From Planctomycetota bacterium (GTDB lineage Bacteria > Planctomycetota > Planctomycetia > Pirellulales > Lacipirellulaceae): 64,000 bases of DNA. The stretch spans positions 32,001 through 96,000 of the forward strand of contig JBCCXZ010000004.1 of NCBI GenBank assembly GCA_039190745.1, given 5' to 3'. Every line of letters begins with the position of its first letter. The stretch's first letter is position 1. The position numbers and the translations under genes were made by a program. The notes beneath the pieces were generated by a model, which saw nothing but the letters and a program-made list of their open reading frames with translations, had not been told where the DNA came from and did no database searches. Below are positions 1 through 64,000 of the stretch, one piece after another.

Positions 1-2
1 GT

Positions 3-1451
3 TCGAACACGTTCGACGTACAACTCACTACTGCACCTGTAAGCGTGCCCGACCCGAACAACCCCGGGCAGTTTGTCCGAGACTTCGACGCGGACGGTGA
101 CCAAGCCATTCTTAAGATCGACGGCGGAGTCGACCTAAACAGCAACCCCGGAGTGGACAACGTAACCCCGGGTTCGGTTTCTTACGGTTTTGAGGAGTTC
201 GTCACCACGAAGGCGCCCGGCTACGTCGACGACGGCAGCGGCAACAACATCGGCACGGGGACGGGCAACTACGTACAGACAATCGACGCGACCCAACTCT
301 CCGAGGGCCGCCACTACCTCACAACCAGGGTCTTCCGTCACCGGGACAGCGGACCTGCTGTGTACGAAGACCAGAAAGAGACGATCTACATCGACCTCCT
401 GCCGCCAGAGTCGGCAGTGGTGAGCTTCGAACCCCTGGCCAACCTCCCGGAGAGGACCGAGAACCGAGAGCTGATCGTTGAATCGGTCGACCAGACCGGG
501 GACTCGATGCACTTCTTCCTCAATCTGCCGGAAAACGTCACCGATGCCGAAGTGCTTCAGATGGCGCTCAACGACGAGGGAACTGCCGACCTCTACGACC
601 AAGACCAGTGGAGCGACGACTTCCGGATGCTCGGCACGGGCAACCACGTGGCGACGATCGTGACTTTCGAGCCGACGTTCGACGGGACCAACGGCTTCAA
701 CATCCAGCGTGTACCCGGGTTGCTGATCGACAGCCGTCGCAGCGCAGGCTTCGGGGACTTGGATGTCGACAACAGCATCACGCCGTCCGACCTGTCCGGT
801 ATCGACAACGACTCCTTCGAAGACGTCCTCTACAGCCAGGGCGACAAGTTCAACGCCTCGGCTGATGTCGACGGCGACGGCGACGTAGACAACCTCGACC
901 TCTTCGGGCTAGGAGACGAGTTAGTAGCAGCCGGCGCCTCGCAGGCGGCGCTCGACGCCTACGTCGACGTACGCATCAGACGAGGCGACCTCGACACCGA
1001 CGGCCTCACGAACTCGGCGGACGTGGCGCAGCTCTACGCCAGCTTCGGGACCACCGGTTGGCTGGAGGACTTGAACGCAGACGGGGCCGTCGACCTTGGC
1101 GATGTCCAATCGCTTGTGGAGGACGTCGTCGGCTCCATGATGGGAGACCTCGACCTCGACGGCGATATCGACGCCAACGACCTGCTCGCGCTGCAACGCG
1201 GTTTCGGCTTGTCCTCGCCGCGATACGACCAGGGAGATGTCAACGTAGACGGCTTCGTTGACGCAACCGACTCGACACTCCTGCGGGACGCATTCGGTTT
1301 CGGCGCAACTGCGTTGACCTCGATCGCCACCGTCCCCGAACCAGGAACCATGCTGATCGCGACGGCCCTGTTGGGACTCGCTTGCGTAAGGCGCCGACCG
1401 GCCAGGCCCATCGAGGGAGGGGACCGGCGGGTTTACTTTTCTTTGATTTGA
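3..1451 (+). CDS. C-terminal part of a large PEP-CTERM surface protein with dockerin-like repeats (5' end outside the window)
   Basis: Frame is open from base 3. Repeated D-x-D-x-D-G-D-(V/I)-D motifs; C-terminus VPEPGTMLIATALLGLACVRRR. The catalytic domain, possibly GH13 by context, is not visible. Confidence 0.85.
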   Translation, partial: SNTFDVQLTTAPVSVPDPNNPGQFVRDFDADGDQAILKIDGGVDLNSNPGVDNVTPGSVSYGFEEFVTTKAPGYVDDGSGNNIGTGTGNYVQTIDATQLSEGRHYLTTRVFRHRDSGPAVYEDQKETIYIDLLPPESAVVSFEPLANLPERTENRELIVESVDQTGDSMHFFLNLPENVTDAEVLQMALNDEGTADLYDQDQWSDDFRMLGTGNHVATIVTFEPTFDGTNGFNIQRVPGLLIDSRRSAGFGDLDVDNSITPSDLSGIDNDSFEDVLYSQGDKFNASADVDGDGDVDNLDLFGLGDELVAAGASQAALDAYVDVRIRRGDLDTDGLTNSADVAQLYASFGTTGWLEDLNADGAVDLGDVQSLVEDVVGSMMGDLDLDGDIDANDLLALQRGFGLSSPRYDQGDVNVDGFVDATDSTLLRDAFGFGATALTSIATVPEPGTMLIATALLGLACVRRRPARPIEGGDRRVYFSLI

Positions 1452-1519
1452 TTTCTTGCTTGCGGTGATGAACAGACTTCGATGAACCATCTCGCACCAC
1501 AATGAGGGAGGATTTTGAA

Positions 1520-2905
1520 ATGAGACGCAACTTGAATCTCGGGGCACTCGTAGCTTGTTTGGCGGTCGGCGGCTCTGCTTTGGCGCAAGTGCCCGTCATC
1601 GACGGCACCGCCGACGGCCTTTACGGATTGGCCCTTTCGACTCAGAACACAAGCACCGGCTTTGGGGACAACAGCTCTGCGGACCCGATCGCGACCGCAA
1701 ATGGCGGTTCCGAGATCAACCAAGTCTTCGCGACTGTCGGCAACGACGGCGTAGAGGACCGGCTCTATGTCACGATCACTGGCAATCTCGAAACCAACTT
1801 CAACAAGCTCGAGATCTTCATCGATTCCGAGGCCGGCGTTGGTCAAAACGAAATTGTTGGCAGTACCCTTCCCACCGACGTTGATGGTTTTTGCTGTGGC
1901 TTCAACGGAGTGACTGCCACTACGGACGGAGCGTTGCAACGACAGGATTTCTTACTCTTCGATGCCGATTTTGAAGCGGACTACTACCTCACGTTCTCCA
2001 ACGGCTCCGAGGAGATCGGCGGAACGAACTTCTGGGCCGGTTCGGCGCACTATGCAGAACTCAACAACGGACCAACAGGACGCAACGTCCGTGCCGGCGT
2101 GATCTTCGCCCCACAGGGCATCTCGGACATCCTCCGAGCCCCGAATACCGCCGATATCGACCAAGACATCGACGTGGATATCGCGGACGCTCTGGCCGGC
2201 CAGCGGCTAGGGAATGACCTGAACGGAGATTGGTCGGCGCAGCTCGGCACCGACCGAACGGAAGCCAACGACTTCTTCGTACCGTTCGATGGCGGACCCA
2301 ACAGCGCTACCCAACTGCCGTTGGCTGGAGTGCTGCCCAATACGACCCCAGGTCAGGTGTTCGACCAGAACTACGCATTGGGCGACGGCGGCTGCACGGC
2401 CGACACCACCGACGGCGGCGCCGGTTGCGTGGCCCGCGAGCTTGAGTTCTTGCTTCCGGTTGATTCCAACGACCCGACGAACGCCCTGAACCATCGCGAC
2501 TTCGATAACGAAATCCGTCTTGAGATGGCGTTCGACAACAGCAACGTTGATGGAGTCGAAGGCGCCAACGACGGCAGCTTCGCAGGTGACCCTGAGAACG
2601 TAGTTACAGGCTTTGAGTTCTCTATCCCGCTGAGTGAAATCGGGAGCCCCGGCGCAGGCGACGACATCAAGATCACTACCTATGTCAATGGCACAGCCCA
2701 CGACTTCGCATCCAACCAGTTTGGCGGTGTAGGCGTTCTATCCGCCAATCCAGGCGGGGCGCCTGACCTAAGCACTATCGCAGGCGATCAATTCGTCACG
2801 ATTACGGTCCCGAGTCCGCCAGCTATTGGCGCCGTGCCCGAGCCGGGTTCGGTTGCCCTCGTTGCGTTGGCTGGTTTGGCCCTCGGCGTGACCCGTCGTC
2901 GGTAG
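1520..2905 (+). CDS. Secreted PEP-CTERM protein with a possible DOMON/CBM9-like carbohydrate-binding fold
   Basis: GAGGGAGG upstream of ATG 1520; signal peptide ending GSALA; VPEPGSVALVALAGLALGVTRRR tail. LYVTITG..LEIFIDS and GFEFSIPLSEIG resemble DOMON/CBM9-like strands (inference). Confidence 0.8.
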   Translation: MRRNLNLGALVACLAVGGSALAQVPVIDGTADGLYGLALSTQNTSTGFGDNSSADPIATANGGSEINQVFATVGNDGVEDRLYVTITGNLETNFNKLEIFIDSEAGVGQNEIVGSTLPTDVDGFCCGFNGVTATTDGALQRQDFLLFDADFEADYYLTFSNGSEEIGGTNFWAGSAHYAELNNGPTGRNVRAGVIFAPQGISDILRAPNTADIDQDIDVDIADALAGQRLGNDLNGDWSAQLGTDRTEANDFFVPFDGGPNSATQLPLAGVLPNTTPGQVFDQNYALGDGGCTADTTDGGAGCVARELEFLLPVDSNDPTNALNHRDFDNEIRLEMAFDNSNVDGVEGANDGSFAGDPENVVTGFEFSIPLSEIGSPGAGDDIKITTYVNGTAHDFASNQFGGVGVLSANPGGAPDLSTIAGDQFVTITVPSPPAIGAVPEPGSVALVALAGLALGVTRRR

Positions 2906-2924
2906 CCCCTGCAGCAGCTTTGCC

Positions 2925-2962
2925 AACCGGCCGCGGCCCAGCGCCGCGGCCGGTTTTTCTTT
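2925..2962 (+). terminator. Rho-independent terminator
   Basis: Perfect 13-bp stem AACCGGCCGCGGC/GCCGCGGCCGGTT with a 5-nt loop, followed by TTTCTTT. Confidence 0.85.
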
Positions 2963-2993
2963 ACCTTAAACCGTACAAACGAAAGCAATCGCC

Positions 2994-4979
2994 GTGGCCC
3001 GAAACGACGCGGACCCACTCAGAATCGCGGTACTCCTGATCGTGGCCAGTTCGGCAGCCCTCGCCGGATGCAACGAGGGAGGGCAAACCACGGTCGCGTC
3101 CGAGCCGCAAACGGCGGCTGCTTCCGAGGCCTCGGTTACCAAGAAGACGCCGGAGCCGTATGACGAAACGTTCCGAGGCGTATCGACAGAGAACGTGCCG
3201 GCCTGGGTCGCCGACGCAATCTTCTACCAGATATTCCCTGAGCGTTTCCGCAACGGCGACCCTAACAACGACCCCACCAGAGAATCCCTTGAGTTCCCCG
3301 ACGTGGTCGGCGACGACTGGCGCATCTCCTCGTGGACGGCAGATTGGTACGGGCGCGACGACTGGGAGAAAGCACTAGGCGAGAACTTCTACGACGACGG
3401 CGTCTTCCACCGCCGCTACGGCGGCGATCTGCAAGGGGTGATCGACAAGCTTGATTACGTTGGCTCGCTCGGCGTGAACACGCTGTACTTCAACCCGGTG
3501 TTCTACGGCCGCTCGATGCACAAGTACGACGGGGCGTCGATGCACCACATCGACCCCTACTTCGGCCCCGACCCTGTGGGCGACTTTGCCCTGATGAAAG
3601 AGGAGACGGCCGACCCGTCCAGCTGGCAATGGACAGCCGCCGATAAGCTCTTCCTGAAACTGCTTAAGGAAGCCAAAGACCGCGGCATCCGGGTGATCAT
3701 CGACGGAGTCTTCAACCACACCGGGCGGGACTTCTTCGCGTTTGCGGACATCCGTGAAAAGCAGGAGGCGTCCGACTACACCGACTGGTACATCGTCCAG
3801 CGATTCGACGATCCCAGCACTACGCAGAACGAATTCCGCTACAAGGGCTGGTGGGGCGTCGACACCCTGCCGGAGTTCGCCAACTCGCCCGACGGCGCAG
3901 ACCTCCACCCCGGTCCGCGCGAGTACGTCATGGCGATCACCGCGCGGTGGATGGACCCCAACGGCGACGGCGACCCTTCCGACGGGATCGACGGCTGGCG
4001 ACTGGACGTCGCGAACGAGGTGCCGACCGGATTCTGGAAGGCGTGGAACCAACGCGTGCGTGAGATCAACCCGGAAGCGTACACCGTTGCCGAAATCTGG
4101 GACGATGCCCTGAACTTCCTGCGAGACGGCGGTTTCTCGGCCACGATGAACTACCACGGCTTCGCCTACCCGGTGAAGGGATACTTGATCGATGGCAAGC
4201 TGACTCCGAACGACTTCGGCCAGCAACTCGAGGGCCGGCGAGTTCAGTACCCGCTCGCGATGCAGTTCGGTCTGCAGAACCTGATCGACTCGCACGACAC
4301 CGACCGCGTCGCCTCGATGGTTGTCAATGCTGGGCACGCCCCGTACGAGAACGCGGAGCGGTTTGACTACGACATCGGCGGCCGCGTCTCGCCTCGGTAC
4401 GATCCCGAATACAGCGTCCGAGCCCCCAACAAACGAGAACGCAGGATCCAACGGCTGGTCGCCCTTACGCAGATGACCAGCTTGGGAGCGCCGATGGTCT
4501 ACTACGGCACCGAAGCCGGCATGTGGGGCGGCGACGATCCTTGCGACCGGATGCCGATGGTCTGGGAAGACTTGGAGTACGCCGCTCAGACCGCGGACCC
4601 ACTCGGACGCGAGCGGGAGCCGGATGCCGTTGGTTTCGACAGCAACCTCTTCAATTTCTTCAGAGGGGCTATCTCGTTGAGAAAGGGGTATCCCCCGTTC
4701 CGCCGGGGCACGTCTGCAACACTTGCCGTGGACGACGCCGCACAGTTCTACGCTTTCCAGCGAGAGTACGGAGACGAGAAGCTGATTGTCTGCATCAACC
4801 GAGGCGAGGAGGCCTATCAATGGGATCTCCCGATCGGGCCCAAGGAGGGGGTCGAGAAGATTTTTAGCGCCGCCCCCGATTCCTGGGACGTCGGCGTCCG
4901 AAAGAACGAAGGCGGCTACTCGATTGAGCTTCCGGGCTTGGACGCGGCCGTGCTGGAATTGTTCCCCACGCTGGAGTAG
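2994..4979 (+). CDS. GH13 alpha-amylase family lipoprotein (neopullulanase/cyclomaltodextrinase-like)
   Basis: Lipobox ALAGC; FYQIFPERF; GH13 regions DGVFNHTG, GWRLDVANE, AEIWD, DSHD; YYGTEAGM. Confidence 0.92.
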   Translation: MARNDADPLRIAVLLIVASSAALAGCNEGGQTTVASEPQTAAASEASVTKKTPEPYDETFRGVSTENVPAWVADAIFYQIFPERFRNGDPNNDPTRESLEFPDVVGDDWRISSWTADWYGRDDWEKALGENFYDDGVFHRRYGGDLQGVIDKLDYVGSLGVNTLYFNPVFYGRSMHKYDGASMHHIDPYFGPDPVGDFALMKEETADPSSWQWTAADKLFLKLLKEAKDRGIRVIIDGVFNHTGRDFFAFADIREKQEASDYTDWYIVQRFDDPSTTQNEFRYKGWWGVDTLPEFANSPDGADLHPGPREYVMAITARWMDPNGDGDPSDGIDGWRLDVANEVPTGFWKAWNQRVREINPEAYTVAEIWDDALNFLRDGGFSATMNYHGFAYPVKGYLIDGKLTPNDFGQQLEGRRVQYPLAMQFGLQNLIDSHDTDRVASMVVNAGHAPYENAERFDYDIGGRVSPRYDPEYSVRAPNKRERRIQRLVALTQMTSLGAPMVYYGTEAGMWGGDDPCDRMPMVWEDLEYAAQTADPLGREREPDAVGFDSNLFNFFRGAISLRKGYPPFRRGTSATLAVDDAAQFYAFQREYGDEKLIVCINRGEEAYQWDLPIGPKEGVEKIFSAAPDSWDVGVRKNEGGYSIELPGLDAAVLELFPTLE

Positions 4980-4982
4980 CGA

Positions 4983-7295
4983 GTGCCCCAGGACCGCAGT
5001 TATGCCGGACGCGGTCGCAGCGCGTGGGTTCGCCTTCTGCTGACCTGCCTCCTTACGGCCGGCCTCGCGGGTTGCGGCGGCGAGGCGGGCACGCGAGTGA
5101 CTCTTTGGCACCAGATGCGGCCCGGCGATCGCCTGGTGCTTGAGGAGCGCCTGGAGCAGTTCCGTGCATTGCACCCCAATGCCGATGTCCGTGCACTCTA
5201 CAAAGAAACCGAAGAGTTGCGCAGCGGCGTTGAGTCGGCTGTACTCGCTGGGCAAGGCCCCGAGATCGTCTATGGCCCGTCGGACGCGGTCGGCATCTAC
5301 CACACGATCGGCGGCGTGCAGGATATGTCGCCTTGGTTCTCTAATGAGGTTTGCGAAGCCTTTGACAACCGGGCCCTTGTACGGCTGAAAGATCCTGATG
5401 ATCCGGCGACCGAGGAGCTCGTGTTCGTCGGCGACCGCTTTGGCAACCACCTCGGGTTGGTCTACAACCGCAGTTTCCTCGCCGAGCCCCCGAAGACTGC
5501 TGCTGAGTTCGTCGAAGCCGCCAAGGCGAACACCGTCGACGAGAACGGCGACGGGCGTCCCGAGCGGTACGGGGTGGTTTGGAACTATACCGAACCTTTC
5601 TTCGTTGTGCCGTTCCTGACAGGATTCGCTTCGTGGGTCCTGGACGACGACGGTGAAGGGCCTCCCACTCCGACGCTTGATAATGAGGCCGCGGTAGCCG
5701 CCTACGAGTATGTCTCCGAGTTGAAGCTGAAGCACAAGGTCTTGCCGCGGTCGGCGGACTACGAGGCGGCGGCGGCGCTGTTTCTTTCCGGCAAGTCGGC
5801 GATGATCCTCGACGGCGATTGGAGCTGGCAGAAATACCTGAGCGAGCCGGGGATCGACGCGGCCGTGGGGCTGCTGCCGGTGGTCGAGTCGACGGGCCTG
5901 CCAATGGCGTCGACCGTCGCGCCGAAGGGCTACAGTCTTACAGTCGCCGCTAAGGGCGCTAACCGCGAGCTGGCGGTGGAGCTGATCCGGTTCCTCACGA
6001 GCGAAGAAACCCAGCGGGTATTCCTGCAGGAGCAGAAGGTGCTGCCCTCGCGGTTGGCGGTGCGTGAAGACCCGATTATCGAGAGCGATCCGACGCTGCG
6101 GGTTGGTCTTGAGCTGGCTGAACGCGGGCCATTGATGCCAACGGCCACCGAACTGCGAGCGGTGTGGGACGCGATGCGGCCTCCCTACCAGGCACTGATG
6201 GCGGGTCAGCTCTCGCCTAAGGAAGCCGCGGCGGAGATGCAGGCCAGCGCCGTCAAGAAAATTGAGATTATGACCAGTGAGGTCGAGCCGGACGGGTCGG
6301 CGATCCTGGTGCAAGTGATCGGACTGGCCTTGCTCCTTGGCGGCCTCGCATATTTCCGGGGTACGTTCGTGGAATTCTTCCGCGACCTGCCACGGCAACC
6401 GCTTTCGTATTTGTTTGTGCTGCCAGCGATCGCGGTGATTTTCCTGACGGTGCTGTTCCCGCTGGTCTACAACGTGGTGCTCTCGTTTAGCAACATGTCG
6501 CTGGCGAACTTCCACGACTGGGAGATCGTCGGCCTGCACAACTACGCTTCGATGCTTGCCGGCGATGCGGCCCGGGATTTCTGGGAGCTGTTCGGCTGGA
6601 CGGTGTTCTGGACGGTGATCAACGTGGCGTTTCACGTTTCGCTCGGAGTGTTGCTGGCGGTGGTGATCAACGGACCGGTGCGAGGGAAGAGCATCTATCG
6701 AGTGATGCTGATTATCCCGTGGGCCGTTCCGGCGTACATCACGGCCCTGACTTGGCGTGGGATGTTCGATTACGAGTTTGGGGCGGTGAATCACTTCATC
6801 ACGGCCCTGAACGAGTATTTGCCGACCGCATTGCAGTTGCCGCTCCTGGACTGGCTGAAGACTGAGGGTCCCGCTTTCGCGGCGTGCATTGTCGCGAACG
6901 TGTGGCTGGGTTTCCCATTCATGATGGTGATCGCGCTAGGAGGCCTGCAGGGGATTCCGAAGGAGTTGTACGAGGCGGCGAGCATCGACGGGGCGAGCCG
7001 GCTGCGGCAGTTCTGGTCGGTAACCGTCCCGATGCTCAAGCCGGTGCTGCTGCCGGCGGTGACGCTGGGTTCGATCTGGACCTTCAACAATCTGAACGTG
7101 GTGTGGCTGGTCTCTAACGGCGGCGAGCCGAGCGACGAGACGCACATCCTTGTCTCCTACGTCTACAAAGCGGTGTTCAACCTGTACCAGTACGGTTCGG
7201 GGGCGGCGCTCTCGATGGTGATCTTCTTCATCCTGCTGGCGTTCTCGATGACCTTCCTCCGCAGTGCCAAGGCCACGGAGAACGTGTATGGCTGA
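4983..7295 (+). CDS. Sugar ABC transporter: solute-binding protein fused to a permease (MalE-MalF-like fusion)
   Basis: Lipobox LAGC, about 410-aa SBP domain (TLWHQ, GLVYNR, MILDGDW), then multiple TM helices and the EAA loop LYEAASIDGAS in one frame. Confidence 0.88.
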   Translation: MPQDRSYAGRGRSAWVRLLLTCLLTAGLAGCGGEAGTRVTLWHQMRPGDRLVLEERLEQFRALHPNADVRALYKETEELRSGVESAVLAGQGPEIVYGPSDAVGIYHTIGGVQDMSPWFSNEVCEAFDNRALVRLKDPDDPATEELVFVGDRFGNHLGLVYNRSFLAEPPKTAAEFVEAAKANTVDENGDGRPERYGVVWNYTEPFFVVPFLTGFASWVLDDDGEGPPTPTLDNEAAVAAYEYVSELKLKHKVLPRSADYEAAAALFLSGKSAMILDGDWSWQKYLSEPGIDAAVGLLPVVESTGLPMASTVAPKGYSLTVAAKGANRELAVELIRFLTSEETQRVFLQEQKVLPSRLAVREDPIIESDPTLRVGLELAERGPLMPTATELRAVWDAMRPPYQALMAGQLSPKEAAAEMQASAVKKIEIMTSEVEPDGSAILVQVIGLALLLGGLAYFRGTFVEFFRDLPRQPLSYLFVLPAIAVIFLTVLFPLVYNVVLSFSNMSLANFHDWEIVGLHNYASMLAGDAARDFWELFGWTVFWTVINVAFHVSLGVLLAVVINGPVRGKSIYRVMLIIPWAVPAYITALTWRGMFDYEFGAVNHFITALNEYLPTALQLPLLDWLKTEGPAFAACIVANVWLGFPFMMVIALGGLQGIPKELYEAASIDGASRLRQFWSVTVPMLKPVLLPAVTLGSIWTFNNLNVVWLVSNGGEPSDETHILVSYVYKAVFNLYQYGSGAALSMVIFFILLAFSMTFLRSAKATENVYG

Positions 7296-8136
7296 GCCTA
7301 GTGAACCGCGGGAATCGATGGGGCTGACGGCGTTGCGGCACGCGGTGCTGCTGCTGTTTGTGGCGATCGCGGTCTGGCCGGTGCTGGACGTGGTGAGCAT
7401 CTCGCTGCGGCCGGGGAACCGGCTGCGGACGACGGAGCTGGAGCTGATCCCCAAGGATTGGACGCTCGATTCGTACAAGCAGCTGTTCACCGACGAGCCG
7501 TTCCTGCGGTGGATGGGTAACTCGATGCTGGTTTCGCTGACGGTGACGATCACGGGCGTAGCCCTGGCGTCGGTGGCGGGGTACGCGTTCAGCCGGTGGC
7601 GGTTTGTGGGGCGGCAGACGATGATGCTCTCGATCCTCACGACCCAGATGTTCCCGGCGACGATGCTGCTGTTGCCGCTGTACCTGCTGATCGCGAAGCT
7701 GGGGTTGGTGAATACCTACTTGGGTTTAGTGGTGTTCTACACGTCGACGGCGTTGCCGTTCTGTGTTTGGCAGATGAAGGGCTTCTACGACACGATCCCC
7801 GCCTCACTGGAAGAGGCGGCGACGATCGACGGGTGCAGCCGGTGGGACGCGTTCCGGTTGGTGATCCTGCCGTTGGCGGTGCCGGGGCTGGTGATCACGG
7901 CGTTGTTCAGCTTCATGACGGCTTGGAGCGAGTACATCGTGGCGGCGCAGGTGCTGCAGGACGAGTCTCTGTTCACGCTGCCGCTGGGGATCAAGAGCTT
8001 CCAGGCGAGCATGTCGACGCAGTGGGGGCTGTACGCGGCGGCCTCGATTCTGGTGAGTGTGCCGGTGGTGGCGGTGTTTATCTTCCTGAGCCGGTTCTTG
8101 GTGTCGGGAATGACGCTGGGTGCGGTGAAGGAGTAG
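7288..8136 (+). CDS. malG: Sugar ABC transporter permease, MalG-like
   Basis: TM helices, QMFP, EAA loop LEEAATIDGCS, C-terminal GAVK; ATG overlaps the upstream stop region. Confidence 0.85.
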   Translation: MAEPSEPRESMGLTALRHAVLLLFVAIAVWPVLDVVSISLRPGNRLRTTELELIPKDWTLDSYKQLFTDEPFLRWMGNSMLVSLTVTITGVALASVAGYAFSRWRFVGRQTMMLSILTTQMFPATMLLLPLYLLIAKLGLVNTYLGLVVFYTSTALPFCVWQMKGFYDTIPASLEEAATIDGCSRWDAFRLVILPLAVPGLVITALFSFMTAWSEYIVAAQVLQDESLFTLPLGIKSFQASMSTQWGLYAAASILVSVPVVAVFIFLSRFLVSGMTLGAVKE

Positions 8137-8227
8137 CGCCGCTGCTCTTTTGTCTTTAGGCACGGAATCGGGTACACGCGGCGATACGCCAAAAATCGTC
8201 TGTTTTGTCACGGTTGGTTGCGGGTTC

Positions 8228-8254
8228 GCCAGCGACGCGTAGCGTCGCGGCTAG
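8228..8254. repeat. Short REP-like hairpin ending GGCTA
   Basis: GCCAGCGACGC-GTA-GCGTCGCGGCTA; same layout as hairpins at 25348 and 30141. Confidence 0.5.
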
Positions 8255-8321
8255 CTGCGGGCGGACTTTAATCTTTGAGTTTGCGTTCTTAGACGTCGAG
8301 TTTTTGGGGTCAGAAGGAATG

Positions 8322-8351
8322 AGCCACAGGTGGACGCAGATGAACACAGAT
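8322..8351. repeat. CAGAT-type 10-bp periodic arm (right arm degraded)
   Basis: AGCCACAGGTGGACGCAGATGAACACAGAT is nearly identical to the arms at 18689 and 49747; weak partner around 8374-8408. Confidence 0.8.
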
Positions 8352-8447
8352 GCTGTTGCTTGCGTCTCACCCAATAGTGTTCATACGTTTATATATCATG
8401 GAGTGGCCATTTGCTAACCTGCAATCGCCCATCTCGGGGGGTCGCGG

Positions 8448-9200
8448 CTACGCCGCGTCTCGCTGACGGCGGGCGTAGACGGCTTGGGCGAGCTTGCCGC
8501 CGATGAGGCCGAGGAGGGTTGTTGCGAGCCAGCCGCCGATAACAACGAAGCGCTTCGCGTGGAGGATGTAAGGGAACGTGGTGGCGACGCCGTTGGCCTC
8601 CAGAGCGACGATTCCCGACTTGCCGAAGCTCCGCCAGAGCTCTTGGCGGACCACGCCGTCGGCTTTGAGGCCGTTCGCCTCCTGGTAGTCCCTGACGGCC
8701 CGCCGCGTCTGGCTCCCGAAATCACCGTCGACTTCGAGGAGCGGGCTGGTGGAGTGCGCCTCGTTGAGCGCCGCTTGGAGGGCACGCACCGCGGGCCCCG
8801 ACCGAAGGGAGTTGAGCGACGGCATAGGCGTGGTAAACGTCCGGCCGTCGCGGGTGCGGGTGATTTGCGTGGCGGGAGCCTGAGGGCCTGCTCCGATCGA
8901 GGAGGCGTAGAAGGCGTCTTCCAGCAGCACGCGGAGCGGCATGTCGTCGACGTAGGTGAAGGCGAGCCAGTGCAGGATCGCGCCCACGCAGAAGCCGGCG
9001 GCGAAGGCTTGGCGGTAGCCGCGGTCGACGAAGGCAACGACGGCGTAGTAGAGCAGCACGATCAAGACGGCCGCGGCGATGACGTGTTGCCACGCCTCGG
9101 TGTGCTGCATGAGGGCTACGCAGCCCGCGGCGAGGAAGGCGGTGGACGCCAAGAGCGCGCGGAGTGACATACGCAGCGGGTGGGGGGCCTCTTCCATCAT
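8448..9200 (-). CDS. Membrane protein with a peptidoglycan-binding (PG_binding_1-like) domain
   Basis: Three N-terminal TM segments, then GPAVRALQAALN..VDGDFGSQTRRAVRDYQEANGLKADGVV, then a C-terminal TM segment. Confidence 0.8.
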   Translation of the reverse strand: MMEEAPHPLRMSLRALLASTAFLAAGCVALMQHTEAWQHVIAAAVLIVLLYYAVVAFVDRGYRQAFAAGFCVGAILHWLAFTYVDDMPLRVLLEDAFYASSIGAGPQAPATQITRTRDGRTFTTPMPSLNSLRSGPAVRALQAALNEAHSTSPLLEVDGDFGSQTRRAVRDYQEANGLKADGVVRQELWRSFGKSGIVALEANGVATTFPYILHAKRFVVIGGWLATTLLGLIGGKLAQAVYARRQRDAA

Positions 9201-9278
9201 GCGGTCGAGTGTAGCTGGCGATGCCGGAACGCTCCAAGCCATCCGGTCGCCGTCGGGAGCGCGGCGGCGTGAATGGGC

Positions 9279-10259
9279 TCAGGGCCGGCCGTCCGGCCCC
9301 TCGCTCTTGGTCGTCTTTGGCGGGATGAGCCGCATCAGCGCAGGAGCGATCACCGGCAGTAGGCAGAGCGTGATGGCAACGCCGATGACGTTGAAGGCGA
9401 TCTGGGCGTTGGCGATGACGTTCTGGGCGCCCTCGCCGGGGAGGCGTTCGGCCAGCGAGATCAACGGACCAATGAAGAGCAGGCCGCAGACGACCGAGGC
9501 GGCGTTGAAGACGAAGTGGAAGACGCCGGTGCGGACGGCTTCGCGGGAGCGTCCGGCGGTGGCGACGAGCGTGTTGGAGACGGTGCCGATTTCGGCGCCG
9601 AGCATGATGGCCACGCCGGCTGCGGCGGTGACGGCTCCGCTCTCGGCGAGCTTGACCACGATGCCAACGGTGGCCGACGAGGACTGGATGACGACGGTGA
9701 CCAGGGCCCCGCAGAGGGCACCGAGGACGGGGGTCTCGCCGAAGCGTTCGATCCACTCCTGCCAGGCGGGCGTCTGGGCGAGGGGCTCGAGGGTGGCGTC
9801 GAGGCTTTCGAGGGCGAAGAACAGCAAGCCTACGCCGAGCAGGCAGGCGCCAACCTGTTTCACGCGTTTGCCCTTGGCGAGGAACTTCATCAGCAGGCCC
9901 GCGAGCATCAGCAGGGGGCCGAACTGTGTGACGCCCAGGGCGATGACCTTGGCGCCGATAGTGGTGCCGATGTTGGCGCCCATGACGACGCCCAGGGCCT
10001 GGGGGAAGGTCATGGCCCGGGCCTCGACCATGGCGATCACCATGATGATGGTGACCGAGGACGAGTCGAGCACCGTGCAGGCGACGGCGCCGGTGAGGAC
10101 GCCCATCACGGGGTTGGTGGTGAAGCGGTCGATCAGTTTCCGGGCCCGCTCTTCGGCGAGCGACTCGAAGCCCTCGGACATCTGCTCGACGCCCAGGATC
10201 AGCAGCGAGATGCCGGCGAGGACGCCGAGGGCGACCTCGAAGTAGTCGTAGGGGTTCAT
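9279..10259 (-). CDS. Na/Pi cotransporter family protein
   Basis: Duplicated DSSS/QSSS and GANIGTT/GAEIGT motifs; no PhoU domains. Confidence 0.9.
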   Translation of the reverse strand: MNPYDYFEVALGVLAGISLLILGVEQMSEGFESLAEERARKLIDRFTTNPVMGVLTGAVACTVLDSSSVTIIMVIAMVEARAMTFPQALGVVMGANIGTTIGAKVIALGVTQFGPLLMLAGLLMKFLAKGKRVKQVGACLLGVGLLFFALESLDATLEPLAQTPAWQEWIERFGETPVLGALCGALVTVVIQSSSATVGIVVKLAESGAVTAAAGVAIMLGAEIGTVSNTLVATAGRSREAVRTGVFHFVFNAASVVCGLLFIGPLISLAERLPGEGAQNVIANAQIAFNVIGVAITLCLLPVIAPALMRLIPPKTTKSEGPDGRP

Positions 10260-10299
10260 TGTCTTCCCCTCGATTACGCTCGGGGCTCTGGGGCGATTG

Positions 10300-10965
10300 C
10301 TAGTTCTTGAGTTGTTCTTCGAGCCACTCGCTCCACTCCTTGGTAATGGCGGGAGCGGCGAGGACCGATTCGATGGCGGCGGGGTCTCTCTCTTTGCTGG
10401 CGTAGAGCTTGGTGATCGTGGAGACGGGGATGGCGCCCTCGGGGGTGTCGAGGTGCTTGAGGGCGTCGCCGGCTTGGAGTTCGCCTTCTTCGTCGATGGC
10501 GAAGTAGAAGCCGGAGTGGCCGGTGGCGAGCATGTGCTTGAGGACCGACTTGTCGCCTAGGCGGAGCGCGAACTTGGAGCACGGCATGCGCGGCTCGGTG
10601 ACGCGGAGCACGACGCTGCCGCAGCGGTAGCGGGCGCCGATGAGGGCGTCGTCTTCCAGCAGTCCGGTGGTAGTGAGGTTTTCGCCGAAGGCGCCCCAGG
10701 TGAACTCTATGTTGGGGTAGTCAGCTCGCCACTGGTCGTAGTGCTCAGAGGCGAAGCCGTAGATCGCTTTGTCGGGCCCGCCGTGGACGGTGAGGTCGGC
10801 CTGGGCGTCGCCGTGGAGGTTGTGGCCCTCGGCCTTCACGGAGCCCTCGACGGGGGACTTGTAGATGCCGGTGCGGACGGTGCGGCCGTTGTCTTGCACT
10901 TCCCGGACCTGACCGACGTTGACGGAAATGATGGAGGGGGTTGGTTGAGCCATGGTCGGTTCCAT
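10300..10965 (-). CDS. MOSC domain protein (YiiM-like)
   Basis: HGGPDKA, FGENLTT, EPRMPCSK, SGFYF. Confidence 0.9.
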   Translation of the reverse strand: MEPTMAQPTPSIISVNVGQVREVQDNGRTVRTGIYKSPVEGSVKAEGHNLHGDAQADLTVHGGPDKAIYGFASEHYDQWRADYPNIEFTWGAFGENLTTTGLLEDDALIGARYRCGSVVLRVTEPRMPCSKFALRLGDKSVLKHMLATGHSGFYFAIDEEGELQAGDALKHLDTPEGAIPVSTITKLYASKERDPAAIESVLAAPAITKEWSEWLEEQLKN

Positions 10966-10996
10966 CGGCCTCGGAGAGGCGTCCTAGAGGCGGGTG

Positions 10997-12145
10997 CTAC
11001 TCTGGCTGCTGGTTGGGGGCCTCGTTGGAATCGCTGACGCGGTGGGTGTCGAGCCCCAACGCGGCGGCTCGTTTCTTCCAGCGTTGCCGGGCGACGCGGC
11101 GCATGTCGGTGGCGGTGTCTGCCTCGTCCACGATCTCGGTGCCCAGCAGCGTCTCGATGAGGTCTTCGAGGGTTACGAGGCCGTCGGTGCCGCCGTACTC
11201 GTCGAGCACCAGGGCGATGTGCTCGCCGCTCTTGAGCAGCAGGTCGAACAGCGCGGTGAGCTTGGCCGAGGAGGGGACGGTTTGGATCTCGCGGCGGAGC
11301 GTGGCGAGGGTGGCGTCGGGTTGGTCGTGGGCACGCAGCAGGATGTCGCTGCGGAGGACGAAGCCGGTGACGCCGTCGATCGACTCGTCGTAAACGGGGA
11401 TGCGGGAGACGGGCAGGTCGGGCTGCTGGGCAACGACCTCGCCGACGGTGTGTTCTTCGGGGAGGGCGATCACGACCGTGCGGGGGGTCATGATGTCCTG
11501 CACGCGGAGCTTGCCGAGACGGAAGAGGTTGACGAGGATCTTCGACTCGCCGGGGTCGAGTTGGCCGCTCTTGGCTCCGATCTCTGCGAGGGCGGCGACT
11601 TCTTCTCGGGTAACGACGTGCTGGTGGCTGCCGCCGATGAGTTTGGTGAACAGCTCGGAGAGCCAGACCAGCGGCAGAAGCAGCCAGACTAGCAGCTGAG
11701 TGAGCGTGGCGATGGCGGGGGCGAGCGTGCGCCAGTACACGGCCCCGATGGTCTTGGGGATGATCTCGGAGAGGAAGAGGATGAGCAGGGTCATCGCGGC
11801 GGAGGCCCAGCCGACGGCTTGGTTGCCCCAGATGCTGGCAGCCTGCGCGCCGACGCCGGCGGCCCCGACGGTGTGGGCGACGGTGTTGAGGCTGAGGATG
11901 GCCGAGAGCGGCCGGTCGATGTTGGCCTTGAGGGCGGCGAGACGCTCGGCGGAGCGCTGGCCCTCCTCCTTGAGCACGGCGATGTAGGAGGGCGAGACGC
12001 TGAGCAGCACCGCCTCGGCGATCGAGCAGAAGAAGGAGAAGCCGATCGCGACGAACGCGAAGAAAATAAGCCAGAAGAGGCTGCCCTCCTCCGCCGCTGC
12101 GGTGACGGGGACGGCGGCGAGGGTTACGAGACTGGTTGGCAACAT
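10997..12145 (-). CDS. CNNM/DUF21 plus CBS-pair membrane protein (hemolysin/CorB-like)
   Basis: SFFCSIAEAVLLS, LNTVAHT, SEIIPKT, IMTPR, DEYGGTDGLVTLEDLIE. Confidence 0.9.
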   Translation of the reverse strand: MLPTSLVTLAAVPVTAAAEEGSLFWLIFFAFVAIGFSFFCSIAEAVLLSVSPSYIAVLKEEGQRSAERLAALKANIDRPLSAILSLNTVAHTVGAAGVGAQAASIWGNQAVGWASAAMTLLILFLSEIIPKTIGAVYWRTLAPAIATLTQLLVWLLLPLVWLSELFTKLIGGSHQHVVTREEVAALAEIGAKSGQLDPGESKILVNLFRLGKLRVQDIMTPRTVVIALPEEHTVGEVVAQQPDLPVSRIPVYDESIDGVTGFVLRSDILLRAHDQPDATLATLRREIQTVPSSAKLTALFDLLLKSGEHIALVLDEYGGTDGLVTLEDLIETLLGTEIVDEADTATDMRRVARQRWKKRAAALGLDTHRVSDSNEAPNQQPE

Positions 12146-12336
12146 CGGCGTGGTTGTTGAGGGTGGATTGCGTGCCGCCGCATGCGGCCGGTCGCTGTGT
12201 TTGTGCAGCCTACGGCATCGGCGCGGGCTTTGAAACGGCGCCGGCTTGGAGGGCCGTGTTGAGGGGGCGTCGCGTGCGCTTTTCCGCTAGAATAGAAGGG
12301 GTGGAACGCGGGTTGCGAACGTGGAGGAATCGGCGG

Positions 12337-13788
12337 ATGAGGCGTGTATTCTGGGCGGCATTGGCGTGGGTGGTTAGCGGGGCGGTCGGGGCGACCGCCG
12401 ACCCGCTCTACCCGAGCTTCAACGCTTTTCTGGCGGAGATCGACCGCATCGAGGCGATTGCCGACCCGACGCAACGGACGGGGGAGCTCGACACATTTTG
12501 GAACGGCCTGAAGTCGGCCGGGCAGGTGCCTTACGTGCAGGGGAACCAGGCGGCAATGCTCTACCGCGGAGCGGCGAGCAGCGTCACCTTCCCCGGCGAC
12601 GCGAACCGCTGGAACGCCAATGCATGGTCGGCGACGCAGGTGCCGGGGACCGATCTTTGGTTGCGGCAGTCGACGCTGCCGAGCGACGCGCGGGTGGATT
12701 ACAAGATCGTGCGGAACGGGCAGTGGATACTCGATCCGAACAACCCGTTGCAGCAGTGGTCGGGGTTCGGGCCGAACTCGGAACTGCGGATGGAGGAGTA
12801 CGAGTTCCCCGCCGAGACGGTTCTTGGCGCCGGCGTGGCGCGCGGTTCGTTGAGCGGCAACCAGCGGCTGTCGAGCTCGGCGATCAACGCCGACGTGAAC
12901 GTACGCGTGTACACGCCGTCAGGCTACGACCAGCATCAAGACCTGCCGGTGGTGTACGTGACCGACGGGCACGAGTACCTCGACAACCGGCTGGGGTCGA
13001 TGGCGACGGTGCTGGACAACCTGATCGGCGACGGGCGGTTGCAGCCGACGATCGCGGTGTTCATCGACCCGCGAGACCCCCGCACGGGCGTCAACCGGCG
13101 GGCCAGTCAGCTGGGCGGCAGCGGCAAGGGGGCGTTCGCCGACTTCATCGCCGACGAACTCGTGCCGACCATCGACGCGGGCTACCGGACGGACGCTAGC
13201 GCCGACAAGCGGGTGATCCTGGGCACGTCGCTCGGCGGGCTGTTCTCGGCCTATATGGGGGCGCGTCACCCGGACGTGGTTTCGAACGCGGCGATCCAAT
13301 CGCCGGCGTTTTGGTACGACGACTCGATCTACAGCACGTATTTCAACAGCACGACGCTGGACGACCAGCTGCGCATCTACATGGAGTCGGGCACGATCAA
13401 CGACGGCAACGGCGGGCCGACGATGGCGACGATCCTCGCCGATGGCGGGTACGACTACGTGTACGACGCGGTGAACCAGGGCCACTCGTGGGGGCACTGG
13501 AAGGGGGAGCTGGACGCGGCGCTGATCCACCTCATTGGGCCGGAGGCGTTTGCGGGCGACGCGGATCAGGATGGGGACGTTGACGTATCGGACCTGCTCC
13601 GTTGGCAGCAGTCGGGCGACGCAGCGGGGATCTCCGAGTGGCGAAACGCATTTGACGGCGGCTCGGCACAGTCAGCCGTGCGGGCCGTTCCTGAACCGGG
13701 TTCGGGAGGCGTGGCACTCATCGGCGCCGGGTGCTTCATCCGTCGGCCGGCCCGCTGCTACCGGAATCTTCGCTGCACGAATCGCTAA
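12337..13788 (+). CDS. Secreted Fes-like esterase (alpha/beta hydrolase) with Ig/CBM48-like N-domain and PEP-CTERM tail
   Basis: Signal peptide; WILDPNNP; VYTPSGY; nucleophile motif GTSLGG; GHSWGHW; dockerin-like DADQDGDVD; VPEP. Confidence 0.85.
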   Translation: MRRVFWAALAWVVSGAVGATADPLYPSFNAFLAEIDRIEAIADPTQRTGELDTFWNGLKSAGQVPYVQGNQAAMLYRGAASSVTFPGDANRWNANAWSATQVPGTDLWLRQSTLPSDARVDYKIVRNGQWILDPNNPLQQWSGFGPNSELRMEEYEFPAETVLGAGVARGSLSGNQRLSSSAINADVNVRVYTPSGYDQHQDLPVVYVTDGHEYLDNRLGSMATVLDNLIGDGRLQPTIAVFIDPRDPRTGVNRRASQLGGSGKGAFADFIADELVPTIDAGYRTDASADKRVILGTSLGGLFSAYMGARHPDVVSNAAIQSPAFWYDDSIYSTYFNSTTLDDQLRIYMESGTINDGNGGPTMATILADGGYDYVYDAVNQGHSWGHWKGELDAALIHLIGPEAFAGDADQDGDVDVSDLLRWQQSGDAAGISEWRNAFDGGSAQSAVRAVPEPGSGGVALIGAGCFIRRPARCYRNLRCTNR

Positions 13789-13818
13789 CCCACCCAACGC
13801 CGCTAACCCACCCAACGC
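13783..13818. repeat. Perfect 18-bp tandem duplication
   Basis: CGCTAACCCACCCAACGC x2; the first copy contains the esterase stop codon. Confidence 0.85.
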
Positions 13819-13822
13819 CACA

Positions 13823-13850
13823 GCGGCCGCGGCTCGGTGACCGCGGCCGC
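13823..13850. terminator. GC-rich hairpin between convergent genes, possible terminator
   Basis: GCGGCCGCGG/CCGCGGCCGC 10-bp stem with an 8-nt loop; no U-tract. Confidence 0.45.
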
Positions 13851-13916
13851 CGGGGTGGGCGTCGCCTGTCATTGGCGTCTGAGCTGGCGTCCCTACCAGC
13901 GACGGGGAAGACGCGT

Positions 13917-14297
13917 TCAAGAAGGCGACATGATGTATTCATCTTCCTGCCCCACGGGCTGATCCCACGGTGAGATCGCCTGCTTACGGCGTTTGCCGCC
14001 GGCGCGGGCGAGCGTGCGTCCCACGGCGTGGGCCAGCCGGTCGGCAACGCGGCCAATGCAACGGCCGACGTTGGGGTCGCGGTCGGAGACCCTCACCTCT
14101 CCCGCTCCGCTGAGTTTGACCGCCAGCCGGCAGGCCTTGTCGTGGCCGCCGCGGGGGCCATTCACGTCCTCTACGACAAGCGACACGCGTCGTGCGCGGC
14201 CAGAGAAACGAGCGAGGGCGGCGCGGACGCGCTCCTCGGCGAGCCGTCGGGTTTCCTTGGACAAGACGCCGCTGCGGTCGACCATCGAGAGTTTCAT
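13917..14297 (-). CDS. HPF/RaiA-family ribosome-associated protein (short form)
   Basis: ERVRAALARF..VEDVNGPRGGHDKACRL motif; GGAG upstream on the minus strand. Confidence 0.75.
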   Translation of the reverse strand: MKLSMVDRSGVLSKETRRLAEERVRAALARFSGRARRVSLVVEDVNGPRGGHDKACRLAVKLSGAGEVRVSDRDPNVGRCIGRVADRLAHAVGRTLARAGGKRRKQAISPWDQPVGQEDEYIMSPS

Positions 14298-14558
14298 CGC
14301 GTGTCTCCGGGGGTTGCATTTCTGGCGGGCGGGCAAGGCCCTGCCCGCCTCTATCCATTAATACGACCAACCGGACACTTTGATAAAGAAGATTTGCGAG
14401 TCGATTCCTTAGAGAAAAACTAACTGCTGTCCGCTTCGGTGGCGCGAGGCGTCGTTTACGCAGGCGGGATTCCCGCCGGGCCACGCCCGAGGGCTGGCCG
14501 AACGTGGGAACCGCTTAAAGAAACGCGGCATAGAACGAGACCGCGCCGAGAGAATCCG

Positions 14559-15542
14559 CTACTCGAGGAAGCCGTTGGGGTGCGACTGGTGCCACTTCCA
14601 GGCGCTGGTGACGATCGACTCGACGCCGACGTGCTGGGGCTCCCAGCCGAGAGTTTCTTTGGCGAGCGTGGGGTCGGCGACCAGCTCGGGCGGGTCGCCC
14701 TGGCGGCGGCCGGTGATCTCCGACGGGATCGGGTGGCCCGTAGCGGCGCGGCAGGCCTCAATCACCTCACGGACGCTGGCGCCCTTGCCGGTGCCGAGGT
14801 TCAGGCAAAGCCCCTTGCCGGGCTTGATCTTCTCCAGGGCCAGGATGTGCGCCGCGGCGAGGTCGTCCACATGGATGTAGTCGCGGATGCAGGTGCCGTC
14901 TGGCGTGGGGTAGTCGTCTCCGAAGATCTTGATGCTCGCCCGCTGGCCGAGGGCCACTTGCAGCACGAGCGGGATGAGGTGCGTCTCGGGGTCGTGGTCT
15001 TCGCCGATGCTGCCGTCCTCGGCGGCGCCCGAGGCGTTGAAGTAGCGGAGCGCGGCGTAGCCCAGCCCGTAGGCGTGGGCGTAGTCGGCCATGGCGTGCT
15101 CCATGACCAGTTTGGTGAAGCCGTAGGGGTTGATCGGCGCCTGCTTCTCGCTCTCGGTGATGGGCACTTCTTCGGGCACGCCGTAGGTAGCGCAGGTGCT
15201 GGAGAAGACCAGCCGGTCGATATTGCAGGCCCGCATGGCGTCGAGCAGCGAGAGCGTGCCGACGACGTTGTTCTGGTAATAGGCCGCGGGGTCGACGACC
15301 GAGACGCCCACGAGGGCCGAGGCGGCGAAGTGCATCACGGCCTCGATCTGGTGCTCGCGGAAGACGGCCTTGAGGATCTCGGCGGTCATGAGGTCGCCGA
15401 TGATGAGGCGGTCTTCGGGGACGGCTCCTCGGTGGCCCTCGCTGAGGTTGTCGTAGACCCAGACGTCGTGGCCGCCCTGCATGAGCAGCCGCGCGGTGTG
15501 GGAACCGACGTAACCCGCCCCGCCTGTGAGAAGAACCCGCAT
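14559..15542 (-). CDS. galE: UDP-glucose 4-epimerase
   Basis: TGGAGYVGSH, HFAA, FSSTCATYG, YGFTK, LRYFNA, RDYIHV. Confidence 0.95.
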   Translation of the reverse strand: MRVLLTGGAGYVGSHTARLLMQGGHDVWVYDNLSEGHRGAVPEDRLIIGDLMTAEILKAVFREHQIEAVMHFAASALVGVSVVDPAAYYQNNVVGTLSLLDAMRACNIDRLVFSSTCATYGVPEEVPITESEKQAPINPYGFTKLVMEHAMADYAHAYGLGYAALRYFNASGAAEDGSIGEDHDPETHLIPLVLQVALGQRASIKIFGDDYPTPDGTCIRDYIHVDDLAAAHILALEKIKPGKGLCLNLGTGKGASVREVIEACRAATGHPIPSEITGRRQGDPPELVADPTLAKETLGWEPQHVGVESIVTSAWKWHQSHPNGFLE

Positions 15543-15691
15543 GCCGCACCCCTGTGTTTCTCGTGTCTCTGGTGATCGCGAACGGGTCAGTTTCGCCGAT
15601 GGGGCGTGGATTGGCAAACCCGCCTAGCTGCGGACCGGGCCGGCCGTCATGATGCCGGGCGGTCGCCCCATGTTGCAGTTCCGGAGTTCTC

Positions 15692-16672
15692 TTGGCCGAA
15701 GCGGAAGGACCTCAATCGCGCGTCGCGTGCCGGGCGTACGGAAGGCTCGTTGAGTGGCTCGCCGCGAGCGGCGGGAGCGTGGCCGTGACGACGTACAACT
15801 CGGGCCGGCTGTTGGTGCTGGCGGCGCCGGAGGGGCGGCTGCGTTGGCGGGCGTGGCGTTTCGAGAGGCCGATGGGGCTCGCCGTCGAGGGCGACCGGGC
15901 GGCGCTAGCCGTGCGGGAGGAGGTGCTGCGCTTCTCGGCGAGGCAGACCGAGTCCGGCGGGCGGCTGCGGCAGGTCGGCCAGTGCGAGACAGGCAGAGTC
16001 GACACGCACGAAGTTGCGATCGTCGGCAGTCGGGTGCTGTTTGCCAACACGCGGGCGAACTGCGTCGCCCGGGCTAAACCGGGCGGCGGCTACGCGGTGC
16101 GTTGGCGGCCTTCGTTTGTGGACCCGGAACTACGACGAGACCAATGCCATATGAACGGACTGGGCGTGCGCGACGGCGAGCTGGCGACGGTCACGCTGTT
16201 CGGCCGGAGCGACCAGCCCCGCGGGTGGCGGACCGACGCACGGTACTCCAGCGGCGAGCTGATGGCGGTCGCTGATGAGAGCACGCTCGCCGGCGGGCTG
16301 TGCATGCCGCACTCGCCGCGTTGGCACGACGGGCGTTGGTGGCTGTGCGACTCGGGACGCGGCACGCTGTGCCGGGTATCGGACAGCAAGGCGGAGCCGA
16401 TCGCTGAGCTGCCGGGGTTCACACGGGGGCTTTGCATCGTGGGCGGTTACGCGCTTGTCGGCCGGTCGCGGTTCCGCGACGAACATGTGCTGGACACGAA
16501 ACGCATTACTGGACGCACGCAGACGCCCCGCTCCGGGGTGTCACTGGTGGACCTCGCAAGCGGCAAGGAAGTGGGCGGCGTGGATTTCCTCCGCGGTGGT
16601 CGGGAGGTGTTCGAGGTTACTCTGCTGCCGGGGCTGCCGCGGCCGCGGTTGGTGCTGCCGACGGAGTTGTGA
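15692..16672 (+). CDS. TIGR03032/DUF4915-like protein
   Basis: SVAVTTYNSGRL, FERPMGL, DQCHMNGL, GLCMPHSPRWH, LPGFTRGL. Confidence 0.75.
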   Translation: MAEAEGPQSRVACRAYGRLVEWLAASGGSVAVTTYNSGRLLVLAAPEGRLRWRAWRFERPMGLAVEGDRAALAVREEVLRFSARQTESGGRLRQVGQCETGRVDTHEVAIVGSRVLFANTRANCVARAKPGGGYAVRWRPSFVDPELRRDQCHMNGLGVRDGELATVTLFGRSDQPRGWRTDARYSSGELMAVADESTLAGGLCMPHSPRWHDGRWWLCDSGRGTLCRVSDSKAEPIAELPGFTRGLCIVGGYALVGRSRFRDEHVLDTKRITGRTQTPRSGVSLVDLASGKEVGGVDFLRGGREVFEVTLLPGLPRPRLVLPTEL

Positions 16673-17096
16673 CCGACGCAGCCGGAGCCCGCGAGGCCTT
16701 GAAGGCGTGCCAGAGGATCAACGAGAACGGCGCCCACCAGATGAGGTCGTTGGTGAGGATGGTCCAGCCCATCCGCGGCGGGAGCGTTCCCTGCATCACG
16801 GCGTCCACGAAGCCGATGGGGCCGAAGATTTTCCCGAGCAAACCCACAAGAATAATCGGCCAGTGCCGCACGGGGTCGGCCGCGGCGCAGGCGTAGCCGA
16901 CGCCGTAGACGCCCACAATCATGCCGATGCACTGCCAGAGCTGTGGGTAGGTCGGCAACGGGTCAAACCCTGCCCAGCGGAAGATGGCCATCGGGAAGAA
17001 GATGGCCCAGGCACCCCAGGCGAGGTTGTAGACGGCCGCGGCCCAGAGGACCTGGGTCATCCAGCGGGGGGATTCGTTAGTCGCCTGGGGGTTCAT
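16617..17096 (-). CDS. Small integral membrane protein (domain often associated with AhpC-like redoxins)
   Basis: AAVYNLAWG, WQCIGMIVGVYGVGY, DPVRHWPIILVGLLGK, NDLIWW; 3' end overlaps the convergent gene by 56 bp. Confidence 0.7.
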   Translation of the reverse strand: MNPQATNESPRWMTQVLWAAAVYNLAWGAWAIFFPMAIFRWAGFDPLPTYPQLWQCIGMIVGVYGVGYACAAADPVRHWPIILVGLLGKIFGPIGFVDAVMQGTLPPRMGWTILTNDLIWWAPFSLILWHAFKASRAPAASVTTPSAAPTAAAAAPAAE

Positions 17097-17254
17097 CGTC
17101 TGGATCCTTTGGTCGAATACGTGCCTTCGCTGCTTGAACCGCGATTATGGCAGGACGGCAACTGCCTAGCGGCCACGGCTGCGGGTTGACGCGGGCCGGT
17201 TTTTCCGGTCTTTCGCGGTACGCACGGAGCTTCTTGTCCACCCGAGGAAGAGAT

Positions 17255-18691
17255 ATGTCGACCAGCTCGACGATTGTTTGGTTCCGCCAAGACCTGCGCC
17301 TGGCGGACAACCCGGCGCTGCTCCGGGCGGCAGAGTCGGGTTCGGTCGTGCCGGTGTACGTCTGGAGCCCCGAGGAGGAGGGCGACTGGGCCCCCGGCGG
17401 GGCTGGGAAGTGGTGGCTGCACCGGTCGCTCGAGTCGCTCGACGGATCGCTGCGGGAGATAGGTTCGCGGCTGGTGGTGCGTCGGGGCGACTCGCTCCAG
17501 CAGCTCCGGGCCATTGCCGAAGAAACCGGCGCTGAGCGGGTGTTCTGGAACCGGCGTTATGAGCCGCAGGCCATCGAGCGCGACAAACAGATCAAGGCGT
17601 CGCTTGCCGAGGACGGGTTGGGCGTCGAGAGCTTCAACGCGGCGCTGCTGCATGAGCCGTGGACCGTGGCCACGCAACAGGGCCAGCCATACAAGGTGTT
17701 CACGCCGTACTGGCGGGCGTGCCTGAAACAGGACATTCGGCGGGAGCCTCTGTCGAAGCCGAAGACACTCGATGCGCCTGGTTCATGGCCAAAGAGCGTG
17801 GAGCTCGATTCGTTAGCGTTAAACCCCAAGATCGCTTGGGACGCCGGTCTGGCCGAGACGTGGGACGTCGGCGAGGCGGCGGCGATGAAGCGGCTGAGGG
17901 CGTTCGCCAAGCGGGGCATGGCCGACTACGGCGACGAACGGAACCGCATGGACCACGACGGCGTGTCGATGCTCTCGCCCTACCTGCACTGGGGCGAGCT
18001 GAGCCCGCGGCAGGCGTTCGCCGCGGCGGACAAGCTGCGGGAGAAAGACCCCGGCGCGGCGGACGGCGTGAAGGTGTTCCTCAGCGAGATCGGTTGGCGG
18101 GAGTTTAGCTACCACCTGATGTACCACTTCCCCACGGTGGTCGACCAACCGCTGCGGGAGGAGTTCACGCGGTTCGAGTGGGACGACGATCGAGAGGCTT
18201 TGAAACGTTGGCAGCGCGGGCAGACGGGCTTCCCCGTGGTCGACGCGGCGATGCGGCAGCTCTACGCCACCGGCTGGATGCACAACCGGGCGCGGATGAT
18301 CGTGGCGTCGTTCCTCACGAAAGACCTGCTGATTCCCTGGCAGCGGGGCGCGGAGTGGTTTTGGGACACGCTGGTCGACGCCGACCTGGCGAGCAACACG
18401 CAGGGCTGGCAGTGGACGGCCGGCTGCGGGGCGGATGCGTCGCCGTTCTTCCGGGTGTTCAACCCGGTGAGCCAGTCGGAGAAGTTCGACCCGCAGGGGG
18501 ACTACATCCGCCGGTGGGTGCCGGAGCTGGGCGGGCTCGACCGGCCGCACATCTTCCAGCCGCACGAGGCGCCGCCGGGCGTGCTGCGGGCGGCGGGCGT
18601 CGAGTTGGGCAAGGACTACCCGCTGCCGATGGTCGACCACGGTGAGGCCCGGAAGCGGGCGTTGGACGTGTACCAGAGCATGAAGAATTAG
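17255..18691 (+). CDS. phrB: Deoxyribodipyrimidine photolyase
   Basis: WFRQDLRLADNPAL, SMLSPYLHWG, GQTGFPVVDAAMRQL, WMHNRARM, FFRVFNP. Confidence 0.95.
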   Translation: MSTSSTIVWFRQDLRLADNPALLRAAESGSVVPVYVWSPEEEGDWAPGGAGKWWLHRSLESLDGSLREIGSRLVVRRGDSLQQLRAIAEETGAERVFWNRRYEPQAIERDKQIKASLAEDGLGVESFNAALLHEPWTVATQQGQPYKVFTPYWRACLKQDIRREPLSKPKTLDAPGSWPKSVELDSLALNPKIAWDAGLAETWDVGEAAAMKRLRAFAKRGMADYGDERNRMDHDGVSMLSPYLHWGELSPRQAFAAADKLREKDPGAADGVKVFLSEIGWREFSYHLMYHFPTVVDQPLREEFTRFEWDDDREALKRWQRGQTGFPVVDAAMRQLYATGWMHNRARMIVASFLTKDLLIPWQRGAEWFWDTLVDADLASNTQGWQWTAGCGADASPFFRVFNPVSQSEKFDPQGDYIRRWVPELGGLDRPHIFQPHEAPPGVLRAAGVELGKDYPLPMVDHGEARKRALDVYQSMKN

Positions 18692-18769
18692 CCGCAGATG
18701 GACGCAGATAAACGCAGATGATGAACAGGAAGCTCCTTATCTGTGTTCATCTGCGTTCATCTGTGGCTA
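18689..18769. repeat. CAGAT-type periodic inverted-repeat element (31-bp arms)
   Basis: Arms 18689-18719 and 18739-18769 are 27/31 complementary; each has three 10-bp CAGAT units; the terminal TAG and CTA are the stop codons of both flanking genes. Confidence 0.92.
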
Positions 18770-21121
18770 GCTCCAACTAGAAGTACATCGCGACTCTGAG
18801 GAGAGCCGCTGGAGGCTGGTGAGGTCGTCTTCGATCAGCCGGTCGAGTGCGTACATGCCGAGGAAGCCGGCCATGCCCACGCCGCTAGCGATCATCAGGT
18901 ACACCTTCTGGGTGTCGCCGTAGGCCACGACGAGCCAGACGCCGAGCATCGGCACGAGCGTGGCTAGGGCGAGGAAGAAGCGGTTCCAGAACCGGACGGT
19001 GCGGACGTCGGAGGGCTGCGGGCAGCTTGTCGCGTTGTTACGGACCAAAGCCGGGATGAAAGTGTGCACTGCCAGCGTCGTCACGAGGAAGTACGGGTAA
19101 GCTGCTCCGATGCAGCCGCAGAGCACCAGCGACAGTACGAAATGGGTGTAGAAGCCTAGTTGCGACTCGATCGGCAGCCCCCAGTTGATGGCGATGGGGA
19201 ACGCGAGCCCAGCGCCGGTCCACATGACGATGCTCAAGAGCGCAACGAACCGGCCGAAGTGCAGCGCGTGGTGCGAGCCCTCGCCGACCTTGCGGGGGTC
19301 GTCGCTGCGGAGCATGTTCGCCACTTTCCGCGCCCGGCCGACGCCGATGAACATGCTCACGGGGAACACCAGCGCGTTGATCACCAACTGCACCTTCTCG
19401 AACCGGGTGTGCAGCTCGGGCACTTCCTGAACGAGCCAGGCTTCGTTGTAGTGGTAGTTGAAGATTCCGGCGAGGACGTTGGGGACCATCGACGCGACCA
19501 CCACCCACAACAGCGGCAGCAAGAGCGCCACGCCGGCAAACCCGCCCTGGGGCTCCTGCATCAGCTTCCAGCTCGTCGGGTCGAGGCAGAGCCGCAGGGC
19601 CGAGGCCAGCTGCTGGGCGTCCTCGTAGCGGTCGGCCTTTACCGGCTGCAGGCAGCGGACGAGCACCTGGCGGAGCGAGTCGGGGCAGTCGGCGGGCAGT
19701 TTTTTGCAGAGCTCGTTCAAGTTCGCCGTGCGGCGGGCGTCGATCATCCGCTGCAGGCCGGCGAGCGAACCGATCTTGGTCGGCTCGTCCGCAAAAGGAC
19801 GGTCGCCGGTGAGCAATTCCCAGAGCATCACGCCGACGGAGTAGATGTCGCTGGCCTCGCGCACCATGCGGGGCGAGCCGCCCAAGAGCGGGTGGCAGGC
19901 CTCGAGCTGCTCGGGCGACATGTAGGCGAGCGAACCGCCGAACGTATCGGCCGGGTCTTCGCCCACCCGGCCGCCGTTGAAGCTGATGTTGAAGTCCGCC
20001 AGCTTCGGTGAACCCTTCGCCCCTAGCAGGACGTTGGCGGGTTTGACGTCGCGGTGCATGACGCCCTTCTCGTGGGCGTAGGCCAGGCCCTCGGCGAGCT
20101 GAGCGCCGATCTCGCAGACGGCCAGCGGCCAGCTGGCTTCCTTGAACCAGCGCCGCTGGGCGGAACCCTCGGGCGGCGCCTGGCCGCGGCTGCCCAGCTT
20201 GGCGTCGACCACCTCGACCACCAGCCGGCCGGAGCGCTGCTTGACGGGCGTGTTTTTGACCGCCGTGAGCAGGTCGCCCAGCGTGCCGCCGGGCACCACT
20301 TCCATGTAAAGCAGCCGGGCCTGCGGGTCGTCGGCGATGCGTTGGTCGAAAACGCGGACGATATTGGGGTGATCGAGCTGCGCGAGCGTCTGCGGTTCGC
20401 TGCCGGTGTGCGCGGAGATTTTTAAGGCGACCAGCCGCTCCATCGACACCTGCCGGGCGAGGAACACCTTGGCGAAGGCTCCCGAGCCGAGCGGGAGCAT
20501 CAGCTCGAAGTCATCCAACACGTCGCCGGGTTTGAGGTGGTCGTAAGGCTTGTCATCGGCCAGCCGGACGTCGGAGACGTGCGCGGGGCCGTCCTCTGCG
20601 GGGCCGGCGAGCGTGCTGCCGAAGTAAATCTCGGTGGGCGAGCCGGAGACCGCCATGCCGCCGACCATCTGCTGCAGCGCCGCGGCGCGGTCGGGGAACC
20701 GCTGGGTCAGCTCGCGCTCGTTTACCGTGTCGCCCGCCTGCATCCGCACCTGCAGCTCCTCGTAGATCAGTTCGACCGGCAGGGCCTCGACCGGGCCGAG
20801 CTGCGGCAGCTCGGCGGCGTAGGTTTCCAGTTTCTTGGGCTCGTGGGCATTGGACCAGCGGTGCTCAAGGTCGACTTTGATCAGTTCGGGGAGGGCGATC
20901 TGGTCGACTTCTGCCATGCCGGTGAGGTACTCGGCTAGCTGAGGCGGCTCCCCGTCTCCGGCAAGGCAGCCCTCCCAGCGGGCGATGACCGCGTCGAGCT
21001 GTTCGGCGACCCGCTCCCAAGCTTGTTCGGTGTCCGATGGCGCAGCAACCGACGCCTGCGGCTGTGCCCGGGTGGCTTCGTCGCTAGAATAGCGGTCGGA
21101 TTGAGGACCTTCGTTGGTCAT
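18767..21121 (-). CDS. Membrane-bound Hanks-type Ser/Thr protein kinase
   Basis: LGSGAFAKV, VALK, HRDVKPAN, DFN, YMSPE; C-terminal TM helices. Confidence 0.92.
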   Translation of the reverse strand: MTNEGPQSDRYSSDEATRAQPQASVAAPSDTEQAWERVAEQLDAVIARWEGCLAGDGEPPQLAEYLTGMAEVDQIALPELIKVDLEHRWSNAHEPKKLETYAAELPQLGPVEALPVELIYEELQVRMQAGDTVNERELTQRFPDRAAALQQMVGGMAVSGSPTEIYFGSTLAGPAEDGPAHVSDVRLADDKPYDHLKPGDVLDDFELMLPLGSGAFAKVFLARQVSMERLVALKISAHTGSEPQTLAQLDHPNIVRVFDQRIADDPQARLLYMEVVPGGTLGDLLTAVKNTPVKQRSGRLVVEVVDAKLGSRGQAPPEGSAQRRWFKEASWPLAVCEIGAQLAEGLAYAHEKGVMHRDVKPANVLLGAKGSPKLADFNISFNGGRVGEDPADTFGGSLAYMSPEQLEACHPLLGGSPRMVREASDIYSVGVMLWELLTGDRPFADEPTKIGSLAGLQRMIDARRTANLNELCKKLPADCPDSLRQVLVRCLQPVKADRYEDAQQLASALRLCLDPTSWKLMQEPQGGFAGVALLLPLLWVVVASMVPNVLAGIFNYHYNEAWLVQEVPELHTRFEKVQLVINALVFPVSMFIGVGRARKVANMLRSDDPRKVGEGSHHALHFGRFVALLSIVMWTGAGLAFPIAINWGLPIESQLGFYTHFVLSLVLCGCIGAAYPYFLVTTLAVHTFIPALVRNNATSCPQPSDVRTVRFWNRFFLALATLVPMLGVWLVVAYGDTQKVYLMIASGVGMAGFLGMYALDRLIEDDLTSLQRLSSESRCTSSWS

Positions 21122-21208
21122 CTGGATCGGCTTCCGCAGCTCGTTGTCGGCCCCTGATTCCCTCTGGCTCGGTAGTGTAAGCGGGAACAAGGCGCGACGG
21201 GGGCAGGC

Positions 21209-21802
21209 ATGTCTGACCATAATACGCAAATTCTTGAGCGGCTACGATCGGGCGACGAATCCGCCCTGGCGGAGTTCTTGCAGGCCAACGAGCACGCCCT
21301 GCTGGCGTTCCTGCGGAAACGCATCGGCCCGCAGCTTGCCCGGAAGGTTGAGCCGGAGGACGTGCTGCAAGACGCCAGCATGGAGGCGGTCCGCTCGCTG
21401 GAGAAAGTGGACCTCTCGAACTGGGACCCGCTCTCCTGGATGTTCCAGATCTGCGAGCGGAAGATCATCGACGCCCACCGCAAGTTTTTTGTGAGCCAGA
21501 AGCGCGACGCCTCCCGCGAGGCGGCCCTGCCGGACGGCACGGGGGCCCCGGGCATCGCCGACCTGCTGGTGGCGAGCATGACCACGCCGAGCGCCGCCTT
21601 CTCCCGCGACCAGAAGCAGCTCCGCATGCTGGCTGCGATCGACACCCTGCCCGAAGAGCAGCGGGAAGCCTTGCGGCTGCGGTATCTGATCGGGCTGAGC
21701 TCGAAGGAAATCGCGGCCAAGCTGGGGAAGAGCGACGGTGCGGTGCGGGTGATGCTCTCCAGGTCTCTGGCAAAGCTCCAGGTCATGCTGGCCGAAGAGT
21801 AG
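21209..21802 (+). CDS. ECF sigma factor (planctomycete type), divergent from the kinase
   Basis: RSGDESALAE, KVEPEDVLQ, SMTTPS, LPEEQREALRLRY, HTH SSKEIA..AVRVMLSR. Confidence 0.9.
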   Translation: MSDHNTQILERLRSGDESALAEFLQANEHALLAFLRKRIGPQLARKVEPEDVLQDASMEAVRSLEKVDLSNWDPLSWMFQICERKIIDAHRKFFVSQKRDASREAALPDGTGAPGIADLLVASMTTPSAAFSRDQKQLRMLAAIDTLPEEQREALRLRYLIGLSSKEIAAKLGKSDGAVRVMLSRSLAKLQVMLAEE

Positions 21803-21807
21803 GCGGT

Positions 21808-22085
21808 GTCGATTCGGATGAAGGAGATGAGGGGATGTTGGGGATGACGGGGGATGAAGAAGAGCAAGTGGCTTGGATTTAGCATCCTGCGGTAATCAAG
21901 ACGGGATCTCAGCGAGAAATTCCTCCCAGGGTCATTTGCTTGCTTCGTTTCTCTTTCCTTTTCTTTTCTTCATATCTATTCGCAACACTCTCTGCGGTAG
22001 TGGGTCTTCTGTGAAGAAAGAGCATCATCGGCAATATCCCCTCTCCATCTCCAACATCCCCCCATCCCCTTCTCTGCAATCCGGC
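21808..22085. repeat. GGGGAT-type periodic inverted-repeat element with a spacer of about 180 bp
   Basis: Left arm GAAGGAGAT-GAGGGGAT-GTTGGGGAT-GACGGGGGAT (21808-21856); complementary right arm 22036-22085; same family as 27501-27710. Confidence 0.85.
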
Positions 22086-22141
22086 CAGCCTAGCGTATTT
22101 TTCTTGAACCCCTTCTGGGGCTCGGCGGCACTACCGTTAGC

Positions 22142-22657
22142 ATGACCGCCGTGAGCGAATGCGTGCACTTCGACCTGGCCACCCTCGTCCGCGACCATCA
22201 GCAGGCCGTGTGGAGGTACCTGCGCTACCTCGGCGCCGACCCGCCGGACGCGGACGACCTGACGCAGGAGACGTTCCTGGCGGTGGCGCGTTCGGAGTTT
22301 GTGGAGCAGAGCCGGGAACAAACGGCCGGCTACCTCCGCACGGTGGCGAGGAACCAACTGCTGATGGCCCGGCGGAAGGCGGGCCGGCGGATCGCGACGG
22401 TCGACCTGGAGGCGGCCGAGGCGGTGTGGGCCGAGACGCCCTCGGCGGGGACCGACCGGTTCTTGAAGGCCTTAAGCGGGTGCATCGAACAGCTCGAGGG
22501 CCGCTCCCGCGAGGCGGTGCAGCGGTTCTACAAGGACGGCGCCGGGCGGGTGGAGATCGCCGAGGCGCTGGGCATGACGCCCGACGGCGTGAAGACGCTC
22601 CTGCGGCGCACGCGGGACGTGCTGCGGCGTTGCGTCGAGCGGAGTGCGAAGGAATGA
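22142..22657 (+). CDS. ECF sigma factor
   Basis: ADDLTQETFL, YLRTVARN, region 4 EIAEALGMTPDGVKTLLRR. Confidence 0.9.
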   Translation: MTAVSECVHFDLATLVRDHQQAVWRYLRYLGADPPDADDLTQETFLAVARSEFVEQSREQTAGYLRTVARNQLLMARRKAGRRIATVDLEAAEAVWAETPSAGTDRFLKALSGCIEQLEGRSREAVQRFYKDGAGRVEIAEALGMTPDGVKTLLRRTRDVLRRCVERSAKE

Positions 22658-22838
22658 CCACGAAAGGCGCGAAAGGGACAAAAGGAACAAAGTGGGAGGA
22701 TGGAGTGGGAGTGGGAGAAAGAAGATTTGGGAACACTAATCCCCGCTAATCTGCGCTAATCCAGATCAGTGAAGATTAGCGCCGATTAGTGTTCTCTCCT
22801 CTTCTCTTCCTCCGTGCTCTCTGTGCCTCTGTGGTTCA
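22655..22838. repeat. Nested element: outer ACCAC-type ~9-bp periodic arms around an inner CTAAT-type 10-bp periodic palindrome
   Basis: Outer arms 22655-22692 and 22809-22838 (loosely complementary); inner GAACACTAATCCCCGCTAATCTGCGCTAATC / GATCAGTGAAGATTAGCGCCGATTAGTGTTC at 22731-22794. Confidence 0.85.
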
Positions 22839-22856
22839 AAAGAACAAGTGATCGCT

Positions 22857-25301
22857 ATGGCTGAAAACAACGAACAACACGACCCGCAGGAGGAGCTCCG
22901 CGATCGGCTGATCGACGGGGCGCTCGAGGAGCTTGTGGGGGGCGTGGCGCCGCCGGACCTTTCGGAACGGGTCCTCGAGGCGGCCGGCGAAGCGGGGCAG
23001 AACACGGGTGCGGAACGGGTTTCTTTCACCGAACCGGAGGGCAAGAAGATGGCGAGCGTGACGACTGGATCGCGGAGTTGGGGTCGGCCATTGGCGGCTT
23101 TTGCGGTCGCGGCGTGCTTGTTGGTGGCCGTGGGCGTGATGAGCGTGCAGCAGGCGGGCGACGGGGTCGAGAACCGAGAAGTCGCGGGCGGGAAACCGTT
23201 GGTGGAAGAGCCGCAGTCGGGCGATTCGCGCACGTCTCGCCTAGGCAATCCGTTGGGCTCGGTTGCCGTGGAAGCCGAGCAGTTTGCTCAGGAAGCAGAT
23301 GGCGGACTGCGGATGATGGTCGAGCCGCGGATTGTCACCAAGAGTGAGCTGGGGGACGGGCTCGCGGTTGTGGAAGGCAGCGAGGCGGCGCCAGTGGCCG
23401 GGAAGCGTCTCGACTTTTCTGCGTCGGGACCGGTTGAAGAGTCGCTCGTCCGCAAGCAGGCCGAACAAGGCCTCGCCGGCCGAGAGAAAACCTCTGCAGG
23501 CGTCCGATTCCGTGTGGACGAATCCCCCGGCCAGGAACTGACCCGCTATCTGGCAGAGTCTTCTCAGGAACCCGCCGCGGCGTCCGTCGCGGTGCTCGAC
23601 GCGGTTCCGGCATCCCCGCCGCTGCCCGCTTCCTCGGCGGCGCCGTCCTTCGGCGCTCCTCTCAATCAACGCAAGTTCGACGACTCCCGCGTGGCGGGGC
23701 GGACGGCTATGGGCCGACGCATGCAACCCGCGCGTGGCGGCGCGATCACCAGCTTTGAAGGGCGCGACGGAACCGGGTTCTCCTTCGGGTTTCAAGGCGT
23801 GGGCGGCGGCGGTCTGGGCGGCGAGTTCGGCGTCGGTCCTGGCAACTCCGGCGACCAGTACGCCCGGATCCACGACAACCCGTTCAAGGCGATCACGCTC
23901 GGCTCGCCGGACAATCGGCTGAGTACGTTCTCGATCGACGTCGACACCGCGGCGTACGCCAACGTGCGGCAGTTCCTTATGCAGGGGCACACGCTGCCGC
24001 CGGCCGACGCGGTGCGGATCGAGGAGATGATCAACTACTTCGACTACGAGTACAGCGGCCCCACGGGCGACGTGCCGTTCGCGGCGAACATGGAGGTGGC
24101 CTCCTGCCCCTGGCAGCCGAAGCACCGGCTGGTGCGGATCGGGCTGAAGGGCCGCGAGCCGCTCGAAACTCGTCAGCAGAAGCGGAAGAACCTGGTGTTC
24201 CTCGTCGACGTGTCGGGCTCGATGAACCAGCAGAACAAGCTGCCGCTGCTGGTGGACGGCATGAAGATGCTCGCCCGCCAGCTGCACGACGAAGACCAAG
24301 TGGCGATCGTCGTCTACGCCGGCAGCGAGGGGCTCGCCCTGGAGAGCACCCCCGGCAGCCAGCGGCAGAAGATCCTCGACACGCTCGGCAACCTGCGGGC
24401 GGGCGGCTCGACCGCGGGCGGCGCCGGCATCACGCTCGCCTACAAGGTGGCCAAGGACCACTTCATCGAGGGCGGCGTGAACCGCGTGATCCTCGCCACC
24501 GACGGCGACTTCAACGTCGGCACGACCAGCACCGCCGAGCTGGAGCGGCTCGCCGAGACCAAGGCCCGCCAGACCGGCGTGTTCCTCACGGTCCTCGGCT
24601 TCGGCCGCGGCAACCTGAACGACGCGATGATGGAGGCCATCTCCGGCAAGGGCAACGGCAACTACCACTACATCGACGGCCTAACCGAGGCCCGCAAGGT
24701 GCTGGTGCACGAGCTGGAAGCGACGCTGGTCACGATCGCGAAGGACGTAAAGATCCAGGTCGAGTTCAACCCGCAGCACGTCGCCGGCTATCGGCTGATC
24801 GGTTATGAGAACCGCGTCCTGGCCGCCGAAGATTTCAACGACGACAAGAAGGACGCGGGCGAAATCGGCGCCGGGCACACGGTGACGGCGCTCTACGAGA
24901 TCGTCCCGGTGGGCGTCGAAGTAAACGCGGCCGGCGTCGACCCGCTGAAGTACGGGGCGACGAAGAAGCCGGCCCCCGAGGCTTCGGCCGAGATCGAGCC
25001 CAGCCCGGAGATGCTCACGCTGAAGATCCGCTACAAGCAGCCGGACGGCGACACGAGCACGAAGCTAGAGTTCCCGCTGACCGACGGCGAGGCGGAGTTC
25101 AAAGACGCCTCAGTGGACTTCAAGTTCGCCTCGGCCGTGGCCGGCTTCGGCATGCTGCTGCGGGGCTCGGAGCACGCGGGCGACGCAACGCTCGACAGCG
25201 TGCTGCAAATCGCCGAGGAGGGCATGAACCGCGACGAGCACGGCTACCGCACGGAGCTGATGCAGCTCATCAAACGGGCGAAGGAGCTCTCGGGGGAGTA
25301 G
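22857..25301 (+). CDS. YfbK-like von Willebrand factor A protein with an N-terminal TM/anti-sigma-like segment
   Basis: STFSIDVDTAAY, EEMINYF, MIDAS DVSGSM, LATDGDFNVG, YRLIGYENR, AGEIGAGHTVTALYE. Confidence 0.88.
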   Translation: MAENNEQHDPQEELRDRLIDGALEELVGGVAPPDLSERVLEAAGEAGQNTGAERVSFTEPEGKKMASVTTGSRSWGRPLAAFAVAACLLVAVGVMSVQQAGDGVENREVAGGKPLVEEPQSGDSRTSRLGNPLGSVAVEAEQFAQEADGGLRMMVEPRIVTKSELGDGLAVVEGSEAAPVAGKRLDFSASGPVEESLVRKQAEQGLAGREKTSAGVRFRVDESPGQELTRYLAESSQEPAAASVAVLDAVPASPPLPASSAAPSFGAPLNQRKFDDSRVAGRTAMGRRMQPARGGAITSFEGRDGTGFSFGFQGVGGGGLGGEFGVGPGNSGDQYARIHDNPFKAITLGSPDNRLSTFSIDVDTAAYANVRQFLMQGHTLPPADAVRIEEMINYFDYEYSGPTGDVPFAANMEVASCPWQPKHRLVRIGLKGREPLETRQQKRKNLVFLVDVSGSMNQQNKLPLLVDGMKMLARQLHDEDQVAIVVYAGSEGLALESTPGSQRQKILDTLGNLRAGGSTAGGAGITLAYKVAKDHFIEGGVNRVILATDGDFNVGTTSTAELERLAETKARQTGVFLTVLGFGRGNLNDAMMEAISGKGNGNYHYIDGLTEARKVLVHELEATLVTIAKDVKIQVEFNPQHVAGYRLIGYENRVLAAEDFNDDKKDAGEIGAGHTVTALYEIVPVGVEVNAAGVDPLKYGATKKPAPEASAEIEPSPEMLTLKIRYKQPDGDTSTKLEFPLTDGEAEFKDASVDFKFASAVAGFGMLLRGSEHAGDATLDSVLQIAEEGMNRDEHGYRTELMQLIKRAKELSGE

Positions 25302-25347
25302 TCTCCGCTGCCGTTCGGGTTGGAGAGACGGGGTTGGAGAAACACCG

Positions 25348-25374
25348 GCCCCGGGCGGCTCGCCCGGGGCTAAA
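25348..25374. repeat. REP-like hairpin ending GGCTA between convergent genes
   Basis: GCCCCGGGCG-GCT-CGCCCGGGGC-TAAA, perfect 10-bp stem. Confidence 0.6.
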
Positions 25375-25395
25375 TGGGTTGGCGGACGCCCATAC

Positions 25396-27486
25396 TTAAC
25401 CGACGTCGCCGAGGTCGAGGGCTTCGCCGTAGCGGTGCATCACCTGGCGTCGTAGGCCGGTGTGGCGGTCGTGCTTCAGGCCGGGGTCTTCGGAGACCAA
25501 CAGCTGCGCCTCGCGGCGGGCTTCTTCCAGGATGTCGGCGTCTCGGCCGAGGTCGGCGATCCGCAGCGGCGGCAGGCCGTGCTGCTGGGTGCCGAACAGG
25601 TCGCCGGGGCCGCGGAGTTTGAAGTCGAGCTCGGCGAGGTCGAAACCGTTGGTGCTTTCGGAGAAGGCTTCGAGCCGTTCCCTGCCTTGCTCGGAGTCGT
25701 CGCCCAGCAGGACGCCGCAGTAACCGGGGTGCTGGCCCCGCCCTACCCTGCCCCGCAGCTGGTGGAGCTGAGCGAGGCCGAACCGCTCGGCGCCGTCGAC
25801 GGTGATCACCGTCGCGTTGGGCACGTCGACGCCCACCTCGATGACGGTGGTGCTCACCAGCACCTGCGTCTCGCCGGCGCGGAAGCGGTCCATCGCGGCT
25901 TGCTTTGTCTCGGCGGGCAGCTTGCCGTGCAGCAGGTCGGTGCGGAACTCTTCCAGCTCGCCGTTGGAGAGCTTCTCGAACGCCTCAGCCACGCTGGGGG
26001 CGGCGATGGCGTGCGACTCCTCGATGAGCGGCGCCACGACATACGCCTGGCGGCCTTCGCGCAGCCGGTCGCGGAGAAACGACCACCACTTCGCTTGGGC
26101 GTGCGGCTCGACGAGGTAGGTGCTCACCTCGCGGCGGCCTTCGGGGAGGGCGTCGAGCACTGAGACGTCGAGGTCGCCGAAGAGGGCCATCGTCACCGTG
26201 CGGGGGATCGGCGTGGCGGTCATCACCAGGTAGTGCGGCGACCGCTCGCCCTGCCGGAGGGCGGCCCGCTGGCGGACGCCGAACTTGTGCTGCTCGTCGA
26301 CGACGACCAGGCCGAGGTTCTTGAACCGCACCGACTCCTGGATCACCGCGTGGGTGCCGAGCACGACGTCGATGGCGCCCGACTCGATGCGGGCGAGCAG
26401 CTCCAGCCGCTCCGACTTGGGCATCCCGCCGGTAAGGGTGGCGTGGCGGACGCGGCTGGCTTCGAGCAGCGAGGCGAGCGTCTTGGCGTGCTGGCGGGCG
26501 AGGATCTCGGTCGGCGCCATCAGCGCGGCTTGCGCCCCGCCGGCGACCGCGGTGAGCATGGCGTACACGGCCACCATGGTCTTGCCGCTGCCGACGTCGC
26601 CCTGCAGCATGCGGTTCATCGGGCGCTCGAGCGCCAGATCGGCAGCCACTTCGGCGATCGCCTTGCTTTGACTGGAGGTGAGCTCGAACGGCATCAGCCG
26701 GCGGATGCGGGCGTCGAGCTTCGCGTCGCACGGCAAGGGCGGGGCGGGCGTTTCGCGCTGGGTCGCGCGGCGGAGGGCGAGCGCGAGCTGCAGGACGAAC
26801 AGTTCTTGGAACACGAAACGTCGTCGGGCGGCGTCGAGCTCCTCTTGGTCCTGCGGGGCGTGGATCAACCGCGTGGCCATCGCGAGCGGCAGGAGTTGGT
26901 AGCGGTCGAGCAGCGCGGGCTCGAAGACCTCCTCCAGCACGTCGGCGTAAGCGGCGGCCGTCTCGCCGACGATCCGCCGCATGTGAAACTGCGACAGCCC
27001 GTCGGTGAGCGGGTAAATGGGCGCTAGCTTGCGGTCGCCGGTGTGCTCCTCGTCGTCGAGGTCGGTCACCTGAGGGTGGGACATCTCCCACATCATGCCC
27101 CGCATCCGCGGCTTGGCCGTGAATAGGACGCGTTTGCCCTTGCTGAATTTCTTCTGCATGAAGGGCTGGTTGAACCAAGTGGCGCGGAGGTGGCCGGTGG
27201 CATCTTCGATCAGCACCGAGACGCGGCCCTTGCCGAAGCCACGCGACGACGAGGCGACCTCGGCAACCGTGCCGACGACGCTCTGCAGGGCGTCTTCTTC
27301 GAGGTCGGCGATGGCGCGGCGGTCGGAGAGGTCCTGGTAGTCGCGGGGGAAGCAGAACAGCAGGTCGGCGACGGTGTGGAGCTTCATCCGCCGCAGATGG
27401 CGGGCTCGGTCGCCGACGTAGGGCAACTCCTGCACGGGCGTGTTCAGCCGCCGGCGGGCATCGGCGTGGGCGTCTTCGGGGTCCAT
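25396..27486 (-). CDS. recG: ATP-dependent DNA helicase RecG
   Basis: QGDVGSGKT, DEQHKFGV, MTATPIPRT, TTVIEVGVDVPNA, LHQLRGRVGRG. Confidence 0.97.
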   Translation of the reverse strand: MDPEDAHADARRRLNTPVQELPYVGDRARHLRRMKLHTVADLLFCFPRDYQDLSDRRAIADLEEDALQSVVGTVAEVASSSRGFGKGRVSVLIEDATGHLRATWFNQPFMQKKFSKGKRVLFTAKPRMRGMMWEMSHPQVTDLDDEEHTGDRKLAPIYPLTDGLSQFHMRRIVGETAAAYADVLEEVFEPALLDRYQLLPLAMATRLIHAPQDQEELDAARRRFVFQELFVLQLALALRRATQRETPAPPLPCDAKLDARIRRLMPFELTSSQSKAIAEVAADLALERPMNRMLQGDVGSGKTMVAVYAMLTAVAGGAQAALMAPTEILARQHAKTLASLLEASRVRHATLTGGMPKSERLELLARIESGAIDVVLGTHAVIQESVRFKNLGLVVVDEQHKFGVRQRAALRQGERSPHYLVMTATPIPRTVTMALFGDLDVSVLDALPEGRREVSTYLVEPHAQAKWWSFLRDRLREGRQAYVVAPLIEESHAIAAPSVAEAFEKLSNGELEEFRTDLLHGKLPAETKQAAMDRFRAGETQVLVSTTVIEVGVDVPNATVITVDGAERFGLAQLHQLRGRVGRGQHPGYCGVLLGDDSEQGRERLEAFSESTNGFDLAELDFKLRGPGDLFGTQQHGLPPLRIADLGRDADILEEARREAQLLVSEDPGLKHDRHTGLRRQVMHRYGEALDLGDVG

Positions 27487-27500
27487 GCCGGAATTGTAGT

Positions 27501-27710
27501 CGAGTCGATTGGAAAAGAAGGGGATGGGGAGATGATGGAGATAGAGGGGGATGAAAGAGAGATAAGATAGCACGGGTTGTAGGAGGCCTCTCTAAGGCCG
27601 ATTCCGTTTTGTGATTGAGACCGATATCGCCCTCAGAGAGGGCTCCTACAGAAGAACTCTATCCCCTTCACCTCCATCATCCCCTTATCTCCTTCCCGTC
27701 AACCGACTCG
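27501..27710. repeat. GGGGAT-type periodic inverted-repeat element enclosing a REP doublet
   Basis: Arms 27501-27552 and 27661-27710 with CGAGTCG/CGACTCG ends. Confidence 0.88.
27578..27650. repeat. GTAG-type REP doublet (REPIN-like)
   Basis: TGTAGGAGGCCTCTCTAAGGCCGAT and its inverted copy ATCGCCCTCAGAGAGGGCTCCTACA match at 22/25; each has an internal palindrome. Confidence 0.85.
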
Positions 27711-27713
27711 GGT

Positions 27714-28169
27714 TCAAAGAAAACGCTGGTAGGCCTCGACGGCTAAGCCGTCCACAAGATCGTTCTCCGTGTGCCCGCTGTGGCCGGCGACGCGGGTGTA
27801 CTTGACCGAGTGCGTGGCGAGCAGTTCGTCGAGGCGGCGCCAGAGTTCCTCGTTCTTCACGGGCACGAGCTTCTTGCCCTCCTTGCGTTTCCAGCCGTTG
27901 GCCTTCCACTTGGGCATCCACTCGCTCATGCCCTTGCCGACGTAGACGCTGTCGGTGAACAGCTCGACGCGGGTGGCGCGCTTCAGGGCGGAGAGCCCCT
28001 CGATGACGCCCAGCAGTTCCATGCGGTTGTTCGTGGTGTGCTCCTCGCCGCCGGAGGCCTGGGTCTCTTTGCCGGAGGCGGGATGGCGGAGCAGGTAGGC
28101 CCAGCCGCCGGGGCCGGGGTTTCCGCTGCAGGCGCCGTCGGTGTAGAGGTGGACTTCGGGGTCGGCCAT
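27714..28169 (-). CDS. rnhA: Ribonuclease HI
   Basis: YTDGACSGNPGPGGW, TTNNRMEL, TDS, VKNEELW, GHSG. Confidence 0.97.
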   Translation of the reverse strand: MADPEVHLYTDGACSGNPGPGGWAYLLRHPASGKETQASGGEEHTTNNRMELLGVIEGLSALKRATRVELFTDSVYVGKGMSEWMPKWKANGWKRKEGKKLVPVKNEELWRRLDELLATHSVKYTRVAGHSGHTENDLVDGLAVEAYQRFL

Positions 28170-28198
28170 TCGGTAGGGAATCCGTTCTGCGGTGCTGG

Positions 28199-28365
28199 TT
28201 TAACCACGGAGACACGGAGTGCACGAAGGAGAGAAAAGCTAAGGGATACTAATTGACGCTAATCCTCACTAATCCGGATTAGTGTAGATCAGTGAAGATT
28301 AATGTTCCCTCTAGCAACTTGCTTCTGGTTCTTCTCCACGTTTCCTCCGTGTCTCTGTGGTGAAA
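28199..28365. repeat. Nested element: outer ACCACGGAG arms around an inner CTAAT palindrome
   Basis: Outer TTTAACCACGGAGACACGGAG.. / ..CTCCGTGTCTCTGTGGTGAAA; inner 28242-28310 centred on AATCCGGATT. Confidence 0.9.
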
Positions 28366-28375
28366 CAATCGGGAA

Positions 28376-30109
28376 TCAATGCGACGCGCCGGCGGCGGTG
28401 AGGCCGCGGAGGTCGTCGACCAGCGACGCGGCCGTGCCGGGAAGCTCCGTGAGTTGCCACGGCAGGACCACGGTGAAGGTGCTGCCCTTGCCGAGCTCGC
28501 TTTCGAGCGTGATGTCGCCGCCCAGCAGCCGGCAGATCTCGCGGACGATCGAAAGCCCGAGTCCGGTGCCGCTGAACTCGCGGGTCATCGCCGTGCCGGA
28601 AGGCAGCACCGAGGCGCCCTGGCGGAACTTCTCGAAGACCCGGGCGCGGTCGGCCTCGCCGATCCCGACGCCGGTGTCCTCGACCGCGAGCCGCAGGTCG
28701 CCCGACGCGTCACGCGAGGCGGTCACGTGCACGCGGCCGCCGTCGGGGGTGAACTTGATGGCGTTGGAGAGGAGGTTGTTGAGCACCTGCTCGATCTTGC
28801 CACGGTCCTGGCGGAGGGGCGGCAAGCCGGGATCGATCTCGTAGTCGAGGTCGATGTTCTTCTTCTCACTCAGCGGCCGGGCGAGGTCGGTCTGCGACGA
28901 GACGAGCGTGCCGATCTCGAACTCTTCGGCCCCGACGTCCATGCGGCCGCTTTCCATCTTGGCGAGGTCCAAGATGTCGTTGATCATCCGCAGGAGCTGC
29001 TTGCCGGAGTTCTGGATGTTGGAAGCGAACCGTCGCTGCTTGTCGTCGAGCGCGTCGACGCCGACCAAGAGGTCGCTGAAGCCGATAATGCTGTTGAGCG
29101 GTGTGCGGAGCTCGTGGCTGACGGTGGCGAGGAAGTCGCCCTTCACCTTGTTCATCTCGAACAGCCGCATGTTGGCCTGGGCGAGCTCGTCGATCTTGCC
29201 GTCCAGCTCGCTGTTGACGCCCTTTAGTTCGTCCTGATGGCGGAGGAGCTGGCGGAGCATGCGGTTGAAGGCGGCGCCGAGCTCTTCGAACTCGTCGCCG
29301 GTGTGGATGACGGCCCGCTGCTCGACGTCGCCGCGGCGGACGGCGTTGCTCACGTCCCGCAGGTGGCGGAGCGGCTTGACGATGATGTAGCGGACGATGA
29401 CCCACATCGCGACCATCGAAGCAAAGGCCGTGACGATAGCGGTCGAGAGCATGATGGTGTGGAGCCGGGTCTGCCCGGCGACGATCTCTTCGGCGTCCAT
29501 GTCGACGCGGACGACGGCCAGCAGATCGCCGATCTGCAAATCGGGCCAAACCACTGGCGTTACGGTGCTGTGGCATCCGATGCAGTGATTGCTCGCGTAG
29601 ACCGGCTCGTAGTAGCGGTACTGCTGCTGCGGAGCGCTGCCCTCCTCGGAATCGGCGCCAGGAGGAGTTTCGACCGGCAGGATGCGGTCGTCCCACTCTT
29701 CGAGGGCTTCGATTTCTGTATCTTTGCTGAGCTGCTTGCCGAGGCGCTGCCACTTGCTCATCAGCTCCCACTCGTACTCGTCCGTGGGCTCCGACAGCCC
29801 GTCGGGGTTGTCCGGGTGCAGCACGGCCCAACGGTACAAGTCGCCGCGGATGTAGCGGGCGGTTGTCTCGTCGACGACCTGCATGGCCTCGATCGACTCC
29901 TGCTTGTTGAAGTGGGCCTCAACCAGCGTCGCCGTGACCAGGGCTTCGCCGATGAAACGGTTCCGCTTGAAAATCTGCTTGTTCGTCTCGCGGCCGTACC
30001 ACCAGAAGCTGCCCATGATGAGCACGAGCAACGAGACGCCGAAGATCCACCGGCACTTCCGCTCCAGGCCGGTTTCGCCGAGGGCCCGTTTGAAGGTGCG
30101 GTAGCTCAT
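28376..30109 (-). CDS. Sensor histidine kinase with a CxxCH-containing periplasmic domain and HAMP
   Basis: Two TM segments, CIGCH, HAMP, SHELRTPL, NLLSNAIKF, DTGVG, GTGLGL. Confidence 0.92.
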   Translation of the reverse strand: MSYRTFKRALGETGLERKCRWIFGVSLLVLIMGSFWWYGRETNKQIFKRNRFIGEALVTATLVEAHFNKQESIEAMQVVDETTARYIRGDLYRWAVLHPDNPDGLSEPTDEYEWELMSKWQRLGKQLSKDTEIEALEEWDDRILPVETPPGADSEEGSAPQQQYRYYEPVYASNHCIGCHSTVTPVVWPDLQIGDLLAVVRVDMDAEEIVAGQTRLHTIMLSTAIVTAFASMVAMWVIVRYIIVKPLRHLRDVSNAVRRGDVEQRAVIHTGDEFEELGAAFNRMLRQLLRHQDELKGVNSELDGKIDELAQANMRLFEMNKVKGDFLATVSHELRTPLNSIIGFSDLLVGVDALDDKQRRFASNIQNSGKQLLRMINDILDLAKMESGRMDVGAEEFEIGTLVSSQTDLARPLSEKKNIDLDYEIDPGLPPLRQDRGKIEQVLNNLLSNAIKFTPDGGRVHVTASRDASGDLRLAVEDTGVGIGEADRARVFEKFRQGASVLPSGTAMTREFSGTGLGLSIVREICRLLGGDITLESELGKGSTFTVVLPWQLTELPGTAASLVDDLRGLTAAGASH

Positions 30110-30111
30110 GG

Positions 30112-30162
30112 GGGAGTGGTAGTGGGAGTGGGAGTTGGGAGAGCGGGCCGCTCCCGCGGCTA
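30112..30162. repeat. GGGAGT hexamer run plus a REP-like hairpin ending GGCTA
   Basis: GGGAGT GGTAGT GGGAGT GGGAGT, then GAGCG-GGC-CGCTC-CCGCGGCTA; the hexamer also occurs at 22701-22718. Confidence 0.55.
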
Positions 30163-30232
30163 CCTATTCTATTGGGGGCGAGAACTTGGGGCCAACCGGG
30201 GTTTGCTAGCCCCGATGGTCGCCGGCTTTCGG

Positions 30233-32521
30233 CTAGAGCATGTCTTGCGGGTCGATGTCGACGGTGAGCGTGACCGACTCCGGCGGGTGCCAGGCGTGCA
30301 GCGTGCGGTGCGTCAGGTCGCGGACCGTGTTGATGGCCTCGCCCTGGAGCTGCACCTGATAGCGGTACTCTCCGCGGAGCTTGGGGATCGCTGCGGGGGC
30401 CGGACCCATGACGCGCGTTTCGCTAGCGTCGGCCTTCAGGTTCCCGGCGAGCGCTTTGGCCGACTCGCGGACGACCGCGTTGGCTTCGCCGCGGAGGACG
30501 ATGCGTACCATCGCGCCAAGCGGCGGGTATTTGAGCCGGGCCCGGGCGACGAGTTCCGCCTCCGCGAACCGCGGGAAGTCGTGCCGGGCGGCGGCGACGA
30601 TCGCGGGGTGGTCGGGGCTGAGCGTCTGCACCAGGACGCGGCCGCCACGGTCGCCCCGGCCTGTGCGTCCGGCGACCTGCGCGACCAGTTGGAACGTGCG
30701 CTCCCCGGCGCGGAAGTCGGGCAGGTGCAGCGCCGTGTCGGCATTGATTACGCCCACCAGCGTGACGTTGGGGAAGTCCAAGCCCTTGGCGATCATCTGG
30801 GTGCCGAGCAGGATGTCGATCTCGCCGCGGCGGAATGCGGAGAGCACGCGCTCGTGGGCGCCGGCGCCGCGCATGCTGTCGGTGTCCATCCGGGCGCACT
30901 TGTAGTCGGGGAAACGGGCGCGGACCTCGGCTTCGAGCTTCTGCGTGCCGAGGCCGCCGTAGCGGATGGCGTCCGACTTGCAGTCGGGGCACTTGGTCGG
31001 CGGCTCGGCGCGGTAGTCGCAGTAGTGGCAGAGCGCGGTATTGTCCTGCCGGTGGTAGGTGAGCGACAACTCGCAGTGGGGGCACTCGAGCTTGAACCCG
31101 CACGCGGGGCACTGCACGTGCGTGGAGAAGCCGCGGCGGTTGAGCAGGTAGATTACCTGCCCGCCGTCGCGGAGCGCGGCCTGCGTGGCCTGGTGCAGGG
31201 GCCGACTGATGCCGCCCCGCCCGCCGCGGGCCTGGCCGGGGTCGCGGAGGTCGACGATCGCCACGTCGGGCATAGGGCGATTGGCCACGCGCTTGGGGAG
31301 CGAAAGCTTGCGGTACTCGCCGGTCGAGGCCCGGTGCCAGGACTCCATCGACGGCGTAGCGCTGCCCAGCACGAGCGGCACGCCCTCTCGCGCGGCGCGT
31401 TGCCAGGCGACGTCACGCGCGTGGTAGCGGGGCGAGGTGTCTTGCTTGAAGGTCGCCTCGTGCTCTTCGTCGATAACGATGAGGCCAAGGTTCCTCGCGG
31501 GGGCGAACACCGCGCTGCGGGCGCCGACGACCACCTGCACCTCGCCGCGGAGGATGCACCGCCAGTGGTCGTGCCGCTGCACCTCCGACTGGTGGCTGTG
31601 CAAGACGGCGATGCGGTCGAACCGCGCCCGGAACCGCCGCACGGTCTGCGGGGTGAGGCTGATCTCCGGAACGAGCACGATCGCCTGCCGGCCGTACTCG
31701 ACGACCCGCTGGATGGCTTGCAGGTAGACCTCGGTCTTGCCGCTGCCGGTCACTCCGTGCAGGACGAGCCCGGTCGCCTCGCGGGATTCGAGCGCGGTGT
31801 GGATTTCGTCAAGCGCGGCCTGCTGGTCGAGGTTGAGCTGCAGCGGCCGCTCGCGAGGGACGGCTTCTTCTTCGGCCCGGTCGGTGGCGACACGCTTGGT
31901 CGTTTTCTCCACCAGGCCCTTCTTCAAGAGCTGCGTGACCGGCGCCATGGTGCAGCCGGCCGACTCGGTGAGCCGCACGGCGGTGATCGGCTCCTCGACT
32001 GCGGCGAGCACTTCGACGCACTTCCGCTGCTTGGGCGGCAGCTTGAGCGTCGGTAGCCTCTCGCGGACGTCGAGCGGCAAGGCGAAGAAGGCAACCTCGC
32101 GTGTGCCAACGTTCTGCCGCACTCCCGACGGGAGCACCGCCTCAAGCACCTGCCCCCACGGGCAGAGGTAGTAGCGGCTCATCCAGTGCGTGAGCTCGAG
32201 CATCGCGGGGCTGAGCAGCCGCTCGGCATCGAGCACGGCGGCGACCGACTTCAGCCGCGCCGGGTCGACCCGCTTCACGCCCACTCCGACGCAGTACGCC
32301 GCCCGTCGTCGATTCGCTCGGCCGAAAGGCACGCCGAGTCGTCGGCCCGGTTCGACGAGCTGCTCGAGCCTCGACGGGTCGAGGTTCTGCGGCGGAACGA
32401 GGTAGTCGAACTCGCCGCTGGGGCCGTCGCTCAGCAGCACCGTGGCGACGGTCCGCTCTTGGGCGGCGTCAAGCTCCCACTGCTCGGGCTCGTTGTCGAG
32501 GAAAGACTGCTGCTGGGCCAT
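30233..32521 (-). CDS. priA: Primosomal protein N'
   Basis: GVTGSGKTEVY, DEEH, LGSATPS, four CxxC motifs, GTQMIAKGLDFP, QVAGRTGR. Confidence 0.97.
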   Translation of the reverse strand: MAQQQSFLDNEPEQWELDAAQERTVATVLLSDGPSGEFDYLVPPQNLDPSRLEQLVEPGRRLGVPFGRANRRRAAYCVGVGVKRVDPARLKSVAAVLDAERLLSPAMLELTHWMSRYYLCPWGQVLEAVLPSGVRQNVGTREVAFFALPLDVRERLPTLKLPPKQRKCVEVLAAVEEPITAVRLTESAGCTMAPVTQLLKKGLVEKTTKRVATDRAEEEAVPRERPLQLNLDQQAALDEIHTALESREATGLVLHGVTGSGKTEVYLQAIQRVVEYGRQAIVLVPEISLTPQTVRRFRARFDRIAVLHSHQSEVQRHDHWRCILRGEVQVVVGARSAVFAPARNLGLIVIDEEHEATFKQDTSPRYHARDVAWQRAAREGVPLVLGSATPSMESWHRASTGEYRKLSLPKRVANRPMPDVAIVDLRDPGQARGGRGGISRPLHQATQAALRDGGQVIYLLNRRGFSTHVQCPACGFKLECPHCELSLTYHRQDNTALCHYCDYRAEPPTKCPDCKSDAIRYGGLGTQKLEAEVRARFPDYKCARMDTDSMRGAGAHERVLSAFRRGEIDILLGTQMIAKGLDFPNVTLVGVINADTALHLPDFRAGERTFQLVAQVAGRTGRGDRGGRVLVQTLSPDHPAIVAAARHDFPRFAEAELVARARLKYPPLGAMVRIVLRGEANAVVRESAKALAGNLKADASETRVMGPAPAAIPKLRGEYRYQVQLQGEAINTVRDLTHRTLHAWHPPESVTLTVDIDPQDML

Positions 32522-32621
32522 GGCGTGCGGCGGTGTCGGTGCGGTTGGCGTGGGGTTACGATAGCACCCGACGAACCGATCGCCCTAGGGGCGTGCGTGA
32601 TCCACACGAGAATAGCAGGCT

Positions 32622-33230
32622 ATGCGGCTCGGTATATTTGGCGGCAGCTTCGACCCCATCCACAACGGGCACCTCCTGCTCGCGGACTGCTGCGTGGAGC
32701 AGCGGGGGCTGGACACCCTGTGGCTGGTGCCGACTTGCCGGCAGCCGTTCAAGCCCCGCGGGCCGGTAGCCTCCGACGAAGCCCGGCTGGCCATGCTGCG
32801 GGCGGCGATCGCCGGACGGGAGCGGCTGGGCGTTTCGACCATTGAGCTCGAGCGCGGCGGCACGAGCTACACGGTCGACACGCTGGAGCGGATCGCCGCG
32901 GAGCACCCCGACGCCAAGCTGTTTCTGGCGATGGGCGCCGACACGCTGGCCGACCTGCCGCACTGGAAAGACCCGCGGCGGGTGTGCGAGCTCGCCACGC
33001 CCATGGCTGTGGGGCGGGCGGGGTTTGGAGCGACAGACTTTTGCGTGCTGGAAGACGTCGTGCCTGCAGAACGGCTGGGCGAGATCGCCGCGGCTGCGGT
33101 GACGATGCCGGCGGCGGAAGTAAGCAGCTCTGCGATCCGTCGAGCGGTTGCGGCGGGGCGCCCTTGGCGCGAGCATGTGCCCAAGAGTGTAGCGGCCGTG
33201 ATCGACGAGCGCCAGCTCTATCGCGGCTAG
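32622..33230 (+). CDS. nadD: Nicotinate-nucleotide adenylyltransferase
   Basis: GGSFDPIHNGH, SYTVDTL, MGAD, VSSSAIR. Confidence 0.96.
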   Translation: MRLGIFGGSFDPIHNGHLLLADCCVEQRGLDTLWLVPTCRQPFKPRGPVASDEARLAMLRAAIAGRERLGVSTIELERGGTSYTVDTLERIAAEHPDAKLFLAMGADTLADLPHWKDPRRVCELATPMAVGRAGFGATDFCVLEDVVPAERLGEIAAAAVTMPAAEVSSSAIRRAVAAGRPWREHVPKSVAAVIDERQLYRG

Positions 33231-33505
33231 GCGGCAGCGCGGGGCTGCACCAGCTGCGTGGTGCCCTGGATCTCGCGGATGAGTGCAGCGGGGACGCCCG
33301 GGGGCAACGCGGGCTCGGCACGCAGGGCGTCGATCACGTCGCGGAGCTGCTCGCGGTGGGGCTGGCTGGCGTCGAGCAGCAACCACTTCTTGCCGCGGAT
33401 GAGGCAATGGCCCCCACCGGCGCCGTCGAGCGCGTCTTCCCGGACCTGGTAACCCACTTGCCGTGCCAGTGCGACCGCCGAAGCGAGCAAAGCGACCATC
33501 TGCAT
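33227..33505 (-). CDS. Small hypothetical protein
   Basis: Globular-looking 92-aa ORF (GYQVRED..GGGHCLIRGKKWLLLD); GGGAAG upstream. Confidence 0.65.
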   Translation of the reverse strand: MQMVALLASAVALARQVGYQVREDALDGAGGGHCLIRGKKWLLLDASQPHREQLRDVIDALRAEPALPPGVPAALIREIQGTTQLVQPRAAA

Positions 33506-33776
33506 CTTGCTCTTCCCTATTAGTTTGACACCGTGGGGCGGATTGGGGCGTGCGCGGCGGGGATTGTAGGCCCTTGGGTTTGAGTCGCCCAGCCGAGTTC
33601 GTCGATAGACGGCTAGGGCGGTAACCTCTTCTCCGCAAAGGCTTAACAGCCGCGGATTAGCGAAACACGCGGGAGTGCCAAGGACTGGCAATCTGCGTTG
33701 TGTTTAGCGGTTGAAGCCGCCCGCCCCGCTGCCAGCAGCAAGATCGCCATCGCCCCGCCTAGCGCAAGGACGCACC

Positions 33777-34610
33777 ATGCAAAGCGGCTCCCCGGTACCC
33801 AGCGACGCCTCCCCGCAGACGCCGTCGCCGGCCGAGCAGGTCCGGATCCTCGAGCAGCAGCTGCGTGAGTCGCAGAGAATGGCGGCGCTAGGCGAGCTGG
33901 TCGGCACCACTACGCACGAATTCAACAACGTGCTGATGACGGTGCTGAACTATGCCAAGCTGGGCCTGCGGAACAAAGACGAGGCTTCGCGAGACAAGGC
34001 CTTCGAAAAGATCCTCGCCGCGGCGCAGCGGGCCGAACGGATCACCAACAGCGTGCTCGGCATCGCGCGGAACCGGTGCGACGACTTCGCACCGACCGAC
34101 CTGGTCAAGCTGATCGACGAGTGCCTCGTGCTGCTGGAGCGCGAGATGCGGAAATACCGCGTGAACGTCCACCGCGAGCTGCCAGACGTGCCGCCGGTGC
34201 GTGCGGTGGGCAACCAGGTGCAGCAGGTGCTGCTGAACCTGATGACCAACTCGCGGCAAGCGATGCCCGAGGGCGGCGAACTCACGCTCCGGCTTAGCCA
34301 CGACGCAGAGAGCGGCACGGTCGACCTCACGGTACGCGACACGGGCCAGGGCATCCCGCGGGAGAAGCTGCCGCGGATTTTTGACCGCTACTACACCACC
34401 AAGGCCGGCCCCGACGCCACGGGCAAGGGCGGCACGGGCGTCGGGCTCTCCACCTGCCGCGACATCGTCGAAGCACACCAAGGGCGGATCCGCGTCGAGA
34501 GCACGGTCGGCCGCGGGACGGCGTTCACGGTCCGCCTGCCGGTGTTCAAGACCAACCCCGAAGCGGCCGGCGGCCCGCACGTGAAGCTCGGCGTGCCCTG
34601 CAGCGGCTAG
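33777..34610 (+). CDS. Cytoplasmic histidine kinase (HisKA plus HATPase only)
   Basis: LGELVGTTTHEFNNVL, QQVLLNLMTNS, DTGQG, GTGVGL. Confidence 0.9.
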   Translation: MQSGSPVPSDASPQTPSPAEQVRILEQQLRESQRMAALGELVGTTTHEFNNVLMTVLNYAKLGLRNKDEASRDKAFEKILAAAQRAERITNSVLGIARNRCDDFAPTDLVKLIDECLVLLEREMRKYRVNVHRELPDVPPVRAVGNQVQQVLLNLMTNSRQAMPEGGELTLRLSHDAESGTVDLTVRDTGQGIPREKLPRIFDRYYTTKAGPDATGKGGTGVGLSTCRDIVEAHQGRIRVESTVGRGTAFTVRLPVFKTNPEAAGGPHVKLGVPCSG

Positions 34611-34625
34611 CCCCTCGGCAATCCG

Positions 34626-35258
34626 CTACAGGTTTCCAGAAGCCCGCTCGCGGATGCGCTCGAGCATCTCCTGCTCCAGCGCGATGTCGCGACCGATGGG
34701 GATCCACTCCCCGCCGAACCGCAGCTTGCTCACGTCCTGCGAGAGCCGTGGGTCGAGCGAGCTGTCGTTCCGCAGCGTTGCTGCCCCGGCCGTGGCGCCC
34801 TCGGGGCGCGGCAGGTCTTCCAGTTCCTTCTGCACGATCACCTCGACGAGCCAACCGCCCCTGTCGGGGATCACGCGCACCACGGCGCCGCGTCGGATGG
34901 TCTGCAGCGTGCTCTGCCAGCGGTTGAACCGGCCGACCGAGTCGCGGCGGTGCGGCTCGACGATCGTTGCGCCGATCCGCGGGAACGTGACGATGCTGCC
35001 CTCGGTGATGACGTCGCCGACCAGCTCGACGCGTCGCTCACTCTCGACGCGGAAGAAGTCGTCGACCGAGTCGACGACCTGCTCCCAGGTGAAGTCCTGG
35101 TTGGCGACCGGCACGAACACGGGGTTGGGCCCCGTTGGGACGGTGACCTGCTTCTCGTAGATGGGCAACGCGAACAACGGCCCCACGGCCGGGCCCCGGC
35201 ACGCGGCCAGGGCGGCGAGCGCGGCGGTCACGGCGGCGGTTGCGGTCAGGCGGATCAT
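34626..35258 (-). CDS. Hypothetical lipoprotein
   Basis: Lipobox LAAC after a hydrophobic stretch; STLQTIRR, VQKELEDL. Confidence 0.7.
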   Translation of the reverse strand: MIRLTATAAVTAALAALAACRGPAVGPLFALPIYEKQVTVPTGPNPVFVPVANQDFTWEQVVDSVDDFFRVESERRVELVGDVITEGSIVTFPRIGATIVEPHRRDSVGRFNRWQSTLQTIRRGAVVRVIPDRGGWLVEVIVQKELEDLPRPEGATAGAATLRNDSSLDPRLSQDVSKLRFGGEWIPIGRDIALEQEMLERIRERASGNL

Positions 35259-35364
35259 GCGCGGCTGCTTGCGGGGAGGAGCTAGAAGCGGCGGGATGAT
35301 CCACGAAACGGCCGCCAGCAACAATACGGATGGCGAAACCGCGGTTCCAGAAACGCTAGCACCA

Positions 35365-35404
35365 ATAAAAACGGGCCGGGCGCCGCGGTGTGGCGCCCGG
35401 CCCG
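35365..35404 (-). terminator. Rho-independent terminator
   Basis: CGGGCCGGGCGCC/GGCGCCCGGCCCG 13-bp stem with an A-run on the plus strand 5' side (U-tract on minus). Confidence 0.8.
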
Positions 35405-35487
35405 GCGGGGTGCAAAGCCGCGGCCAAAGTGGCTGGTGTGGCCCCCGTTGCCCGCGGCGGGAGGGAGCCGGCAGTTGGATCGGCGGG

Positions 35488-36186
35488 CTAGTAGACCCCC
35501 ACATCGCCATCGACTCCGAGCCTTCGTTTGAGCTGCTCGAACTGTTCGATGTAGTCGTCGTTCGTCGAGTGGACGTGCTCGGCCTCGGTGAGGAACTTCA
35601 TGTCCTCGCGGCAGTTCAAGCCCGAGTCGATTAGCGACATCTCGTAGTCGCGGAGCTCTTTGCCGTAGACGATCAGCAGTTTGTGCTCATCGAACTGCAC
35701 CTCCTGCGGGAGGCGCGGGTTGAGCACGGCGATACCGGTGCAGCCGTCGTTGGTGAGCAGGTCCTCAAAATCCCACAGGATGCTCTGCAGGATTGGCATG
35801 TCGATGTGTTCGCGGTACAGGTCGCTGTGGCCTGTGGCCGAGTAGTCGTGGCTGGTTTCGAGCACTACGTCGACGACGCTGCCCAGCGGTTGCAGGAGGT
35901 CCATGAAGGTCTCGAACAGACGCGGCTTGCTGGCCGCGGCCATCACGACCGGCACGCTCGTCTTCGAGGCCTGGTCCTCGTAGGTGTCGTGGCGGAAGCC
36001 TTCGCTGGGCACCACTTCCAACTCATACGAGGGGCGGACCGCGTCGGTCAGTTGAAACCGGCCGTAGCGGCTAATGGCGAGGTGCTCTTCGAGCTGCTCC
36101 TCGGTGAGCTCTTGGAAACCGCGTTGGTCCGCGGCATCGACCTCCTCGTGGAGGGCTGTCCGGAAAAAATTCTTTAGAAACCCCAT
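35488..36186 (-). CDS. Hypothetical acidic protein
   Basis: 232-aa ORF with natural composition (VVLETSH, DGCTG, EVQFDEHK); own terminator. Confidence 0.8.
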   Translation of the reverse strand: MGFLKNFFRTALHEEVDAADQRGFQELTEEQLEEHLAISRYGRFQLTDAVRPSYELEVVPSEGFRHDTYEDQASKTSVPVVMAAASKPRLFETFMDLLQPLGSVVDVVLETSHDYSATGHSDLYREHIDMPILQSILWDFEDLLTNDGCTGIAVLNPRLPQEVQFDEHKLLIVYGKELRDYEMSLIDSGLNCREDMKFLTEAEHVHSTNDDYIEQFEQLKRRLGVDGDVGVY

Positions 36187-36533
36187 CGACCTGTCTCGGT
36201 ACTTGCGTTGGTGTGTGTCAGCTTCCGGGGAGGATGCTGGGTCTGGGAGGTCGCCGAGTCGTTCGGTCTACTTGCGGGGCGGGGGCCTGTTTGCGGCCCC
36301 GTGCTTCCCGCACGGTGGCCGCCAGCTTGGCCCTCGTTAACGAAACCTAGGTCACCAGCGGGCGATTTCCGTGAGGGGCTCGGCAGGCGGCCTGAGATTC
36401 TTCAGCGGCAAAGAGCCCGCGCGGAAAGACCGACACAACCTGCTTGTTGTGGCGTTGGGGCAACGCCGTGAGTGATGCCCCTCGGCGACCGGTGGCAAAA
36501 AAGAAACGGACCGGGCGGCCGCAACGACAACCG

Positions 36534-37790
36534 CTAGGGGGTTACCGCCGAGACGGCCATCCCGCGGCAGAGGGTCGAGACGGCCATCGCCGTGCCGTAC
36601 TGCTGGTGGTAGTTGTAGAGCATGAAGTCCCACCAACTGCCGTCCTTCTCCTGCAGCGGCACCAGCAGCCCCGCGAGGCGGCCGTGGTAGCCGGCCCGCT
36701 CTGCCTCGGGCAGCAGGTCGACGCACATCGCGGCGTAGAGGTGCGCGTAGTAGTAGAAGTACCCGGCGATCGCGAAGTGCGACTCGTGCGGGCGCTGCGT
36801 CTTGCGCCCGATGCTCAGCCAGCCGTTGCGGGCGATCAGGCGGTCGAGCCAGGTGCGGAGCACGTCGTCGGTTACCGCCTCGTCGCCGGAGAGCCGCAGG
36901 GCGAGGTTGCACACCTGCGACCGGCCCAAGCTGCCGGCGGGGCGATTGATGCTGTAGCGCGGCCGGAGGACGTGGTGCTCTCCGTAGGCGTAGGCAAAGT
37001 CGGGGAAGCGTTGGCGCTGGATCGAGGCGATCGCCCCGCTCTTCACAGCCGCGGGCGCCCGGACGCCCAGGAGGCGGGCGTCTTCGAGCGCGACCAGCAC
37101 GGTGGCCGTGGCAAAACAGTTCGAGTTGCCTGCGGGCCGCTGGGTTCGCCCACGGGAGTCGTAGTACCCCCAGCCGCCGCCGAGGTAACAATCGCTTGCC
37201 AGGCGGTCGACGTGGCGCCGGATGAGCGGCGCGATCGTCTGCTTCTCTTCGGCGGTGAACACACTAGAGCGCTCCATCGCCGCCAGCGCGGAGATGGTGT
37301 AAGCGTGCCCCCACACGCTGTAGAGCGTGTAGCCGAAGCGGTCGGCTCGGAAATCGGGCGCGGCGCGGCGGAGCTCACCGCTGTGCTTCAGGAGCCACTC
37401 CCCGCCGCGGCGGAGGGCCTTGTCTAAGCGCTCGGCCCGCTCGCCGGAGGCGTGGGGCCTGGCGTCGATCAGCGCTGATACCGCGAGGCCCGTCACCGCG
37501 GTGCGGAAGGCGAAATGGGCATCCGGCAACGGGGCGTACACGCGGTAGTACTTGCCGGTGCTGTGCGTTCCCCATGCACCGCTGGGCAGCTGGGACTCGA
37601 TCAGGAAATCGACGCCCCGGTCAACGGCGTCCTGCACGGCCTCCCGTGCCGGAGGGTCTGCGGCGGGCGGCTTGGGGCCCGTGGTGGCAAGCGGGCCGGG
37701 GGCCTCTGCCGTGGCGACGGCAGCGGTCCACGCGGCCAGCACGGTCCAGGCAGTCGTGAAGAGGGCAGCGTTGCTGAGCCGGCGCGGCAT
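36534..37790 (-). CDS. Secreted prenyltransferase/squalene-oxidase repeat (alpha/alpha toroid) protein
   Basis: Signal peptide; QW-like repeats FLIESQLPSGAW, GGWGY, LQEKDGSWW. Confidence 0.75.
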   Translation of the reverse strand: MPRRLSNAALFTTAWTVLAAWTAAVATAEAPGPLATTGPKPPAADPPAREAVQDAVDRGVDFLIESQLPSGAWGTHSTGKYYRVYAPLPDAHFAFRTAVTGLAVSALIDARPHASGERAERLDKALRRGGEWLLKHSGELRRAAPDFRADRFGYTLYSVWGHAYTISALAAMERSSVFTAEEKQTIAPLIRRHVDRLASDCYLGGGWGYYDSRGRTQRPAGNSNCFATATVLVALEDARLLGVRAPAAVKSGAIASIQRQRFPDFAYAYGEHHVLRPRYSINRPAGSLGRSQVCNLALRLSGDEAVTDDVLRTWLDRLIARNGWLSIGRKTQRPHESHFAIAGYFYYYAHLYAAMCVDLLPEAERAGYHGRLAGLLVPLQEKDGSWWDFMLYNYHQQYGTAMAVSTLCRGMAVSAVTP

Positions 37791-37821
37791 CCGTGTGGAC
37801 CGTGATTGAGGGTTGCCCGAA

Positions 37822-39456
37822 CTAGTCTTTTTTCGGCTCTTTTTTCGGCAAAGGTACGACGCGGTCGCCTGCCTCCAGGCCTCGGAGCACCTCGACGAGC
37901 TTGCCTTTTTTACGGCCAGTGCGGACTTCGCGTCGGAGGGGCTTATCGATGCCGTGGTCGATCACGTAGACGAACCGCTCTTCGCCCTCGCCCTCAACGA
38001 TTAAATGCTCGGGGATTACCACAGCAGACTCGTTTTCGTATAGGACGATGTCGGCCTCGCAGGTCATGCCGGCCACCAGCCAGTCGGGGGTTTCATCGTC
38101 GATGGTGATGGTCACCTCGAAATCGCCGCCGACGGGCGCCGCTGCGACTTCGGTCACTTCTCCGGCGATCTCCAGCGCTTCGTCGGCTGCCGGAGCAATC
38201 ACGACCGCTTGCCCGGGGGCGAGCTGCGCGATGTGCTTCTCCGGCGCCGCGACGCGGACCGAAAAGGGGCGTTGCTTGACTATCGTCATCAGCACCGTGC
38301 CCACAGCAACCTTGCCGTGCGGGCGGAGCTTCGATCGCATGCTCTTCACGCCGGTCCACTTGCCGTCGACGCAGCGGCCGTAGTAGGCCACGCCGTCGGC
38401 CGGAGAGCGTATCTCCAGCAGCCCGCGGTCGGCCAGCAGCTTCGCGTGCTCGTCGACGCTCCGAGCCCTCTGCTGGCGGGCCTTCTCGAGCGCGAACCGC
38501 TCGCGGGTGAGCCCCGTGCCCTGGGCGGCCTGCACTGCTTGAAGGTCGAGCTCCGCCTCCCGCAGCGAGGTTTCAAACTGTTTCTGCCTGCGCGGCAAGA
38601 GCACGCCCAAGGTGTACTCGCGGTTTACTTGTTGCGATTCCAGCACCAGTTCTGCGGTCTCCACTTGGAACCTTTGCCGGCGCAAGACAATCGCCTCGGT
38701 CTCCTCGGTGAGGTCGTCGGCCTCGTACATCTTCTCGAGTTGCTCGAGCTCTTCTCGCTGCGAAGCGAGGCTCTCGCGTGCATCCGCCAAACGGTAGTCC
38801 GCGATCCTCTCGGTAAGCGGGCGTTCGACATCTTTGAACCGGTTGAAGTCGTCCTGTAGTTGATCGAGCCGGCGTTGGGTGGTCTCCAACGCGATGGCGA
38901 CGGCCTCTTCCTGCCGGGCCAGTTCCTCTTCGGCTTCGCGGAGCGCGAGCTCGTCGAGTCGGTCTTCGATCGACTTCTTCTCGACGGCCTCCTCATAGTC
39001 GGCGGTGTCGAAGCGTACCAGGACCTCGCCCTCAGAGACCTCTCTGCCGTGCTCGACGGCTTCGAGCACTTTGAAGTCACTCCAGGACTCGGGCCTCAGG
39101 GGCACCTCGACCGAGTCTACGGCCACGAAGACGCCGTCGGCTTCGATCGTGATGCGTAGCGAACGCTCTTCAGCGATAAAGGGCTTGGGCGGCTCGGGCT
39201 CGTCTGGCGAGGATTCCTCTGCGACGGGCTCTTTGACTTTCCGTTCCGGCTCACCGGCGGCTTCGGCGTCCTCCGTATCGGTGTCGGAGTCGGCGGGTTC
39301 CGCCGACTCTTCGGGAGTCTCGCCACTGGTCTCTTCGGGTTCCGCCGCGGTTTCGTTGCGTTCGTCGACAGCGGTTTGCGCGGTCGCCCACGCGAGCGGC
39401 GGGTGGGATGTGAGCACGGCGAGCGTGCAGCAAAGTAGGGCGAGCCGGTTCTTCAT
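37822..39456 (-). CDS. HlyD/efflux periplasmic adaptor-like protein with a long coiled coil
   Basis: Lipoyl halves EHGREVSEGEVLVRFD and IRSPADG; VEVLRGLEAGDRV. Confidence 0.8.
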   Translation of the reverse strand: MKNRLALLCCTLAVLTSHPPLAWATAQTAVDERNETAAEPEETSGETPEESAEPADSDTDTEDAEAAGEPERKVKEPVAEESSPDEPEPPKPFIAEERSLRITIEADGVFVAVDSVEVPLRPESWSDFKVLEAVEHGREVSEGEVLVRFDTADYEEAVEKKSIEDRLDELALREAEEELARQEEAVAIALETTQRRLDQLQDDFNRFKDVERPLTERIADYRLADARESLASQREELEQLEKMYEADDLTEETEAIVLRRQRFQVETAELVLESQQVNREYTLGVLLPRRQKQFETSLREAELDLQAVQAAQGTGLTRERFALEKARQQRARSVDEHAKLLADRGLLEIRSPADGVAYYGRCVDGKWTGVKSMRSKLRPHGKVAVGTVLMTIVKQRPFSVRVAAPEKHIAQLAPGQAVVIAPAADEALEIAGEVTEVAAAPVGGDFEVTITIDDETPDWLVAGMTCEADIVLYENESAVVIPEHLIVEGEGEERFVYVIDHGIDKPLRREVRTGRKKGKLVEVLRGLEAGDRVVPLPKKEPKKD

Positions 39457-39759
39457 CGTCGTCTCTCCCGCCGCCGCGATCTCTTGCGGCGCTGGGATTC
39501 CAAGCCGTGTGGTGTTTTGCAAGTTCCGTCCCCCAGACAAATCGGGGAGGCCTCAACCACTTAGTCTCCGTTTCTTTTCGAAGCGGGGCAAACCGAAACG
39601 CCGGCGGGGGCTATTCGATCGGTCCCGCCCACTCGGTGCGTGCGGCCCCATTCGATTCAGGTGGCAGAGTCGCTACCATGCGGGCAGACCGCTCGGCAAG
39701 CGGCCGACGCCAGACCCTACCGACCCCGAACCCGACCGACGCAGCAAAGGACGCTCCCC

Positions 39760-40305
39760 GTGAAGATTTACACCAAAACAGGCGACACCGGTACGACGGG
39801 GCTGCTGGGCGGCGACCGGGTCTCGAAGGACGCCCCGCGGATCGAGGCGTACGGGGCAGTCGACGAGCTGAATGCCGCGTTAGGCGTGGCCCTGGCCGCA
39901 TCTCCGCCCGCGGGCATGCCCGAGCTGCTCCTGCGGCTTCAGCATTCTCTGTTCGAAGTCGGCGCCGAGCTGGCCGCGGTCGACCCACTCGCCGCGGGTA
40001 CCGCCACGCTGGTCGAGAGCGACATCGAGCACCTCGAGAAAGTCATGGACGAGCTCGACGCGGAGCTCCCCCAGCTGCGTTCGTTCATCTTGCCCGGCGG
40101 CGAGCCGTGCGCTGCGGCGCTCCACCAGGCCCGCTGCGTCTGCCGCCGTGCCGAGCGGACCGTGGTCACGCTCTCGCACGGGTCGCCGGTTCGTCCTGAG
40201 GTGCTGCGGTACTTGAACCGGGTGGGGGACCTGCTGTTTGTGCTCGCCCGCAAAGCGAACGCAGCCGCCGACCGGCCGGACACACCGTGGGAGAAGCGCG
40301 GCTGA
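39760..40305 (+). CDS. pduO: Cob(I)alamin adenosyltransferase, PduO type
   Basis: KIYTKTGDTGTT, YGAVDELNA, FILPGG, CRRAER, YLNR. Confidence 0.93.
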   Translation: MKIYTKTGDTGTTGLLGGDRVSKDAPRIEAYGAVDELNAALGVALAASPPAGMPELLLRLQHSLFEVGAELAAVDPLAAGTATLVESDIEHLEKVMDELDAELPQLRSFILPGGEPCAAALHQARCVCRRAERTVVTLSHGSPVRPEVLRYLNRVGDLLFVLARKANAAADRPDTPWEKRG

Positions 40306-40549
40306 GCCGGTTCTCCCGTCTCGGAGGTTTGTTCAGCGGAAACGAGGCAGTTCTGCCTGCTGGCGAGCCTCGGAGAGGGGCCCGGGTGTTCAGCGAACGC
40401 CCTGCGTCTGCTATTCTTGAGCGGTTGAGAAGTGCCGTGTCCCTTGCGCAGAAGCGTGTACGACCGACACCGGCAGGAACAACGCCCCTGCGGCAACTCC
40501 ACTCTTTAGACGTCCCCACACCAAGAGACCCGTCCGGCCGGGCCAGACC

Positions 40550-40888
40550 ATGAAGAAAATCGAAGCCATCGTCCGCCACTTCAAGCTCGAGGACGTGAAG
40601 AACGCCCTCAGTGAGCAGGGCATCGCCGGCATGACGATCACCGAGGTCCGCGGTTTCGGGCGGCAGAAGGGCCACACCGAAACCTACCGCGGCACCGAGT
40701 ACGCGGTGGACTTCGTGCCGAAGGTGAAGGTTGAGATCCTTGCGGACGACGACAACGCCCAAGAGATCATCGACACGGTCATCAACACCGCCAAGACGGG
40801 GCAGATCGGCGACGGCAAGATCTTTGTCACCGAGCTGAGCGAGACCGTACGCATCCGCACCGGCGAGACCGGCAGCAGTGCCCTCTAA
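40550..40888 (+). CDS. glnB: Nitrogen regulatory protein P-II
   Basis: 112 aa; GFGRQKG, T-loop YRGTEY, TGQIGDGKIF. Confidence 0.95.
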   Translation: MKKIEAIVRHFKLEDVKNALSEQGIAGMTITEVRGFGRQKGHTETYRGTEYAVDFVPKVKVEILADDDNAQEIIDTVINTAKTGQIGDGKIFVTELSETVRIRTGETGSSAL

Positions 40889-43538
40889 GGCGTCCGGCAC
40901 CCCCGCGAAGACCGGCGAGGCCGAGCTGGTCGCCCGCCTCCGCGGCGAGCTGGCCGAGGGCCGCCGCGAGATCCGCGTGTTGCACGAGAAAGGCGGCGAG
41001 GCCGAACGGGTGTGCGCCCGCCTTGCCGCGTTGTTCGATACGCTGCTGCTGAGCCTGTTCGAGGCCGCCTGCGACAACTCCCCGGACTCGGCGGGGCTCA
41101 GGCCGCACGTCGCGGTGGTCTGCCTGGGCAGCTACGCACGCCGCCAGTGCGCGCCGTACTCCGACGTCGACCTCATGGTGCTGCACGACACGCGCAGCGG
41201 CGACGACCTCCGGCCGCTCGTCAGCAGCCTCGCCCGCGGGGTGTTCGACACGGGGCTGCAGCTGGGCCACAGCGTCCGCACTCCGGCCGAAGCCGTGCAG
41301 CTCGCCAAACAGGACGCGGTGGTCTGCACCTCGCTGATGGACGCCCGGTTCCTGGCGGGCAACCAGGAGCTGTTCGACGCGTTCCGCCAGGGGTTTCTCG
41401 ACGCGGTCAAACGCCGCGGGAAATCGCTCTGCCGCGCGATCCTCGAAGCCCGGCAAGAAGAGCGCGACCAGTACGGCGAGAGCGTCTACCTGCTCCAGCC
41501 GCACGTCAAACGCTCCCGCGGGGGCCTGCGCGACCTGAACCTGCTCCGCTGGCTGGGCGTCATCCAGCACGGCGAGGGCGACCCCGACCGGCTGCACGCG
41601 CTCTCGGCGCTAACGAATCTGGAGCACCGCCGGATCGTCGCCGCCCGCGGCTTCCTCCTCAGGCTCCGCAACGAGATGCACTTCCACGCCGGCTCGGCGG
41701 CCGACCTGCTCGACCGCGTCGAACAGATCCGCGTGGCGGAGAAGTATGGCCACACGCACCGCGAGGGGCTCCGGGCCGTCGAGCACCTGATGCGCGACTA
41801 CTTCCGTCACACGAACAACGTGTGGCAGACCGTCCGCCGCCGCGAGGCGGCCCTGACGCCGCGATCGCCGGTGCAGCGGGCGCTCGACCCCGTGTTCGGG
41901 CGGCGGGTCGACGGCGAGTTCCGCATCGGTGTGCGTTACATCTCCGCGACCCGCGCCGACGTCGGCCGCATCCCCAAGAACCTCGGGCTCGTGCTGAGGG
42001 CGGTGATGCTCTCGGTCCGCGAGGGCCTGCCGCTGGAGGGCGAGCTCTGGCTCGCGCTGGTCCGAGGCGCCCCGGACGCTCCGGAACGGCCGAACGACGA
42101 AGAGATTACGGCCTTTCTCGAAGCGGTGGGCGACCAGGCCCTGGCCGGGGGCGTCCTGCGGGGTCTGCACGAGCTGCGCTACCTCAAGCGGTTTGTCCCC
42201 GCGATGCAGCACGCCCGGTGCCTGCTGCAATTCAACCAATACCACAAGTACACCGTCGACGAACACTGCCTGCGGACCGTCGAAGAGTGTACCCGTTTTC
42301 AAGAGCACCCCGGCGTGTTGGGCGAGAGCTACCGGGCGGTGCAGGACCGTCGGGTGCTGCACTTGGCGCTCTTGCTGCACGATCTTGGAAAAGGGTTTGA
42401 CGAAGACCACTCCGAAGTCGGCCGGCGACTGGCGGGGGAGACGGCAGAGCACTTGCGGCTGGGGAAGAAAGAAACCGAAGACCTGGTGTTCCTCGTGCAC
42501 CAGCATCTGGCGATGTCGCACCTCGCTTTCCGCCGCGACACGAGCGACGCTCGGCTGATCGAGGCGTTCGCCAAGAAGGTCGTCACGGCCGACCGCCTGC
42601 GGATGCTGTTTGTGCTCACTTGTGCCGACTTGGCCGCGGTCGGTCCCGGCGTGCTGAACCAGTGGAAGGTCGACGTGCTCTTGCACCTCTTCCGGCAGGT
42701 GCTGGAGGTGCTCGAAGGCCCCCGCGGCGACGAGTCGGGCGTGCGGCAGGCGGCGTGGAGCCTAGCGGTCGCGCAGCTAAAAACTAGCGAACGCAGCGAC
42801 CCCTGGTACATGACGCACGCGGAGCAGTTGCCCATGAGCATCGCCTCCGGCCGGCCGCCGCGCGACGTGGCCGAGCTGCTCCGCCGCGTCCATCGGCTGG
42901 CCCCGCGTTCGGCCGACGCCTGGGGCGGCTACCGCGAAGACACCGGCACGCTGGAGTTCATCGCCGCGGTCGAGTCGGGCGCCGGCCGGGGCGTTTTCTC
43001 CAGCATGGCGGGGGCGCTGACCGCCGCGGGCGCGCAGATCCTAGCCGCCGAGACCGTCGAGATGCCCGAGGGCGCGCTCCTGCTGCGTTACGAGGCGGCA
43101 GACCCCGAGCAGCCCGCCGAACCCCGCACCGAGCGTATCGCAACGATCGCCCGGGCAATGGCCGAGTCGGTCGATTCGCCCGAGCCCCCGCGGTTCGCGC
43201 AGAAGTGGGGCGAGGAGAAGGCCCAGCAGCTCGTGCGGCTGACCGACCTGCCCAACGAAGTGCGGATGCACACCGACGTCTCGGACCAATCGACGGTGGT
43301 CGAGGTCTTCACATTCGACCGCGTCGGCTTGCTCTACAGCCTCGCCCGGCGGCTGCACGACCTGCGTCTGGTGATACGCCACGCCAAGATCGGCACCTAC
43401 CTCGACCAGGTGGTCGACGTCTTCTACGTCACCGAGCGGTCGGGCAAAAAGGCGGTCGACCCGGCTCGCCTGGAAGAAATCCGGCAAGCGCTCCTGGAGG
43501 AGATCGAGTCCGCGACAAAGCCGGAGCACGGGGGTTAG
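40878..43538 (+). CDS. glnD: [Protein-PII] uridylyltransferase
   Basis: LGSYAR..PYSDVDL, GGLRD, YHKYTVDEH, LLHDLGKG, C-terminal ACT (DRVGLLY, DVFYV). Confidence 0.95.
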   Translation: MPSKASGTPAKTGEAELVARLRGELAEGRREIRVLHEKGGEAERVCARLAALFDTLLLSLFEAACDNSPDSAGLRPHVAVVCLGSYARRQCAPYSDVDLMVLHDTRSGDDLRPLVSSLARGVFDTGLQLGHSVRTPAEAVQLAKQDAVVCTSLMDARFLAGNQELFDAFRQGFLDAVKRRGKSLCRAILEARQEERDQYGESVYLLQPHVKRSRGGLRDLNLLRWLGVIQHGEGDPDRLHALSALTNLEHRRIVAARGFLLRLRNEMHFHAGSAADLLDRVEQIRVAEKYGHTHREGLRAVEHLMRDYFRHTNNVWQTVRRREAALTPRSPVQRALDPVFGRRVDGEFRIGVRYISATRADVGRIPKNLGLVLRAVMLSVREGLPLEGELWLALVRGAPDAPERPNDEEITAFLEAVGDQALAGGVLRGLHELRYLKRFVPAMQHARCLLQFNQYHKYTVDEHCLRTVEECTRFQEHPGVLGESYRAVQDRRVLHLALLLHDLGKGFDEDHSEVGRRLAGETAEHLRLGKKETEDLVFLVHQHLAMSHLAFRRDTSDARLIEAFAKKVVTADRLRMLFVLTCADLAAVGPGVLNQWKVDVLLHLFRQVLEVLEGPRGDESGVRQAAWSLAVAQLKTSERSDPWYMTHAEQLPMSIASGRPPRDVAELLRRVHRLAPRSADAWGGYREDTGTLEFIAAVESGAGRGVFSSMAGALTAAGAQILAAETVEMPEGALLLRYEAADPEQPAEPRTERIATIARAMAESVDSPEPPRFAQKWGEEKAQQLVRLTDLPNEVRMHTDVSDQSTVVEVFTFDRVGLLYSLARRLHDLRLVIRHAKIGTYLDQVVDVFYVTERSGKKAVDPARLEEIRQALLEEIESATKPEHGG

Positions 43539-43580
43539 ACTACCGACGTCGCGGCGCCCGCCAGGCGAGGGAAATACAAC

Positions 43581-44591
<1,011 letters not shown>

Positions 44592-44626
44592 GCCCAGTCC
44601 GATGCGGCCCGGTGAAGATAGATCGC

Positions 44627-45475
44627 TTACGCGCTGCCCGAGCGTGTTTGGCAGCCCGCGCAGAAGAAGGTCGACCGCTGCGCCTGCACGATCCGCTCAA
44701 TCTCTTGGTCGGGGCAACGGGGGCAGCGGCGGCCGGCTCGGCCGTACACTCGGTGCATGTTCTGGTAGCTGCCGTCCTGGTTCAGCGCATTGCGGTACGT
44801 GCCGTCGCCGAGGGTGGAGCCCTCATACCGCACCGCTTCTTCGAGCACGGCGTGCGTAGCGTCGGCGAGCGCACGCCACTGCGCGGCAGACATAGCGCTG
44901 CACCGCTTGCGGGGGTGGATGCCCGCGAGGTAGAGGATCTCCGCCGCGTAGAGGTTACCGATGCCCGCGACGGCCCGCTGATCGAGCAGCGCTACCTTCA
45001 ATTCGCGTCGGGAGCCCGCGAGCCGCTCGCGGTACTGCTCAGCGGTAATCTCCAGCGCATCGGGCCCCAGGGCGTGCGGGCCGTACTGCTCGGCAAGCTG
45101 CTTCTCAGAAAACAGGCGAACGCTTCCCAGCCCGCGGCGGTCCCAGTACTGGACGGCCTCGTTGGGGCCGGCGTTGAGCAGCATCCGCCAGCGGAGGTGC
45201 TCGCGGGTCGGCGGGTCGACCAGCAACACCAGCCCCGTCATGCGGGGCTCAACCACCACCGCGTCGCCGCTGTCGAGCCAAATAGCCACACGCTTCCCCA
45301 GCCGGGTTAATCGATCCACACGCCGGCCGGTCACCCTCTCGCGGAAGGATGCAAGCCTGGGGGAAATCAGGATCGGCCGCTTCGTGCAGCGGACGTTCTC
45401 CACGCCCTCAACGACAGACCCGACGATCGGCTCGATCCCGCGGCGCATCGTCTCGACTTCGGGCAATTCGGGCAT
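44627..45475 (-). CDS. mutM: Formamidopyrimidine-DNA glycosylase
   Basis: MPELPEVET, RLGK, LGPDAL, GIGNLYA, zinc finger CPRC..CAGCQ. Confidence 0.96.
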   Translation of the reverse strand: MPELPEVETMRRGIEPIVGSVVEGVENVRCTKRPILISPRLASFRERVTGRRVDRLTRLGKRVAIWLDSGDAVVVEPRMTGLVLLVDPPTREHLRWRMLLNAGPNEAVQYWDRRGLGSVRLFSEKQLAEQYGPHALGPDALEITAEQYRERLAGSRRELKVALLDQRAVAGIGNLYAAEILYLAGIHPRKRCSAMSAAQWRALADATHAVLEEAVRYEGSTLGDGTYRNALNQDGSYQNMHRVYGRAGRRCPRCPDQEIERIVQAQRSTFFCAGCQTRSGSA

Positions 45476-45561
45476 ATGAACGCAGTTTTCGCGGGGAGAA
45501 GCCCGCCCTTGATTCGCACTGTTCGGCGGCGGACAATTGAAGGTTTGGAGGCACACGCACC

Positions 45562-46815
<1,254 letters not shown>

Positions 46816-46855
46816 AACACGCCGAGTCCCAGACAATACACGGAAGCTGAAGTTC

Positions 46856-47050
46856 ATGGTCGTCGGCCCCACTGAGATTGCTATCCTCTCCGGACTGTTG
46901 TTGGCCCTGTACGCGACATCTTGGGTGCAGAGCTCTGTAGTCGCCGCTCTGGAGTGCGTCTTGCTGGTTGGCGTGATCCTGGTTTACATCGGCTCATTCC
47001 TAACCGAGTGTTGTGGTCGTTTGCGACGCGGCAATCCGCACTCTTACTAA
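46856..47050 (+). CDS. Small hydrophobic ORF inserted between trpB and trpA
   Basis: 64 aa with two hydrophobic segments; codon usage less GC3-rich than neighbours; followed 2 bp later by a periodic repeat arm. Confidence 0.5.
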   Translation: MVVGPTEIAILSGLLLALYATSWVQSSVVAALECVLLVGVILVYIGSFLTECCGRLRRGNPHSY

Positions 47051-47052
47051 AG

Positions 47053-47080
47053 CTCTGCGGTCTCCGCGTCTCTGCGCGAG
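47053..47080. repeat. Single 8-9-bp periodic arm (CTCTGCG type)
   Basis: CTCTGCGGT-CTCCGCGT-CTCTGCGCGAG resembles the CTCCGTGT-CTCTGTGGT right arms at 22809 and 28332. Confidence 0.7.
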
Positions 47081-47107
47081 CTCTACCCCATACAGCGACC
47101 AAACACT

Positions 47108-47908
47108 ATGCCCGCGATCGACGAACTCTTCACGAAGCTCCGCGCCGAGGGCCGTAAGGCACTAATGCCGTTCGTCACAGCGGGCGACCCCGACCTCGAA
47201 ACCACCGCCGCGGTGCTGAAGGAAGTCGCCAAACGCGGCGCGGCGCTCTGCGAGTTGGGCATACCGTACAGCGACCCCATCGCCGACGGGCCGGTGATCC
47301 AGGCCTCGTACACGCGGGCGCTCGATCAGGGCGTAAAGCTGGCCGACATCATGGCGATGCTCAGCCACGCCACGCCCGAGCTCTCGGCCCCCGTGGTGAC
47401 GATGGTCAGCTACGCGATCATCTACCGGCACGGGCCGCGGGAGTACATCGAGATGGCCAAAGAGGCGGGCGCGGACGGGGCAATCGTGCCCGACCTGCCA
47501 GTGGACGAAGCGGCCGCCTTGTCGAAGCTATGCCGCGAAGCGGACTTCAGCCTTATCCAGTTGGTGACGCCCACCACGCCGAACGACCGCGCCGTGCGGA
47601 TCGCCGAGACCTCCAGCGGGTTTATCTACTACGTGTCCGTCGCGGGCATCACGGGCGAACGCCGCGCGCTGCCGCCGGAGTTGGTCGACCGCGTCGGCTG
47701 GCTCCGCGAGCAGACGCCGCTGCCGGTGTGCATCGGGTTCGGCATCAGCGAGCCGGAGCACGTCCGCCAACTGGCGCCGGTGGCCGACGGGCTGATCGTG
47801 GGGTCGGCGATCGTCCGCCGCATCGCCGCCGAAAACCAAGACCCAGACGCCCGCCTGCGGGAAGTGGGCGACTACGTGTCGTCGTTGCTGGCCGCGTTGG
47901 ACGAATAG
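47108..47908 (+). CDS. trpA: Tryptophan synthase alpha chain
   Basis: TAGDP, ELGIPYSDPIADGPVIQ, VPDLP, GFGIS, DGLIVGSA. Confidence 0.97.
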   Translation: MPAIDELFTKLRAEGRKALMPFVTAGDPDLETTAAVLKEVAKRGAALCELGIPYSDPIADGPVIQASYTRALDQGVKLADIMAMLSHATPELSAPVVTMVSYAIIYRHGPREYIEMAKEAGADGAIVPDLPVDEAAALSKLCREADFSLIQLVTPTTPNDRAVRIAETSSGFIYYVSVAGITGERRALPPELVDRVGWLREQTPLPVCIGFGISEPEHVRQLAPVADGLIVGSAIVRRIAAENQDPDARLREVGDYVSSLLAALDE

Positions 47909-48001
47909 TCTGGTTTTTTGCCTAAGCAAGGCCTCTTTCGGGTACAGCCGCTCTATTCGGGTAACCGAAGAAAGAATGTTGCGCTTGGTCGGTCCGTTTG
48001 T

Positions 48002-48031
48002 TTGACCTTGCCAAAATCGGCTAACTAAAAT
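48002..48031 (+). promoter_or_regulatory. Sigma70-like promoter
   Basis: TTGACC-N18-TAAAAT in an AT-rich patch. Confidence 0.55.
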
Positions 48032-48043
48032 TAAGTAGACGGC

Positions 48044-48192
48044 GGCATCGGCGCGGCAGCGCCGACGCCTCCCCCCTCGCGGTGCCCCAGGGGCCGGCGG
48101 ATGGGTTCACCGGTCGGCTCTAAAGGGTCGGCCCAAGCGGCGGCAACACATCCTCCGGCATCAACGGTTTGTTCCGTCCCTCGTGGGCCGCG
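48044..48192 (+). ncRNA. Candidate structured RNA or 5' leader
   Basis: Nested stems 48093-48107/48145-48159, 48078-48092/48178-48192, 48112-48133 and 48044-48069; family not recognised. Confidence 0.3.
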
Positions 48193-48217
48193 GACAGGCT
48201 CCACCCGGAGGTCGCCC

Positions 48218-48772
48218 ATGGCGCCAGAATCCCCGCGGAACGATCCCCATAGACACCGCGAAGAAGTCTTCCGGCGTTTCTTCGCCGGGGTCACCGAGTA
48301 CGCCTTCACCGCCCGGCTCGGGGTGGCCGACCCGCCGCTAGTCGACTACCTCACCTCGATGCTGGTGAGCTTCATCCGCACCGACACGGTGTTCAGCCTC
48401 CGCACGCCGACGGGGGACCGGCTGAACCAAGTGGCCGACATGCTCGCCGAGGCCCAGTCGCGGCAGGGCTCGGCCCGTCGACGCGTGCACCGGCACATCG
48501 GCGACTTCACCCTGTTCTGGACCGGCGTCTACCCCGAGGTGGCTGAGGAGAGCCTCCGCAAGGGGCGCAAAGACGGCCTGATCGACTACCGCCGTCAGGG
48601 CAAGAAGAACTACCTGATCGCTAGCCGCCTGCCGGCCGGCCACAACTCGGCCCCAGACGACGTGCTCGAACGGCTCAGCGAACAGTTCGAGCTGTGCGTC
48701 TACGGCCTCGGCGAGGTCCGCAAGCAATGGGAAGAGCGCGAGGGTGAAGAGGGCGGTTTGCTGCTGGGTTGA
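48218..48772 (+). CDS. Hypothetical protein
   Basis: GGAGG before ATG; LGVADPPLVDYL, HRHIGDFTLFWTGVYPE, FELCVYGL. Confidence 0.8.
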   Translation: MAPESPRNDPHRHREEVFRRFFAGVTEYAFTARLGVADPPLVDYLTSMLVSFIRTDTVFSLRTPTGDRLNQVADMLAEAQSRQGSARRRVHRHIGDFTLFWTGVYPEVAEESLRKGRKDGLIDYRRQGKKNYLIASRLPAGHNSAPDDVLERLSEQFELCVYGLGEVRKQWEEREGEEGGLLLG

Positions 48773-48780
48773 GCCGGGCC

Positions 48781-49707
48781 CTACGTCACCAGCCCCTTCG
48801 TCACGAGCATGAAGACGTCTTCCAGAGTCGGCTCTTTGTCGGCGAACGAGAGTAGCCCGCAGTCGGCGGCGACCAGCTGCTTGAGCAGCCGCTCGATGTC
48901 GGCGTCGCCCCCTTTGATCTCGGCCGTGCAGCCCCGGGGCATCGGCACGACATCGTGCACGTTCGGGTGGCTGCGGATAAGGCTCACGCCCGCCTCGGCG
49001 TCGCCGCGGAAACGGACTTCGATGTGGCGGTTGCGGGTGATCTTCTGGTAAACCTTGTCGATCGGCCCGTGCAGCAGCAGCTTGCCGCGCTCGATGATGC
49101 CGATCGACGTGCAGCAGTCGGCCAGTTCGGTGAGGATGTGACTCGAAATCAGGATGGTCTTGCCCATGCTGCGGAGTTCTTTGAGCAGGGCCTTCACCTC
49201 TAATCGGGCGCGGGGGTCGAGGCCGCTGGCGGGTTCGTCGAGGATCAGCACCGGCGGGTCGTGCACCAGTGTCTTCGCCAGGCAGAGCCGCTGCTTCATG
49301 CCGCGCGAGAGGCCGTTCACAAAGTCGTCGCGCTTGTGCGTGAGGTCGAGCAGCTCGAGCACGTCGGAGAGCACCTGCTTCCGCCGGGCCTTAGGCACTT
49401 GGTACGCCACGGCGAAGAAGTCCAAAAACTCCCACACCTTCATGCCGTCGTACACGCCGAAGTTGTCGGGCATGTAGCCAACGCTCCGCCGCACGCCGAT
49501 GGGGTCGCGGGTGACGCTGTGCCCGTTGACGCGGGCCTCGCCGTGGGTAGCTTGCAGCAGGGTGGCCAAGAAGCGGATGGTGGTGCTCTTGCCGGCGCCG
49601 TTGGGGCCGATGAAGCCGAACATCTCCCCGGCGCCTATCTTGAGGTTCAGGTTCTCCACCGCGGTGAAGTCGCCGTACTGCTTGCCAAAGTTGGAGATCT
49701 CGATCAT
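48781..49707 (-). CDS. ABC transporter ATP-binding protein (ABC-2 type)
   Basis: GPNGAGKST, LSRGMKQR, ILDEP, SSH. Confidence 0.95.
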   Translation of the reverse strand: MIEISNFGKQYGDFTAVENLNLKIGAGEMFGFIGPNGAGKSTTIRFLATLLQATHGEARVNGHSVTRDPIGVRRSVGYMPDNFGVYDGMKVWEFLDFFAVAYQVPKARRKQVLSDVLELLDLTHKRDDFVNGLSRGMKQRLCLAKTLVHDPPVLILDEPASGLDPRARLEVKALLKELRSMGKTILISSHILTELADCCTSIGIIERGKLLLHGPIDKVYQKITRNRHIEVRFRGDAEAGVSLIRSHPNVHDVVPMPRGCTAEIKGGDADIERLLKQLVAADCGLLSFADKEPTLEDVFMLVTKGLVT

Positions 49708-49746
49708 GCGGGCGGGTTGCGGTAATGGTCAGCGGGTTAGGAGAAC

Positions 49747-49886
49747 TAGCCATAGATGGACGCAGATGAACACGGATAAGAAACAAGAAAATGGATAGCC
49801 TGTTTGGCGACCGTCGAGGGAACTAGAAACCCTGTATTCTCTCGTCGATTCACTCATCTGTGTTTATCTGCGTCCATCTGTGACTA
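49747..49886. repeat. CAGAT-type periodic inverted-repeat element (78-bp spacer)
   Basis: TAGCCATAGATGGACGCAGATGAACACGGAT / ATCTGTGTTTATCTGCGTCCATCTGTGACTA, 27/31 complementary. Confidence 0.92.
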
Positions 49887-49892
49887 CCATCT

Positions 49893-52361
49893 TCACTCTT
49901 CGTAGGGCGTATCAATCGGGATGTCCTGCCGGCTGTTCACGTCCGGGCGTGGGTCGGGGCCGAGGCCCATGGCGAGGTGCGTTACCACCACAGTCATGCC
50001 GTTGAGCTGCGAGGCACGCGGCGAGACGGTCGGCCCCGCGGGCGTCTCGTCGAGCACAGCCACCAGCCGGGTCTCGCTCCGCTGGGCGTAGGCAGGGTCT
50101 TCCTTGCCGGCGAATCGGAACGCTTCGAGAAGCACCGGGCCGATGTCGAAAGGCGGCTCGTCGAGCAGCTCGGCGGCCGATCGCCGCTCGTCGGTGAAAG
50201 GCACGCCCCCCTCATCGAGCGACTCCCGCGACATCGCCAGCGGCGTGGTGTTGATCAGCACGCTCTCGCCCGGCTGGACGTCGCCCAGCCAGCAGCCGCG
50301 GTACGTGGGCGGGCCCTCGGTCGAGGGGGTGAACTCCACGATCGCCGCGTCCCGCAGGCGGAGTTCGCTGCGGTTCTCCAACTGGCGGTGGCCGCGGGAA
50401 GAGACGCCGAGCCGCACCGGGCCTTCTAGCTCCGCGATCTCCTCGGCGTGCATCATGGTGGTCGCCGCGGAGGGTACGGTCAGCCCGCGCAGCTCAGACT
50501 CATTCGTCTTCTCCGAAACCACCGGGAACACGCGGTCGCTGATCGTCCGCGAGGTCTGTTCCCCCCGCGACTGGGTGGAAAACGGCAGGGCGAGCGCCCG
50601 AGGGTCGTCGTAGGTGAGGTCGTAGGTCGTTGAGAGCGATGTGTAGAACGCGGCGTAGCGGGAGAGCCGACCGCGGTCGTGCCCGCCATACAGTTCGAGC
50701 ACGGCCACCTCGTTCTGCGAGCGGACAAAGCCGATGTCGAGCTGCGCCTGCTGGACGACTACCACCGTTCCGACCACCGCGATTACGGGCGCGGCGAGCC
50801 AGGCCCACTCGACGCGGCCGAGGGTGTAGAAGATGGCCCAGTTGAGCGGCACGAGGACCAGAAGGTAAGCGGCAAGGCACGCAACCACGAAGCCCGAACC
50901 GGGCACCGTGACGCCGGCCGCCTCGCGGAGTACCGAGCGTGCGGCCTCGGCGACGGGGCTGAAGCCGGTCCAGCCGGCGACGCCCTCGAGGCGGTCAACC
51001 GTTGCAACGGGCGGATTCGCCGCCCCGCCGAAAGTAATACTGTCGTACTCTAGGTCTACCAACACATTCGCCTCGGAACCGGAATCTCGCGAGAACAGCC
51101 GCACGGGGGTCGCGAGGTGGGAGTCGAGGCGGTACTCGGAAAGGTGGGCCCATTCCGCGCGGAGCCCGCCGTAGGGGCCCCTGGCAAAGCGGCGGGCCGG
51201 GCGGCGGAAGAGCGCCCCGTTCAAGAACCCGTCAAAGCCCTTCCAGTTCAAAAACTCACGCTGCGTCAGGCGGAACGCCGTGGTCACCACCGACCCGCGT
51301 CCCACCGGGTGTTCGACCACGAGCCCGCCCGTGCCGATCATGGGGACGGCCGCCTCGCTCGGCTTCAGCCGCACCGCAGGCCACGGGCTCAACGCATTCG
51401 TCGGCTCACGCCGCATGCCTCTGAGGCGGTTGCCCCAAAACAAGTTCAGCTCGCTGAGGTCTGCTTCTTTCAGTTCCGTCGTCGCGTCGCCGCTGGCGGA
51501 GAGGTAACCCTCAAGGAATGAGCCGCGGAGCAAATCTAGCGAGCCCGGCCCGCTCACGATCAGCCGCCCGCCCCAATGGAGCCAGTCGACGAGCGAGTCC
51601 TGCTGGCGGGGCGTCAGGCGCTCCGGGTCGAGGCGGTCCCAAACCACGTACGCCACCGACGACATAGCCAGCGGGTTCTCCGGCACGGGCAGCCCGCCCT
51701 TGGCGCTGCCCGCGAGCACCACATGGTAGTACTGGTCGTACGGGTTGTCGTCGTCTTCGTACGGGCCGCGGACCGTGTCGGTCACTTTCAGGAAAGCGTA
51801 CTCGTCCGGCGAATCGGCCAGCACTAGCACGAAGTACTGGTAGGAAGGCATCCGCTGCAGCGCGGCGGTCGACTCGGCCAGTTCTCGCCCGGCCCCGCGG
51901 CGGCGGAGGGCCGAGGAAACGAGCGCACCCTTGCCGATCGCGTTCGGGACGAACACCTCGGTCTCGATCCGCTTCGGCCGGCCCTTCGAGAGCACCACGG
52001 GCCGTTGCGACCGGAGCGAGAAGTCGGTTTGCGGCAGCAGCACCGGGGCTTCGTCGCCGGTGAGCACACGGGCCGAGGTCTCACCGACGAAGTCGTCGTA
52101 GTTGGCTTTCATCCGCTGGGCGACCACCATCCAGTGGCCCGGTTTCACGAGCACGCGGGGGCGGTCGTCCTCCGCGCCCTCTTCAGCAACCAACCCGGGG
52201 TCGAGCAGCGGCCGGGTGGGGGTCAACTCGAGGTCATCCTTCTTCTTGTTTTCGTCTTCAGACTCGGCACCGGCGTCGGCGGAGTCTTCTGAGTTGCACC
52301 CGCCGCAGCCGAGCGTGCAAACCAACACCGAAACAAGAAGCAGAGTCGCAACGCGACGCAT
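49893..52361 (-). CDS. Large membrane protein, probable ABC-2 accessory component
   Basis: Lipoprotein-like N-terminus, LVDWLHWGGRLIV, TM pair YLLVLVPLNW..WLAAPVI; upstream of the ABC ATPase; start may be 52427. Confidence 0.75.
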   Translation of the reverse strand: MRRVATLLLVSVLVCTLGCGGCNSEDSADAGAESEDENKKKDDLELTPTRPLLDPGLVAEEGAEDDRPRVLVKPGHWMVVAQRMKANYDDFVGETSARVLTGDEAPVLLPQTDFSLRSQRPVVLSKGRPKRIETEVFVPNAIGKGALVSSALRRRGAGRELAESTAALQRMPSYQYFVLVLADSPDEYAFLKVTDTVRGPYEDDDNPYDQYYHVVLAGSAKGGLPVPENPLAMSSVAYVVWDRLDPERLTPRQQDSLVDWLHWGGRLIVSGPGSLDLLRGSFLEGYLSASGDATTELKEADLSELNLFWGNRLRGMRREPTNALSPWPAVRLKPSEAAVPMIGTGGLVVEHPVGRGSVVTTAFRLTQREFLNWKGFDGFLNGALFRRPARRFARGPYGGLRAEWAHLSEYRLDSHLATPVRLFSRDSGSEANVLVDLEYDSITFGGAANPPVATVDRLEGVAGWTGFSPVAEAARSVLREAAGVTVPGSGFVVACLAAYLLVLVPLNWAIFYTLGRVEWAWLAAPVIAVVGTVVVVQQAQLDIGFVRSQNEVAVLELYGGHDRGRLSRYAAFYTSLSTTYDLTYDDPRALALPFSTQSRGEQTSRTISDRVFPVVSEKTNESELRGLTVPSAATTMMHAEEIAELEGPVRLGVSSRGHRQLENRSELRLRDAAIVEFTPSTEGPPTYRGCWLGDVQPGESVLINTTPLAMSRESLDEGGVPFTDERRSAAELLDEPPFDIGPVLLEAFRFAGKEDPAYAQRSETRLVAVLDETPAGPTVSPRASQLNGMTVVVTHLAMGLGPDPRPDVNSRQDIPIDTPYEE

Positions 52362-52471
52362 TGCGGCGCCGAGGAGCGCAGCGCGGTCAAGACCGTGTGT
52401 GGACGTTAGCGAGCGCTGGACGGGCATACGCAAACGGGGGCTCTGTTCCGTGGTTTTGCCTCGCACTCAGT

Positions 52472-54124
52472 CTAACGCAACCGCTGCGTGTCGGCACGTA
52501 GCCGCCCAACCCGCAGGCAGGCGGCGGCAATCGCCGCGGACGCGGCAACGCCCAGCAGCAACGCCAGGCAGAGCGCAGCCACGTCGTCCTGGGCCCCGTA
52601 GTGCAGCAGGCTGAACGTGCGCATCGTCAGGGTCGCGGCCCCCGGCGGAGCCACCAGCAGGGTCGCCCCGGCATCGGCCCCGGCGTGGACCAGCGCGAGC
52701 AGCCACGCCGCCGCGAGCGCGGGCAGCCGCATCGGCACGGCGATCCGCAGCAGCGTCGACCACCAACCAGCCCCGTCCGACCGGGCGGCGGAGATTATAT
52801 CGGCGGGCACGGTCGACAGCGGCAGCCCAACCAGCAACAGGGCCAGCGGCCCGGCGCGCACCGCCTGCACCACGACCGGCGCGAGCACGGTGTGGTCGTA
52901 CCACCAACTCAAGGCGGCCAGCGGCGAGTCGGGCGGCTGGTTCAGCAGCTTGATCAGCCAGACGGCAAGCACTGGCGAAGGCGTCGCCAACGCGGCGGCC
53001 CCCAACACAAGCAGCACGCCGACCGGCAGTCGGCCCGTGCGGACCGCCCAGGCCAATGGCACAGCGAGTCCGACGGCAAGCGTAGACGCGCCGCCGGCGA
53101 TCACCAGCGACCAGAACACCTCGCGGCGGTGACGGTAAGGGCTCGCTGCGACCAAGCCCGCGGCCTTCGCGGCCGACCAGCCGCGATAGTAGCCGTCGTC
53201 GGTTTGCTCGACCTCGACGCCGGCTTTGGCGAAGAGGCTCACGGCCGGCGTCGCGACTACCGGCACCAGCACCGCGAGGCAAACGGCCCCACCGAGCAGC
53301 TTCGCACGCGGGTCGTCCCACCGCCATGCACCGCCCCAAGAGATCTGCGAACGGACCTCGGCCAACAACGGCGCGAGCCAACCAGCGGCGAGCAAACCGC
53401 CGCCGGCAAAAAGGCCGGCGAGCACGGCAACGCCGCCACCGAGATCGCCGCCGGTCAGGCCGGTTGCGCCGGGGGCGGGAGCGTCGATGGCTCCGAGCGC
53501 GGCCTGCGTGTAGACCTCTTCGGCAAACGTGCGCACCTGGAAGAAGTCGGTTGCGGAGATCTCCGTCACGCACGTCGCCGCCACCCACAGGGCGCCGGCG
53601 AGCACGCCCGGCGCCGTTTGCGGCAGGCTGATCCGCCGCAGGACGCCCAGCGGCTTGTTGTCTTGCAGGGCCGCTTCCTCTTGAGCAGGGTCGACCGTCC
53701 GCAACGCCGCCGCCGGCGCAACGGCCACCCACGCCACGCCGGCCATGCCGTGTACCCAAACCGCCCCCCGCCAACCGGCCAGCCACGCCCCGCCGCCCGC
53801 CGCATCGCCCCAACCCGTGAGCCAGCCGCCCGGGCCGAGCACGGTCTGCCAGGCAGCAGTCTGCACGCAGAGCGGCACAAACATCCAGCCGATCAGGCCC
53901 CACCACAGCAGCCGACGCCCTGGAGCGTTCGTCTTCTCGATCGCGACCGCAGCAAGCACCCCCAGCGGCACGCAGATCGCCAACGCCCCGGCGGTCAACC
54001 AACCCGAATGAGCCAACAGCCCGCGCACCCTAGGCCCGGCGAGAGTTCCGGCAACCACTGTGGCTAGCAGCACCGCCGCCGCGGGTGGGATGAATCGGCT
54101 TCGCGTTGTGCAAGCGTCTTGCAT
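52472..54124 (-). CDS. ABC transporter permease, Fe3+/thiamine (FbpB-like) type
   Basis: Two permease halves with EAA-like loops QEEAALQD and IISAARSDGA; start uncertain. Confidence 0.8.
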   Translation of the reverse strand: MQDACTTRSRFIPPAAAVLLATVVAGTLAGPRVRGLLAHSGWLTAGALAICVPLGVLAAVAIEKTNAPGRRLLWWGLIGWMFVPLCVQTAAWQTVLGPGGWLTGWGDAAGGGAWLAGWRGAVWVHGMAGVAWVAVAPAAALRTVDPAQEEAALQDNKPLGVLRRISLPQTAPGVLAGALWVAATCVTEISATDFFQVRTFAEEVYTQAALGAIDAPAPGATGLTGGDLGGGVAVLAGLFAGGGLLAAGWLAPLLAEVRSQISWGGAWRWDDPRAKLLGGAVCLAVLVPVVATPAVSLFAKAGVEVEQTDDGYYRGWSAAKAAGLVAASPYRHRREVFWSLVIAGGASTLAVGLAVPLAWAVRTGRLPVGVLLVLGAAALATPSPVLAVWLIKLLNQPPDSPLAALSWWYDHTVLAPVVVQAVRAGPLALLLVGLPLSTVPADIISAARSDGAGWWSTLLRIAVPMRLPALAAAWLLALVHAGADAGATLLVAPPGAATLTMRTFSLLHYGAQDDVAALCLALLLGVAASAAIAAACLRVGRLRADTQRLR

Positions 54125-54242
54125 GCTTCCCAGACTATCTGCCCGCCGTCCGGGCCGCGACCTGTGACTGTGGTTGACGCCCTCACTGGCCGATTGATAG
54201 GGAGACCACTCGCCAGATCCTTGCCCAGATCGGAGGAACGCG

Positions 54243-54452
54243 ATGACTCGCCTCGTACTGCTGCTCGCTCTTGCCTGCACTTCCAGCATCGGCTGCAAAA
54301 TGCCTGGTACGGGTGTCTTTCGATACTGGGACAGCCGGGACCAGAACGCCCCCAGCCCGATGGAAGAAGACGACCGCCTCGAGGGCTGGGAGCAGTACTG
54401 GCAGGAGCACCCCGAGCAGAACAAGGTTATGAACGAGGCCTTCAGCCAGTGA
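54243..54452 (+). CDS. Small lipoprotein, 69 aa
   Basis: GGAGG RBS; hydrophobic N-terminus plus SIGC; C-terminal WEQYWQEHPEQNKVMNEAFSQ. Confidence 0.75.
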   Translation: MTRLVLLLALACTSSIGCKMPGTGVFRYWDSRDQNAPSPMEEDDRLEGWEQYWQEHPEQNKVMNEAFSQ

Positions 54453-54772
54453 GTCCTCGAAGCCTAGCCTGGCTGCTGTCCCTCGCTTTGGTATTCGGAT
54501 GCACGAGCTTTGGCGGTCCGGGCTATAAGGCCAAGAAAGCCGTCCGCAAGGTCACCGGCTTCGTGGTCGGGACCGCGTCTCATGCGGCGGTCGACGTCGC
54601 CTCCGACATCGCCGTGGGTGGCGTTCTTGACAAAGCCACGGGCAGCGACAGCACTGCCAGCAGCTCACACGCAAGCCGGGAAAAACAAAGAGAGGTTCAG
54701 GGCAGCTGGAAACGATACTGGCAGCAGAACCCGGATCGGAACCCGGCCATGGCCAAAGCCTTTAGCGACTAG
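54449..54772 (+). CDS. Small lipoprotein, 107 aa, sharing a C-terminal motif with the upstream ORF
   Basis: GTGA start/stop overlap; LALVFGC lipobox; C-terminal WKRYWQQNPDRNPAMAKAFSD. Confidence 0.75.
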   Translation: MSPRSLAWLLSLALVFGCTSFGGPGYKAKKAVRKVTGFVVGTASHAAVDVASDIAVGGVLDKATGSDSTASSSHASREKQREVQGSWKRYWQQNPDRNPAMAKAFSD

Positions 54773-54962
54773 CAGACTGTGGCGTCGTCAGACTGTGATG
54801 CCGTCAGACCGCGGTGCCGTCGCACTTGGCGGCTCGATTGCCGTAGACTCGATTGGCATAGAACGGCCACCGAGAGTTTGCTAGTTTCCGCCGCCGCCGC
54901 CCTGCCCTTCTGGGCGCCGGCCGCGATTCTGCTCAATCTGCAAGCTCCTCGAATCTCTTCGC

Positions 54963-55643
54963 ATGGCCGCAAACACCACGCTCAGCTCTCCGTACTGGCT
55001 CGCCGTCGCCGTGTTGGCGGGGACGCTCGCAGGCTGCCATTCCGGCCCGTTCGCGCCGAAGGAACGCACGTCGATCGTGACGCCCCACACACGCATCGCC
55101 GCGATCGAGGAGACAGCCAGCAAGGCCGACGGATCGCAGAGCGAGGAGCAGATCGACCTGACCAACCGGCTCGCCCAGCAGATCCAGAGCGAATCCGACC
55201 CCGTCGTCCGGCGTTCGATCCAGAGGGCGATCGGCGAGTTCCGCACGCCCATGGCCCGCAGCGTGCTGCTGGCCGGCCTGCAGGACACCGACCCCAAAGT
55301 CCGCATCACGTGTTGCGCGAAACTAGGCGAACGGGGCGAATCTATGGCCGTCCCCGCCCTGGCCCGGGTGCTGCAATCGGACGAGGAGTTCGACGTGCGG
55401 ATCGCCGCGGTCGACGCCCTCGGCCTGATCGACTCGCCCGCGGCGGTGCAGGCCCTCGGCAAGGCGCTCGCCGACCGCGACCCGGCCATGCAGTTCGCCG
55501 GCATTCAGGCTCTGAAGGACTCCACCGGCGAGAGCTTCAACGGCGACGTCGAGTCGTGGCAGCAGTACGTCAACAGCCGGACCCCCGCCGCCTCCGACAC
55601 GGTTCAGCTGGCCGAGCAGCCCGGCGAAACGAACCGATTCTGA
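54963..55643 (+). CDS. HEAT-repeat lipoprotein
   Basis: LAGC lipobox; repeats DPVVRR, DTDPKVR, DVRIAAVDALG, DRDPAMQ. Confidence 0.85.
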   Translation: MAANTTLSSPYWLAVAVLAGTLAGCHSGPFAPKERTSIVTPHTRIAAIEETASKADGSQSEEQIDLTNRLAQQIQSESDPVVRRSIQRAIGEFRTPMARSVLLAGLQDTDPKVRITCCAKLGERGESMAVPALARVLQSDEEFDVRIAAVDALGLIDSPAAVQALGKALADRDPAMQFAGIQALKDSTGESFNGDVESWQQYVNSRTPAASDTVQLAEQPGETNRF

Positions 55644-55878
55644 GCCGATTGGCTCAAGCCCGACCCCTGCGCGAATCGGGGGTTTCTCGCTGAATTCCCG
55701 GCCCGATCTGCCCGATACCAAGAGTCATCGGGACACCTCATCCGGGCGATGCAGACGCGCGTTCGTCGCGCGATCTAGGCGCGGCACGCACGAGTAGGCA
55801 GCCCCGGGTGCGCCGATAACGGCTTTGGCAGCCGACGCGGAGCGCTAGCGCATCGCGTCTGAAGGGGGGAATCTGTAG

Positions 55879-57477
55879 ATGCGTTCATCCTTGAGGGCCA
55901 GTGTGCGCACGCGTGCCGGCATGCTGTCGTTGGCGGCATGGGCCGTGTGCGTGGTTGCGGGTATCTCCGCTCTCGCAACGGCCTCACCGGGAACCTGGAT
56001 CGTTCTCGATCCGTCGATCGAGCCCCAGGACTTGGCGGCCGAGCAGATCGTCACCGGCATTGTGGAGCAGAGCTCCCAGCCAAAGTGGGTGGCCCCCCGT
56101 GTCAGCCGTCGTAAGTCGATCACGGCGAAGCAGCCGTCTAGTGACACGGACTCCACCAACCGCAGCAGCGGCATCCGCTGGATCAAGCCAGATCTCGTCA
56201 AGCCCGAAGAGAACGGGCCGAAGCTCGGCCCGGCTCAGCCGGCTGAGCCGAAGACTGCCGCTCCGGCTGAAGAACGGCTCGCTCGCCGACCTTCTGCCTC
56301 GAACGACTTAGCCTTATCAACCGACAAAGAAGCCGAGACGCTCCCGCAACAAGAAGCCAGCGACGCGCCCCTGGCAACCGAGACCGCCGAAGCGGAGATA
56401 GCCTCCGCTTCCGATAAGCGGCCGGCGACCGAGCCAGCATTCCTAGAGGTCGCCGCCGACACAGCAGGACTTACACAGCAGCAGCAGCGGCTCAGAAAAA
56501 AGATCCGCCAGGTCCTTCGGCACTACTACAACCGACCGTTCAACACCCGCGACCGCAGCCCCTGGGAAATCATGCACGCGGCCCTTGCGTTCGAGGTGCA
56601 CAGCAAGGTGCTCCAGGGCGGCCCGACCGGCAAGCCGATCACCGCCATCGGCTGGCTCACCTTCAACCAGCCCTCCAAACGCCGCACGCTGATGCACTTC
56701 AATGACGCCGGCGACCTCCGGGTTCGTGTCGGCCCGGCCCTGCAGGGGCACCACGGGCAGCTGCTGGCCATCCTCGCCCAAACCCGCGTCGGGTCCGACT
56801 ACCCGCTGGAAGTCGACGGCGACCAAATGACCATCGACGACCTCATCGAGATGGAGAAGCTCACCTGCTACCCCCGGACCGAGCTCACGTTCAAACTGAT
56901 CGGGCTCTCCCACTACCTGCCCTCCGACGCCCGGTGGGTGAACGACCAGGGCCAGTCCTGGGACGTCCGCCGGCTGATCCGTGAGGAGATCCGCCAGCCG
57001 GTTCGCGGCGCCGCCTGCGGCGGCACCCACCGCTTGGGCGGGCTCACCCTGGCCTACAAGAAGCGCATCCAACGCGGCGAACCGGTCGACGGCGAATACC
57101 TCCAGGCCCAACAGTTCTGCCGCAAGTACCAGAACTACGCTTACCGTCTGCAGAACTCCGACGGCAGCCTCAGCACCGAGTGGTTCCGAGGCCCCGGCTC
57201 CGAACCCGACACCGACAGGCGTCTCAAGACCACCGGCCACTTGCTGGAGTGGCTGCTGTACGTCTCGACCGAAAAGGAGCGGGCCTACTGGCGTACCACG
57301 CGAGCAGCCAATTACCTGGCGAACCTCATGCTCCGCAACCGCTACCGCGACTGGGAGGCCGGGCCGCTGGGGCACGCCATCCACGCCCTGGTGCTCTACG
57401 ACCGGATGGTCTTCCAAGAAGACCTGGCGGCTCCTTCCGATGTCGCGAGCCAACCCCGCGCCGGCAATCGGCGTTAG
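55879..57477 (+). CDS. Secreted hypothetical protein (low-complexity N-half, helical C-domain)
   Basis: Signal-like segment; QGHHGQLLAIL, ACGGTHRL, LQNSDGSLS, TTGHLLEWL; start may be 55921. Confidence 0.75.
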   Translation: MRSSLRASVRTRAGMLSLAAWAVCVVAGISALATASPGTWIVLDPSIEPQDLAAEQIVTGIVEQSSQPKWVAPRVSRRKSITAKQPSSDTDSTNRSSGIRWIKPDLVKPEENGPKLGPAQPAEPKTAAPAEERLARRPSASNDLALSTDKEAETLPQQEASDAPLATETAEAEIASASDKRPATEPAFLEVAADTAGLTQQQQRLRKKIRQVLRHYYNRPFNTRDRSPWEIMHAALAFEVHSKVLQGGPTGKPITAIGWLTFNQPSKRRTLMHFNDAGDLRVRVGPALQGHHGQLLAILAQTRVGSDYPLEVDGDQMTIDDLIEMEKLTCYPRTELTFKLIGLSHYLPSDARWVNDQGQSWDVRRLIREEIRQPVRGAACGGTHRLGGLTLAYKKRIQRGEPVDGEYLQAQQFCRKYQNYAYRLQNSDGSLSTEWFRGPGSEPDTDRRLKTTGHLLEWLLYVSTEKERAYWRTTRAANYLANLMLRNRYRDWEAGPLGHAIHALVLYDRMVFQEDLAAPSDVASQPRAGNRR

Positions 57478-57614
57478 AGCGACCTGTCTGCCGCACAGCT
57501 CTGCCCCGGCCACTACCCGCCCGCATTGTGCCCCGCTGCGCGGTGGTCTACATTGCACCGGGTAAGGCCATTCTGGTCACTTTTTTGCGGAACCGTCGGC
57601 CCCTGCCGCGTGCT

Positions 57615-58550
57615 ATGCCACCAGCCAGCAAGTTCTCTGAACAACTCAAGTCGATCTGTTCCGCGGCGGCTCGGCTTGGCAAACAGCAGGACGCAGAAGC
57701 CCTTCTGGTGCTCGTCGAGCGGCAGCTCAAGTGGAGCGAACTCAGGGACAACCTCGGCTCGTGGAAGATTATCGTCGCCGCCGACCGCGAGGAGCACCTC
57801 GAGGGCAGCAAAGAGGCGGGCTTCGACTCGATCCTGCTGACCGTGCCCGACAGCCCCGTCCACGACCAGCTCACCCAGGCGATGCTCGAGAGCGTCGCCG
57901 ACGACCTCCTAGCGCCCGGCGCCCTTGTCGTCGCCCTGTATAGCGGCTTCGACGTCGGATCGATCGACTCGATGAGCGTCATCCGCCTCGACGAGCACCT
58001 CGGCCGCCTCACCGTCCGCGACCTCCGTCAGCTCGAAACCCGCGTGCCCCTGGAAGTGCTCAAGCAGGCGGTCGATCTAGCCGTGGATATCGGCCGCGAG
58101 GGCCGCGAGGGCAAACCGGTCGGCACGCTGATCGTCGTCGGCGACCACCGCAAGGTGCTCAAGCACTGCCGGCCGATGGGCTTCGACCCCGTGAAGGGCT
58201 ACAACTCCGCCGAGCGGAAGCTCGACGAGAGCCGCGTCCGCGAGTCGATCAAAGAAATCGCCCAGCTCGACGGGGCGATCGTCGTCAGCGCCGACGGAAC
58301 CGTAGCGGCCGCCTGCCAGCATCTCTCCGCCCCGTCGGCGGAACTGACCCTCAGCAAGGGCCTCGGCGCCCGCCACTGGGCCGCCGCCTCGATCAGCCGC
58401 GCCACCGCCGCGATCGCAATCGCCGTCAGCGAGTCGAACGGCACGGTGCGCATCTTCCAAGACGGCGAGGTGATGCTCCGCGTCGAGCCCTTCCGCAGGG
58501 CGATGAAGTGGAAAGACTTCGAGTACGACCCGCCCGGCTCGGGGGACTGA
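57615..58550 (+). CDS. Diadenylate cyclase (DisA_N/DAC domain), DacZ-like
   Basis: GREGKPVGTL, KEIAQLDGA, GLGARHWAA, AVSES. Confidence 0.85.
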   Translation: MPPASKFSEQLKSICSAAARLGKQQDAEALLVLVERQLKWSELRDNLGSWKIIVAADREEHLEGSKEAGFDSILLTVPDSPVHDQLTQAMLESVADDLLAPGALVVALYSGFDVGSIDSMSVIRLDEHLGRLTVRDLRQLETRVPLEVLKQAVDLAVDIGREGREGKPVGTLIVVGDHRKVLKHCRPMGFDPVKGYNSAERKLDESRVRESIKEIAQLDGAIVVSADGTVAAACQHLSAPSAELTLSKGLGARHWAAASISRATAAIAIAVSESNGTVRIFQDGEVMLRVEPFRRAMKWKDFEYDPPGSGD

Positions 58551-58592
58551 CCGCCCGTGGACGGATCGCCCACCGGCGACGCCGAGAGGCTT

Positions 58593-60257
58593 CTACCCAG
58601 CGGTGCGTATGCGGCTCTTGCCGAGGGTAATAAGCCCTACCAGAGAAACCAACCCGACCGAAGACGGCTCAGGTACCGATGTAGCCGCCGGCAGCGGACC
58701 GGTGTACTGCTGCTGCCAAATCATCAGGTCGGCGAGGTCCGCGTCGGCGTCGAAATCGGCATCCCCGAAATCATCGAGCGGCAGCAATCCGAACTGGACG
58801 CCGAGGTCCCAAGAAATGAGATCCAAGTTATCAACATCGCCATCGTCGTCGAAGTCGGCAGTCGGCACCGGCTCGACCACCGAGAAGCTGATCGGCATCG
58901 AAAAGCTGCCCGCCTCAACCGCCTGACTGCTGCTGGTAACGGTGATCGTGCCGGACTTACCCGCCCCCAGCGTCGACGTGTCCAGCTCAATCTGTTCCAT
59001 CTGCGCGCCGCCGGTGGCGGGGTCTAGACCGAGAATCTCGCCCATCGGATCGCCGCCGATCAGAAGATCGCCCGATACGGTAATCGAGTAGTCCAGCTCG
59101 TCGGCGCCGTTCACGTTGAGGGCATTCGCGATGTTCTCGATCATCACGTCAACGCTAACCGCCTCGCCCAAGTCAACCTCGGTTGGAACAGCCCCCACGA
59201 CAACGTCCATCCAAGCCGGCAGCTGGTAGTCGGCCACCACCGGCAGGTGGTCACTGAAGTCGTGCAACGCCTGCAGCACGTTCGCGGGCTGCGAACGACC
59301 AATCGAGGGCGTCGTAATCGCTTGGTTGTACGACGTGCCGTCGTTTCCAAAGGCTTGGTACGAGTGGTCGAGCGACTCGAGCCCCGTTGAAGTGGGGCCG
59401 ATATAAGAGAGCCCTTCACCGTCGAGCAGGTCGTCAGAGATGATCTGCAGGTCAAACCTGTCGTCCATCCCGCTGCCGGCCCCGCCGCCGAAGCTGACGT
59501 TCCGCGTCGACTGGGTCATGTGCTCGGCCTCGAATAAGCTCGGCCAAGAAGCCAGCTGCAACGGATCGGACGCACTGGTGTTGCCGTTGCCGCCCTGCAA
59601 ATTCGCGTACCCGGCCTCAAAGCTGTCGCCGTAATTGAAGTCTCCCGCAAAAATCACATTCGCATCAGCGCCCAAAGCATCTGCGTTCGCTACGATCACG
59701 TTGCTGGCCGCAGCCCGAGAGGCAATATCGCTAGGCCCGTCATCCGCCTTAAGGTGTGCTGAGTAAACGTAGAGGTCCGCGTCGGGGCTCGTGTAACCGA
59801 CGGGGCGGAATTGGGCTCGGAGGGTGAACCGACCGTTTGGCCCGCCGGAAGTCTGGGCTGTGCCGAGCAAAGACAGTGTCGAGGTATCGTAAACAATCCC
59901 CGTGCGATCGAAGCCGTTGTTGGTCAGCATCGAGGTGTAGCTGGTCACGCCGTACAGGGCGTTGAGTTGGTCGGCCATGTCGACGGCCGTGCCGCTCGTC
60001 GAGGAGATGCCGGTCTGCTCTTGGACGGCGATCACGTCTACCCGCTTCGCGACGCCATTGACCGACTTGATGCCGATAGCTTCCATGATCGTCTGGAAGT
60101 CTGTGTTTTCAGCTGATGTCGTGGGGTTGTCGAGCGTATTGTAGGACACCACACGGATGGCGGCCTGCAATCGCGACGGTGCGACCGAGACGGCCAAGAT
60201 CAGGAATGCTGTGCTGACAACAACAAGGCTTAAGCGAGGCTTGGTTTGCATCGGCAT
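58593..60257 (-). CDS. Secreted endonuclease/exonuclease/phosphatase (EEP) family PEP-CTERM protein
   Basis: IRVVSYN, AVQE, HLKA, AGDFN, DRFD, SDHLPV; dockerin-like repeats; VPEP tail. Confidence 0.88.
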   Translation of the reverse strand: MPMQTKPRLSLVVVSTAFLILAVSVAPSRLQAAIRVVSYNTLDNPTTSAENTDFQTIMEAIGIKSVNGVAKRVDVIAVQEQTGISSTSGTAVDMADQLNALYGVTSYTSMLTNNGFDRTGIVYDTSTLSLLGTAQTSGGPNGRFTLRAQFRPVGYTSPDADLYVYSAHLKADDGPSDIASRAAASNVIVANADALGADANVIFAGDFNYGDSFEAGYANLQGGNGNTSASDPLQLASWPSLFEAEHMTQSTRNVSFGGGAGSGMDDRFDLQIISDDLLDGEGLSYIGPTSTGLESLDHSYQAFGNDGTSYNQAITTPSIGRSQPANVLQALHDFSDHLPVVADYQLPAWMDVVVGAVPTEVDLGEAVSVDVMIENIANALNVNGADELDYSITVSGDLLIGGDPMGEILGLDPATGGAQMEQIELDTSTLGAGKSGTITVTSSSQAVEAGSFSMPISFSVVEPVPTADFDDDGDVDNLDLISWDLGVQFGLLPLDDFGDADFDADADLADLMIWQQQYTGPLPAATSVPEPSSVGLVSLVGLITLGKSRIRTAG

Positions 60258-60339
60258 AGGGATAGGGATCTCGTTCTTGGCCCGCATTCGGTTTGGCAGA
60301 GAGGGCGGAACAATTCTTAGTGAGAAGAGTGCTCTCTAG

Positions 60340-60371
60340 AGCCCCTTGGCGTGGTAGCCCCTTGGCGCGGT
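60340..60371. repeat. 16-bp tandem duplication
   Basis: AGCCCCTTGGCGTGGT AGCCCCTTGGCGCGGT (one mismatch). Confidence 0.7.
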
Positions 60372-60538
60372 GCGTCGAACGCGAGCAACGCCGACAGGCT
60401 GTCTCCGAACTCCTGAGCAGGGCTGCCTATCGAGTTATCAAACAACTCGGCCGCGCCCATCGGATGGACGCGGCCGAGTCTACAGTAAAACCACTAGCGA
60501 CGAACAACGCCAGCAAATTGCGGCGTCGTGAGCCGCAC

Positions 60539-61840
60539 TTAGCCGTTGCGGCGACGGCCGGCGAGCAAGGCCAAGCCCAGCCCGACGAGCGACACGGCGG
60601 CCGGCTCGGGAACGGCGCCGACGGCCGAGACCGGCAGTTCACCGGTGCCGAACTCGCTCTCGAAGTCGCCGTTGAGGTCTTCACCCAAACGCTGACCTGC
60701 GAGTGCGTCGGCTACGTCGACATCGCCGTCCGAGTCGTAGTCTGCGTTCAGGCTCGGGATCAAGTCGCCCTCGATAACCAGGTTATCGAACACCACCACC
60801 TCTTGGTCGCTGTTGTTGTTTCCGTTGTAGGAGAGCGAGAGAGTGGTGCCCGTACCGGAGACAGGAAAGGTAAACGTCGTCAAGTCGTTATCCAGTGCGG
60901 TCCCACCGTTCACAAGGAGCGGCTCGAGGTAGAGTTCAAGCTCTTGGGCATCGGACTCGAACGGAGTGCCGCTGGTGGGCGTAACGTACTCGCGGTAGGC
61001 CCTGCTGGTGGTGCCGTCCTGCCTCTCGGTGAGTCCGTCCATATCGGTATCGAATGTGTTGAAACCGATGATTTCAGTCCCGTCGCTGGCAATGAACGCG
61101 GGCCCAATCGAACCGGCGACAGGCAGGTCAAACGGGGTGGTCTGGCCGGCCCATTCATTCCAGGCCACGTCCTCGAAGAAGGCGCCGAAGAAGTCGGTGT
61201 AGGTGACGCCGCCTTCCATGGTCACCGAGTAGCAGGTCACGCAAGGAGCAGCGCCGCTGGGGCCGGTCTCCTCCGCGTAGGCAAGCGACATCAGCGGCTG
61301 TGCCGTCCCGCCGTCGATGCTGGCGGTTAGCGAGTGCACGTCGGACGCCTCGAAGTTGCCGATCGCGGCCAAGTCGAGCGACACGCTGATGTTCTGGTAA
61401 CCGCTGATGTCGAACGTCCAGTCGATAGAAACGTCACCCGAAAGGTTATTGCTGTTGGCGGTGTCGGACATGGCTACGACCCCATCGGTCTTGCTGCTGC
61501 CAAGGACACCGAACTGGTCCCCGGCAAAGCTGCCGGCCGAGTCGTCGGCGACGTCGAAGTTGATGCCGCGGGTGGTGACGCCGAAGTAGTCGAAGTTGCT
61601 GCCGCCGAAGGTGCCCGGGTTGCCGCCGAAGCCAGTGTTGTCGGCGTTGTTGGGCGTGAAGGTCCGTGAGGTAAAGTTCGACGCCGACGCGTCGCTGCCT
61701 ACCTGGAAGAAAACTCCCCCCAAGGGCGAGAACGCTGAGTTGAAGTCGTCGCGGCCGATCTCTACGGCGAAACCCGGCGTGGCAACGGCGAGCGCGGCCA
61801 AGAGGCCGGTGATGCCTCTACGCTTGATGCTGTTGGTCAT
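60539..61840 (-). CDS. Secreted PEP-CTERM protein of unknown function
   Basis: Signal peptide ending PGFA; VPEPAAVSLVGLGLALLAGRRR tail; DYDSDGDVD. Confidence 0.88.
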   Translation of the reverse strand: MTNSIKRRGITGLLAALAVATPGFAVEIGRDDFNSAFSPLGGVFFQVGSDASASNFTSRTFTPNNADNTGFGGNPGTFGGSNFDYFGVTTRGINFDVADDSAGSFAGDQFGVLGSSKTDGVVAMSDTANSNNLSGDVSIDWTFDISGYQNISVSLDLAAIGNFEASDVHSLTASIDGGTAQPLMSLAYAEETGPSGAAPCVTCYSVTMEGGVTYTDFFGAFFEDVAWNEWAGQTTPFDLPVAGSIGPAFIASDGTEIIGFNTFDTDMDGLTERQDGTTSRAYREYVTPTSGTPFESDAQELELYLEPLLVNGGTALDNDLTTFTFPVSGTGTTLSLSYNGNNNSDQEVVVFDNLVIEGDLIPSLNADYDSDGDVDVADALAGQRLGEDLNGDFESEFGTGELPVSAVGAVPEPAAVSLVGLGLALLAGRRRNG

Positions 61841-62578
61841 GAGTACTCTTGTCCTTCTCTAAGGTGTTTCCGTCGCGGTAAGTTACCCCACGCAACCCAA
61901 CGCAACCCATCTTCAAAAAGTGCTTGTGTCTACTCTCTCTAGCAAGGCCCGGAAGCCCCGTCTCGAACTCCATCGAATCGACTGCTGCACCGACGATCAT
62001 CGATAAGCCGTCAGGACGATGAAACTAACGTTTCTGTTGCCTCCAAACCGGAGCCGAAACAAGGCGGAATCAGCCAGCCGCCATAGCAGTCGGCAGTTAC
62101 TCCCCCTATCCGACTAGCGAACAACCGGCGATGTCTCCAATTGACGATATCTCCCAAAAGAACACTGTCTCCTACAAAGAACGCTCAACGCCAGACCTCG
62201 CCGGGAACACCCGTTGCTCGATACTCAATGGCGCGAAGGGGCACCCTCCGAAGACCATAGTTCGAGCGCAGAAATGAGCGGCGTGGTACCTGGCGAGCCC
62301 TCAGGCCGCAGGCGTAGCAAGGCGGGAAACGAATCAAACTCCAAAAACAGTAGGCGGTCGTATTCTAAGGTCGACGGCGCACAGAAATCAATCATTTGAC
62401 CGGCAAGTTCACGAATACTTCTCGAAATCGACTAGGATTCAGGCGATTCTATTTCTCCTAGCCTAGTAGAATCGAATCGTGGCACTGCGCAAGAAAGCCT
62501 ACTGTTCTCGAAAGCCGGAGCCTCTTGTTTTCCGTGCAGGTAAAACGCATGAGATGGTACGGCAAGGCCCATTTACCA

Positions 62579-63979
62579 ATGGATCGCGAAGAGTCATCCG
62601 GAGCGACGCAGGCCTCTTTGCTCCAGAATACGCGTTCAAGTGGGACGGTAACGTGTTTCCTCGCCCTGGCCTTCGGATTCTTGACGCCCTGCTTGGGTGA
62701 AGCCCAGGTCGGCGCCGCGGAGCAACAAGAAACCGTCCGCTTTGCGACGTTCAACGTTTCGCTTTACGGTCAGAACCACTCAGAAGTTGCATCAAGACTA
62801 GCCAGCCGAGGCGATCCCCAGATCTCGGCAGTTGCTGAGATCATTCGCCACGTGCGGCCCGATGTCCTGCTCTTGAATGAGTTCGACTTCCCCTCAGTAG
62901 CAACAGGGCCCGTCGAACCTACCGCGGAGAGTCGTCTGCAACTGCTCAAACTCTTCCAGCAAAATTACTTAGAGACCCCGCAAACCGACGGCGATCCGAC
63001 CGCAAAGGCATCAGAACCAATCCGCTTTGCGCATCGCTTCACTGCTCCGGTCAACACCGGAGTCCACTCGGGCTTCGACCTCGACCGAAACGGAAGCACC
63101 GACCCCAACCCAGGTTCCGCCGACTACAGCGGTGACTGCTGGGGCTACGGCGCCTACCCCGGGCAGTACGGCATGGCGGTGCTTTCGCGGTACCCAATCG
63201 ACTACCAAGGAATCCGAACATTCCAGCAATTCCTATGGAAAGATATGCCCGGGGCAAAACTACCCAACGACCCCGCTGGTGCAGAGGCTGCAGGTTGGTA
63301 CTCGAAAGAGGCTCTAGCGGGCTTTCGCCTGTCCTCAAAGAGCCACTGGGACGTGCCGATCGTGATCGGCTCTCGCCGGCTCCACCTCCTCGCCTCGCAC
63401 CCCACGCCCCCTGTGTTCGATGGCCCCGAGGACCGGAACGGGCGACGGAATCACGACGAGATTAGGCTTTGGGCCGACTACCTTTCAGGAGGAGAGACCG
63501 CGGCATACCTCTACGACGACCAGGGAAGACGAGGCGGCCTGGATCCCGAGACGCTGTTTCTCGTGGCCGGAGATTTGAACTGTGATCCGGTAGACGGAGA
63601 GGGTGGCGCCGCCATTCAGCAGTTGCTGAAGCACCCGAAGATCGAGCCGTTGCCCGTCCCGGCGTCAGCCGGGGCCGCCGAGCAAGCCAGGCTGCAGGGC
63701 GGCGCCAACGCTGGTCACGCGGGCAGCCACAGCCACGACACCTGCGATCCGCCCGATGCCGACGGCCCAGGCAACCTGCGGCTCGACTACGTTCTGCCCT
63801 CGCAAGGCCTAAGGATTAAAGGCTCTGGGGTATTCTGGCCCGAGTCCGCCGATCCCCTGTTTGGGCTTGTCGGGACTCATCCCTTCCCGAGCTCCGACCA
63901 CCGGCTGGTTTGGATCGATGTGATCATGGGAGCCCGCTCCTCGATTACTGCTGCCTCGCAGAAATCCGCGGATCATTAG
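62579..63979 (+). CDS. EEP-family phosphatase/nuclease
   Basis: RFATFN, PDVLLLNEFD, LSSKSHWD, SHPTPPVFDG, AGDLN, NLRLDYVLP, SSDHRLVW; start uncertain. Confidence 0.88.
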   Translation: MDREESSGATQASLLQNTRSSGTVTCFLALAFGFLTPCLGEAQVGAAEQQETVRFATFNVSLYGQNHSEVASRLASRGDPQISAVAEIIRHVRPDVLLLNEFDFPSVATGPVEPTAESRLQLLKLFQQNYLETPQTDGDPTAKASEPIRFAHRFTAPVNTGVHSGFDLDRNGSTDPNPGSADYSGDCWGYGAYPGQYGMAVLSRYPIDYQGIRTFQQFLWKDMPGAKLPNDPAGAEAAGWYSKEALAGFRLSSKSHWDVPIVIGSRRLHLLASHPTPPVFDGPEDRNGRRNHDEIRLWADYLSGGETAAYLYDDQGRRGGLDPETLFLVAGDLNCDPVDGEGGAAIQQLLKHPKIEPLPVPASAGAAEQARLQGGANAGHAGSHSHDTCDPPDADGPGNLRLDYVLPSQGLRIKGSGVFWPESADPLFGLVGTHPFPSSDHRLVWIDVIMGARSSITAASQKSADH

Positions 63980-64000
63980 GAGCATTGGGGGCTAAAGCGT

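Follow-up and report, generated by a model that had tools for sequence, protein, structure and literature searches.

A 64,000-nucleotide stretch of a Planctomycetota genome (the window, from contig JBCCXZ010000004.1 of assembly GCA_039190745.1) raises the question of what the purine-rich, periodic arms between its genes are, and what spreads them. A preliminary description had listed several families of such arms, paired in inverted orientation across spacers of 0 to about 180 bp, and had proposed that they are phased protein-binding sites. Every element that it listed sits where it was placed; the window holds six arm pairs, two of which enclose a CTAAT palindrome, plus two arms without a partner; all lie between genes. 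Four family patterns matched the window 8, 5, 3 and 3 times, where 100 dinucleotide shuffles per pattern led to an expectation of 0.00. The features are given below with their state in G001, a genome of the same genus; G000 denotes the source genome.

8316..8356, plus strand: lone CAGAT-family arm of three units with a 10-bp period; the arm is present in G001.
18685..18774, unstranded: CAGAT arm pair, spacer 8 bp; the TAG stop of a photolyase gene is part of the left arm.
21812..22081, unstranded: GGGGAT arm pair, low-GC spacer of 185 bp, flanked by two ECF sigma genes; kept in G001.
22654..22685, plus strand: left arm of ACCACGAAA type, overlapping the TGA stop of an ECF sigma gene; decayed in G001.
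22725..22800, unstranded: CTAAT palindrome inside the outer arms at 22654 and 22807; inverted in G001.
22807..22840, minus strand: right arm of ACCACAGAG type, facing the ACCACGAAA-type left arm.
27512..27702, unstranded: GGGGAT arm pair, spacer 104 bp, at the rnhA-recG junction; kept in G001.
27577..27651, unstranded: REP-like doublet lying between the GGGGAT arms; it belongs to another repeat family, presumably GTAG-type REPs, and is absent from the preliminary list.
28196..28368, unstranded: ACCACGGAG arm pair upstream of rnhA; G001 has the same arms around an unrelated interior.
28246..28311, unstranded: CTAAT palindrome in the ACCACGGAG pair; its place is taken in G001 by a REP-like hairpin and a 7-mer arm.
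46856..47050, plus strand: 64-codon ORF in the trpB/trpA gap, with no Pfam match.
47053..47083, minus strand: lone CTCGCGCAGAG-type arm upstream of trpA, found by eye and missed by the profiles.
49743..49887, unstranded: CAGAT arm pair, spacer 70 bp; a GGAGACA 7-mer element occupies the same site in G001.

Some of the first assignments required amendment. The CAGAT arm at 8322 is real, but its proposed pairing is not, as there is at most a decayed partner near 8377-8410; the pair at 22655 is likewise real but not of one family, and its ACCACGAAA-type left and ACCACAGAG-type right arms therefore make it chimeric; the lone arm at 47053 stands, with its type now specified as CTCGCGCAGAG and its position as behind the 64-codon ORF. 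The nesting first described holds for the CTAAT palindromes inside two arm pairs of the window, and the spacer range fits the window (at most 185 bp), although gene-carrying spacers reach 400-540 bp genome-wide.

Further copies abound, with 277 arm matches from 11 families at 148 loci of G000. By the simple gene calls of this analysis, not one of the 251 matches to 8-11-mer families falls deep within a gene, in agreement with the claim that the arms are intergenic or start at a stop codon; the slots that they define sit between conserved operon genes (for example gltB-gltD, rpoB-rpoC, cysD-cysN and trpB-trpA), spacers cluster near 95-110 bp, and 15 of 38 CTAAT palindromes are centred within other arm pairs. 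Inverted pairs dispersed in this way are not the direct repeats with unique, regular spacers of a CRISPR array, and tandem-unit arms lacking short palindromic ends are not classical REPs, both as first argued. The only palindromic ends in the window are those of the nested doublet at 27577. MITEs and other IS-derived non-autonomous elements are short, have inverted ends, lack a transposase and are mobilised in trans; the arm elements resemble them in being short, inverted-ended and free of a transposase, but differ in that their arms degenerate at fixed positions around unrelated interiors and that neither target duplication nor sharp termini were seen. A MITE or IS derivative was rejected on whole-length similarity, the spacers of different copies having only nested repeats in common, and near-identical recent copies were not found. 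In line with the suggestion that no described family accounts for the elements, Rfam gave no match in the window or in eight cassette loci, and a literature search of openly available main texts found no published description of an arm/nuclease system.

Comparison with G001 bears out the expected presence/absence polymorphism, arms and enclosed DNA differing at orthologous sites: some slots are retained, some are empty, and others contain a different arm family, have new contents between the old arms, or are inverted. The site of the CAGAT pair at 18685..18774 holds a GGAGACA 7-mer element in G001, and in one sequencing run a 116-letter replacement at 18673-18766 is identical to that in G001; at trpB-trpA, a 206-aa SMI1/KNR4 gene stands where the window has the 64-codon ORF, which is probably cargo. 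Replacement boundaries are ragged, and no target duplication or crisp terminus was seen in the filled/empty alignments listed for this pair, which is ~10% diverged; as target duplications were not found, simple MITE-style cut-and-paste lacks support. The arms themselves are conserved, with 42 of 791 sites differing at invariant arm columns (5.3%) against 612 of 3224 beside them (19%), and those with no gene between them remain constrained, a pattern consistent with putative phased protein-binding sites.

The preliminary description had linked similar arms to GxxExxY genes that they flank, and this link holds in G000, where all six GxxExxY genes (PF13366, PD-(D/E)XK), each of a different clade, adjoin arms, each a different arm family. 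Arm-framed genes belong to PF13366 or PF05635. The partner gene is thus a member of the PDDEXK_3/GxxExxY family (PF13366, TIGR04256), for which a table row of PMC3424549 gives function as unknown and reports multiple transfers, with no mention there of flanking repeats or a role. A published passage that names GxxExxY concerns a Cas4-adjacent gene. The protein, ~125 aa long, has both the E..D..ExK motif and the predicted fold of a PD-(D/E)XK nuclease (model pLDDT 95), the best structural matches being lambda exonuclease, Cas4 and the BpuSI nuclease domain (Z up to 8.1); a PDB sequence search gave a single match, by chance, and an Atlas search returned clusters of GxxExxY only. Catalytic residues E, D, E and K are retained in 282, 284, 278 and 285 of 286 alignment rows, and dN/dS was 0.04-0.06 in three of three ortholog pairs, indicating purifying selection. 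Home sites specific to a clade recur across genera, one clade lying before gltD in seven genomes. One gene has kept its site and arm family at a pS of 0.74, against 0.38 and 0.37 for its neighbours and a median of 0.37 over 218 pairs; from this saturated synonymous divergence, its interior has been replaced between kept arms.

Arm family follows nuclease clade, both on a tree and in different phyla. On a tree of 83 GxxExxY proteins, arm labels cost 33 changes against 63.5 when shuffled, with none of 200 shuffles as low, a pattern that by itself is also expected from co-inheritance. Outside this lineage, the GFLEKVYE clade has a CAGAT-type arm at 68 of 79 loci and a C/E-type arm at none, and the PGLLES clade has C/E-type arms at 55 of 80, one of the 55 with a CAGAT-type match on the opposite side. 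Among 41 genomes, arm abundance tracks the matching clade, as the proposed co-occurrence check would have it: at least five matches were found in genomes with and without that clade in 7/7 vs 6/34 cases for CTAAT, 6/7 vs 2/34 for ACCACGAA, 9/11 vs 9/30 for CAGAT, 4/5 vs 7/36 for CAGGAT and 2/5 vs 0/36 for GGGGAT. The matched pairing ranks first of 120 permutations (kin among the genomes not being independent), and the eight genomes with no GxxExxY match have at most three matches per arm pattern. Some unmatched pairs also score high (CAGGAT arms against the GGGGAT clade, AUC 0.91), and the CTAAT pattern is abundant in G023 (138), G002 (71) and G010 (41), which lack the matching clade.

On balance we lean, if only slightly, towards a REPIN-RAYT-like system of gene-less arm copies, in which a clade-matched GxxExxY nuclease likely binds the units and drives both spread and interior exchange; this nuclease would be the mobilising enzyme. 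The window copies would be gene-less versions of arms that frame GxxExxY genes elsewhere, one arm family per clade. Several nuclease copies would occupy the 8-11-bp units, roughly one for each helical turn, and the bound nuclease may draw together a pair of arms separated by some 100 bp and nick or cut the DNA at the arms or within them. Repair of the break by the host might then either exchange the interior or copy the piece that the arms enclose into a gap directly after a stop codon, and ragged ends with no target duplication are proposed to follow from such repair. The gene itself, which for the most part remains in a housekeeping operon at the home site of its clade, would act in trans, as RAYTs do.

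REPIN-RAYT systems (bioRxiv 10.1101/2021.07.10.451892, 10.1101/2024.10.14.618302) comprise several populations per genome, each with its own enzyme gene, and repeats are scarce where the gene is missing. The likeness lies in extragenic elements of ~100 bp whose two inverted ends are conserved and whose spacer varies, in several arm families that each seem to go with a gene of their own, mostly kept at a fixed place in the chromosome, and in low repeat numbers in genomes that lack the gene; the differences lie in the ends (short palindromes of about 14 bp there, tandem purine-rich 8-11-bp units here), in the enzyme (an HUH/tyrosine (Y1) transposase there, a PD-(D/E)XK protein here), in an archaeal record within the GxxExxY sample, and in slots whose contents, cargo genes and other repeat families among them, are exchanged. 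Ends and enzyme are defining traits, and by both the arm system falls outside REP/RAYT. The expectation of one stable gene per population, with repeats that decay in its absence, fits the six clades, home sites and co-occurrence, but not the three arm families (ACCACGGAG, CAGGAT and ACCACAAAG) for which no matching gene was found in the 95% complete G000 assembly, nor the same-clade duplicates, which are not depleted (5 vs 5.6 shuffled). TIRtrons/TIRYT (PMC3733652) similarly place an enzyme gene between long inverted repeats that are also dispersed as dimers; TIRYTs are tyrosine transposases, unlike the partner here, and the text passages of that paper on them describe neither periodic arms nor a GxxExxY link.

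A parallel 7-mer class appears tied to four-helix-bundle (IVP/Avd-like) genes. The GGAGACA pattern has 25 matches in G001, none in G000 and at most three in each of 39 other genomes; G001 has a TIGR02436 gene framed by GGAGACA arms, and G000 has no TIGR02436 match. ORF-bearing 23S rRNA intervening sequences contain a four-helix-bundle gene and cyanobacterial STRR heptamers form 7-mer arrays; relatives' loci here similarly hold such a gene inside inverted 7-mer arrays, but lie in protein operons. The four-helix-bundle protein has no known catalytic activity, and the copying step may therefore come from another enzyme. A wider proposal, tentative and rather doubtful, is that of programmable genomic slots across phyla: minimal PD-(D/E)XK nucleases, each reading its own helically phased repeat code, would place arm pairs after stop codons within housekeeping operons and trade what lies between the arms, whether the nuclease gene itself, genes of immunity-like or toxin-antitoxin kind, or further repeats. 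Such slots would behave as cassettes that need no integrase, and four-helix-bundle proteins would use a 7-mer code in parallel.

Constraint on arms in place, slots between conserved operon genes, ragged boundaries and the like behaviour of the non-catalytic-looking four-helix class would also suit arms that the host retains as binding sites for its own use (in regulation, DNA organisation or the protection of operon junctions), bound but not moved by the GxxExxY or four-helix protein, with slots swapped by homologous recombination of flanking genes with incoming DNA. This is unlikely: flank recombination moves existing alleles and leaves the first colonisation of new sites unexplained, as it does the GGAGACA expansion confined to G001 and the centred nesting of CTAAT palindromes, and the catalytic motif is intact. 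Distinctly less probable is that gene-less pairs are relics of autonomous GxxExxY cassettes, the gene lost by MITE-like internal deletion; the same arms are found around genes and in empty pairs, gene copies are patchy (0-14 per genome, with many fragments) and five matches lie on viral contigs, but 76 short spacers hold no GxxExxY remnant above shuffles, the genes recur at home sites, spacers cluster in length and gene-less arms stay constrained.

Arms might instead act as RNA, pairing in the operon transcript so that the cargo is looped out and then excised or processed, as with ORF-bearing 23S rRNA intervening sequences; co-oriented flanking genes at 101 of 126 junctions, predicted folding of -47 to -110 kcal/mol and the identity of the four-helix family with the 23S rRNA IVP family (PF05635) agree with this. 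We nevertheless consider it very improbable, since in tests made mainly on the 8-11-mer class (the 7-mer class being barely sampled) gene-bearing loci have no sense-strand excess of G-U over A-C mismatches (177 vs 201; 275 vs 246), gene-less pairs have the opposite bias (84 vs 132, p=0.001), and arms match their own partners no more closely than they match other arms (41.1 vs 43.0). Selection of the arms for pairing in the transcript is thus not supported, and, with neither partner co-variation nor G-U bias, putative protein-binding sites are favoured over RNA hairpins. That the arms travel along with REPINs, a RAYT or some other transposase of the host moving them, is scarcely credible: 24 of 119 REP-like loci (loose pattern) lie inside arm pairs, whose spacers are about 1.5% of intergenic DNA, but G000 (95% complete) has no Y1 transposase (PF01797) match, most pairs contain no REP, and specificity follows the GxxExxY clade.

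Under the REPIN-RAYT-like reading, nuclease-spread arms would likely be an unrelated counterpart of REPIN-RAYT, and, if the nuclease moves them, REPIN-like persistence has evolved at least twice, with unrelated enzymes, and work on protein-DNA recognition would gain a 125-residue nuclease whose sequence specificities form a natural series. The slots show the entry and exit of small accessory genes in core operons, and PF13366 and PF05635, widespread families of unknown function, gain a predicted clade-specific DNA target.

All elements named in the preliminary description were found in the window, where patterns for four families of arms (purine-rich runs of tandem 8–11-bp units, named by their cores) gave 8, 5, 3 and 3 matches, versus none in shuffled sequence. 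The proposed pairing of inverted arms around a spacer holds for most listed sites, although the arm at 8322 is lone, as is the one at 47053 already described so, and the pair at 22655 is chimeric; the 27501 spacer encloses a REP-like doublet absent from that list. The genes on either side are unremarkable (photolyase, kinase, ECF sigma factors, recG, rnhA, histidine kinase, trpB/trpA, ABC transporter), and no Rfam family matched. At window:18767-25301, a Ser/Thr kinase gene adjoins two ECF sigma genes and a vWA/YfbK gene. A further, non-periodic repeat with core GCGATACGCCAAAAGTC occurs immediately upstream of the 8322 arm (window:8150-8210) and at many other sites in the source genome, G000 (46 profile matches, with 26 in 2.0 Mb of the same-genus relative G001).

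Scanning G000 with profiles built from it revealed many further copies: 11 arm families, 277 arm matches (every CTAAT palindrome being scored twice), 148 loci and 93 pairs. By our own gene calls, none of 251 matches of the 8–11-mer families lies deep within a gene, and the neighbouring genes are co-oriented at 101/126 arm-bearing junctions. Across G000 and 2.0 Mb of G001, 84 of the 113 arm ends facing a gene 3′ end fall at −30 to +14 bases of it, the arm often supplying the stop codon. Where the two arms of GGGGAT pairs with co-oriented neighbours mismatch, the upstream arm tends to carry A and the downstream arm G, a hint of left/right polarity relative to transcription, with one column alone significant. 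Nesting, as originally described, is common: 15/38 CTAAT palindromes, mostly centred with short linkers, and 24/119 REP-like loci lie within other arm pairs. REP-like repeats are abundant, three other families having 43, 30 and ~88 matches or loci, despite which no Y1 transposase was found in the G000 assembly (95% complete).

Spacers are empty, cluster at ~95–110 bp or contain a low-GC gene, and resemble one another only through nested repeats. In orthologous operon slots of other genera (L081, L083, L092, L093, L100 and L101), the cargo is a four-helix-bundle gene, its pseudogene, a two-gene pair that is presumably HicAB-like, or unknown ORFs; at loci L446, L452 and L033:14725-15345, a phosphatase of the DSP type (Tc-R-P), a GNAT and an SMI1/KNR4 protein are among the cargo. 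Pfam matched neither the window's 64-codon ORF nor five further cargo ORFs.

The link to GxxExxY genes (PF13366), suggested in the preliminary description, was borne out by six such genes in G000, each against a different arm family: three are framed by arms on both sides, one is truncated by a contig end, and two have a one-sided gene-less doublet. PF13366 is entered as of unknown function in a table of PMC3424549. The predicted structure (pLDDT 95) is a minimal PD-(D/E)XK domain, closest to lambda exonuclease, Cas4 and a type IIG nuclease domain; these scores are middling and thus assign fold rather than function. Catalytic residues are near-invariant across 286 alignment rows, dN/dS is 0.04–0.06, and clades reappear at home sites in different genera. 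The CTAAT-clade gene (L006; G000:C17:35172-35516) is interrupted by a premature TAA in G000 and uninterrupted in G001; both genomes still have abundant CTAAT palindromes. Five IMG/VR contigs (L323–L327) encode GxxExxY proteins, and all four with full flanks have inverted flanks over the shuffle threshold.

Arm family follows nuclease clade. On a tree of 83 GxxExxY proteins from related genomes, many of its forks unresolved, arm labels assigned by motif (a few visibly wrong) need 33 changes versus 63.5 when shuffled. In lineages beyond these, among them by record title Acidobacteria, Proteobacteria, Cyanobacteria, Chloroflexi, Verrucomicrobia and one archaeon, GFLEKVYE-clade loci have the CAGAT-type arm seen in the window in 68/79 cases and C/E-type arms in 0/79, C/E-type arms occur at 55/80 PGLLES-clade loci, and inverted flanks exceed the shuffle threshold at 63/72 and 49/66 full-flank loci, respectively. 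Because such matching could arise by co-inheritance, dispersed arms were tallied against clade presence in 41 genomes (smallest gene fragments left out; kin genomes not independent), where the matched pairing ranked first of 120 permutations (mean AUC 0.86), with exceptions in both directions and some unmatched pairs scoring high; the eight genomes without any GxxExxY match had at most three arm matches per pattern. The GGAGACA 7-mer, which frames a four-helix-bundle gene (TIGR02436) in G001 and not in G000, has 25 matches in G001 and none in G000 (six degenerate ones with a looser profile); no TIGR02436 gene was found in the 95%-complete G000 assembly, giving a second case of arm–gene matching.

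The arms could be selected as RNA stems or as protein sites. Sense-strand arm mismatches show no G-U excess, and arms are no closer to their own partners than to other arms. At 19 conserved junctions, divergence is 5.3% in invariant arm columns, 22% in degenerate columns and 19% in adjacent DNA, a constraint that stays significant when the neutral rate is halved (allowing for ascertainment) and to which gene conversion among copies could contribute. At 40 gene-bearing loci, one profile is common to upstream and downstream arms, fixed and degenerate positions recurring every 10 bp. These observations favour repeated protein-binding sites over RNA stems under selection, in keeping with the phased sites first proposed.

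Turnover was followed across 2.0 of the 4.9 Mb of G001. Four of eight window sites persist, the inner palindrome of one being inverted; two CAGAT pairs give way to a 7-mer element; at one site the outer arms remain and enclose unrelated sequence; and a different gene occupies the trpB-trpA slot. Window:45470-45500 is armless, and its G001 ortholog (L033) has a four-layer nest of ACCACGGAG arms, a CAGGAT arm, a REP-like doublet and a GGAGACA arm. Among 603 orthologous junctions, 529 are armless, 25 share a family, 5 are partly shared, 11 are armed in G000 only, 26 in G001 only, and 7 have different families (13-fold enriched, p=2e-5), an undercount of replacement, since several listed 'only' junctions hold decayed or unprofiled arms. 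CTAAT palindromes are inverted at 2/7 common sites, and interiors are unrelated in 3/10 same-family pairs. Four genomes at greater distance have other arm families and cargo in the gltB-gltD, rpoB-rpoC and cysD-cysN slots. One GxxExxY gene retains slot and arm family with saturated synonymous sites, its divergence ranking near the top of 218 ortholog pairs, which shows replacement of the slot interior by a distant homolog. Sites are polymorphic between G000 and G001, and alignments of filled against empty ones gave ragged replacement, with no target duplication seen.

We consider it most likely, with moderate confidence, that a cognate nuclease would act in trans upon phased arms, host repair then finishing insertion, inversion and interior exchange; the arm–gene association is much firmer than this catalytic role. 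Weaknesses of the reading are that no recent identical arm copies were found, that some arm families have no detected gene, and that the parallel 7-mer class has a partner protein with, to our knowledge, no known activity. REPIN-RAYT systems resemble this one in their size and layout, in having several populations per genome and in their dependence on a gene, but the arm system lacks the REPIN-defining end structure and enzyme (bioRxiv 10.1101/2021.07.10.451892, 10.1101/2024.10.14.618302); TIRtrons (PMC3733652) likewise use tyrosine transposases, unlike the partner here. The main texts of open full-text papers yielded no description of the arm system, which is apparently new to print. It is real and widespread, and of the repeat-plus-cognate-enzyme kind.
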